46,532 nucleotides of DNA. Origin: Catajapyx aquilonaris (Eukaryota). A model generated the notes under the pieces. The model saw only the letters and a program-made list of their open reading frames with translations. It did not search any database and was not told the origin of the DNA. Of the stretch, positions 1 through 46,532 are shown in pieces. The position numbers and the translations under genes are program-made. The stretch is from positions 1 to 46,532 of the forward strand of contig JYFJ02006199.1 of the NCBI GenBank assembly GCA_000934665.2. The letters are read 5' to 3'. Numbering within the stretch: the stretch's first letter is position 1; each line of letters starts with the position of its first letter.

Positions 1-301
1 CATGCGACTTCTTCCTTTGGTGGTACGTTAAGGATGCTGTGTACGTGCCACCGATGCCAACAACCCTGGATGAACTCAAACATCGCATTGTTACTGCTGT
101 TGAGTCAGTGACAACGGACATGCTGGCACGAGTATGGGAGGAATTGCACTATCGAATCGACGTTTCTCGAGTGACATTTATAAGGTATCAAAAAAACTTT
201 CAAACCTCCTCTTTCATTTGGTGTATAACACGTTCATGTGCGGTTGATAGGTACAGAGCTATATGCATTTGTAATTATACTATTCATTTGTAATCACCCT
301 G
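1..301 (+). mobile_element. Tc1/mariner-like transposase 3' remnant with right TIR
   Basis: CDFFLWWYVKDAVYVPPMPTTLDELKHRI..VTTDMLARVW..RID motif; ends aatcaccctg|ta. Confidence 0.8.
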
Positions 302-408
302 TATTGTAGTAATATATGTCAAAATTTTAGAACAAAGCTAAATTCCTTAATACTCCAAAGAGTCCCATAAAGAATCACCACACATTCTAAGTCACATTGC
401 GTAACTAC

Positions 409-458
409 CTTTCTAATTCCCTGTGTAAAAGGTTTCCAATAGTGATGGGCGCATGGAC
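409..458 (-). CDS. Gene B probable further exon (VHAPITIGNLLHRELE); gene continues beyond the window
   Basis: tttttag / ag|gtagtt, phase-0 start; weak similarity to gene A IELTLSSLLEANFE. Confidence 0.5.
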
Positions 459-883
459 CTAAAAATGCTAACTATTTCCACATTTGACAGGTAATGTTTA
501 TTTATAATGGAAATAATGCAAAGAAAATGATGCCAGGCCCACAAAATTTTATACACTAGGCAAATTTCCACTGTACTCTGTAATTTTAGTTCAATAAGTG
601 TGCTGGTCCAAACCACAACACTTCCATTCCAAAATAATCCTCTCACTTCTACATTATTTTAGCAACCAAACTTATGATCTGGTAAAAGCAATGGAGGAGG
701 CAAAGTATGGCACACAATAAGGCTGCTTTCAAATTGGTTCACAAATATAAAGTAGATTGAATGAGACTTTTACTTTGTATCTCGGAATTGCTATCCTCAA
801 ATCACAATGTTGGCCACACGCACACAGACACTGTGAGAAAGTGCCAGCGAATGTGTTGGATTGATTCTCTATAATCCTCTTAC

Positions 884-927
884 CTGGTAAATGAATATCC
901 AGTTTTCAGCTTCAGGATCAGGTGATT
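884..927 (-). CDS. Gene B exon (KSPDPEAENWIFIYQ), paralogous to the start of the gene A PARP exon (KAEVADEAPWVFVF)
   Basis: 44 nt, tttacag / cag|gtaaga, phase 1 to 0. Confidence 0.75.
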
Positions 928-1179
928 CTGTAAAGACCAAATAATGGAAATGAAATGCCTTCAGAATTAGTACTGCAAAGTTATGCAATGTGCAGATATT
1001 CAAGGGATTCCCGAAAACAAAAATTACACTGTAAATAGTGTCCTTTGTATACCACAATAGAGTTTCCATGAGGGGTAGTGAAAAGTATGTCATGCTGGTT
1101 GGTACTACAGAAATTATTCCAACATGATCATCATGATATGGGAAAGGGAGAGGTGAACAGGAGATCACATTCAAAAGTG

Positions 1180-2231
1180 CAGTAGAATCCCAATTACTCC
1201 ATCACCCATGGGACCAGGGCATGGTTGGACACCAAAAAACGTCGGATAATCCGAAGAGCAAAGAAAACTTTAAGGAAACCTTAAGGAAACCTTAAGGAAA
1301 CACCACAAAAAATCTATAAAACATGAAATTTAAATGTACAATATTATGGATTTTAAGAAATAGGGAAGTACATGTATTTATCTTTTACATACACACTCGA
1401 CTGTGTTGTATTTACAATTGAATAGCCCAATAGAACAAGGGCCGATCCCCATGGTGGAAAAAAGGTGGGGGTATAAGAAAAAATTCACCATTTGTAAACT
1501 ATTTGAGGTACACATGCAGAAGTTAAGTGAATAGGCCTGCAATCACCATGGCCTCCTATCTTGCGATTTTCACTCTGATAGGACAGGCAGGAAGCTGAAA
1601 TTTGTACTTTGGAGTTCGGCCCTTGTCCTATTGGGAAGGAGGCAGGGACTTGGTTAGGAAAAAAGGTAGGGGTGGAAGACAAAAAATCGTTGTTTTAAAA
1701 CTATTTGAGGTTAATGTATGAAAGTAAATCCTTTCTGTCCAAAATCGCCATGACATATTATGATGTGATTTTCACTCCGATACGACGAGGGGGTGAAGCA
1801 GGACACGGCACGAAACTTGTATTTTGGAGTTCGGCCCTTGTTCTATTGGGAAAGTAGATTGGATATTTTTCGAGTGCATGGAAAAATGAAATCAGGCAGG
1901 AATAGCAATCACGTACTGTACAATGCAATGTGCCTTGAATATTTTTATTAAGCTCTCAGTTGTCAGGGATATTGCTCTCTGATGAATCTCCTCTGCCACT
2001 GAAGACTCGATTTGGTGCATCACTGATTGAGGGAGAGTTTGGCATACTCAGAAAGAAATCTGTAAAGGCTTTTAACATTGGTCAGTTCCGAAGCCTTCAC
2101 CATTTGTGTAGTTGGTAATGCCCTGCCCTCCCGATTATCCGAGATTATGGCTGCACGGGTGTTGCCGGGAAATCGGGAAATGGTCCTAATACCATATAAT
2201 CAGATATTCAGAGGTTTTTAATGTACTACTG
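1180..2231. mobile_element. Degenerate pogo/Tigger-like element containing a nested TIR element (1426-1850)
   Basis: Starts cagtagaatccc, ends ..tactg|ta, with ggataatc/gattatcc subterminal motifs; internal TIR cccaatagaacaagggccga ... tcggcccttgttctattggg. Confidence 0.5.
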
Positions 2232-2252
2232 TACATACTGTATTCTGCTTTA

Positions 2253-3040
2253 TCATCATCATCATCATCACCATCATGACATTTCCCTATAAGGGGTAGT
2301 CAGCGATGACGGGAGCCACAAGCTAACCCAAAATATTAACTAAATTAAAACTTGCAAAAATAAACCTAGAAACAACCCGCCCTGCCCCCACCTCTGCCCA
2401 TCTCCGACGACTAACTCTCAATATTAAATTTAAATATTACACTATACAACGCGGTACTTTGCGAAATCCACACCCGAACTCCAAGTGCTGTGCAGAACAG
2501 AGAGAGAGGCAGACACCCTTGCAAGCATGACTACTGGTGTCAACCTATGCATTACTGTGCAAGAGATATTTGCCAACCTTGTAGTTCTGCACAGCACCCA
2601 GAGCCAGAGTATGAATTTCCAGAAGCCGACTCCTCCCACCAACCTGCAAACATTCTAGCCATTCGGAAGAATTCAATGGACACTGCCATTCCTCACAAAC
2701 CCATGAATATTCTACCCATTAATTAACCTACGCCATTTACACCTATCCAAACAAACAACCCTAGCCTCAGCCACGTCCATGGTCCTATTGACACATGAAC
2801 GTCTTGGCTTAACACTTGCAACACCCTTAAGACACTGACCCACCTGGTCCAACCATGTCTTCCTACCCTTGCCCCTCTTACCAACTACTCCACCCGAATA
2901 AACCTTCTTCACAATCTCCTCCTCCTTCATCCTCTCCACATGGCCAAACCACCTTATAGTAGGCCTACACACCTTATCTTTAACAGTCTCCTTAAGATTA
3001 GATCTCTGTGAAATCTCCTCATTCCTAATCCTATCCAACT
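2253..3040 (-). mobile_element. RTE-clade LINE 3' fragment
   Basis: DRIRNEEI..RWFGHVERM..KRGKGRKTWLDQV RT C-terminus; (TGA)n tail; the 3' UTR recurs at ~43920-44120. Confidence 0.85.
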
Positions 3041-3515
3041 ATCATGCAGGATATCAGGGCTCGTTTTGGTAAGGCGCCACTGAGAAGAAGTAACTTTTTC
3101 AAGTGGGAGAAAAAAGCATTCAGCATGGGAAATGTGAAAAGACACTTCCCTTGCTAAATGCTTTTTTCTCCCACTTGAACAAGTTACTTCTTCTCAGTGG
3201 CGCCTTACCAAAACGAGTCCTGATATCCTGCATGATGTGCGTTAGGTTCTTTCCCGTATGAGGTCTCTCGCAGACCCACACAGTAGCCACAAGTCTCTCC
3301 TCCACAGTGAACCCGCTCGTATCCGCCATCTTGCACTGTTAACATTGTTAATTTATTGTGGGCGTTGTTGGGGGTCGTCAGATGTCTCCCCTCATCAAAC
3401 AGTTCCGTCAGTGTCCAGAAGATGTTACACCAGCATCTCCGACACATTTTCCATGCACAGATTTGTTTTGCAGGCAAAAAAAGCCAGGTGTCCTGGGACT
3501 TTCCGCCCACTCTGT
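3041..3515 (-). mobile_element. Tc1-like element 5' fragment with HTH domain and internal foldback
   Basis: ORF 3120-3329 (FTVEERL..RTRFGKAPLRRSNLFKWEKKAF..GSV); ta|cagagtg terminus; 3041-3136 is an inverted copy of 3142-3236. Confidence 0.7.
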
Positions 3516-3620
3516 AGAGACTGGACACCATTGTACGATATATTTCGCGTACCCCCTAAATTGTGTTCGCGTACCCCAGTTTGAAAACCACAGAATTAGG
3601 GGAAACATTTTGCTCCCCTG

Positions 3621-4502
3621 GGGGAGGATTCACAAAAGAGCGCAAACAGATACACCTTCGTAAGTTCAGTTCATTTTTCGCAACTACTTACCACCGGGCG
3701 GATCTCTGCGCCTGGTCGGGGGGTACGTGTAAGTGGGAGAAGTGACATGGCTCCTATTTGGACCGGAGCTAGAAGTCAAAGATAGACCTCACCCAGCCTT
3801 TCCCCAGATAATCCGGGATCGCATGTGGACCCCCCCCCCGTTACATGCCGGCCATGGGTAGGCCTACTCACGGCGTAAAATCCGGCCGACGCGACGACAC
3901 TTGCTGCCGGCAGACGACGAGGGGTTAATCACTCGTCAAGTCCGTATACGCTAAACTTCCGAGTGATTTACCCCTCGGCACAGACAAAGCAACAGTTTCG
4001 GCCAGCTTTGCCTGACTGCCCACTGCCAATAGGTTATTTGTTTAGCTCGGGTAAGGAGTGGGAATAGTGGAATGTGTCCAAGTCCGGCTTGCCCCTAGAC
4101 AATCCGGCGGCAGCCTTGAGCGGGGGTCTAGCCCCAACCCTCAATAAACTAGTTGGTCTCCCTTTTTAAATTTCAGCCGAGTGCTACAATTTTCAGGTAT
4201 TCCACCAAAGATGATAACTCTTTCCAAGCTTTTTCCCACCTTCCCTTAGTATCTTTGCCTTCCGCAGGTTGGCGCTAGGGTGGGTTCTGGCTGGGTTCGG
4301 GTGGCCGTCTAACAACGCAGCCAATAGCGAGCCCCTTACATGACACGTGACTTTTACCCTTGTGCCCCCCTTACACCGAGTGCTGCGCCGCTTTGTGAAT
4401 CACTTTACACCTCTCCCTACAACCGGTTGTAAGGGGAGCGTAAAGATATGGGTGTAAATCACTTACGCGCTCGAAAGTTGCGCTCTTTTGTGAATCCTCC
4501 CC
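3621..4502. mobile_element. PIF/Harbinger-type non-autonomous element
   Basis: TIR ggggaggattcacaaaagagcgcaa at both ends; 3-bp TSD ctg. Confidence 0.8.
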
Positions 4503-4953
4503 CTGGGATGAGTGCACACTTATATCCTAATGTCACGAGCTTGTGAAACTGCACACAGACAACTTTTCCAACAACCTACTACAAGTGCCTGGCACTACTA
4601 CACCATCATGTTTCATAGAGTGAGATGATCGTGTTGCCATTAATTGATATCCTATCCTTGTAAATACCACTTATTGTTGCAATATGACTTCAGGCTTATG
4701 ACATGCACGGGGTATCAGTAATGCATTCACAGCACTATTAATTAATATGGCCCTTTCCAGCAAATGAAAGTTTTAGGCTGTGACAGGCCTGTTAGGCAGA
4801 CCCAGATGACTGAAAATGATTAGTCTATGGCTGCTTTTTTTCACTTAACTGGTAAAGAATATAAAATATATATCTAACATTATCACGTCACTCAGACCAC
4901 CCTAAAAATATTTCCTGCAACAAAACATCTCCGTTGATAAGATTTTCACTCAC

Positions 4954-5065
4954 TTATTGACTGCAGCATTGTCTTCTGCTTAGTCTGGTGAAGATATCGG
5001 CAGATCTGCTTCTGGCAGCCACCAGGTTTGCTTTCATCAGGGCATGGTGTACGTATTAGGTTGTT
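4954..5065 (-). CDS. Gene B exon: finger 3 (NNLIRTPCPDESKPGGCQKQICRYLHQTKQKTMLQSI)
   Basis: 112 nt, tttgcag / gtgagt, phase 0 to 1; paralogous to gene A exon 3 (ES.PGGCQK..C..LH). Confidence 0.9.
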
Positions 5066-5529
5066 CTGCAAATTATTTCAGCATTTACCAAAAGTTACAC
5101 TATATAAGTTCTCAATTGTAATGCAGTCATTTCCTAAGGTTGTGAGCCTTAGGATAGCCAAAGTCTAGATAAGAAATAAGCATTGTCTTGGCAAATATGA
5201 GAATATGAGAATTATTCTCATGTCCTGATTCTTTTGCTCCCTGGAGCATAATGTTATACACTGTGGAAAAATTCAAATTTTTCATTTGATAATAATTAAA
5301 TGAACTTTGTCAAAGGACTTCACAGAGGTATTTAGGTGACCTTTCCCGAGCCTTTGTGTTGGTAAGTTTTTGTAAATCTCAAAAATATCATAAAATGTAG
5401 CACAATGAAAGAATTCTGACAGGTTATGGATTAAAATGAGATTATTTGAGGAATAGTTTTGTGACAGTCACGGTTTCCAGAGGCAATTTTGCAGTTCCAA
5501 TGAACCCCCCACCAAGATTCCATAGTTAA

Positions 5530-5784
5530 CACTGGAACAGTGACGTTGGGTCTTTTAGGACCCCATCCATATTTTAATTTTTATTAATTTTTATATAATA
5601 CTTTTCAATGTATTGACAATATGCAATCATTCTTTGAACAATGCCTAAAATGATTGCTAATTCAAAATAAACATGCACTTCCACTTATATACTTTTAAAA
5701 AATGGCAACAGTTCATTGAAATTATCATTTAATGCATTTTAATTCCTATGGGGTCCTAAAAGACCCCACGTCACGGTTCCAGGG
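5530..5784. mobile_element. piggyBac-type MITE
   Basis: TTAA on both sides; imperfect TIR c(a/c)ctggaac.gtgacgt.gggtctttt; related end at ~24540-24556. Confidence 0.75.
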
Positions 5785-5838
5785 TTAAATGCTTACTATA
5801 AGGCCTTTCAAAAGTTCATTGAAAAACACTTGAATTAC

Positions 5839-5958
5839 CTTAAGATCAATATGAAGGAAATTGCAATTGTGGTCATGGCAATTGCGGTTCTTCCACTTGG
5901 AGCAGATTACATTGGTCTCCCTCGCTGGTTCATGGTGCCTAAATGGACACTGAAGCTC
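5839..5958 (-). CDS. Gene B exon: fingers 1/2 (ELQCPFRHHEPARETNVICSKWKNRNCHDHNCNFLHIDLK)
   Basis: 120 nt, ccctag / gtaatt, phase 0/0; same length as gene A exon 2, 15/40 identical residues including all Cys/His ligands. Confidence 0.9.
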
Positions 5959-6289
5959 CTAGGGGGATATTACAAAAAAAAATTACAGGTTATTGCACTG
6001 CAACATGCTCATGAAAATAAGCAATTCTGCACAAGAAAATATATAACCAAATCATTCAGATCATTAATTGCCGTAAGGTGGGGTGACTTTGTGACAAATC
6101 AGTTTTTCAATTCTCGCGCTACTATTATTTTAAGTTTTTGACTGAAACCAGCACCAGCAGATAGCTGCGAATATGATGCCACTTAGCAGACACCTGGGAG
6201 AGCTCAACACCTCGTGTATTGTTGTGTGAAATGTTCCAAGTTTTCAAATTGCTAAGATTGTTGGCACCTCTTCAGATCCCTAACAGCGA

Positions 6290-6605
6290 CCGGTGTGGAG
6301 GCCGAGATGGTAACGTCTAGGCTTGCTGAGTGAAAAGTCCCAGGTTCGATCCCCGCCTGGTAGTTCCCATTCACCTGCATCGGGAGGTGTCTAGGGGACT
6401 GCACATGGCCCAAACTTCAGACATTGCACCTGCACCCGTATCCCCTCCCCGAAAATCCCTATCCTTACCCAATCTCCTTGATTCCCTGCACCGGAGTGAA
6501 GTTAACTTATAAAATTGAGGGAAAATGGTCGTGTACCACCCCCCTATAGAACCCGTAAAGGGTCATCACGGGGTACAATAAATAAATAAATAAATAAATA
6601 ATTAA

Positions 6606-6660
<55 letters not shown>
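6290..6660 (+). mobile_element. tRNA-derived SINE with (AAAT)n/(AAT)n tail
   Basis: A-box-like ggccgagatgg, B box ggttcgatcc; 3' body similar to the SINE at 26330-26756. Confidence 0.7.
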
Positions 6661-7601
6661 TGCGTTGACAGTAAAATATGTAAATTATTTTGAAGACAAA
6701 TTCATTGCATAAGAAATGATATAACATGATGCCAGATTGAACTTGATTTGTAGAAGATATTCATATTGGCTGAAAAAAAACATGCTGGGATATTCCTGTT
6801 GGCAACACTTGACCATCTGGGATATGCACACACTGTGGCAGGGCAAAATGCAAATGAGATGTCAGGTTACAATATCAAGCATTGTGTACTAAGCTGGTAT
6901 ACAGAGGTCGCCGGGGAAAAGAGCCCCGGGGCTGAAGGGGTTAATCCTGCAGCTAGCATGTCTCTCAAGATGATAGAATCAGACCCACTCATAAATAATT
7001 ATGCAGAAAAATGAGGCAAATTCATTGCCATTTTGTAGGTCCCTGTTTATAAACTTTTCAAAGATGCATGTGGGTAGCGGTAGGTAGGTAGGTCTGTTAT
7101 GTTTCAAAAGTGCAGTGGCATACTTGGAAAAACAGAAAAGATGCTATTCTCAATGTGCATATTGAATTCCAGAACCCAATGGCATCATTTCTAATCACAC
7201 TGCAAGTCAATTTGAAGATAAGCAGAGAAAAAAAACACATTTGACTGGATAATTTCCTCAATAATATTTAGTGAAGGTTATTCCTAATATCAGATACAAA
7301 ACTACAACCAGTTTTTCAGTTCAAGTCATTAAAATCCAGGCATGAAAATTGATCCCTGGATTTATTTTGCAGTGCACCATGATAATTCTTATTGGAGGTT
7401 GTTCCTAATAATGTCAGGGGTCGAAATATTCTGATCCAAAGGTGAAATTTGCACTCCAGTCGGTCATGCTTTTTAACATGTCTGAACCCAGTAATTAAAA
7501 ATTAAGCACTCCAAGTAAGTAACTAGCACTTCATATGAAAGCATGGAGTGCAAACTTAGCACTTTGACAAAAAATCTAAGATTCGACTGCTGAAATGTTA
7601 T

Positions 7602-7602
<1 letters not shown>

Positions 7603-7687
<85 letters not shown>

Positions 7688-7976
7688 TTGATACCCCATT
7701 ATCAGCCTACGGGCTTTCCTAGGGGGGGATTTCTCCCAATTTTTTGCCTGGAACTCTTCCATTTTACTATTTTTCTCGTCACCGGAATGAAGCAGGGAAA
7801 GGGAAGGAAGGAGGCGGCTGTGGCCTATATTACGGTAACGACCCCGGAATTATCCTGCAAGGACCATGGGAAACCACAGAAAACCATGGTCAGGGTCGCC
7901 GGCCTCCGGGATTCGAACCCAGGACCTCCCGATTAGCAGTCGGACACCATACCACTACACCACTGCTGCTTCGGTG
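7603..7976 (-). mobile_element. tRNA-derived SINE with (TTA)n tail
   Basis: Minus strand gtggtgtagtgg..ggttcgaatcc head, ggttttctgtggttttccc core, long AAT microsatellite 7603-7687. Confidence 0.8.
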
Positions 7977-8189
7977 CTGAAATGTTATGTATAAAATTGA
8001 AGCTTAGTTTTTCAATAGCTGGTCCCTGAGTTGCAAAAGTATGACAGTTAAAGTTGAGAATTGGGAATTTTTTCAAATATGAAATGGCCGCAGCAGGCGC
8101 AAGGAACCTGGAAGAATTGCAATATTAATTTTGACGGCAATTACAGATAATGGCAAATATGTTGAGTCACATATTGTTCACTAATAATA

Positions 8190-8780
8190 CAGGGTGTTTC
8201 AGAGCCACGGGTCAAGCGCGCGTGAGGGGGTGGAGAATAATCGTAGGTGGCGACAACCCCGGTCGGTTTTATAAAAGAATTAGAAATACTACAGTAATCA
8301 ATTTATTTATTACAGCCATAAGGCATGACGTCACGTCCTACTTTTTGTTCTAATTGACAGGCGTGGAGTGGCAAATGCAAGGTAAATGCATTGGGTTGAA
8401 CCTGGTAGACCTTGCGGGTTGCACTGAAAAAGGAGCTCTCGTGCTACACTGGCAGGGTACTGAACACACCACTGTACAGTAGTACACTACGTTGTACAGT
8501 ACCCTGCCGGTGTAGCATGAGAGCGCGTTTTTCAGTGCAACCCGCAAGGCTAAAAACCCGTCAACCAGGTTCAACCCAATGCATTTGCCTTGCATTTGCC
8601 ACTCTGCTCCAGTCAATTCGAACAGAAAGTAAGATGCGACGTCACGCCGTACGGCCGTAATAAATAAATTGATTACTGCCGTATTTCTAATTGTTTTATA
8701 AAACCGACCGGGGTTGTCACCACCTAGGATTTTTCCCCACCCCCTCGCGCGCACTTGACCTGTGACTCTGAAACACCCTG
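8190..8780. mobile_element. Palindromic Tc1/mariner-type MITE (copy 1)
   Basis: ta|cagggtgtttcagag ... ctctgaaacaccctg|ta; nearly the whole length is self-complementary; second copy at 38839-39391. Confidence 0.9.
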
Positions 8781-9053
8781 TATATTTAATAAAATTTAAA
8801 TATGCATGCATGATTCCCCATTGTAAATTTATTTTTTGATTGTATGGACTAGCATAGTTGCGTCACATTATAAAGCACATGCACCCGCTTTATCTGCCAT
8901 CTAGCAATCCTCTAATCATCCCGACATACCAATTGATCCGTTTCACTGACACAAATGTTACGTTAATAATAAAACATGCAGTGAAAATGTGCCGCGTACT
9001 GCAGTTACGACAAATAAGTGGTCTCCAGTTAGGAAAAGTTACTCCGTAATATA

Positions 9054-9590
9054 CCGTATTTACGCGCATATAAAACGAACACGCGCATAAGACACACCCC
9101 GGTTTTGAGGCGAAAAATCGTGGAAAATCGATTGTTGACTTATATAAGATGCACCCAGATTTATTGCTGTAGTTTGGGAACTGGCCTCGAGCTGCCGGCA
9201 GCAACCTCGTGTGCAATCTCCCTGGGACAACCTCAACCCGTAAATCATCACTCGGTCATTCAAGAAGTGCTGCCTCAGTAATGAGCTGGATGGCACCGAG
9301 GACGACTTGCTGTGGCGCGACGCCGACGCCGATGAGGAAGCGGCCGACGACCCCGAGGCCGTGCAGGACGACGATGACGACGACTCGGATGGGGATGACG
9401 AGGATCCAGGGACGGCGGAGGAGAGCGACGATGACTTATTAGAATGTGCGATGTTTTTAAATTTTTCAATAAATTATTTTCAAGATTTCTCACGGGTTTC
9501 ACCCATTGTGCTCTGCCGTATAAGACGCACCCTACTATTTGAGCTACAAAAATCGGAAAAAAGGTGCGTCTTATCTGCGCGTAAATACGG
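9054..9590 (+). mobile_element. pogo-family deletion derivative
   Basis: TIR ccgtatttacgcgca with TA TSD; internal RSFKKCCLSNELDGTEDD pogo transposase C-terminal motif followed by an acidic tail. Confidence 0.85.
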
Positions 9591-9656
9591 TATGTACATA
9601 AAAAAGAGAACATTAATTGCTAGGATATAATGTACGTTGTGTTCTACTCAGAGGAC

Positions 9657-9955
9657 TATTATTATACTACTATTATACTTATACTACTCCTTGGGGGGGG
9701 GGGGGGGGGGGNAATCTTAAGTAGTACGCTCCAAGGGTGGGTGGGAGGGGATGTGCAAAGTGCAAGTGCAATGTCTCTAATCGTCATTTTGTGAACTCCC
9801 CCGGGTGGCTTAGTCTGTCGGAAATTGCCACCCGAAATGAAGCCAGAGATGGCCCAACTCTGCACGGATAAAGGTGGGAACCCCGGGTGGGGATTGAACC
9901 CGGGACCTTAATATCCGTGGGCGCACGCGTTACCGCGGCGCCACTTCATCTCCCC
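9657..9955 (-). mobile_element. tRNA-derived SINE
   Basis: Minus strand gtggcgccgcgg..ggttcaatcc; same family as 34727-35541. Confidence 0.75.
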
Positions 9956-10250
9956 AGTGTTTTAGTATTATTATGTAACCATAGTAACAATTTTATAGTG
10001 ACTTTAAAATTTTAACTGTAATTAAGTTTAAAGTTAATTGCACTTTAAATTTTTTTCTGGAATACCTTGTAGATAATTTTTTTTGGCATTTTACATTCAA
10101 AAGGACCACCATGAATTAAAATGATAAATATTGGAGCATATTGTTTTTCATTTATATCACTCCTACTACAAATTTTGGCCAAGAAAAGAAAAAACGGCCC
10201 AAAAAACCCTGTCATCAAAATCAATGATTTCTGTCTGGATATCCACTCAC

Positions 10251-10989
10251 ATTTGGGCATTCTCCTGTAGTAATAAAATCCTTGCAATCTCCGATTTTCA
10301 TCAATTTCTCCTCAGCCTCTTTGGTCAGTTTCAGCTCATCTACTTGTTTCTGAAGATACTGGATCATTTCTGCAGTCTTGTCATTGGTGCCTTTCTCAGC
10401 CTTGTTTTTTGGATGCCCCATCCCTCGGCCTCTGCCTCTGCTTCTGCCTCGTCCCTTCCCTCGCTTCCCTTGGTTGCTTGATGTAGATATGTTACTGCAA
10501 GTATCACTATCTTCATCTTCATTGTAGTTGTTATCCTGCGACTGATGCCTGTGCTGACCCCTTCCGTAACCTCCTGCAACATGCTGATTATATGGCGGGT
10601 AAGGTTGGTGGAATTCAGCCTCCCGTCCCCACTGTGGTGTTGTATAATGTGGTGAAGGGTTGTAAGCATGTTGTGGGTAGGAATAGGATGGTGGCTGAGG
10701 ATAATGGCTATCATGCCCATAGTGGTGGCTGGGAAATGCAGGTGCGTTAAGTGTATAACTGTTGTATGATGGTGGAGCATGATGGTGGGATCTTTGCATT
10801 GGGTAGTATGGAGGTTGTTGGGGTTGGTAAGCGGATTGAGTATAGTTCTCCCAATAGGTAGAGTTACTACGTTGAGGTTGTTGCTGACGACGTGGTGGAC
10901 CATAATGACCTCGTGTAACATGCCCTCGATGATCTCGTGTGGGTGGTTCCTTCTCTTGCTCACTTGGTTGTTTCTGTGACCTCTTGGAC
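10251..10989 (-). CDS. Gene B large exon: Y/P/Q/H-rich low-complexity region, RG repeat, coiled coil, start of CCCH finger 1 (DCKDFITTGECPN)
   Basis: 739-nt open exon, cccacag acceptor, gtgagt donor placed at the same intra-finger position as in gene A. Confidence 0.88.
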
Positions 10990-11475
10990 CTGTGGGTTAC
11001 AAAAGTTTTAAAGAATTTGTAAACGAGAGGGGAAAATAATGGAGAAGTATGTGATTATTCTCCTAGTGTGGTGCCTGTTTAAGCACCTCAATTTTCGAGC
11101 TTGTAGTGAAATAATCATTTATCAGCTGTGACTCAAACTGCCATACCCTTGTAGATCAGCCTGAAACGTGAAATTTGACAGCATTTTTGTCTCTTTCAAC
11201 ACAAAAGAACATGGTTTTGCTGGCTCCATCTCTCAGAAAAGATGCGTAAGCAAGAAAGGGACCTATCCCCTACATCCTCCCCCTCCTGCCCCCCGAAAAA
11301 GCAATAAGCTTTTAATCGGTGAGAAAAAACCCCTCCTTCCCATTCTATGTGCATCCTATTCCTCCCCACTCTTTCCTAATGCATGGGATTATGGTGAGGA
11401 AGGTCCCGGGTTTTATGCCAAGCCTGAGTGTACGTTTGCATTTCGTGCAGTTAGACTATCTCCAGCTTCATCTCA

Positions 11476-12525
11476 CAAGCAAAGTAACTTTTCTTACCCT
11501 CCTGGATTTTGATAATTTTTATAATTTTAATTCTGCTTGGCCTATAGTGTTGGGAAAACATCACCTCCGCTGCTAAATTCCACGTTAGCAGGGTGAAAAT
11601 CCAGCCTAAAGGCGATGTTCCGTAAGCCACAACACCAGCGTTCGGTCGCGAGGCGCTCGTCCCGGCTACCCCGGTCGCGGTCGCCTTTCACCGCGTCTGT
11701 AGCTCTCTCCGTTGCCACGAAGAAGAAGGGTCACCTCGCACGCTTTGAAGTCGAAGGCGATTATAATAATGGAGAGCCAGGACAGGGGGCATAATACTAC
11801 ATAAGAGGCGCAAACATTCGATTCGCCTGTCTCTGTTTGATGGGGCCAACGGTGGCGGCCATTTTGAAGAGAGGCCAACGAGGTGTAAATAGGGTACAGG
11901 CAGGCCAAAGGTCTGCCATCTTTGATGGTTTTGGCGGCTGAATTTGAATCTTTTTGCCGTATGAGCTCCTTTAATGCACTTTTCTACGTATTAATTCTGT
12001 AAGTACGGCAAAAATATTCAAATTCGCCTGTGTTCTAGCCGTGAAGTGCCATGGCCGCCGCCTAAACAATCAAAGATGGCGAAGCTTTGGCCTGCCTTGC
12101 CTGTACCCTATTTACACCTCGTTGGCATCTCTTCAAAATGGCCGCCACCGTTGGCCCCATGGTTGGCCCCATCAAACAGAGACAGGCGAATCGAATGTTT
12201 GCGCCTTTATGCTCCCTGTCCTGGCTCTCCATTATTATAATCGCCTTAAACTTCAAAGCGTGCGAGATGACCCATCTCCTTCGTGGCACCGGAGAGAGCT
12301 ACCGACGCTGTGAAAGGCGACCACGACCGGGGTAGCCGGGACGAGCGCCTCGCGACCGAACGCTGGTGTTGTGGCTTACGGAACATTGCCTTTAGGCTGG
12401 ATTTTCACCCTGCTAACGTGGAATTTAGCAGCGGAGGTGATGTTTTCCCAACACTATAGGCCAAGCAGAATTAAAATTATAAAAATTATCAAAATCCAGG
12501 AGGGTAAGAAAAGTTACTTTGCTTG
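11476..12525. mobile_element. 1.05-kb foldback element with ~450-bp inverted arms
   Basis: caagcaaagtaacttttcttaccc ... gggtaagaaaagttactttgcttg; 3-bp TSD tca. Confidence 0.85.
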
Positions 12526-13020
12526 TCAGGTAGGATTTACAATCAACTGTCTGGGGGAACTCACTAAAAAATTCCCAGTGACATGCTACTGCATTACGTC
12601 ACATAAAGCGGCATGCCGGTGTAGTCGAGGTCGACCAGTTTTTAGAAATGCATGATCTGGTGGCTATACTGGCAAGTGAGGTATGCAGGTATATTTGCCT
12701 GAAATCGAAATCCATAAAATGGCTATCGAAAAGACACATTTTCCTAATCTAAATACCGTATTCGCGAGACCCACGGCCTGTAGAGGCGCTGAAGTCAAAT
12801 CCAAGATGGACGACAGGGGGGGGTACTCGAGCAGGCAGCAGACAGGGCATGAGCTTGGCAAGAGGCAGGGAGAGCAGCAGACAGGGCTGAGCACGCGCTA
12901 TGTGGGCCGGGAGGGGGCCTGGGTGGGCAGGTGGGGCAGGCCCTGGGCCGAGGCAGAGAGGTAGCCGAGCCGGTACCTACGCAAATAGCTGGGAGAGCGG
13001 CTCGGCTGTTTAGGGGAGTG

Positions 13021-13830
13021 GGTCCAGACGTGCATGGTGACATTTGGGAATTAATTGCGGCCAAACTAGAGGTTGGAGGAGGGTGACAATGCTCCCGTCA
13101 TCGAGAGGAGATTTCGATTGTTCCGACGACGTCCGCAATTAAATAAATATCCACGGGTTATTTTACGGGGGAATTAAATAGGAAATATCTCGGCAGCTGG
13201 CAGGCTGCTGTAACTGTATGGGTCCAGGGGTGCATGTTGACCTTTGGGAATTAATTGTGTCCCGACTAGAGATCGGAAGAGGGTGACAATGCTTCCGTCG
13301 TCGAGAGGAGATTTCGACTGTCCCGACGACGTCCAATTTAGTATTACAGACCGGGCGGCTAATTTACGGGGGAATTAAATAGCTTATATCACGACAAAAA
13401 CCGCTGGACAAAAGAGGTCTGCTTGACTGTAACCGCGTCTGGGTCCAGAATGCAGAGTGACCGTTGGGAATTAATTGCGGCAAAACTAGGGGTTGTATGT
13501 GTGTGACAGTGCCCTCGTCGTTGAGAGGATATTTCAAATGTTCCAACGACGACCGTATTTGCTATAAATGCCCACTGGTTATTTTACGGAAGAATTAAAT
13601 AGGGAATATCCCTAGAAATCTCTGGACGAGAGAGGTCTGGCTGACTGTAACCGTATGAGTTCAAAATGCAGGGTGATCTTTGAGAATTAATTACGGGCAA
13701 ACTAGGATTCGGAAAAGGGTGACAGTGTCCCCAACGTTGAGAGGAGATTTCGATTGTCCTGACAATGTCCATAAGTAAAATAAATTCCTACGAGTCATTC
13801 TGCGGGGTAATTTAATAACTAATTTCTCGA
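13021..13830. repeat. Tandem array of four diverged ~200-220-bp units
   Basis: Recurring gggaattaatt..actag..ggtgaca.tg..gagaggagatttcga..ccgacgacgtcc..cggggaattaaatag starting near 13021, 13221, 13441 and 13657. Confidence 0.85.
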
Positions 13831-14213
13831 CAAAAAGTGGGACTTTGTCTCTGGACGACGCGACGTGACGCAACGACTGATACTTATGGACGTCGCGACG
13901 TCCACAAATAGCAGTCCCGCTCATAAAGAATGGCATGACTCTATGGACGAAATGCTCATCCACAATGCCCAGCAGTTTTCCCTATACCTTATTTCGACGT
14001 GACCCTAAGGATAACCTTTTCTGGATCTCTGGTTACTCGTATGACCCATCTCGAATTTTAAATAAAAATTTTAATTACGGTACCAAAATGTTCAACGGTA
14101 AACTAAACAACGAGCTGACGTCAAGGTTTCCACGGAAATATCCTCACAGGAAACAGAACAATATGAGTAAACAGTGTCAACAAAAAAGCAACAATGTAAG
14201 AAACGATGACGTC

Positions 14214-15491
14214 CAGGGGCGGATTACCCATAAGGCCACACTAGGCCATGGCCTAGGGCGGCATATTTTGAAGGGCGGCAACCGGCAAGTTTAAATAAAG
14301 CAATATTATATCAATATATATAAAGCAACGCAGTATTATTATTCATATTATATTAGCAAGTATTTTCGATCCAGTCAGACAGCTTTTGGAGACAGATAAT
14401 AAAACAGTTACAGGCTGCAGACGGCTAAAGCAGCGATTTTCAAACTGTGGGGCGCGCCCCCCTGGCGCGCCCCAAAAATTATGTGACTCGAAACAGGACA
14501 AAAGTCGCACTGATTAGGTAAGAACTACTTCTCGGGGCTTACTGTAGCATGCAGTTCTAAAAGCCAAATGTGCAGTTCTGAATAAGGATTTGTGCAGTCA
14601 CATAATAGCAGACAAGTCTGTTATATCCGGATTCAACTGCGCTTGGACGACATTGGCACTGCTGGAAATAACTTATGAAGGGATCGGTCTTTCTACTACT
14701 TGCTTATATCCGATGTGCTTACAGTATAGGAGGATTCCACTGTACTTTTTCAGTTATTAGCCTACATTCACCGAAGATTGTGTGACCTTGAACAACAACA
14801 AAATTCCGCCTGCGGCGGGCTCATTCGGTTTGGGGAGGGAGGGGGGCGAAATCTGAAATTACTTTCTAGGGGGCCCCGATGTGGCAAAGTTTGAGATGCG
14901 AGGTGGCTCCCCTAAGGGTACGAGTAGGGCGTGCCAAATGAACCATAATGGTACACAAAAAATACCATAATTTCGTACAACCCAATGTTACTCTGTAATT
15001 CCACTTCCATGAAAAAAGTGCTACGCTACCAATTTCGTCAAATACACACCCCGACACACCTATTCAAATCTTCCAGTCAGTTACATTCACCCAAGCACCT
15101 TGAACGAAAAAAAATTTCGCCTTCGGCGGGCTTCCTCCCCGCCATTTCCGACTTGTTCTATACTCTTTCATTGAAGGATATTTCATTTAAATTAACTCTC
15201 ATTTTAATTAAATACGCGATTTTGGCAATGGCTGTGAGCAAGGTGTAGCCTACGTCTATCTTTGAACATCATCTATCGCCCCTGGCATGGTATAGGGGGT
15301 GCGATGACGAGGACCAACTGTCTTCAAAGGGGTGCGGAGGGCCGAAAAGGTTAAGAACCACTGGCCTAAACCTGCCTAAACCTGCCTAAACCGTGTCCAC
15401 CGTGCCCCCCCCCCCCTGCCTGCCCTGATGTTTCCGGGGGCGGCAATTTTAGGACTGGCCTAGGGCAGCAAAGAAGGCTAATCCGCCCCTG
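14214..15491. mobile_element. hAT-type MITE with a nested second hAT element (14431-15363)
   Basis: TIR caggggcggatta, perfect 8-bp TSD atgacgtc; inner cagcgattttcaaact ... aggttaagaaccactg with a 6/8-matching TSD. Confidence 0.85.
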
Positions 15492-16278
15492 ATGACGTCA
15501 GATCGCCGTTTGGTTTTACGTAGATTTCATGTGAATTTTCTCCCTAAAATTTTCCCACTTTGACTTGTTTTTTTCTTATCTTTTTTTTACCTTATTTTGA
15601 TTCCCCTTTCCCCGACTTCCTTGAGACACTTTATAAACATGCAGGTGACCCAGGGGTTGGGAACAGGATAAACATTTCGCCCATATATCGAGTCATACCA
15701 TTCTAGCTATGAGTGGCATCAGGTGGCAGGCTACTGATACATAAGAACTTCGAGTTTCATCCCACCACGAAACATAATTTGTCACTTGTTACCACTTTAC
15801 TCCCTTTTTCCTCGTTCCCACGCATGGCTGGACCAGGAGAGCAACCCCCCTTGTCCGCCATGAATGAGCTTCCGAGACAGCCGCCAGGTGTCAGCCACTT
15901 CTACGGGTCTTCCCAATACAGCATGTTCTTTTCAATTACAGTGTGTGGCAATAATCAATTTGTACTGTACAGTGCATTGCATAGTACAGCGAGCACTTGT
16001 TATTTTTCACTATCCCCACTTCACTGATTTTTTGGGAGATACTATTTTTCCAAATTAACCCTGCATTTATAAATCCCTATACAGGGTGTATCTGAACTCA
16101 CAAGGGAAGTGTCTGTAGGGCCATCGGCCAATCGGCCCGAAAATGACACTAGGGGTAAATCGCAGGCCAGAAATTCATTGGTGAAAGTAAAAAGTTGCAT
16201 TAGCCAAGCGTTTTCGAGATATGGGCGACTATAGGTGCCCGGCAAACCTGCTCGGTGACAATAGGGCGCATTCGGCAG

Positions 16279-16347
16279 AAGAAATTATAAACAGTCTTCG
16301 TGGCTCAGTCGGTAGAGCGTCCGCGTCATGATCCGAAGTCTCCACGT
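16279..16347 (+). pseudogene. tRNA-like relic (SINE head or pseudo-tRNA)
   Basis: gtggctcagtcggtagagcg (A box/D arm) and gttcaaatcc (B box); anticodon and acceptor stems pair poorly. Confidence 0.5.
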
Positions 16348-18132
16348 TCAAATCCGCGGGAAGCGACTTTTTTTCCCCCCCTCCCTCTCTCGTCTCGGAG
16401 CATCGTTTTCTTTTTCTTTCTTCCCCGACACCGTTTATCACCGCATATCTTCCCTTTTGCAATCAACAGGAATAAATAAACAGCTTGCTGGGAAGTGCAT
16501 TACTTTTTTTTTTTCTTCTGCCGAGCCGATGCTTACCGACTTCCGCGTAAGGGCCGCGTTGAGAGCCAACTGTCGGAGTGACGGATTTTTTTGCCAAGCG
16601 ATTTACATTTGGTGACAGAGCCTGTAGTAAAAAAAAAAACGCCTTGGTGCAGGTGTATGCAAGTGGTCGAAGATCGAAAATATCGAATATCGAGTCCCAG
16701 GTGGTCGAATATCCTGCTCTTCTGTTCCTCTTCTGCAGAAAAGGAACAGTTCGAAAGTATTGTCTGACCAGAAGCTAAAAGAGAGCTGGTGGGTTTTTCC
16801 CAACACCCCAAAATCCCCCACCGCCACCCCACCCCCCTTGAAAATGCATTAAGTGGGGCATTTTCGAGGGGGTTGGGGTGGCGGTGGGGGATCAGCTGGC
16901 GGTTAACTTCTACAAGCTGGCTGCCCCAGTCAGCTTTGTAAACGCGTTCAAGTGGAGGAAGGTCATGAGTGAACACCCCAATAGCGATTTTCGGAGGGAA
17001 GAATCATGATCTGTGTGGCACGTGTGAATGGCCCCATTGCCATAAAGTCAAAGGTCTTTTCCACTTGCTAGTGCATACAAAAAACATTGAAACATATTTA
17101 CATTGTTATATATCAACTTCACAATATCTGAAAGAAGAACCATGTATAAGTAGCATAATGGCAGGTACCAAATTGGCATTGGTTGACTCAGTTGATGCAT
17201 GCATCACTGCCATATGAGCAAGGAAAGAAAAAAATAATAACTAAAATAACTGTAAGATTTGTATTAGCCCTAATAACTAATAAGACGGGTGTTTCATAAT
17301 TATGCTCATATGCTGGCTTTAAAAAATTCTGCTGGCGAAACTATAGCGTTTTTCCACTACTTGACGTGGTTTCTGTGTTGATTTTTAAATTTTCTCTCCC
17401 GTAAAAATAAATCGCGAATTTTGCATTACAAAATCTTTCATAAATAAACCAGATTAACTTAAATGACATTTGCAGCCGCTGAAAAAAAAAACTTCCCCCC
17501 CATGACCTTGGCTGGCAAATTTTGGCATAGCCTACATAGTTGCCCCCAAACGTCATCAAGAGATTCCACCCAAAAATTTGTGCTAAATATTATTAAACTT
17601 AATAGGTTTTTTAAATAAATAAATAATGTTAGATGGTGCTCAATTATAGGCTCAACTGGCACAACCCCAACCACGCAGCCATCTTGCGGGCTTAACGGAT
17701 CAGAGGCTGATGTTGCCCTCTGGGTGGGAGGTTCCTTATTCCTAAAGGCCGCTTCACAAACTCGGCGTTGCGTAAGCGGGGCGTGTGGGCCTTCCGCTCA
17801 TCGTACGCAGAAAGTCCACCCGGTTGGACGCCAGCGCAACGCCCGCGCTCGGTCATCGCACGCAGCATTTGTGAATAGCCCTTCGCAAATTTTCCACGCT
17901 CAGCACGTCCCGCTCGCGCAAATCCAAGTTTGTAAAGCGGCCTTCACAAGTCTTCTCCAGTGCGTGGAAGCACCAATACTTGAAACAGACATTTTTTTTT
18001 TTAGCTGTGCAAAATCGCCAAAAAATGCCAGTATAATTAGGGTTAGTCAAGTGCTGTAATGTGAAACAAAGTAACATGAGATATTCCCCGGATATTCCAT
18101 CATCATCATCATCATCGAATTCACGAAGTTAC

Positions 18133-18236
18133 CTGGCAGATGAAGTGTCACTTTCTTCCTTAGCATCACCACCGCCTACGTAGGCCTGTACGATCGCCTT
18201 GGACTTTTTGCGACCTTGCTGCCCTTGTTGTGACAT
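18133..18236 (-). CDS. Gene B probable first coding exon (MSQQGQQGRKKSKAIVQAYVGGGDAKEESDTSSA)
   Basis: Exon 18256-18133 with tttctag acceptor and ag|gtaact donor; ends in phase 2, matching the phase-2 start of the exon at 10989. Confidence 0.7.
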
Positions 18237-19039
18237 TGTGTGTGCTGCCTTAACACCTAGAAATAAAAATGAGCTTACAGTAAATACTTGAGTGGCTTCA
18301 TAAATCAGGTCTGCTTATGGCAAACAGCTCATGTCATGGCCACATTTAAAAGCGACAGTAAGGATAAATTTCGTAAGCAGCAAATTCATTGTCCATTGTG
18401 GTTGTCAGCATGTGATAACAATCAATGCATTATGAAATACGTATTTGGTCAACTGGGGACATCACGTTTGGCTTACACTCCCATGCAGATGTTCTTCCAA
18501 AAGCGGACCCCCCCTCCTCCTCCCATCCAAACTGTTTAGAGACCATCATAAAGGTGATTAATACCCAGGAATCCTACACCCTATCTCACTGCTGGACCAA
18601 TGAACAATGGTTAGATCATCTAACCTAACCTACCCTTCCCTTGCCTACACCCTTTACCCAATAATCATGCAGGTATGGTATGCAGATTATAAAGTATTCT
18701 AGTCTCATATTATTGATCCACCCTGAATCACTCATCATTATTCTATTTTCACATCAACACCATCAGAGCACCACCAGTGCCTGGCTGATATCCTCTAAAA
18801 ATTGACACAGCATGAGGAACTGATGGTCCTTGAAGTAAGTTTTCCGCCACTGAATTACCTCTCCAACGCAATTGGGCTTACTCGCTTACACTACACAACA
18901 CATTCAGTCATTTTCCTGGCAAAAGTAGTGGATTTTCAGTACTTGAGTGTAAACTAAAGCAAACATTTACCACCATCAGTTCCAAATGCCGCAGCCGTGT
19001 TTAGAGGGTGCAGATGGATAGGATTGAAAATACTGACAA

Positions 19040-19471
19040 GTCAACCTTCTTGGGAAATCCTGAATGGCTCTGTGCAATATATTTTCTGAAAGGTCTAATC
19101 ATAACTAAGATTCGAGCCAAATATTAGCGGCAGTCCGCCACGCATTCTCGACTTATGTGGGTTTGAAGTCAACATGGGGGTCTATGGGGAGCGATGCTAT
19201 TAGTCACAAAAAGTGTCACACAAAGTTTTTTCTTAACCAAGTGGAACAAAAAACACCCTGAGCCTAAAATCTCCACCAACTTTTCTTTTTGAAACACTTT
19301 GTGAATAACAGCGTCGCTCCCCATAGACCCCCATGCTGACTTCAAACCCTCATAAGTCGAGAATGCGTGGCGGACTGCCGCTAATATTTGGCTCGAATCT
19401 TAGTTATGATTAGACCTTTCCGAAAATATATTGCACTAAGCCATTCAGGATTTCCCAAGAAGAAGGTTTAC
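19040..19471. mobile_element. Palindromic MITE (copy 1)
   Basis: Arms ttgggaaatcctgaatggc..gagcgatgct and their reverse complement; second copy at 25469-25918. Confidence 0.85.
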
Positions 19472-19627
19472 TTGAGCAAGCACAGATGGCATTGAGGTGA
19501 AGGAGTGATGAGTAATTCAGAATGTATGTCATCCACTTCTAACAATAAGATACCTTATAAGTTGCTCACTGTTCCTGTGTAATTATTGGAGACAGGGAAC
19601 TGGGTAGATATGGGAAGGTTAGGTTAG

Positions 19628-20101
19628 CCCACAGAAGGTGATGTGGGCACTTTTTGTGACCAACGACACTTTTTTTGCTATAACATGGAAAATTCAGGAC
19701 CTTCGAGATTCAGCTTTGAGAACATTTTCGTTTGACTATTTCTGTGATGAATGACGTTTAGTTTAAATTTTTTGAGCAACTAGCACGACCAGGAAAAAAT
19801 CCAATTAGGCGGCAATGCGTAGTTGGGGCACGACCAAGATCAGGTCTGGCGGCTCCCGGTGGCATCCCAGGCCGCCAAGGGGTGGAATCCCTCTACCCCC
19901 CGGGAGTTGGACTCGACTGATTTTCTTTCCGATTTTTTTTCTGATCGCGCTATTTGCTCAAAAAATGTAAACTAAACGCTATAAGTAGAAGGAATCACAC
20001 TATGATTGTCTCAAAGGTGAAGACCAATTGTGCTATATTTCACCAGATGTAACAAAAAATATGGCTTGGTCACAAAAAGTGCCCACGTCACCGTCCGAGG
20101 G
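19628..20101. mobile_element. Old TIR element
   Basis: gtgggcactttttgtgaccaa / ttggtcacaaaaagtgcccac plus internal inverted segments. Confidence 0.65.
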
Positions 20102-20745
20102 TTAGGTAAGCTCTATCCCAACCTAATCAACGCATCATAAAGTATTACTCCATAATATCACATCATAGCAGCCTGGGCGATTTGCAAAGTGGCCAACTCA
20201 TGGGAGCACCTTTGAAATGCCCAGATGTAGAAGTCACTCTGAAATTTATTACACTATACTGCAATTCTCTGCCACAACATTGCTTTTCCAACACACCTCA
20301 GGCTTAGGACTATGTGACACACTATTATTTTACGAAACACATGGACTTTCAGTCCTCATACTCGTACATAAACAAGATTAGACAATTACTACATAAGGAA
20401 GGAACATTTATAAGTAAATGTTAAAATGTTTCTTGGAGTTATGGAAAAAAATTTAGTCAATGGACATAACATTTTACAGTCGGACTCCTGATACAAGAGC
20501 CTAGGCTGCAAACAACCCTCAGTTACAGCCAACTCGAAAGGCTGGTCCTGGCATGTTTCCACATATGGCCTAGGTGTATTTGAAACAGGAAACCTTGGTT
20601 ATAGGATACTGATTTCCATACTCCCACAAGTCTCTCATATCCCCATGGACCCATAATGCGATAGGTATGTAATTGCAAGGGTTTTCCCCTGAAATGTTAC
20701 ATCACACGCACTTAAAAAAAACACACAATTTGTTAAGCAAAATAC

Positions 20746-21643
20746 CAGTACTATCAAAAAGTTCCTGGAATGTGTCAATAATTACTGGGCTACCACAAAA
20801 AGTAAACAGATGCGCTTGTAGACTGTGTGACCGACCACAATCCTAATGAGCCAGTTTTCCAAGTGGCATTATCCTGTGTACATCTGAACGTGTGTTGCAC
20901 GCTTTTGTCAACATGTGTTATAATTATCTTCACTACAATCCAGCAATTCTGACCAAAACAAGCACCGTGTGCATATCACAGGTCATGAAAGTTAGCTTTG
21001 CCACTGTCGATGGCAACTTTCATCACCTGTTATGAAAGCTGAGTTGCCATTTACAGTTACTCAAAGCTCCTGACACATATCAAGGCGCCGTTGTTTCTGG
21101 TCAGGTAGTGTCAGGACCCGTTGGGACACGCCCTGATTCATGTTCATATTCTGCATGCGAACAACATGGCAGAATCCGTAACTGATGCCAGCTCTGTCAC
21201 AGCTGTCATGAATGGTTTGGAAATGATCCTCACAAATGAATTGTCAAAATTTGTCAAAATATTAAGGGGTTGTGTTGGTGCGTGGGTCTTCCCAAGTGCT
21301 CATGATCTTTAATCGACATTCGAGCACACTTGAAATGCAATTGCCACTCAAACCACTGCATATGGCCTAAAGCTTTATCAACAAAAGCCAGATGAAGCAT
21401 TTCCAGTGTCTCCGCTGAAGATTGCCTGAGCTTCATTCAAAACATAATACATAAACTTTTACACAGCCATTGTAGGATCGTAGAGCAGCTCGAACACATT
21501 CACGAAACCACATGCAACACACGTTCAGATATGTACAGGGCAATGTGCCTTGGCAAACTGACTTATTAGGATTGTATGCAGTTACACCTGGAATCGCATC
21601 TGCCAAGTAATCAGTACATACTGGAACTTTTTGATAGCACTGG
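20746..21643 (-). mobile_element. mariner deletion derivative with Mos1-type HTH fragment
   Basis: TIR cagt.ctatcaaaaagttcc; KLRQSSAETLEMLHLAF..WFEW..FK..R.SIKD..GRPT at 21254-21436. Confidence 0.8.
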
Positions 21644-21779
21644 TACAACAAATTCAGTCCTAACATTGCTCAGCTGGTCAACAATTCAGTATCCTCCTAT
21701 ACATGCACAGTCTGATGACAATACCTGGTCAATGCTATTCCTTGGTAGGGCCTACTGTGACCAGTGCAAAATTCATTAA

Positions 21780-23413
21780 CCCTTAACTACATAGGTGAAG
21801 CCTGAGAGGCTCCAAGCACTATTTAAACGCATGTAACTTTTTCATTGAATTTTATTTTCCCCTGTCCTTCCGTGACTTCGGAAAAACCTTCGTAAGCATG
21901 GGAAGGAAAGAAAAAAACTTTTAGTCCCTATTCTTTGGTTTAAAAAAAATCGTAACGAGGAACAGGTCCCTCCTGGAACCGCTCAGGCTCTACGGGCTCT
22001 ACCTATGCAGGTGAAGCCTGAGCGGCTCAAACATGATGTAACCTTTTAACACTTAACCAGCAACGTGAATCTGCCACACACTGGCTACGACGTGGGGTAT
22101 TTCCCGACCCCACGCAGTTTTCATTTTTTTAAAATTTGCCTTAACTCTTAGGGCGCCGGTTGACATACGGGTGAGAACAAGACTTTGCGAATTTTTTACG
22201 GAACTTCAACAATGCGTAAATGAATGCGGTTTTCACCCTCTTCGCAAGCACTATAAGTAGAACTTATAGCACTAAAGCCATTCTTCCGCGCTAAATTCGG
22301 CCTGTATTCTCATCTGTATGTGTAAAAAAAATCGATCTCCTGTGACTATTAGTTGAGTCATAAGGGACTTGAGACTCTGTTATCGCACCTTCGTAGCCTT
22401 CCAGCTCGATGCCGCAAGTAATGACTTATAATGTAAACATTCCCAGCTGCAGGGTCTGCAAGATTTCAGTTCCGAGCAATATTTATTGCTCACACTTTAT
22501 AAAATACAATTTTGCGGTGATGTGATGTGATGTGCTCTCTAGAAAATTATGTACATTGGCTACGACGTGGGGTATATCATTCTGTACCCCACAGGGATGC
22601 TTAGCAGCAGAAAAGTACCGGTAACTCCGCAAAAAAAAATTCTACTAATGTCAACATTTTTCTTGGATCGAAGAAAGTATGTCTGAGGAATACAGGCCTG
22701 CCATTTTTCATTTCATACAAAATGTATTAATCGCGATGGTATTAACTACATCGTGGGGTAGAAAAATACCCCACGCTGGTGGTTAAGTGTTAATTTAAAA
22801 ATTTTCCCTGTTGGAATATGCTGACTCAGCGTGTGATTTTTACGTTTTCGGAAGCCTAATGATCTGAACTGCACTTTCTATATGTGAAAAGTCCAATATA
22901 ACAATTTAGTTGATAAGCAGAAATTTAAATATACCGTTGGAGCCTCTCAGGCTCCACCTACGTAGGTGGGCAAAACACCTTTAACTACGTAGGTGGAGCC
23001 TGAGAGGCTCCAACGGTATATTTAAATTTCTGCTTATCAACTAAATTGTTATATTGGACTTTTCACATACAGAAAGTTCAGTTCAGATCATTAGGCTTCC
23101 GATAATGTAAAAATCACACGCTTAGTCAGCATATTCCGACAGGGAAAAATTCTTAATTAAAAGGTTACATCATGTGTCAGGCTTCACCTACGAGATATGA
23201 GCCCGAGCGGTTCCAGGAGCGACCTGTTCCTCGTTACGAATTTTTTTAAACCAAACGATAGGGACTTAAAAAAAATTTCTTTCCTTCTCATGCTTAGGAA
23301 GGTTTTTCTGACAAAGTCACGGAAGGACAGGGGAAAATAAAATTCAATTAAAAAAGTTACATGCGTTTAAATAGTGCTTGGAGCCTCTCAGGCTCCACCT
23401 AGGTCGTTAAGGG
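21780..23413. mobile_element. Palindromic piggyBac-type MITE with nested TTAA element (22050-22789)
   Basis: ttaa|cccttaac ... gttaaggg|ttaa; inner ttaa|cacttaacca ... tggttaagtg|ttaa; empty TTAA site in the mirror arm near 23155. Confidence 0.9.
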
Positions 23414-24973
23414 TTAAGATCCGGTGTGGTCAGGTCAAATAAACTTCACGGTACACATCAATTTCACATGTACAATAAGGACTGTCAATTTCATATCACA
23501 TCAATCCATGCTCCTCCACACATACCTGTTTGCACTCCTGACACTTGTATTAAATTCTGACTTCCATACTTTACAACCCCAGGCGTGGGCTGTATGTTGC
23601 AAGTCAGTAGGGAAAAGCAGGGAAGTTGTCTCTGTCTTTGCTGTGCTCCCAAGCCCTGCACTGATAAGAGCCTGGTTCACGGACTGCAGGATGAAAATAT
23701 TCCGACGTTGCCAACAATATTCAAATAAATACGACCTATTCCTGCCTAAATTAATACCAAACTTTAACTCGATACACTTACACAAATAGATAAGTGGCAA
23801 CAGGTCTAATTACAGATGACGGTAAAGGGCAAAACCGGCAGGTATCATAAATACGGTATGGCACCACGTGCTACATTGGCCGAATCAGTCCTCCGGGGAA
23901 ATCCCCCGCGTCTTCATTGAATCAACACATGAAAATTTCCTTAAAGAGAGTTGTTATATAAATTAATATGCAGGCAGGTGTTTAGACAGCCATATTTGAT
24001 AAGGTCTGATGCTTGTGGCGCGCCACTTCTGTTCAGGAGAATGAGAAGAATGGAGGTTTGGGTTCATTTCAGTGCCACTTTCATTATTACCCGCCGAGTG
24101 GTGCTGAGAGAGGTGCGATTCACCTATGCTTTATCAGGCTTTATCCACGCTTTATCATTGAACATCTGTTAAAATGGCATATTCCTGTTGGGATAAAATT
24201 TGCTTGGAACAGGCATATTATCATTAATCAGTAATTTAGTGTTCATTTTCACTATAATCACGACCACCACATCAAACAGCCATGTAATTTTTCCCCAAGG
24301 AATAAAATGCATTAAAATGATCATTACAATGAACTTTTGCCATTTTTTTACAGTATATATAACAGGAAGTGCAGGTTTATTTTGAATTAGCTATCATTTT
24401 AGGCATTGTTCAAAGAATGATTGTAGGTTAGATACAGTCAATACATTGAAAAGTATAATATAATAATTAATAAAAATTAAAATAAGGTGGGGTCCGAAAA
24501 GACCTCACGGGACGGTTGCCGTAATACTCTCAGGCACGGCACGGTTCCAGGGTTAAGTCCCTCTATCTAAAGTGATGTCGATCACCATACACTACAACCA
24601 ACACAGTAATAAATCAACAAAGAAACAACAAATACTACTGCATGTAATTGTGCAGATGATCAAGGGCGATTAATGGCGGAAAGCCAATGTAGACTACATA
24701 TTTTTAACAATTTCAAGCAATTTTAAAAATAAACCTCATTATAGCCAGAAAGGAAGTGTCATGAGCATGAATGTAGGCCTAAAGAGGGAACATTCTTAAT
24801 GCTGCATGCAATGTCCCAGCATTTGCTACGCCGTTACATCAATAACTGTCACATTTTTAAAAGGGTGGTTTTCATGATCAATAGTAAATCCAAAAACAAA
24901 ACAAAATCATGGCTGATTCTTATCACTGCTAGAAATTATTACCAACAATGAATACTATAATGCAATCAACAGC

Positions 24974-26305
24974 TTGATTATGTCTGAATTTACTACCTCC
25001 CTGAGAAAATTACTAGCAATGGGCAGGAGAACACCCAACTACCTGCTTCGGTTGGAGACAGGCCAACCTCCATTGAAAGTTAAAATTATCCTATTAGCCC
25101 TTAAATATCTTAGAAGAGTCTGTAACATGGAGCCACATAGACTACCACACAGGGCCATGAAATCCCTCATAAATCAGAACAGTGGCCCAATAAAATATAA
25201 CTGAATCAAGCAATTAGATAAATTACTTAACGAATACGGGCAATCAATAAGCAATTTCACGGTGAAAGATGATGAAAACTGGTTGCGGAAGTATGCCATA
25301 ATAGCACAAACAATGGTGGATGTCGAAGTCAAAAATTATATTGAATGCCTCACCAAGTCAACCTCGAACAGTGTGAAATTGATATACTATGACCAATATA
25401 GATAGTTAGATACTTCCCCTCCCAATATGTTAAAGCCTTTGCCCCTTTAAATCTTCCCTTTAAATCCCGTAAACCTTCTTTTTGGGAAATCCTGAATGGC
25501 TTCGTGCAATATATTTTCTGAAAGGTCTAATCATAACTACGATTCGAGCCAAATATTAGCGGCAGTCCGCCACTCATTCTCGACTTATGAGGGTTTGAGG
25601 TCAACATGGGGGCTATGGGGAGCGATGCTATAATTAGTCATAAAAAGTGTTTCAAAAAGAAAAGTTGGTGGAGATTTTAGGCTCAGGGTGTTTTTCGTTC
25701 CACTTGGATAAGATTTTTTTCTTTTTTCTTTTTGAAACACTTTTTGTGACTAATTATAGCATCGCTCCCCATAGCCCCCATGTTGACCTCAAACCCTCAT
25801 AAGTCGAGAATGCGTGGCGGACTGCCGCTAATATTTGGCTCGAATCTTAGTTATGATTAGACCTTTCAGAAAATATATTGCACTAAGCCATTCAGGATTT
25901 CCCAAAAATAAGGTTTACTGAGTAGAATAGCTGGCATTAGATTTAATTCTACTTGTAACTGGATACCACTAGGACTAGGAAATAATAGAAGCCTCCTAAT
26001 CAATCCTGATGAAAATTGTAACTTATGCAACCAAATGAATGTTAACGACTGGGTCCACATCCTCAGTGAGTGTCCTATGTTCCAGGGAGGTAGGGATAAC
26101 TGGATAAGTTACAACTACATATAACAATTATTATACAAAAGAGATAATATTTGGCCAATCTTATATGAACCCACGATAGAACAACTGAATGTGATTTATT
26201 TTTATTTCACATATGTGGCAAAATGGCATGACAATATTTCGTAATGACAATACTTTAACTTACCATGTCTTGCTCCCCACTGCAACCTGCAATTGTAAAT
26301 AAATC
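24974..26305 (+). mobile_element. Decayed non-LTR retrotransposon ORF2 3' end, interrupted by a MITE
   Basis: TPNYLLRLETG..PL..KY..M..RLP and downstream CNLCN..WVHILSECP zinc knuckle. Confidence 0.75.
25469..25918. mobile_element. Palindromic MITE (copy 2 of the 19040 family)
   Basis: Near-identical arms to 19040-19471. Confidence 0.85.
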
Positions 26306-26329
26306 GTTAAAAATATACTAGAGGTATCA

Positions 26330-26756
26330 TGTTTGTTTATTTGTTCGATTGTTGTACCCCATGCTAGGGCCCTAGGCCCTCTTAGGGGAGTGGAATACCA
26401 CCATCAGGTGCAGGGGAGAGGATAGGGATAATGAGAGAGGGGGGGACACTGGTGCAAGTGTAATGTCTCATGGTGGGGGTTGTGTGCAGTCCCTCAGGGG
26501 GCTGTTCGCCAAGATGACCCCCCTAGATGCAGGTCAGGAACTCCCCACCGACTCCGCACCATGGACAGGACAAGGATAGGAAAGGATGGAAGCGGCTGTA
26601 TGTGGCATATTATTTAGGAAGCAATCCCGGAATTCTCCTGGGAGGGCCCGTGGGAAACCACAGACAACCACGGTTAGGATTGCCGGCCCCGGGACTCGAA
26701 CCCAGAACCTCCCGATTAGCAGTCGAACACCTTATCCACTCCACCAAACTGTTTCG
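26330..26756 (-). mobile_element. tRNA-derived SINE
   Basis: Head nearly identical to the 7603-7976 SINE (cccgattagcagtcg..cacc), B box ggttcgagtcc, (AAAC)n-like tail. Confidence 0.75.
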
Positions 26757-27006
26757 AATTAGAGGTATCATGTAAGAGTCGGGTCCCTCCTTGTATTGAA
26801 ACAAGGTTAAATAAATTGATTGATTGATTAACAACTTGATTATGCATTTACACGTACAGTAAGTACAGTACAATCGATCACTCAACCCACCAATACAAAG
26901 ACATAGTAAATACCTCATTTGTTTACTCTCTTCTTTTTCTTTTGAATTACCTGTGAAAATACAGTATATCAAGGAAACCTTGAGTGAATGTTAATTGCAG
27001 CTGTAA

Positions 27007-27111
27007 GGGCCGGTTTCACCGAGCTCAGTATATGATAAAACCAGGGTATTTCTCAGGGATTTTGAGAAATACCCTGGTTTTATCATATACCAAGCTCGGT
27101 GAAACCGGCCC
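27007..27111. mobile_element. 105-bp Harbinger/Tourist-type hairpin MITE
   Basis: taa|gggccggtttcaccgagct ... agctcggtgaaaccggccc|taa. Confidence 0.85.
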
Positions 27112-27842
27112 TAAGAAATGGAGTGCTGAGGTACTACATATACGTGGAGCCTAACCGTAATGCCAGTTGGTACTGCCACCGCTATTGGAGTGGTCAATAA
27201 AAGGTTAGCAAAAGTCTCAGGTGGAGTCAGCAGGTGCAAGGTGCATGATCTGGTCCTATTCTGGGTGCTCCACCTCTCACTTGATCAAAGGAAAGACAGC
27301 AGCTGACCACTAGACAGGCCTAACATTTTTCACAGATTTTTTTTACCTACTGAAAAGTACCGTGTATCATATGCATCATATATGCATCATCCAACAATCT
27401 ACATGAACTCACTGTAAAGCAACAGACATATACTTGAGGCAATATTACCCTTCTCCATCCTGATAGGACTGTGTTCGAGTTACGGCGACCCAACCATAAC
27501 GGCCTGATAGGACTGTGCTTCAGCTTTCTTCGGTGACTGAAAAGTACCAGAACTAATATACAATAGTAATGATGGAAGATCAATGTTTTATTTCTGTAGA
27601 AATACAAGTTCCATGTTTCAAGAAGGATAGTGTGACTTGGCTATTAAAAATTACACATCAAAGTTATATCCTTCAAAATTCTCAGCAAGAATCTACAAAA
27701 TTTTTATCCATTATGAATACTGACTTGATTCTTAAAACTAACAAAATTTCGATAGGCCTTTCAGCTAGGTTGTCTTCTGCTGTTTTAAGACACCTTTGTT
27801 TCTATTGCTCAAAGGCAGCCTATAGGCTTTGTTTAACAATAA

Positions 27843-28538
27843 CTCCTTCGGTACCAGATCTAGGCGATGAGATTCGCTTCTGTTCAACTTGCACGTACTC
27901 TGAAGATACACAAGATATTTTACAAAAAATAACCGCTATACTAACACATTCATGCTGTACACTATGAATATGTTTGGAACCATTTTCCACTTCTAGAATT
28001 CGCAAAATTAATTTCCAAAAAAATCGCCGTAAAAACTCGAAATTAAATTACAGCCAACCAACTGTTAGGCTGATTTCATTATGAAATACGTTAAAATAAA
28101 CGGAATAACAACCTTGAGAATCGTGTTTTAACGAATCAGCTGAAATCGTCACACTTCATGAGAATTAAATTCATACTTACTGCGGCTTGCCTCCCACTTC
28201 GGAAACTCCAAAATTCATTTAATTCTCACAAGTACGACAGTTTCAGCAGATTCATCACAGCACAATTCTCAAGGTTGTTATTCTGTATATTTTAACATAT
28301 TTCATAATTAAATCAGCCTGACAGTTGGCACGAAGTGATTTAATTTCGAGTTTTTACAGCAATTTTTTTGGAAATTAATTTTGCAACTTCCAGAAGTGGC
28401 ATATTCATAGTGTACACTGTACCGCATGAACGTGTAAGTATAGCTGTTATTATTTGTAAAATATCTTGTCCATATCTTCAGAGTACGGGCAAGTTGAACA
28501 GAAGCAAATCTCATCGCCTAGATCTGGTAGCGAAGGGG
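27843..28538. mobile_element. Old palindromic piggyBac-type MITE
   Basis: ccttcg.taccagatctaggcgatgagatt.gcttctgttcaacttgc inverted at both ends; gggg|ttaa at the right end. Confidence 0.75.
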
Positions 28539-28970
28539 TTAAAGATGCATGTGACTGATGATGTGACATGAACATGGCTTCATTATGAAGGGTGAAAAAA
28601 TGGATTTTATCGGTGAATCATACATGCAGTCAAATAATCATCCATGGCCAACACTGACTGTATACAATCATTGCAAGCAAATAAAAATTGGCAATAAAAA
28701 GCAACTCTCACGTTAAAATTATAGCAGTCCTTGTAAAAATTTAAAACTCCTGTAACAAACTGGGCATTCATTTTGGCAGAAAGGCTCTTACAAACAATAA
28801 TATCCAAATCTCATAAATACATTTAACACATTTTATGAGTTAAACATAATATGTAAAATTATCTGCATGTTTCAACATCCAATAGTCTCCCATAGTAACC
28901 AACTTTGTTCAAAAAAGCACCTCTCTGAATTACACAATAAGCAACATGAGACAGCACCTGCATGTGGCAC

Positions 28971-30565
28971 TTATGCTGGACGTATTTTAATCATGTAGTC
29001 AGGGTAAAAGGTATTATCATAGTACTTGACAAAGATTTTTGGGAGTATTTCCCTGTCTACAGTGGTGTCATACTGATGTCCACTAACAGGATCGTATGGA
29101 GGCCTGTGGATTGAGGCTGATCCCTGCACAGTCTTACCGACTAACACCTTGCATAAGAACATAATTTTAGGATCATCATCTTGTGTGCAATATGAGAGGG
29201 AGTACTTGGCACTTGAAGAGAAGTAAACTCCTTTCCCATAGGCATGGCCAACATGTGTACCAGTTAGCCTCCAATCAAAATTTTCTTCGCAAATTTTCTT
29301 ACACACTGAGGAAGAAGTTCCATGGAACAGCTTTTGTTCATTGACCTTACTAACATCATTCTTATTCATCATCAACATAACATGTTTCTTTGCCTGATAG
29401 CTTGACCACAGCATGGGATTCTGTATACGGAAAATGGATAGAGCCTTAATTTGAGAAGGATCAATTGTTTCATGAAGATGATTCGCTACACGCTGATACT
29501 CAGTTGAAAGTTTATCTACCTTGAACTTTTGATAAATGTCATCAGTCTCATTTCCCATTTTTTCCCAACACTCAGGTATCTCTGAAATGCTGAGAGTTGG
29601 ACTCCTTGTCATGGGACTGGCTTCAACCCTCTTGACTGGCCTAGTATAACCCGTTGAAAGGTTCTTCTGCCTCATATTAGAAAAACTGATTGTGTATTGC
29701 TTACCATTATCAGCACCAAACAACATCATACCTTTAGGATTTTGCTGATATTCCAACTCAATTGAACTTGAAACAACATTAGCAGAGGACTTACGCACAG
29801 GACATTCATGGTCATAAGACGTCCAGTGACCTGTGTCATCCTTCCAATACCAAATGGCCACATCCACAGGTTTGGGACGCCTACGAACTGGAACAGATCC
29901 TGATCTAGTTGTTTGCTCTCTATCAGACAATTTCACAATGTGACCTGGGGCGAGTTGCACAGTCTGCATGGGGTTTTCCTGAAAGGCCTTCTCAAGTGCT
30001 ATTGTTTTTGAATCAACATACTCCTTCCATGTACCGTCAAAGCAATACCATTTCCACACAACAGCATTTCGGTAATTACTCAAAGGGAGTGTGGTCAAGC
30101 GACGCATTTTTAGGTCACTAGTGTCACCATTTTCTTCTTTTAACCTGAGTAACTCAAAGTCAACGTTCCACCTGTAATCATCTAACATGACCTTCAGAGG
30201 ATGATCACCAGGCAGTCCATGTTGTTTGGGCAAATCCACAGTGTTTGTTGAGACATTGCAGTAATCTTTCTCCAGTTTGAATGAGCAATAATCTGGCAAA
30301 TTCAGCCACACTGTTCCATCTGAACTTACTTGCCACAAATAATGCTTCTTGGAATGGTGGTCGGGACACATTACATCTACACAACAATCTTCTAAAAAAG
30401 CCTGGCAGATATTAGGTTGAGCAGCAGGTAAAGGAGATTCCAACAGCTCAAAGTTAGCTTCAAGTAGAGATGATAATGTAAGCTCTATAGTACTTAATCT
30501 TGCGATGCCTTTCTCTTTCTCTATGAACACAAAAACCCAAGGTGCTTCATCTGCTACTTCTGCTT
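28971..30565 (-). CDS. Gene A terminal coding exon: CCCH finger + 3 WWE-like domains + PARP (mono-ADP-ribosyltransferase) catalytic domain; PARP12/ZC3HAV1/TIPARP-like
   Basis: 519-aa ORF 28971-30530 extends in frame to the acceptor ttttttacag at 30566. Motifs: CQAFLEDCCVDVMCPDHH; YLWQ..W; WKWYCFDGTWKEY..LEKAF..VRRRP; WYWKDDTGHWTSY..IELEY..YTISFSNMRQKNLSTGYTRPVKR; RIQNPMLW; LFHGTS; YGKGVYF; MFLCKVLVG; YDTTVD; IFVKYYDNTFYPDYMI. Confidence 0.95.
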
Positions 30566-30642
30566 CTGTAAAAAATCAATATTGTATTATTTCTGTATTT
30601 ACAAAATAGTCTTGCATTAAGTCTCACAAATCCACCACTTAC

Positions 30643-30742
30643 TTTTGTCCCCACTATTCTTTGTGTGCAAGAATGGGCAATGCTCTTTTTGGCATCCACC
30701 TGGCTGACTTTCATAATAGCAGGCCACAACTGAACGATTGAC
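30643..30742 (-). CDS. Gene A exon 3: third ZC3H11A-type CCCH finger (VNRSVVACYYESQPGGCQKEHCPFLHTKNSGDK)
   Basis: 100-nt exon, ctttag acceptor, gtaagt donor, phase 0 to 1. A 77-nt intron joins it in frame to the PARP exon. Resembles ZC3H11A finger 3 (CYWENQPxGCQK..C.F.H). Confidence 0.9.
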
Positions 30743-31105
30743 CTAAAGCATAATAAAAGAATTAACAAAGAACCTAACTGAAAATATTACAATAATTCTG
30801 AATTAACCTTTAAGTAGCATATAGATTTGACCATACTTGGAACCACGGCCTATTACTTAGGTCACGCAACTCCTTCCCCCTGTGCGCGAGTTTTGCTGCG
30901 CATGGGCTTGGCGCTGCCTTCCTCCACAGAGCACAACTTTGACGTCCCGTTCGGGTGGCTGGCTCTGCGACTTTCCCTACCGACCCAGCTGCATTGGAGA
31001 GAATGGTTCCGGTTGGTTCAGAAAAGCATCCGCCCGAATGTGACGTCAAAGTTGTGCTCTGTGGAGCGATGCCAGGGCCAAATAGAACATTCTACCATGG
31101 GGGGN

Positions 31106-31106
<1 letters not shown>

Positions 31107-31142
<36 letters not shown>
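31107..31142. repeat. (GA)n microsatellite next to an N base
   Basis: Seen directly. Confidence 0.95.
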
Positions 31143-31143
<1 letters not shown>

Positions 31144-31698
31144 AACTAAGCTCATGCCCTTCCCTGTATAGCTAGATAGGGAGTTGCAGGGGGGTGCTTG
31201 GAACCAAGATGTGTACAGTACATTAGTTCTATCAGTCAAATATTTTTGCATCTGATCACTTATGCACTTATCACTTGCATTACTTATGAGAAAGTGGTCT
31301 TGGATAATATTTGGATTATAGTTGACATTGATTTATAGTCTGGACAGTCCCAGGTATTCACATTATTAACATGACCAAAATTAATATGCAATTATGTGTG
31401 TAATGGAACTGAAGTTTCCAAAATCTGAAAAATTTTGTCTTATCAATTAGAAGAAAACATCAGTCTGAGACAAAAGGCACACTTGTTTCCAACACACTGT
31501 ACATGACAGAGAGAACATGATATTTTAAATGGTACAACACGGGCTAGGAGTAGTACCAGTATTTTGGGCTTTCTCAAAAGTTGGTTCATTGGACTTGTGG
31601 TTTTCGTAACAACTGATTCAAATATTCTCAACATACTCTCTAACATGGATTGCACCTCATGACGTATGGCATCATATCCACTTAATATAGCAAATCTA

Positions 31699-31871
31699 CA
31701 GGGTGACTCTAAAGTCAGGATACATAGGTCATTGGATTGTTTGTTTCCAGTTGTGCCAACTACCAGTTTGTTCACAGTCAGTAAAGGTACAGTTGGCAGT
31801 TGGAGTTGGCACAACTGGCAACAAACGCTGCAATCCAATTACCTATGTATCCTGACTTTAGAGTCACCCTG
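31699..31871. mobile_element. Tc1/mariner-type MITE
   Basis: ta|cagggtgactctaaagtcaggatacataggt ... acctatgtatcctgactttagagtcaccctg|ta. Confidence 0.9.
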
Positions 31872-33199
31872 TATATTCACTCTCTCCACAGATGATTTGG
31901 AAAAGCAGGTTTGTACAGCAAGTGATTCACCTAGAATTAAGGTCTAAACTCATATCAACTTGAAACTCCGACTTGTACGTGTGAGTCACACTTTTGCTTG
32001 CGGAAATGACAGATGCATGCGATGGAATGCTGTTGCTGCGAATGTGCAGGTCTCTGGTTGATTCTCACTACACGCAACTGTTGGCAGTGCCGTGTGTTTG
32101 TGGCTTTGATTTACCACTGGTAGATCGTATGCGCAAGCACATTCCACAAGCACGGCCCCTGGTAACCCATCACCGTCCCTGTGGGTGGTCACATGGGACC
32201 CTCCTGCTTTCCATGCACACTGTCCCCTTCTCTTAGCATCCCTGCCAATTGTTGCTGTTCGATTCTTGCACTGTTTGATTATTGCACTTCATGCCATAAT
32301 GCACATGCATCCTCGTGGAATAATTTGAAGGCTCATGTGCAGAGGAGGATGGAATCCAATGTGCACAAGTTAGAGTTTCAAGTCAATATAAGTCTGTACA
32401 CAAAATACATTGTGGCTTTCAAGATACCTACTGAAACAGTCCACATAGAGGAATACCGTATTACTTCACTTAAAGCGGCATGCCACAATAACAGAGGTCG
32501 ATTTCCATGATTTTGATCCTTGTCAAATTTTTTGGAATGCTTCTGGTAGAGTACCATCCTAAAATAATGTTATGGTGGAAAATGTGCCAGTAAAGGGCTG
32601 TGAGAATATGCAAGTTCATCTGTTGCACATGGTATACAGTGTGACCAATCCCATATTCAGCCTGCTATGAGAGGGGAACCCCCCTAAACATTACAAAGGA
32701 ACAAGGCAAATTCCTTCAGTCCTTCGTTGTGCTCAATAGTTCGCTGGTCACAGATCTTATTGGTGATCAGAGGATCACTTCAAGTAGTTGTATTAATTTG
32801 TCTGAGAAGTCATGTTACTTAGATAATAAAATCCAAACTCAACATATGAAATATCCTGGTAGGTATGCTTCCCTTCTTGCAGTCTTGCCCTTTTAATTGA
32901 AAATATTGCCGTGAAATCTTAACTCAAAATACGATCTTATAGGATGTGTCAGGCATAAGTGTCCTGGGCTATCGGCATCATAGAACATATATTCATTTGA
33001 ATAATAATAATTTTCGCAGACTGCGTGATAATGCTGTGTTCAAGAAAAACTCCCCTCATACCAGCATACCTCACTTAGACGGGCATGCCGGGATAGCCAC
33101 CAGATTGTGCATTTCTAAAAACTGGTACTACACGACTACACCAGCATGCCGCTTTAAGTGAGGTAATATGGTCACATCTTGTACAAAAAGTGATCTCAC

Positions 33200-33319
33200 C
33201 TTCAGATTCATGTGACGAAATTCACACTGAGGTTTGGTGCATGATTTCTTCAGCCAAAATTTGCAGACAACTTCATTTTTCCGTGCAGCTGGTTCGTGTC
33301 GATACAAGCACTGTTCTCC
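33200..33319 (-). CDS. Gene A exon 2: end of finger 1 and finger 2 (GEQCLYRHEPAARKNEVVCKFWLKKSCTKPQCEFRHMNLK), ZC3H11A-type
   Basis: 120-nt exon, ttgcag acceptor, gtgaga donor, phase 0/0; close to the ZC3H11A N-terminal finger sequence. Confidence 0.92.
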
Positions 33320-34721
33320 CTGCAATAATACAGGAAAATTATCACATGTAATAATGGCAGTAACTGGTAACATACTTGTCCAACATTAAAATACATAAAT
33401 GATGTGGATGTGGTCATTACAATGTATCATCCCTGTAAGATTAATTTTTCCGTGACATCACATTTTAAAACCAGTAATTCACAATATGACCATAATCAAT
33501 ATTCATGGATTTTTTTTCTCAACCAGAACAGTCTCTTTAGGCTCAATATTTGTACACATGTGGGTCATTCCATGTCAATTCACCAAGCCCCCTGACCCTT
33601 GGGTTGTCAGATCATGATGAAAAACGGCACATCGCTTTAATTACATCCTCCAAGAATACCATTTGCGTGGTTTTGCAATTTACCCCCCCTCCCCGGAGAT
33701 ACTCCCACCGAAAAAAAATTGCCTTTTCGGAAGGTAAGGTTTCAGAAATCGGTTATATATCTTGAACCAATTGAGCTATAGAGGTCATCCACCACTCTAT
33801 TTCAATGTATTTGAGAGCCCAATCTCCCTTACCATTAAAAATTCGGATTTTGACTTTTTTGAAAATTTTGTCACATTTTCAAAATTTCAAATTTCTTTTT
33901 GAAGAATTCCTCCCAATTTAAAAAATCCGATTTTTAAATCATGATAGCTCAGACCCTTTCCTTGACCTAGAAAAATATCCAAGTAGGAGTTTTTTGACTT
34001 AATCCTGTAATGCCCACTGGGTCATATCTGGCACACCATTTCGTGCAATTTTTGCAATTTTTATATTTCCTGTAAGTGCCAAATTGCACTAAATGGTGTG
34101 CCAGATAAGACCCATTTGCATTACATGCATTACAGGGTTAAGGAAAATAATTGTACTTGAAGAAGTGCATCTGCATGTGCACCCAATAATTACACTAGGC
34201 GCCATATCATTCTCATGTCGTTCATGATGGAAGCAGAATTGGAAACAAGTTGGTAGCAAACCTTTTTAGACTAATTCGACCACGCTGATTTGGAAAATCG
34301 AGGTTAGAACTCTAGATTTCGGATCCTTCTGACACAAAAACAAGATGGCGTCCAAGGTTATGGCATTTATAAGAATTACAAGGCAGTCGCGAATTTTTGC
34401 CCTAAATGTGGCATGTGAGGTGTGGTTTTAGGAGTTCTGGGTCGATAAGGTCAACCCTGAGTGACCCAAGGTCATATGACGTCACTGGAAGTAGAAAATT
34501 TGAAGTGACAGGTAGTTTTACGGACTTGAAAGATCTCGTTCATTGCACACAGATAAAAGTTACGGAATACGTTGTGACAGCTACATTATGTTACATTATG
34601 ACAAACACATAAGTCTTTGATGCTAACCATCAGACTGGGTTCAGTGCTTACCGGTAAGTGAAGCCATTTACGTGTACCTGTATATCTATGGTAGTACCTG
34701 TGAGCATTTTGTATTTGGGTT

Positions 34722-34726
<5 letters not shown>

Positions 34727-34784
<58 letters not shown>

Positions 34785-35541
34785 TAATAATTCTTGGGTA
34801 GTGCCTGACCCTATATAGGGTATGCGGCCCGGACCTTTATTGTAACTTGTAGTACATAGACCATATTTTTGAAACGCCCGGGCCCACGGGCAGGATGACA
34901 GGAGGGGATGTGCAAGGTGCAGTGCAATGTCTTAATCTTGGCCATTTTTAGTGAACTCTCCCGGTGGTTTAGTCTATTGGAAATACCACCCGAGACGAAG
35001 CCAGAGGTGACCCTGAACTCTGCACGAGATGAAGGGGGTGTCCCCGGGCTGGGATACTCGGGAGTCGGGACCTTAAAGGGACACTCCACTCATAAAACAA
35101 GTTTGGCTCTAAAAATCGGGCAAAAAATCCTGAATCCGAAGGTGCAATCCGTTTTTCGCTACACGGAACGGTAATCCCAGGGCGAGGGGTCAAAGTGGGG
35201 AAATTCAAATAGTGCGCTAGAAGCTGGCCATCCGCCAGCGACGCCCTCGGGACCTTGGGAACTGGAGGGCTGCTCCCGCCTGCCCACGCGCTTAGGCCCA
35301 TCCCAGAGCGGTGCAGCCTTCCAGTTTCCCTGTTCCCCGCGTGGAGGCGCCGCTCATTAGCAGACGACACACTTTGACACCTCGCCCTGGGATTACCGTT
35401 ACACGTAGCGAAAAACGAATTGCACCTTCGGATTCAGGATTTTTTGCACGATTTTTAGAGCCAAACTTGTTTTTTGAGTGGAGTGTCCCTTTAACATCCG
35501 TGGGCGCATACGTTACCGCAGCACCACTCCGCCTCCCTTAC
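34727..35541 (-). mobile_element. tRNA-derived SINE with 12-bp TSD, interrupted by a TTAA MITE
   Basis: TSD ttgggttacatt (34715-34726 and 35542-35553); (TTA)n tail; homologous to 9657-9955. Confidence 0.85.
35077..35490. mobile_element. Kolobok-type MITE (AG..CT termini, TTAA TSD)
   Basis: ttaa|agggacactccactca ... tgagtggagtgtccct|ttaa; ~120-bp inverted arms. Confidence 0.8.
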
Positions 35542-36296
35542 TTGGGTTACATTGCTCATAGTTATTACGGATGCATTTCATAGCACTTCATGTTTGTCAT
35601 AATGTAATATGTTATTGCCAGATAACATATTCCGTGACTTTTATCTGTGTGCAATGAACGAGATCTTTCAAGTCCGTAAAACTACCTGTCACTTCAAATT
35701 TTCTACTTCCAGCAATGTCATATGACATGGGCCAGAAGGGCTTACAAACCCGGATTTCTTTCACTATGGCTGGATACCCTTCCAGTCGGAGTCCTTGACA
35801 AAAAATTTATTCCACCCTGGGATTTCAAGCCCTTTTGGTTTTACAGGCCTTTGAAATTGGAAAAATGTATCATTTTTATGGCTATATTGAAGCTCATTAA
35901 AGTCCCAGTTACCAATATTTTATCTTACATGTATATACATATTCTAAAAGGCCAAGACCTCTAGTTTCATGCAGTGAAATTCAGAACATCCTATGTTTGA
36001 CAGAAACCAAACGGCAGCCTCTTTTCAAAACCCCTGTAAAAGCTTGTTTTTGCTTGTCGCAGTGAAGAAAATTGAGTGTGAATCTAAGATGGTGACACAT
36101 AAAAAAATTAACTAAAATAGTTTTGAGTACATCATTATCAAGGCCACCCATGGTGAAAATATTTTAAAAAACTAGATGGTCGAGCAACCATCTAATATAA
36201 AATTGGCTGATTTCACATGGAATGCTACAATGAGCTGCTTCACCTACAGGCATGACTATCTCACTTTAGTTGTAACGGATGTGTTATTGTGCATAC

Positions 36297-36461
36297 TTTG
36301 TCACATTTGGAGTAGTAGTAGTAATAGCAGTCGTCAGCATTTTTTTGCACTCCTGTGGCATGTCCATGTTGAGCACCTCTTCTTGTACCTCTACTTGGAG
36401 TGGCATGACCCTGGCCCCTGCCGAATGGAGAGCTGTTCCTGGGTGTTGATGATCTACTCAT
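36297..36461 (-). CDS. Gene A first coding exon: RG/S-rich N-terminus + start of finger 1 (MSRSSTP...DDCYYYYYSKCDK)
   Basis: Acceptor tgttgcag before 36469, ATG at 36461, gtatgc donor after 36297, 55 codons; DCYYYYYSKCDK matches the ZC3H11A finger 1 start. Confidence 0.88.
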
Positions 36462-37539
36462 CTTAACATCTGCAACACAAGAGTAGGATAAAATCCAAAA
36501 AGTGCCTAGTTTCAGCTATGTACTATTTTAAAATTGTACAAAGAATATGACAATAAATAAAACTAACATCTTTACGTATTAAAACATTTTACTGTATACT
36601 GTACAGAGTGGTGACGATAAATGAGGACAAATGAACAAGTAGATAGAAACATCGCTAAAAAGAGGAACAGATGATTATAATGAAAATAAATTATGTCGCT
36701 GAAAAGTGCGATCGTTGAATTTAATTTCGCCTAAAACCATTTTCAGCTGAAGTTCTTCTCTCCAAATTGCAATTTTGCCGAAAACCACTTTCGGTGAATG
36801 TTCCTGTTGCCGGAAAATGCGTTCACCGAATTTAATTTTCGCCCAATGGTAGTCACCAAATCGTCATTTGCAGAGTTTTCTTTCGCCGAGTTTATCGGGA
36901 ACCCCACGATAGGTGTGGCTCTCTTGTCCTATTGGCTAGTCACGGTGCGGTTGACAATGTGGACCATGGCAGTTTTGTACACCCAAGAGAGACAGCATGC
37001 TTATTGCTATACCAATTACAATAATCTACATATTGTCATCCTTGTACTGTTAGACTGCAAAATGTGTCCTAATTTACCAGCGCCACCCTGTATGAATGAA
37101 TTATTAAATAACTGTCCTACCTCAAAGATGTAGGCAGACAGGAAATGTAGCATTTTCATGCCATATGCCCAAATGGTAATCATGTAAGAGGGCTGTAAAT
37201 AAAAGAGTAGCAACACATCTCTAGAAAATCAGTGACATGTAGGAAGTTTACACAGCTTATGCCACAGATAGGTTGGTTCTTGATCTAACCTCTGAGCATA
37301 ATGCGATCATCCCACTTCTACATATGCATGCGCAAAAATCCCCCCTCAAGAGCCGAAAAAGGCTGATAACGGGGTAAGATATTATTATTATTATTACATA
37401 TGCATGTGCAGTAAAGATTATAGCGTGAGCTGTCACAATCAACTGTCAACAGGCGATGTTTTCTTAATTTGAGCAAAGGTGCTGGCTAAAAATTGCAAAT
37501 TTGTCATGAAGGGCTTTTAGAGGCTTGTGGGGAACATGC

Positions 37540-38150
37540 ATTGCCATATAGAACGGTTGCAAGGTGGGCAAAAGCCAGGGAAGGCAAAATGTGACAGATG
37601 AGTCCCCGTCTCAGACGTCCAAGTGCAAGTGAGGAACAAGTGGCTGCTGTTTCCGCATTGATGGAGAATGATAGGAGGTGCACAGTTCGTGAGTCAGCCA
37701 GTGAGATAGGCGAGGCAATAGGCACCATCTCCGGCCAGCTTTGAGGACGAAATGACATCACTTTCTGCAGAATCCGCCCATCATTTTACATGACAATGCT
37801 CGACCGCATGTTGCAGAAGTTGTGAATCAGTTATTCACTTGATTGGGTTGGGAAGTGCTCCACCACCCACCACACTCACCTGACATAAGCCCGTGGGACT
37901 TTGAGTTGATTTCTAAAATGAAGGACCATTTCGCAGCATTCGTTTCAAGACTATCACAGACCTTCGCGCTTTAGACTGCTCTATATGAAACATCAACCAA
38001 ACCAGCCGTGTCAACAGAATCCTTCGACTTCCACATCGCTGGCAACGAGTGTTGCACAACGCTTGTGTCAACATTGAAGGGCTCTGAAAGTTGGAAGCTG
38101 CCATGCATTTCCAGTCCCAAGTAATTAAATAGTTGCCACTATTTTATTTA
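37540..38150 (+). mobile_element. Internally deleted mariner transposase relic
   Basis: MENDRRCTVRE; LHDNARPH; WEVLHHPPHSPDISPWDF; LPHRWQ. Confidence 0.85.
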
Positions 38151-39490
38151 CAACCATTACAACGTGAATCTGCCATACATTGGCTACGACGTGTGGTCTT
38201 TAAGGACCCCAAAGAGTTTCATTTCTATTCTTTTTTTTTGACTTAATAGCACTAAAGCCATTCTTCCCCGCTAAATTCAACCTGTCTTCTCATCTGTATG
38301 TGTAAAAAAAATCGATCTCCTGTGACCATTAGTTGAGTCATAAGGGACTCGAGACTGTTAGACTTCGTAGCCTTCCAGCTCGATGCCGTAAGCAATGGCT
38401 TATAACGTAAACCCCCCTGACATGATCAGATCTATGCCCTTTGGACACTATCGGTGGATATGTCATCTAATCACTTGAGGTATCACTTGAGAGTTTTCGA
38501 CACATGTACCACATCTGCAACTCATGATTCCAGTTTTTGGAGGGCTTAGAGCAACAAGTGTATAAGTGCCCTGTGAAAAAAGTTGCAAGATAGAACCTTT
38601 TCGATTACCACTGATCGTTTATATTTTTATTACTGTCATATGCATACTTTATCAAATACAATTTGCTGTGATGTGCTGTAATGTGTTCTCTAAAAAATTA
38701 TGTACATTGGCTACGACGTCGGATATATCTGGACCCCAGGGACACCTAGCAGCATAAAAGTACCGCTAACTCAGCAAATTCTTTTTCTACTGATGTCAAA
38801 GTTTTCCATTGGATAGAAGAAAATATGTCTGAGGAATACAGGGTGTTTCAGAGTCATGGGTCAAGCGCGCGTGAGGGGGTGGGGAAAACTCGTAGGTGGC
38901 GACAACCCCGGTCGGTTTTATAAAACAATTAGAAATAAGGCAGCAATCAATTTATTCATTACGGCCGTACGGTGTGACGGCGCGGACTGGCTAGTGCAGC
39001 ATGGGTTGAACGGCATTTTAGCCTTGCGGGTTGCACTGAAAAAGGCGCTCTCATGCTATACCAGTAGGGTACCGTACAAAGTAGTGTACTACTGTACAGT
39101 AGTGTGTACCGTACCCTGCCGGTATAGCAGGAGATCGCCTTTTTCAGTGCAACCCTCAAGGCTAAAAAGCCGTTCAACCAGGTTCAACCCATGCTGCACT
39201 AGCCAGTCCGCGCCAGTCAATTCGAACAGAAAGGATGTCGAAGGATGCGATGTCATGCCGTACGGCCGTAATGAATAAATTGATTACTGCCGTATTTCTT
39301 ATTGTTTTATAAAACCGACCCTGACAGTCGCCACCTACAATTTTTCCCCACCTCCTCGCGCGCGCTTGACCCATGACTCTGAAACACCTTGTATAGGCCT
39401 ACCATTTTCCATTTCACACAAAATTTATTAATCTCGATGGTATTAACTACATTGTGGGGTCCAAAAAGACCCCACGTTCGTGGTTAAGGG
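38150..39490. mobile_element. piggyBac-type MITE (22050 family) carrying Tc1-type palindromic MITE copy 2 (38839-39391)
   Basis: Homology to 22050-22789; the empty site gaggaata-caggcct at ~22685 matches the filled site here. Confidence 0.85.
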
Positions 39491-42400
39491 TTAAACACTG
39501 GTCATTCCAAACATTCAGCGGACATTTGTGTGTTACCGCGGTGTCCTGCAGTTTTCTGGATATTTCAGTCCATGGTCCGTGCACTGGAAGTCAGTCAGAT
39601 GTCTGCATACCTGGAGTAACCTATCTGTTTTTCCCTACCCCACACTCCGCGACTGGATTCACTTACCCTGCTCTTCAACCTGTATAAAAATGAACCTTTT
39701 ACCCAGGTAACTTACCAGTTTCCTTTGATACGACTACATTGCACAGGCCAAGCTTACCCCAGGCCTTCGTCTGCACTACAACAAGAAATGCCTTGGGCAC
39801 AACCTACGACTAAGCTTGAGTAGTACGCAAAGACAAAGAACGAAAGCAGCAGCCACAAGCAGCCTGCTCTGCTGACGAGATAAGCTCAGGTGACAGGCGT
39901 CGAGGCAGGCGTCCAGGCATGAGTCTCTCTGATGCCTTGTTGTCAAGTTTCCCTCCTACCGTATTTAAATTTTTTGCCACCCATACTTCTGCAACATGTG
40001 GTTGTAAGAAAGCATGCATGCTTTTCCTTTACATAATTTGATCAAAAAGGCAAATGTAGGGATATATTTGACAAAGAAAAAGGTTACAACTGATAATCAT
40101 ACACCAAAATACACCAAAGATTTCTGATCCCCAGCCTAGATGATTTCTCCTGTCCGGAGGCCATCTTTGTTAAGGTCAAGATTTTTCGCGCCCGTTCGTG
40201 TCACGGAAGCTTCACATGTTTTGAACTGTGGAAAAAGTGTGTTCTAATCACGGTTCTCCGGAAGATTCTGCAGAACGCGGGTTAGAACACTTAATGACGA
40301 ACACCCCTGACTAAATTTGCAGGAAAGGCAGGTACCTGGTATGGCCATATGTACCGGTATTGTCGTACATGTCATGCGACTAGCCTATAATTAGTAAATT
40401 GTATATTCTAAGACCATGCGACTGGCATTAATTACAGCACATGAAGCAAGATGGATGACGACACTATACATGACATATTGCTGAAGAACCTGCCTGGATT
40501 GGTCGTAGTCATAGAGCTATGTCGTGGAGAGCGGTTTGCTGAAGAATCCGCAGGAGTTGTATGGCCACCTAGGTGGAGATTACAGGGTGACTGGTGAGAT
40601 GGATCAGGGCCACTCAAGAATGGGTGGCACAGAAGAACACAGCAATGCAGGAGTATCCCCAGGATTCCAAACAGTACAGATGCGACTTTGCAGGCTTTAG
40701 CTGGCACGCATTTCCTGCCCATAATCGTGGCTACGGTGCAGGAATAAGTGTTGGAGGAACGTCCGCCACTCCTGCATGAGGTATGACGAGGGTACCATAT
40801 GCTAATAAATTAAAGAAAATGAATAGGAATTTATATTTGCAGGTGCTGCAAAGGGATAATTCAGTCATTTGCATCGAGTTGTCTTGGATGCCCCGTGATG
40901 TTGAAATGGATGACGTGAGCAATTTGTTTGCTACTGAAGCCCTGAAGGGCTTCCGTAGTTTGCGGCTAAACTGAACCTGTCTGAAAATCAACAGCCAGTG
41001 ATTGATGTTAATTCTCAAGGAGCAAATGGGTAAGTGCGGTGCAGCATTCAAGTGCACTACTGCTTCACTCCCGATTATCCGGGCTAATGTCTGCACTGTT
41101 GTCACCGGATAATCGTAAGACTCGGATAATTGGAAGATAGCATAAAAATGAGCTATTCACTGGTTCTAAATGAATGACTGTACATACTGTATTCCACTTT
41201 AAATCAGATTTAATAAAAATTATTTAAATGTCCATAGATTTTTAGTTTGTCTTCTGGAAAAAATATGTTGCATTCCTTTGTTTGTGATTTTTTTGGACTT
41301 CTCTTTGTTTTAGCCATGCACGGATAATCGCAGAACCTCGAATAACCCACACCAGGATAATCTGGAGTACAGTGTATTTCGTAACAGTTGCACTGACCTT
41401 ATGCATGGTAGTTGAAATATACATAAAGCAAAGTATTGAAGAGCATTGGAGAAGATGTTATATGCCGATTTCATGTGGCCTGACCAGTCACCAGAGGGTT
41501 CATTGTTTGTATCAGTCAGAGGAGATGGACAGATGCATGTGTCTGGTTATAGCTGGCCACCCCTTAGTGGGATCAAGGCTGTGATGAATTGTATGTATGT
41601 CGCAATTTTTTTTTTGAATAATTGAATGGCCACAACAACAATTTTCTTTTTGTCCCTCAAGCAATTTCGGAAATTTTAAAAATATTTTTTAGTCCGTTTT
41701 GTAATTGGACTGAGGACATGGGAACATCAGTCTGCATTCAAAAATTATTGACTAAGGTGCAGATTTAAATATTGTGAGAAATGACACAACTCAATTTGAC
41801 TCGTTAATATTGTTCCCATTTCCATGCTGTTCATGTACATACCGCAGTCACAGACTCGAAAACTAATTTCGTGCTTTCAGATCTGGAATGTGCCAGGGTG
41901 TGACACCATCTGCCACCTATGATGACCCTATTATTCTATCATCCGATGATGAGTCGGAAGTAACCTCTCCACAGCCAGACATTATTCCCTCAGTGAGCGT
42001 ACCAACTGTATAACCCCTCCGCAGCAGCCAGAGAGTGTTCCCTCGGTGAACATACTAACTGTAACCCCTCTGCAGTGAGTAAGTCGTCCCTCAGCAACCA
42101 AGAAAAGGAAAAGGAGAACAGTACGTTCCTAGGATTTTTACATGATGCAATTTTCTCACCCGACTACTTGAGTTGCCACATGTACGTGAGACATGCTAGT
42201 TGACAATGATGGCACAACTGCTGCAGAGAAATATGTAACATGTAACAGAAGGTTGATCCAATTTCTAATTTTAGAAACCAACAGAGCCTCCTGAGACTCC
42301 TGAGATAATTGAGACTCCCGAAATATAATTATGTCGTAGCCCCATAGCGAAATTGGGCACTTCATGAAATGTCTACTGAAATTGGACACATGCTGTAGTG

Positions 42401-43239
42401 CAATCTCCCGTGAAGAATTACAGCATGTGCCCAGAAATTTTGGACTGTTCGCGAAGTGTCAGCAATGGGTTGGACTGATTCCGTAATTCAGAATCTACCC
42501 AGTGTACACATGAGCAGCTGAGCAAAACCAGAAGGTGTGGAGGGCATCAGGAGATGCAGAGTGCAGGCCATACCTGCCCATGACCTGGACGAAATGTGAG
42601 GAGGGAATGTCTGGAAGTCCAGGAGTTGGTCCTGACTCTTGAGCCAAGGGTAGTCCAGGTGACTGTACGGAAAGGTTGTCATCTGTACTGTGATTGCATC
42701 AGGAGTCTGCATAATTATGATGACTTTGTAGTGCTTCACGATGAGTCGTAAGGGACACCACAAAATAACCCAGGAAAACACACCGGGGGAAAGGGTAAAA
42801 CCACCACTGTGGACTCGATTCAGTAGCCTACACATCTGTCCTGGAGGACAATAGAACGAGAACTCTCTTTACATTCCAATCAACAACCTCATCGAGGGCA
42901 ACAGACAACAGCCTGGTTGCCAGGACACTACAGATGACCCAATTGGTCATGAGTATGCTGAAGAAAGAAGATTTGCAGCAGTTCTTTGAATTGTGTCAGA
43001 CATTATGTAATTAATTAAAATAATTTTGCCATGTCAGAGAGGAAATTGTCCAGAGAACCAATTCCATGTGCATTACTTGCTTTATCTACAGTGTAGCTAT
43101 ATAGACTTCCTGAAACAAACATATTCATTATATGGCTAAAAGATAATATAATTTATGCTGCCGTAACAGTTAAAGGAATGGTTCAATCATTTGACCACAA
43201 AAGGAGAAATATTGTTTCTTGGATGTCTGTTGATTGACA

Positions 43240-43840
43240 AATGGGTAGTCCATGTCCTCTTTTTGGAAAATAATAGCCCCCAAAAAGATGTTTGAGGCAT
43301 TCATGGTAAGATAAAATTTGTATAATCGGGATCAACTAATACTGGGGCTTCAGTAATTGGCCTTTTTTGAGGAAGTGGAATGCTTCTTCACATTCCTGAT
43401 CCCACCTGAAAACTGCGTGTATTAGGTCAAGTCATGTTTTTGTGGCAAAGGATGCAATATAACTACCATAAAAATCCACTGAAATCAAGAATGACTTTGG
43501 CCTCGCTAGCGTTCCGTGGATGTGAGGATTCCCTGATGATGTAGACATTCTCATCTCTGGATGCGACACCTTTGGGAGAGATAATATGGCGTAGATATTT
43601 GATATTGTGCTGAGTAAATCGAGATTTGAAGAGTTTTGCCTACAATTTGCAGAAGACCTTTCCCCTCCCTTCATCAAAAGACATTTGGATAAACATTTAC
43701 AAATTGTTGCCCTCTTCATATAGCATGCCAAAACTTTTTGGTTTCAGTACCATTGCAACCTGATTCCAGTCTGCTACAACCGAGAATCTGTTGTACCCAG
43801 AGTCAACTGCATAAAAAATTGTAACCTTGCAAATTTCAAG
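43240..43840 (-). mobile_element. Ty3/Gypsy pol (RT-RNase H) pseudogene fragment
   Basis: Frame-broken YLRHIISPKG, FRWDQECEEAF..LK, ITEAPVLVDPDY, NASNIFLGAII motifs. Confidence 0.75.
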
Positions 43841-43919
43841 ATGGGATATTCACAATACCAGAATTGTTAGGACAAAATAAGTTTGTGTAAATTTTACATC
43901 TAATTTATTAGAAACAACA

Positions 43920-44120
43920 ACATCATCACGACATTTCCCTATGAGGGGTAGTCAGCGATGAAGGGAGATGCAAGTTAACCCAACATATGAACTAAATTAA
44001 AACTTGTGAAAATAAAACTATAAACTACCCGTCCCACACCCCACCCCTGCCCATTTCAGATGACAGACACTGAATATTAAATTTAAACATTACACTATGC
44101 AATACGTTACTTTGCCAAAT
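43920..44120 (-). mobile_element. RTE LINE 3' UTR fragment
   Basis: Homologous to 2265-2470 (gacatttccctat.aggggtagtcagcgatga...). Confidence 0.75.
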
Positions 44121-46532
44121 CAAGCCCCCTCGCCCCCAGCCACTACTCCGGACGCCCTGGCCACGCCGACGTGTAACAACTTGCAGTAATTATTATGGTA
44201 GTTCGTTCACAGCAAAACAATCCTAAAACACACCCTGCCTCTGAAGCTGCCTTTCCTACAAAGTTGCCTTCCCAATAAGCTAATGGCACTGGTCTGGTGT
44301 GAGTTTGGGGGGGGGGGTATTATTTAGCATGTATTGGCTATGTGTTATTGTGATTTATCAATTGGAAGTATGATGCGGGGACGGTAGGGGACTCAAGGGC
44401 GGGGTGAGCAATAGGGGTGAAGCCCTCTGGCTGTACTGCAATGCCAGGGCCAACCTTTCTAAGACTGCTACAGTGCCCTGTCAGTCTCGTCTGGGCATAC
44501 GTATATCACTGGACGATAGCCAGGCAGACCAGCTGTATCAGCTGGTTTCAGATACCCATTGAGCAGCATGATAATTAAACTCCCCATCATTTGGTACCAA
44601 TAAGAGCTCCCTGTGGCATTTTGACTGCCCCCTGAACCCCTCCTCCCCCTCCTGATTTCACGATGAACCTCCCCTTAGGCATCATTTCAGCTCTAATGAA
44701 GCCTTTTCCCTTTGTCAGCTTTTACAAGAAAACATCATGGGACTAAATGCACAAGTATCGACAACTGAAATGATTTTTTTTTTTCTTCCATAGGGGTAAT
44801 TTTAATGTGCTTCAAGATCTACCAACCACGAAATATTTTTCTCTATGAAAATAATTTAGCTACTAGGTGATCATGAGAGGAGAGTAAACTGAGCACAGAA
44901 TGCTTCCTGTGTCAAAGTAATATTTGCATTGTGATTTCATTATATCCTCCCAAGACCCGAAGAATTTTTAACCCAATGTCAGTTCCTATTGCATTTACGG
45001 AACATTTTCCCAATAAGAAACGAGAAAAATACTATACTTTTAAAATATTGACAAAAATAATGACCAACAACCAATGAGAACATTAGGACCCAATTGCTGC
45101 TACAAAAGCAGAATGCATGAAAGCTGAAAATTTAAATACCACTTAATGAATCACTAACATAGTGCTCTATCCTCAAAACAATGTTTCTTTAAAAATTCAT
45201 TTGTGGAATGTAGCAATTCCTCTCAGAAGACAATTAAATATAAATGAGATTATTTTTGAACACCACCACTCCAAGCATGGGGTTCCTTCCCTTCTTACCC
45301 CCTAGCATGGCACCTCGCTATTCTAGATTTTAAAACTGAACTGTATAGTGCAAAGCACACTTCCTTATGGGTGTATATAGGTAAAGGCACTTAAAGAAAC
45401 GTCACAGCTCATTCAGCTTAAAAAAAATTCTTTCGGATGTCCATTTAAATGGGCATTAATATTGGTATCAGGGAGAAAAGAAAATTACCAGTTCTCTACA
45501 GCAACAAAGATTGTCACAAACACATCCTTTCGTATTTCCTAATACACATTCCTTGCGAATCCCAGGACATTCACTGCATTGCGAAAATCGTACTCTAAAT
45601 ATGAGTAAAAAAATATAACTTCTCAGATGAGAGCCTAGCTTTAGCATTGGCAGACTCCATTTTCATAAGTGATTTAATTTCCGCGGCCAAAGTCAGATAT
45701 TCGACACTAGATGGCTATACCTATTGAAGCCAGATTGTAATCATGGGATACCAACAGATTACAGTTCTGTTGGTATCACTAGTTGGCACCAAATTTTTTT
45801 CTGCTGAAGTCGACATATGACGACACTAGGTCTCAGGAGAATATGACCATTTTGTCACTCAGATTCATTGCACTAAATCATTTAATAAGTTTAATAGAAG
45901 CAGAAATGTGAAATGAGACACAAAAGTATTGATCTACTTCAAAAGTGGCAAGCACCGCTAATTTTCCTTGAACGTGATCTACTCACAGATGATACATTTT
46001 CAAAACTGCTGTAGATATTGTAAATGACACAACCATTTTTATTTTGTTACACTTGAGATCTGACATTTCCTCTGTCAAAATACCTCATGTTGGCCATAAA
46101 AATACACCCATGTAAATTTTTTAGGCATAATGCACTTCAGAGTCGCAGCACAAAATTGCCTGCCATGAGACACACAGAAGGAAGCAAAAAAGATGGGGAA
46201 GAGCCAGAGTCAGGAGCTACAACAATTTCTTGGTAAAGCAGGTGACATCTTTGCTACAACATGAATTTATGAGGCATTCCATGTCAAGTGAGCCACCCTT
46301 TGCCATGACCTCATCCAATTTTGACCTAATTCGAGTATGTTGTCCTGCCCATACTTGTGTGTACATAACCAAGTTTGTTTGGCTCTACGACACATGGTTG
46401 CAGAACTACAGAGTGACAAAATTAACGTGCCGATTTTCAAGCATTTTTGCTCTGTTCGCTGGCACTTTGATGGCCATATCTCCTAGTAGGTCAGGTAAAA
46501 TCTCACATATGATAGGTGCATCTGAAATGTAT

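Follow-up and report, generated by a model that had tools for sequence, protein, structure and literature searches.

ZAP (PARP13, ZC3HAV1) and PARP12 select their RNA targets through N-terminal fingers. In these proteins and their crustacean relatives (such as Penaeus XP_069972632 and Procambarus XP_045581066), a winged helix and four ZAP-type fingers precede a ZnF-WWE-WWE segment and a PARP domain. PARP7 (TIPARP) displays a single CCCH-WWE-WWE-PARP core without a ZAP-type head and is not known to contain ZC3H11A fingers. One source defines zinc-finger PARPs by a ZnF-WWE-WWE module with a PARP domain after it, links this ZnF-WWE-WWE-PARP module with antiviral immunity across animals, and describes the human enzymes as ADP-ribosylating alphavirus proteins (PMC11784840). 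Residues W611 and Q668 of ZAP are required for PAR binding, as stated in two further sources (PMC8853533, PMC9720839). ZC3H11A (zf-CCCH_3, PF15663) combines three tandem CCCH fingers with a long C-terminal region; its fingers are necessary for RNA binding, and the protein serves in mRNA export, where viruses take advantage of it, and is not an antiviral factor (PMC5910864).

The locus described here occupies a window of 46,532 nt, the whole stretch of DNA analysed, from Catajapyx aquilonaris (GCA_000934665.2, contig JYFJ02006199.1, positions 1 to 46,532, forward-strand coordinates). Its gene A is, according to the exon model, a chimera in which three ZC3H11A-type fingers (PF15663) stand 77 nt upstream of a ZnF-WWE-WWE-WWE-PARP exon. 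Gene A shares with PARP12/ZAP and their relatives the order ZnF-WWE-WWE then PARP, the H-Y-I residues of human PARP12, equivalents of ZAP W611 and Q668, an N-terminal CCCH RNA-binding type of head and an RG-rich leader; it differs in that three ZC3H11A-type fingers take the place of the four ZAP-type fingers and the winged helix, a further WWE is present, a single exon encodes the entire module and identity is only about 30-40%. With ZC3H11A it has in common the three tandem fingers, their family spacing, 44-60% identity to homologues and the same intron positions, whereas WWE and PARP domains occupy the place of the long C-terminal region. The TIPARP core is similar, but the tree places the gene A module apart from vertebrate TIPARP, and TIPARP, unlike gene A, has no ZC3H11A fingers in domain lists. 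The unusual part of the locus is this combination of ZC3H11A fingers with a PARP12-like module, the ZAP-type RNA head being missing. Among the papers listed in literature searches, none concerned a ZC3H11A-PARP/WWE fusion.

Organization of the locus

As originally noted, gene B lies downstream of gene A on the same (minus) strand. The exon models of both genes are predicted from genomic sequence alone (Table 1), with GT-AG borders in 8/8 modelled introns of the two genes together. The predicted product of gene A comprises 659 aa, and the gene B frame is open over 389 aa and runs on past the left edge of the window. Against PF15663 (Pfam cut-off, 31 bits), two exons of gene A score above the threshold (exon 2, 46.8 bits, E 3.9e-12; exon 3, 39.7 bits, E 6.2e-10), and exon 1 matches profile positions 2-18 under it (E 0.017); in gene B, the 120-nt exon scores above it (34.3 bits, E 2.9e-8) and the finger-3 exon below (20.1 bits, E 7.7e-4). 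Three candidate micro-exons in the gene B intron at 883-459 were left out of the model. Seventeen other open reading frames of the window have no Pfam family match, and no tRNA genes were found within it. A sequencing-run search matched 5 runs, with no RNA run among those listed; one run of unstated type contains 0.88 of the words, which splicing or polymorphism could explain and which carries no evidential weight.

Table 1. Predicted features of genes A and B (positions within the window)
Feature	Positions	Strand	Length and phase
Gene A coding exon 1: ATG, RG-containing leader, first half of finger 1	36461-36297	minus	165 nt, phase-0 end
Gene A exon 2: end of finger 1, finger 2	33319-33200	minus	120 nt, phase 0/0
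Gene A exon 3: finger 3	30742-30643	minus	100 nt, phase 0/1
Gene A phase-1 intron: predicted junction of ZC3H11A and PARP12-like modules	30566-30642	minus	77 nt, GT-AG
Gene A exon 4: WVFVF linker, ZnF5-type CCCH, WWE1, extra WWE, WWE2-type, PARP, stop	30565-28971	minus	1595 nt, phase-1 start
Gene B predicted coding exon 1 (exon of lowest certainty)	18236-18133	minus	104 nt, phase 2
Gene B exon 2: low-complexity tract, RG repeats, predicted helical stretch, first half of finger 1	10989-10251	minus	739 nt, phase 2/0
Gene B 120-nt exon: end of finger 1, finger 2	5958-5839	minus	phase 0/0
Gene B finger-3 exon	5065-4954	minus	112 nt, phase 0/1
Gene B 44-nt exon, carrying WIFIY	927-884	minus	phase 1/0
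Gene B 50-nt exon, last within the window	458-409	minus	phase 0/2

The PARP12-like exon of gene A

Exon 4 of gene A matches Pfam PARP (E 2.4e-26), WWE in two stretches (E 1.2e-25) and WWE_4 (E 0.002), and the ligands of its ZnF5-type CCCH finger are C182, C190, C195 and H199. The resulting ZnF-WWE-WWE-WWE-PARP architecture corresponds to the core of the zinc-finger PARPs (the PARP7/12/13 group) with one extra WWE, whose score was equalled by 0/500 shuffles. H543, Y576 and I639 line up with identical residues in human PARP12, forming the H-Y-I catalytic set of PARP12-type PARPs, and W369 and Q428 align with W611 and Q668 of ZAP WWE2 in 7KZH, the ZAP numbering having been placed on that chain by hand. 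Judged from these alignments, the PARP12 catalytic triad and the ZAP PAR-pocket residues are intact in gene A. An alignment-based fold model of the exon (pLDDT 79), good apart from the extra WWE (modelled residues 163-232) and two short stretches (1-25 and 320-324), has human PARP12 as its top fold match (rmsd 1.8); a single-sequence fold (pLDDT 31) was discarded.

In the module tree, the WWE-PARP part of gene A is placed amid crustacean PARP12-like proteins (SH-aLRT 99). Matches to zf-CCCH_PARP12 and the winged helix are absent from gene A, its N-terminal fingers being of the PF15663 type. It does not have the five CCCH fingers in ZAP/PARP12 configuration that have served as the criterion for orthologues of these proteins (PMC8102003). 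Close relatives of genes A or B were not found, identities ranging from 25 to 44% among the matches listed. The top phmmer matches, P0121 and P0122, were rejected as close kin, both being multi-PARP repeat proteins.

Exon layout of the fingers

Both genes carry three tandem PF15663-type fingers at ancestral intron positions. The repeated layout that had been described for the pair (an intron within finger 1, a 120-nt 0/0 exon, a phase 0/1 finger-3 exon and a phase-1 acceptor) is correct in its exon phases. The two layouts agree only as far as the phase-1 acceptor, after which gene A has one 1595-nt exon and gene B exons of 44 and 50 nt; gene B also has, relative to gene A, an additional 739-nt exon ahead of finger 1. 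The layout had been read as the mark of a special family, a reading that is not supported, as it is the ancestral layout of ZC3H11A. The finger 1 acceptor falls at the same codon in 40/41 other loci with an interrupted finger 1, and the exact 120-nt exon occurs in 33/39 interrupted ZC3H11A-type loci of other organisms. Among 17 distinct finger-3 exons, the first strong donor is in phase 1 in 8 and in phase 0 in 1, with none within 100 nt in the other 8. Because the layout is ancestral in ZC3H11A, it does not reveal a special family or an arms race, and the observation is itself ordinary. The 259 kb surrounding 67 further loci of ZC3H11A type, mostly on short contigs, contained no WWE-PARP match.

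Kinship of genes A and B

The 120-nt exons of the two genes do share 15/40 residues, as had been noted, with 59/120 nt identical. As a sign of closeness this figure was rejected, since gene B scores at least 15/40 with 8/37 unrelated ZC3H11A-type exons. The shared [a/g]tgttaag start of the first coding exons is present as described, an acceptor with atgttaag at 36469 in gene A and an acceptor with gtgttaag at 18256 in gene B; tgttaag occurs at 1/113 acceptor-like sites between the gene A stop and gene B exon 2 (0.005 expected), and this site is one of only two that provide a start codon, a frame free of stops and a donor in phase 2. W[IV]F[IV][FY], likewise confirmed, has exactly two six-frame matches in the window, one in each phase-1 exon, and is missing from 232,415 residues of retrieved proteins. 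The fingers of A and B have 6 residues in common that are rare elsewhere (4 for B's next best partner). The post-finger match is weak and depends on the gap penalty (shuffle p 0.009-0.046), and in the finger tree, where gene B sits on a very long branch, A-B sisterhood is neither established nor rejected (AU p 0.22). An old or fast-evolving local family had been proposed; the local paralogy is partly supported, by tgttaag, the 6 rare residues and the weak post-finger match and not by the exon layout.

The restriction-factor-like rapid evolution suggested for the pair is not shown: conservation of the gene A fingers is close to that of ordinary ZC3H11A fingers (median 57% identity to 13 homologues, compared with 64% among those homologues), and only gene B is accelerated (35%). 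Since the gene A fingers show no acceleration, the pattern is not that predicted for an arms race; the link to restriction factors arises from the PARP12/ZAP-like C-terminus of gene A. The Cys/His zinc ligands are all present in both genes. The conserved aromatic finger columns are kept at 12/12 in A and 5/12 in B, which has lost 7/12 relative to ZC3H11A. The N-terminus of B carries RG repeats and a long P/Y/Q/H/S-rich low-complexity tract of granule type, exon 2 having no Pfam match above cut-off. Beyond its finger exons, 31 residues are visible, with a weak match to the gene A linker and none to WWE. The W[IV]F[IV][FY] linker was rejected as a remnant of the PARP12 winged helix (that of A is matched by 99/500 shuffles and that of B has no match); nor is the linker common to A and B clearly a WWE, its scores being equalled by 11/500 and 51/500 shuffles. 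In the atlas, the linker had no usable match and gene A exon 2 gave only generic CCCH clusters, under 0.9.

A predicted fusion in Armadillidium

ZC3H11A-type fingers, WWE and PARP also occur in one chain in the woodlice Armadillidium nasatum (KAB7501409.1) and A. vulgare (KAL7642884.1, RMT77_006172). These proteins are gene predictions, annotated just as PARP12 or hypothetical, and could be merged models; RMT77_006174, the locus-tag neighbour of RMT77_006172, is a non-fused PARP12-like protein. The fusion was found in 1/262 retrieved PARP relatives (Armadillidium) and in 1/14 proteins of the finger-region search, although the homologue searches with the finger region are shallow (1 match among 4 candidates; 14/374, with a partly misregistered alignment) and may miss further fusions. 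In Armadillidium the fingers precede a complete PARP12-like protein, whereas in gene A they replace its head, and the PARP module of the isopod fusion belongs to a different subclade from that of gene A. Woodlice appear to have arrived at a comparable hybrid independently.

Proposed splicing and duplication, and alternative explanations

The ZC3H11A-type finger exons and the PARP exon of gene A are very probably spliced into one mRNA. It is highly improbable that no fusion exists, with a short ZC3H11A-like protein made from the finger exons and a different transcript containing the WWE-PARP exon. Exon 4 is indeed a self-contained intronless block and the junction is predicted from genomic sequence, but exon 4 cannot start on its own because its first Met falls within ZnF5, its phase-1 acceptor requires a phase-1 donor, the nearest of which, that of exon 3, is 77 nt away and is the sole strict-donor-pattern match across 30566-36000, and read-through of exon 3 reaches a stop in few codons. 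The window has no further PARP12-type exons upstream and, with 321 proteins as queries, no match to a ZC3H11A C-terminus or a ZAP-type head; by tblastn of ZC3H11A homologues against gene A, the finger exons alone match and the long C-terminal region is absent. Gene B, in turn, is probably an old tandem duplicate of the 5' part of the chimera, with about an even chance of ending in WWE-PARP. That it is a separate ZC3H11A-derived gene without a WWE-PARP end, resembling A through exons common to ZC3H11A-type genes, is unlikely: the ancestral layout, the finger identity of 38% to A against 30-37% to the remaining finger modules, the unrelated exons that equal A as matches to B and the small post-finger exons where A has a single large one would all fit, but the common tgttaag start, the shared rare residues, the matching phase-1 placement of the linker motif and the adjacency of A and B on one strand argue for duplication.

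Two other alternatives concern the origin and the role of the chimera. A single early-pancrustacean ZC3H11A-PARP12 fusion, ancestral to gene A and the isopod gene, with one of them later exchanging or converting its PARP module, would be consistent with the finger tree, in which A joins the isopod fusion (80/81, not significant), and with 5 rare finger residues common to the two. It is nevertheless improbable: monophyly of the two is rejected by the WWE-PARP tree (AU p 0.00018), where the isopod fusion pairs with a non-fused paralogue from isopods (support 97), the isopod protein retains the entire winged helix and ZAP-type fingers that are missing from A, and the fusion is as rare among retrieved proteins as stated above. 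Less easily set aside, though still the less favoured reading, is a real chimera engaged in routine RNA work (mRNA export, stress- or germ-granule control), the pair reflecting ordinary subfunctionalisation and no defence gene. The exploitation of ZC3H11A by viruses, the ordinary conservation of the gene A fingers and the granule-type N-terminus of B agree with it; against it stand the tie between the C-terminal module and animal antiviral immunity and the many divergent PARP12-like paralogues of crustaceans, whose heads have been exchanged for others, ankyrin repeats among them. Nothing was found in the literature on antiviral PARP12 in crustaceans or shrimp.

Proposed function and implications

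The chimeric zinc-finger PARP explanation, with gene B as a duplicate, is as a whole somewhat favoured. It proposes that the first three ZC3H11A coding exons were copied, ending at their natural phase-1 donor, and joined to a single-exon ZnF-WWE-WWE-PARP segment, with one extra WWE, of the crustacean-type PARP12-like family, the ZC3H11A fingers standing in for the winged-helix and four-finger RNA head. The fingers of gene A would bind mRNA as those of ZC3H11A do, the ZnF-WWE module, like that of ZAP, would bind (poly)ADP-ribose, and the PARP domain would put single ADP-ribose units on proteins at or near the bound RNA; by analogy with the characterized proteins, these three activities are jointly quite likely. 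Gene A would then be a PARP12-like effector re-aimed at RNAs read by ZC3H11A fingers, and it may, with roughly equal chances either way, act in RNA-granule stress or antiviral control. In gene B, zinc binding would have been retained while the surface likely to contact RNA changed and a low-complexity N-terminus of granule type was acquired.

A wider and decidedly tentative possibility is that arthropod PARP12-like antiviral enzymes recruited the RNA-reading module of ZC3H11A at least twice independently, that this genome holds a small diversifying hybrid family in which A keeps the ancestral RNA specificity and B has a new one, and that the fingers of a virus-exploited mRNA-export host factor serve as a bait or targeting head for ADP-ribosylation. 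Gene A already bears on the report that arthropods lack ZAP/PARP12 (PMC8102003); if its host is a hexapod, it would also bear on, and overturn, the published claim that hexapods lack the ZnF-WWE-WWE-PARP module (PMC11784840). A natural swap of the ZAP/PARP12 head for that of ZC3H11A, apparently made twice in arthropods, offers a test of the modularity of these enzymes, and gene A a test of whether invertebrate defence employs RNA-guided mono-ADP-ribosylation.

Gene models and exon layout

Gene A and its downstream neighbour gene B, zinc-finger genes on the minus strand, were modelled by six-frame translation and splice-site inspection of the window, and are known from genomic sequence alone. 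The four coding exons of gene A give an uninterrupted open frame of 659 residues; the six exons of gene B encode 389 residues before the frame exits the window past position 409. These models, with GT-AG borders in 8/8 introns, bear out the original prediction of a same-strand pair with matching finger-exon layout. The 15/40 residue identity of the 120-nt exons was reproduced, as were the two occurrences in the window of W[IV]F[IV][FY], each opening one gene's phase-1 exon. Beyond the phase-1 acceptor the layouts diverge, and gene B carries a 739-nt low-complexity exon without counterpart in gene A.

Features of the two genes and surrounding repeats
Feature	Position	Strand	Details
Gene A coding exons	36461-36297, 33319-33200, 30742-30643, 30565-28971	-	junction phases 0, 0, 1
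Gene B visible exons	18236-18133, 10989-10251, 5958-5839, 5065-4954, 927-884, 458-409	-	phases 2, 0, 0, 1, 0, 2
Upstream ATG, gene A	36469-36458		created by tgttaag; three-codon frame overlaps main ATG
Additional WWE, gene A	~29700-29490		residues ~296-360
Tandem array	13019-13826		four copies, 200-220-nt unit, 72-87% alike; gene B first intron
Inverted-repeat pair	11472-12529		323 nt; adjoins tandem array, gene B first intron
MITE-like elements	8177-8793, 22790-23160, 27982-28404, 35068-35499, 38836-39394		short inverted repeats, numerous; some present twice, at a distance of 30 kb
AAT microsatellites	~6600, ~7600, ~34730
Decayed reading frame	3-290	+
Decayed reading frame	2715-3038	-
Decayed reading frame	24917-25402	+

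The tandem array and inverted-repeat pair look like a transposon end or remnant. The three decayed frames had no match in Pfam; they resemble the end of a Tc1/mariner transposase and the tails of non-LTR retrotransposons.

All five segments scanned as finger-bearing matched zf-CCCH_3 (PF15663, the three tandem ZC3H11A-type fingers), three above the curated cut-off, and the gene B finger-1 exon scanned alone gave no PF15663 match. Metagenome contigs, partly redundant but diverse, were scanned with an alignment of 11 homologues, and 65/67 loci contained the finger motif. Fifteen were continuous across all fingers; the acceptor fell at the same codon in 40/41 loci with an interrupted finger 1, and an exact AG-120 nt-GT exon occurred in 33/39 interrupted on both sides (22/28 distinct peptides). 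Among 17 distinct finger-3 exons, the first strong donor was in phase 1 in eight and phase 0 in one, with none within 100 nt in eight. Nine of the 15 residues common to the 120-nt exons of A and B occur in at least 35/37 unrelated exons, and the gene B exon scores at least 15/40 against 8/37 of them. Since this layout recurs across ZC3H11A-type loci, the exon conservation between A and B is, judged from these comparisons, the ordinary ancestral one. A different layout is seen in some such loci (L002-L004, L009, L020, L021), where finger 1 has no intron and the interruption comes close to the end of finger 2 instead.

Probable kinship and divergence of gene B

The original prediction of an old or fast-evolving local family, as a pattern typical of restriction factors, is partly supported: its layout is the norm for ZC3H11A-derived genes, but signs of kinship exist. 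The tgttaag motif is indeed present at both first-exon starts. Of 113 sites resembling acceptors within the 18 kb that precede gene B exon 2, one carries it, against 0.005 expected; the sole other ATG-plus-phase-2 candidate there falls in an inverted-repeat arm. Because the test was post hoc, it counts as support, not proof. A and B also share six rare finger residues (B shares at most four with any other row) and a weak post-finger match; their sisterhood in the finger tree is neither shown nor rejected (AU p 0.22). At the tgttaag position creating the upstream ATG in gene A, gene B has G and no such ATG.

Gene B fingers are 38% identical to those of A and 30-37% to others. Median identity to 13 homologues is 35% for B and 57% for A, against 64% among the homologues themselves; the fingers of A look conserved. 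Gene B keeps all Cys/His ligands, but only 5/12 conserved aromatic columns, against 12/12 in A (finger 1 columns are uncertain owing to a one-residue insertion); aromatic residues next to cysteines contact RNA in such fingers. Its N-terminus contains a tract of 125 residues rich in P, Y, Q, H and S, and also RG repeats.

Gene A as a predicted chimera

Exon 4, the last coding exon of gene A, contains in Pfam a weak WWE_4, two WWE stretches and PARP, and its relatives among the matches listed are crustacean and vertebrate PARP12-like proteins, none close. The CCCH finger ahead of the first WWE (ZnF5) is nearly invariant across a 60-row alignment; H543, Y576 and I639 line up with human PARP12 residues, and W369 and Q428 with ZAP W611 and Q668, whose mutants lose PAR binding (PMC8853533; for W611 also PMC9720839). 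An additional WWE, absent from most aligned relatives, sits between WWE1 and the WWE2-type domain (0/500 shuffles as high, two profiles). The alignment-based structure model (pLDDT 79) best matches human PARP12.

In tblastn with 321 fetched proteins, matches were confined to the finger exons and exon 4, and neither the ZAP-type winged helix with fingers 1-4 nor the ZC3H11A tail was present in the window. The first Met of exon 4 falls within ZnF5, and its acceptor requires a phase-1 donor, which finger 3 offers 77 nt away. Taken together, these points make it very likely that gene A is a chimera of ZC3H11A fingers and a PARP12-like module. Under the five-finger definition in PMC8102003 it would not count as PARP12/ZAP.

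The whole CCCH-WWE-PARP module occupies the single 1595-nt exon 4, whereas the matching start in gene B is split into 44- and 50-nt exons; the contrast may have arisen in A, through retroposition or loss of introns, or in B, through their gain.

Origins of the predicted fusion

Among 262 proteins fetched with exon 4, only Armadillidium nasatum KAB7501409 contained a ZC3H11A module (59% over 70 residues); it clusters with A. vulgare RMT77_006172, and was the only PARP protein of 14 fetched by fingers. In this isopod fusion, known from predicted proteins, the fingers stand in front of an entire PARP12-like protein. In a quick LG+G4 tree built on the last WWE and PARP (gene A plus 52 proteins hand-picked from ~300 fetched; midpoint root), gene A falls in a group of PARP12-like sequences that come mostly from crustaceans (SH-aLRT 99). 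The sister of the isopod fusion in this tree clusters with isopod proteins that lack the fusion, of which one bears a neighbouring locus tag. A single fusion origin followed by module exchange would agree with the finger tree (85 columns), which resolves little and weakly joins A to the isopod fusion (80/81), but the PARP-module tree rejects their clade (AU p 0.00018), and two separate origins are the better reading. P0125 and P0128 (Halocaridina rubra KAK7082352), crustacean PARP12-like modules with the top two BLAST scores against the gene A WWE-PARP among the 52, show another head swap, with ankyrin repeats where the zinc-finger head would stand.

According to PMC8102003, arthropods appear to lack ZAP/PARP12, a claim contradicted by crustacean PARP12-like database records. 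PMC11784840 places the ZnF-WWE-WWE-PARP module in crustaceans, not hexapods, and PMC4245714 describes Tribolium proteins having PARP and sporadic WWE only. No ZC3H11A-PARP fusion was found in the literature, with subscription journals mostly outside scope; supplementary sequence lists of PMC11784840 and PMC8102003 could include such proteins.

Proposed function

What the window appears to hold is a PARP12-like enzyme headed by ZC3H11A fingers, next to a diverged tandem partner; isopods provide a probable case of convergence. The domains and residues of gene A are read directly; confidence falls from its splicing to its activity to a defence role. Human ZC3H11A fingers are required for RNA binding and recognize purine-rich motifs (PMC5910864), and alphaviruses are restricted by human zinc-finger PARPs, which modify their proteins (PMC11784840). 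Most likely, the fingers of gene A would bind mRNA, the ZnF-WWE part would bind ADP-ribose chains, and the PARP domain would mono-ADP-ribosylate proteins on the bound RNA.

Follow-up and report, generated by a model that had tools for sequence, protein, structure and literature searches.

Does the locus examined here encode one protein in which zinc fingers of the ZC3H11A family are fused to a CCCH-WWE-PARP module, and, if so, what kind of protein would that be? We addressed this in a window of 46,532 nt from Catajapyx aquilonaris (GenBank assembly GCA_000934665.2, contig JYFJ02006199.1), which is the whole stretch of DNA that was analyzed and to which all coordinates refer.

Gene structure and transcript evidence

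The gene is real and spliced. Its four minus-strand exons (Table 1) join in phases 0, 0 and 1 into a coding sequence of 1980 nt, corresponding to 659 amino acids plus the stop codon, with no stop within. The gene structure proposed in an earlier note on this DNA (four GT-AG exons in these phases, a frame of ~659 residues and a last intron of 77 nt) was reproduced from the sequence, and the finger sequences quoted there agreed with our translations. The N-terminus, rich in R, G and S, is the product of exon 1, as is the first half of finger 1 (C45, C53), a finger that intron 1 interrupts two residues past its second cysteine. The second half of this finger (C59, H63) and finger 2 (C74-H91) are encoded by exon 2, and finger 3 (C103-H121) is the product of exon 3.

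Table 1 Features of the gene in window coordinates. All positions are on the forward-strand numbering; "cut" gives the shift between alignment and splice site.
Feature	Position	Strand	Details
Start-codon exon, whole	36297..36470	-	9 nt 5' leader after AG acceptor (36472-36471), then CDS
Exon 1 CDS	36461..36297	-	ATG at 36461, 55 codons; donor GTATGC, phase 0
Intron 1	33320..36296	-	2977 nt, GT..AG; contig joint 33318>36296 (cut +1); contains a 130-nt repeat as an inverted pair and an AAT-type microsatellite
Exon 2	33319..33200	-	120 nt, 40 codons; acceptor ..TTGCAG, donor GTGAGA; phase 0 at both ends
Intron 2	30743..33199	-	2457 nt, GT..AG; contig joint 30740>33198 (cut +2); run of N near 31106-31151
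Exon 3	30742..30643	-	100 nt; acceptor ..CTTTAG, donor GTAAGT; phase 1
Intron 3	30566..30642	-	77 nt, GT..AG; contig joint 30565>30643, skips 77
Exon 4	30565..28971	-	530 codons and stop; acceptor ..TTTACAG; linker, CCCH finger, three WWE-like domains, PARP
CCCH finger directly before first WWE	30354..30407	-	Protein C182, C190, C195, H199; motif scan C-x7-C-x4-C-x3-H
First WWE-like domain (WWE_4 type)	30090..30341	-	Protein about 204-287; PF23466, 18.5-18.7 bits (cut-off 24.5 bits, score below it)
Middle, extra WWE domain	29880..30062	-	Protein about 297-357; PF02825, 28.1 bits, E 2.7e-6 on slice
Last WWE domain	29628..29855	-	Protein 366-441; PF02825, 67.2 bits; W-W-E signature W367, W376, E398
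PARP catalytic domain	28980..29543	-	Protein 470-657; PF00644, E 2.4e-26; triad H543, Y576, I639
3' UTR, minimum extent	28526..28970	-	X1 contig on 28526-29914, without differences

Transcript evidence came from the public run X1, an assembly of 85,611 contigs totalling 31.8 million letters. A single 906-nt contig maps to 30229-30565, 30643-30740, 33198-33318 and 36296-36470 and spans three introns, with joints that read CT..AC on the plus strand, that is, GT..AG on the gene strand, and that equal the predicted sites once the alignment shifts of +2 and +1 given in Table 1 are applied. The proposed connection of the finger exons to the PARP exon across 30643/30565 is present in this one assembled contig, the only one to document the joints (word depth 4.5). 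X1 covers the exons, and of the introns just short stretches that carry repeats, as expected of a transcriptome. Since no record gives the library type of X1, the reading of the joined form as mRNA rests on this exon-only cover. The same contig extends for 175 further nt 5' of 36470, starting exactly at the AG acceptor, indicating at least one more 5' exon, which lies outside 28500-37000. Hence, translation may actually begin further upstream, and the N-terminus may be longer than modelled.

The joined contig could also stem from read-through or chimeric splicing of two neighboring genes that normally give separate proteins, one small and ZC3H11A-like, the other coding for WWE-PARP. Head and body do come from different families and the joints lie in a single contig of low depth, while retention of the short intron between them would stop the frame after 8 more codons and yield a fingers-only product. 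However, no separate start is available to exon 4 on its upstream side, where the frame closes 4 codons before the acceptor, and its first in-frame methionine would cut the CCCH finger. Moreover, the phase-1 end of exon 3 equals the phase of exon 4, the joints are exact GT..AG, and two Armadillidium gene models show the identical head-body order. We therefore regard two normally separate proteins as highly improbable; a fingers-only isoform with intron 3 retained was not observed.

The finger head and the WWE-PARP body

The products of exons 1, 2 and 3 match consecutive stretches of the Pfam profile PF15663 (zf-CCCH_3), at profile positions 2-18, 19-58 and 60-87, respectively. Measured against the family cut-off of 31 bits, exon 2 (46.8 bits, E 3.9e-12) and exon 3 (39.8 bits) each score above it, and exon 1 adds 15.7 bits. 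Because three small exons match consecutive stretches of one profile, the head is not a chance match. The first cysteines of its fingers (C45, C74, C103) are 29 and 29 residues apart, equal to the spacing of C8, C37 and C66, the finger residues of human ZC3H11A named in PMC10371797. The profile matches and the cysteine spacing both uphold the earlier assignment of the head to the ZC3H11A family as a triple finger. In the four fingers (the three of the head and the CCCH finger before the WWE domains), the zinc ligands, 16 in total, are intact.

Exon 4 matched the WWE (E 1e-25) and PARP (E 2e-26) profiles. The CCCH finger directly before the first WWE domain is the counterpart of the fifth finger in PARP12 and ZAP; its ligands (C53, C61, C66 and H70 in exon-4 numbering) are conserved in at least 90% of 58 aligned homologues, and its model has a pLDDT of about 89-93. 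Three WWE-like domains follow, where the earlier note's CCCH-WWE-PARP layout had implied one. The first of them shows conserved W77, W86 and E98 in the 58-homologue alignment, has a confident beta-rich model and aligns with residues 515-646 of an A. vulgare relative (P0196). The middle domain is absent from most aligned relatives, and model confidence there is only about 60. In the last, W238, E269 and R312 are invariant across the 58 homologues, and this domain matches the ZAP central-domain chains 7kzh (E 8.5e-10) and 7sz2 (E 3e-8).

The H-Y-I triad of the PARP domain, which is of the mono-ADP-ribosyltransferase type, aligns with human PARP12 (2pqf; motifs lfHGT, GkGvYF and pkIFV; E 1.2e-34), and PARP12 was also the best Foldseek match (TM 0.94-0.95, 39-40% identity). 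Together with the PF00644 and WWE matches, these results bear out a C-terminal part of PARP12 type. Judged by its sequence, the body is a mono-ADP-ribosyltransferase of the active PARP12 type; its activity and poly(ADP-ribose) binding are predicted from relatives. The relatives behind the predicted RNA binding, poly(ADP-ribose) binding and catalysis are only 32-40% identical in the body. No match to the PARP12-type tandem fingers (PF25261, zf-CCCH_PARP12) was found at E <=1 in any exon translation or in residues 1-78 encoded by exon 4. Because PF25261 is absent here and present in relatives, we file the protein as a head-swapped variant of its clade and not as a canonical PARP12.

Relatives, proposed function and alternatives

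In the WWE-PARP tree, the window protein belongs to a group of 55 rows (SH-aLRT 88) that is distinct from a vertebrate group of 89 rows, and all 12 named rows of the former are crustaceans; the gene is of crustacean type. The heads found on close relatives of the body are different ones: ankyrin (P0050, P0053), CH (P0072) and extra WWE domains, as well as PARP12-type fingers (P0207, P0094, P0067, P0064, P0091, P0103). Domain shuffling, as suggested earlier, is a fair reading of this variety. The accompanying description "convergent on ZAP" is too loose for an enzyme of the active, PARP12-like type that descends from a crustacean PARP12-like clade and was not assembled anew. The WWE-PARP branch of the window protein is long (1.11-1.27 changes per site vs. 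a median of 0.2-0.46), which could mean relaxed constraint. The best identity among the 150 representatives listed is 42%, with no close relative found.

Among 204 relatives compared, a zf-CCCH_3 head combined with WWE and PARP domains occurs in one Armadillidium cluster only, with A. nasatum KAB7501409.1 (P0082) and A. vulgare KAL7642884.1 (P0196), which are automatically named "PARP12" or hypothetical. These proteins, and the joining of head and body in them, are gene predictions. The window and Armadillidium bodies are not sisters in the WWE-PARP tree (AU p 0.0095; 0.038 with a head-less paralogue included). With the caveat of the long branch, the same head on non-sister bodies suggests that the fusion occurred repeatedly or that the head cassette moves. 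As to the earlier suggestion that this architecture might be undescribed, no description was found in the literature searched, but the Armadillidium gene models already have it. By these sequence comparisons, a ZC3H11A-type head on a PARP12-type body is rare among the 204 relatives, not unique.

We consider it probable that the product is a mono-ADP-ribosyltransferase of the PARP12-like clade, with a ZC3H11A-type triple finger in place of the usual N-terminal PARP12-type array, and that this finger head would direct the enzyme to RNA or polyadenylated RNPs. The domain order is a disordered N-terminus, three zf-CCCH_3 fingers, a linker, one CCCH finger, three WWE-like domains and PARP. According to PMC5910864, ZC3H11A binds purine-rich RNA, deletion of its three fingers abolishes RNA binding, and several nuclear-replicating viruses require the protein. 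PMC10371797 reports that the human fingers also bind PABPN1, whereas the THO/TREX contacts are independent of them. By analogy with these human fingers, the head may be what brings the enzyme to its targets, either single-stranded RNA or polyadenylated RNPs. The WWE domains would then read ADP-ribose signals and the catalytic domain would mono-ADP-ribosylate itself or neighboring proteins, possibly as part of a response to stress or viruses, a role that has been proposed for PARP12. The antiviral or RNA-surveillance role suggested in the earlier note is hypothetical. Such a protein could have arisen when a three-exon head cassette (phases 0, 0, 1) was shuffled onto a single large phase-1 WWE-PARP exon. 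A second head cassette, with intron positions as in the first, lies ~18 kb downstream and is more divergent.

The same human data allow the head to be viewed mainly as a protein-recognition or bait module, and less as a reader of RNA, that could copy the PABPN1-binding, virus-exploited part of ZC3H11A. The fusion would then act as a guard or integrated decoy that brings an ADP-ribosylating effector to the complexes or viral factors whose usual partner is ZC3H11A. Consistent with this, the finger module alone was copied (PF15663 positions 88-110 and the remainder of ZC3H11A are absent), the body evolves fast and the same fusion is found on two non-sister bodies. Use of the ZC3H11A orthologue by crustacean viruses and binding of the PABPN1 orthologue by this head are assumptions, though, and the long branch equally fits relaxed constraint; we hold a guard or decoy role to be unlikely.

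Relaxed constraint leads to a further possibility, that the gene is an exon-shuffling by-product of an expanding family, transcribed and weakly constrained, without distinct function or heading for loss. The very long terminal branch, the failure to find a close relative and the more divergent neighboring cassette are in line with this, as is the loss of the PARP12-type fingers that the Armadillidium form retains. Yet the 659-codon frame is intact over four exons, nothing is lost from the 16 zinc ligands, W-W-E signature or H-Y-I triad, and the splice sites are all canonical and used, so that a gene of this kind appears distinctly unlikely to us.

Comparison with known systems

ZAP (ZC3HAV1, PARP13) resembles the window protein in having an RNA-binding CCCH head (predicted here), then CCCH-WWE-WWE and a PARP fold, and its WWE (E 8.5e-10) and PARP (E 1.2e-19) domains are detectably related to those of the window protein. 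Its four-finger CpG-binding head is absent, the sole match being one to zf-CCCH_10 on exon 2 that falls short of significance (E 0.89). The PARP domain of ZAP is known to lack the H-Y-I/E triad and to be catalytically inactive, whereas that of the window protein has the H-Y-I of active PARP12. The missing four-finger head and the presence of the triad set the window protein apart from ZAP. ZAP itself is described in PMC8102003 as a tetrapod-lineage offshoot of PARP12.

With ZC3H11A, the window protein shares three tandem CCCH fingers that fit PF15663 2-87 with the same first-cysteine spacing. The fingers begin at residue 45 and not at the N-terminus, and only the finger module is present: where ZC3H11A continues into a long C-terminal part with the finger-independent THO/TREX contacts cited above (PMC10371797), the window protein has WWE-PARP instead. 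It is not a ZC3H11A orthologue, since a linker, CCCH, WWE and PARP come after the fingers.

Human PARP12 (ARTD12) is the best solved match by both sequence and fold; a CCCH finger directly precedes the WWE domains in both proteins, PARP follows, and the H, Y and I positions align. The window protein differs in having zf-CCCH_3 fingers instead of the PF25261 tandem, in one extra WWE domain and in the placement of its body, which lies in the crustacean clade and outside the vertebrate PARP12 group.

Between head and WWE, the Armadillidium proteins (models of 854-919 aa) still have a PARP12-type finger tandem, weakly matched (PF25261, E 0.0013), that the window protein lacks, and their body identity to it is only 32%. 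Their head, in contrast, is 57% identical (51/89) with equal Cys/His spacing, and the P0082 model begins exactly at the start of window exon 2, which suggests a common intron position.

Exon structure and joining of the finger and PARP exons

The four coding exons of the main gene, joined by their coordinates in a script, gave a coding sequence of 1980 nt (659 codons plus the stop) with phases 0, 0 and 1, introns of 2977, 2457 and 77 nt, and a pyrimidine tract and AG at every acceptor. Every figure put forward in the earlier note for exon coordinates, phases, intron sizes and the frame of ~659 aa matched the re-read sequence. Exons 1–3 encode the ZC3H11A-type triple finger, called the head (head 1) here, and exon 4 encodes the CCCH-WWE-PARP part, called the body.

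Exons and other features of the window
Feature	Position	Strand	Details
Main gene, exon 1	36461..36297	minus	ATG in AAGATGA context; 55 codons; donor GTATGC
Main gene, exon 2	33319..33200	minus	120 nt; donor GTGAGA
Main gene, exon 3	30742..30643	minus	100 nt; donor GTAAGT
Main gene, exon 4	30565..28971	minus	stop codon included
Second head, first exon	11054..10251	minus	ends with DCKDFITTGECPN before GTGAGT at 10251; phase 0
Second head, middle exon	5958..5839	minus	120 nt; phase 0 at both ends
Second head, last exon	5065..4954	minus	112 nt; donor GTGAGT; phase 1
Intron-1 repeat, inverted pair	35068-35197 / 35370-35499		130-nt repeat; 93% complementary; 172 nt apart
Retroelement-like open frame	2712..3038	minus	reverse-transcriptase tail type
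Another repeated element, first copy	8350..8862	minus	translated sequence similar to that of the second copy
Another repeated element, second copy	38817..39278	plus	opposite strand to the first copy
Long AAT-type microsatellites	6600-6700, 7580-7700, 34717-34797
Run of N	near 31106-31151

Exon 4 was found in one public sequencing run only, X1 (85,611 Logan contigs, 31.8 million letters in total), whose record gives no library type. The X1 contigs were compared with the window stretch 28500–37000. A single contig of 906 nt spans 30229–30565, 30643–30740, 33198–33318 and 36296–36470; its three joints read CT..AC on the plus strand and fall exactly on the predicted junctions after the tool's stated +2 and +1 shifts. 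Against the possibility, raised in the earlier note, that no transcript joins the fingers to the PARP exon, all four exons are thus joined in one contig. X1 cover tracked the exons and the 3′ UTR down to 28526, and intronic cover was limited to short repeat-bearing stretches. This pattern looks like that of a transcript assembly and not of a genomic one (RNA is not stated in the record). That the finger and PARP exons belong to two genes linked by read-through is unlikely, because exon 4 lacks its own start codon and the phases agree.

The 906-nt contig extends 175 letters further 5′ of 36470, a position directly preceded by an AG at 36472–36471. Hence, at least one upstream (fifth) exon lies outside 28500–37000. 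The frame is open from this acceptor to the ATG of exon 1, and the N-terminus may therefore exceed the modelled one. Retention of the 77-nt last intron (30566–30642) would bring a stop after 8 codons, with a predicted fingers-only protein of ~136 residues.

The window is repeat-rich. X1 contigs stack up on the inverted repeat pair of intron 1, where word depth ranges from hundreds to thousands, which makes this an abundant element in X1. A tRNA scan of 28000–37500 found none, and the abundant intronic repeat is therefore not a recognisable tRNA gene.

Domain composition and catalytic type

PF15663, WWE and PARP matches bore out the domain reading of the earlier note, which had described ZC3H11A-type fingers followed by a CCCH-WWE-PARP module. 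The zf-CCCH_3 profile (PF15663, cut-off 31 bits) was matched consecutively by exons 1–3 at profile positions 2–18 (15.7 bits), 19–58 (46.8 bits) and 60–87 (39.8 bits). The head fingers are C45–H63, which is split by intron 1, C74–H91 and C103–H121. Their first cysteines are spaced 29 + 29 residues apart, as are C8, C37 and C66 of human ZC3H11A, the residues mutated in PMC10371797.

Exon 4 begins with a poorly modelled linker. It is followed by a CCCH finger of the form C-x7-C-x4-C-x3-H (protein C182–H199), with ligands at least 90% conserved in 58 aligned homologues, a first WWE of WWE_4 type (18.5 bits, under the cut-off, yet modelled with confidence and alignable with relatives), an additional WWE in the middle (28.1 bits, pLDDT ~60), a strong last WWE (67.2 bits) in which W, W, E and two R are invariant or nearly so, and the PARP domain. 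The PARP12-type tandem finger (PF25261) was not found anywhere in the protein, the first 78 residues of exon 4 included.

The best solved relative by sequence was human PARP12 (2pqf, E 1.2e-34), with H543, Y576 and I639 aligned opposite the corresponding human PARP12 residues. The AlphaFold model (mean pLDDT 81) superposed on PARP12 catalytic fragments with TM 0.94–0.95 at 39–40% identity, and the PARP and WWE domains of ZAP were more distant matches. Since H, Y and I align with those of human PARP12, and PARP12 is nearest both by sequence and by fold, the window protein is by sequence a predicted active-type mono-ADP-ribosyltransferase. The parallel with ZAP drawn in the earlier note was too strong. 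An orthologue of ZAP is ruled out by the head and the triad, and one of ZC3H11A because the fingers alone are in common.

Relatives of the body and origin of the head

A word-index search with exon 4 returned 41 proteins at 27–38% identity, most of them fish 'PARP12(-like)' proteins, together with proteins of Penaeus, Ptychodera and Antedon; PF15663 was not among the precomputed domains of these 41. An exhaustive representative search gave 5288 matches at E ≤0.001, with identities of ≤42% in the best 150. The body tree was based on the last WWE and PARP region and comprised 146 rows, namely those of the 202 stored proteins with a match covering the region. In this tree, the window protein fell into a 55-row group (SH-aLRT 88), apart from an 89-row vertebrate PARP12 group. 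Of these 55 rows, 12 are named, and every one of the 12 is crustacean, from the genera Armadillidium, Meganyctiphanes, Halocaridina, Penaeus, Trinorchestia, Hyalella and Darwinula. A 53-row re-analysis placed the window protein inside a 7-row group (SH-aLRT 89); those of its members that were scanned carry either PARP12-type fingers or nothing recognised as a head. The window protein sits on a long branch (1.11 in the 146-row tree), which would fit a weakly constrained by-product of exon shuffling; against such a by-product, all zinc ligands are intact, as are the triad and the W-W-E signature. The window gene is best described as a head-swapped representative of an expanded PARP12-like family in crustaceans.

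WWE and PARP domains were observed in named crustacean proteins from Armadillidium, krill, amphipods, an ostracod and shrimps, often with weak PARP12-type finger matches (for example the stored relatives P0207/P0094, P0064, P0067, P0091 and P0103). These proteins do not fit the statement in PMC8102003 that arthropods are without ZAP/PARP12 homologues. Among other stored relatives, the hemichordate protein P0046 (Ptychodera flava XP_070561328.1) has three tandem PARP catalytic domains, and the unnamed Logan protein P0072 has two calponin-homology domains before three WWE domains and a PARP.

When all 204 stored proteins except the window's own pieces were searched by phmmer with the spliced 129-residue head, only two were recovered: P0196 (A. 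vulgare KAL7642884.1, E 4.6e-36) and P0082 (Armadillidium nasatum KAB7501409.1, 'Poly [ADP-ribose] polymerase 12, partial', E 1.1e-28), which belong to one 90% cluster. Pfam scans of 26 relatives likewise found PF15663 in these two and in none of the other 24. P0196 has the order zf-CCCH_3 (84–166), weak PARP12-type finger tandem (394–435), WWE_4, WWE and PARP. Because the PARP12-type tandem is kept behind zf-CCCH_3, the isopod head reads as an N-terminal addition to an otherwise complete PARP12-like protein. The window gene, by contrast, carries the new head alone. The truncated model P0082 starts exactly at the residue that begins the window's exon 2, and this coincidence hints at an intron position common to both genes.

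With these Armadillidium entries, public protein sets already contain the combination of zf-CCCH_3, WWE and PARP, filed under a generic name. The novelty claimed in the earlier note was overstated to that extent. Within open-access text, no paper mentioning the architecture was found: the works in which ZC3H11A and PARP12 occur together have neither term in title or abstract, and none of the listed works naming PF15663 or zf-CCCH_3 was on PARPs. A word-index search with exon 2 alone against longer proteins gave no candidate; one with the head region of P0082 gave 10, of which P0082 alone passed, a result that says little on the spread of the head. The named cluster closest to the head consists of short arthropod zf-CCCH_3 proteins (score 0.89); up to three Pfam families are shown for it, and PARP is not one of them. 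For whole P0196, PF15663 was not shown for any of the ten nearest clusters listed (scores ≤0.82), a weak result with only three families shown per cluster.

Between the window and Armadillidium, the heads are 57% identical (51/89) and the bodies 32%. In the body tree, the Armadillidium pair stood far from the window protein, nested with starred support beside the head-less tandem paralogue P0094/P0207, which in A. vulgare lies two gene numbers away from the fused gene. AU tests were run on 53 rows (47 of the 55 crustacean-group rows and 6 vertebrate rows), leaving out 7 long or near-duplicate rows (P0189, P0176, P0061, P0202–P0206 partly). Forcing the window protein, P0082 and P0196 to be monophyletic cost 41.5 log-likelihood units (AU p 0.0095), and adding P0094 to the forced clade cost 31.8 units (AU p 0.038), for groups chosen after the first tree, a long window row and gene models from which head exons are possibly missing. 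The phylogeny favours either independent fusions or a head cassette moving between paralogues, and the earlier proposal of domain shuffling was right.

Downstream of the PARP gene and on its strand, a tblastn search together with a scan for CCCH motifs detected more zf-CCCH_3-like fingers. They form a second, more divergent head cassette ~18–24 kb downstream of the main gene, with intron positions and phases (0, 0, 1) equal to those of the main gene. Its first exon closes an open frame of 268 low-complexity codons, Q/P/Y/H- and RG-rich, that extends to 11054. The cassette matched PF15663 with 34.3 and 19.1 bits, with sequence identities of only 35% to head 1 and 27% to the isopod head. Since window 1–4953 gave no match to WWE or PARP, this gene either continues beyond the window or ends in a part of a different kind. 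The two cassettes show the head here as an apparently portable three-exon unit, the phase-1 end of which fits the phase-1 start of the WWE-PARP exon.

Possible function and comparison with vertebrate CCCH-PARP proteins

PARP12 acts through its WWE domains in moving to stress granules. Poly(ADP-ribose) made by PARP1 causes PARP12 translocation to these granules, as stated in PMC5656619. For human ZC3H11A, PMC5910864 reports that deletion of the three fingers abolishes mRNA binding and that the CLIP sites are short and purine-rich. According to PMC10371797, PABPN1 is a further binding partner of these fingers, which also target the protein to nuclear speckles but are not needed for THO contacts. 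By analogy, the head would recruit the window protein to purine-rich or polyadenylated RNPs, the WWE domains would sense ADP-ribose, and the protein would mono-ADP-ribosylate others nearby.

Alternatively, the head might serve as a decoy or guard. We regard as a long shot an 'integrated decoy' in animal innate immunity. Nuclear-replicating viruses depend on the host factor ZC3H11A; in this reading, a copy of its finger module would have been joined to an ADP-ribosylating effector on at least two independent occasions in crustaceans, once in the PARP12-like paralogue of the window and once in a non-sister Armadillidium paralogue, and the second head cassette would be part of a local array of such genes. 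Viral RNAs or proteins seeking ZC3H11A/PABPN1 would then recruit a mono-ADP-ribosyltransferase instead. If, as in the recruitment model, the head keeps ZC3H11A specificity, mono-ADP-ribosylation would be directed to polyadenylated or purine-rich RNPs, and the gene would offer a testable entry point into crustacean antiviral or stress biology, with relevance to shrimp aquaculture. The fusion would be of greater interest if recurrent or virus-directed.

In vertebrate antiviral defence, the CCCH-PARP proteins PARP12, ZAP and TIPARP link the recognition of RNA with ADP-ribose signalling, and their finger head sets which RNAs they see. Here, a crustacean lineage traded the PARP12-type head for the finger module of a factor in mRNA export and polyadenylation, and bodies of this type also occur with ankyrin, CH or PARP12-type heads. 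With several heads on one body type, the crustacean WWE-PARP family is thus a natural experiment in effector retargeting.
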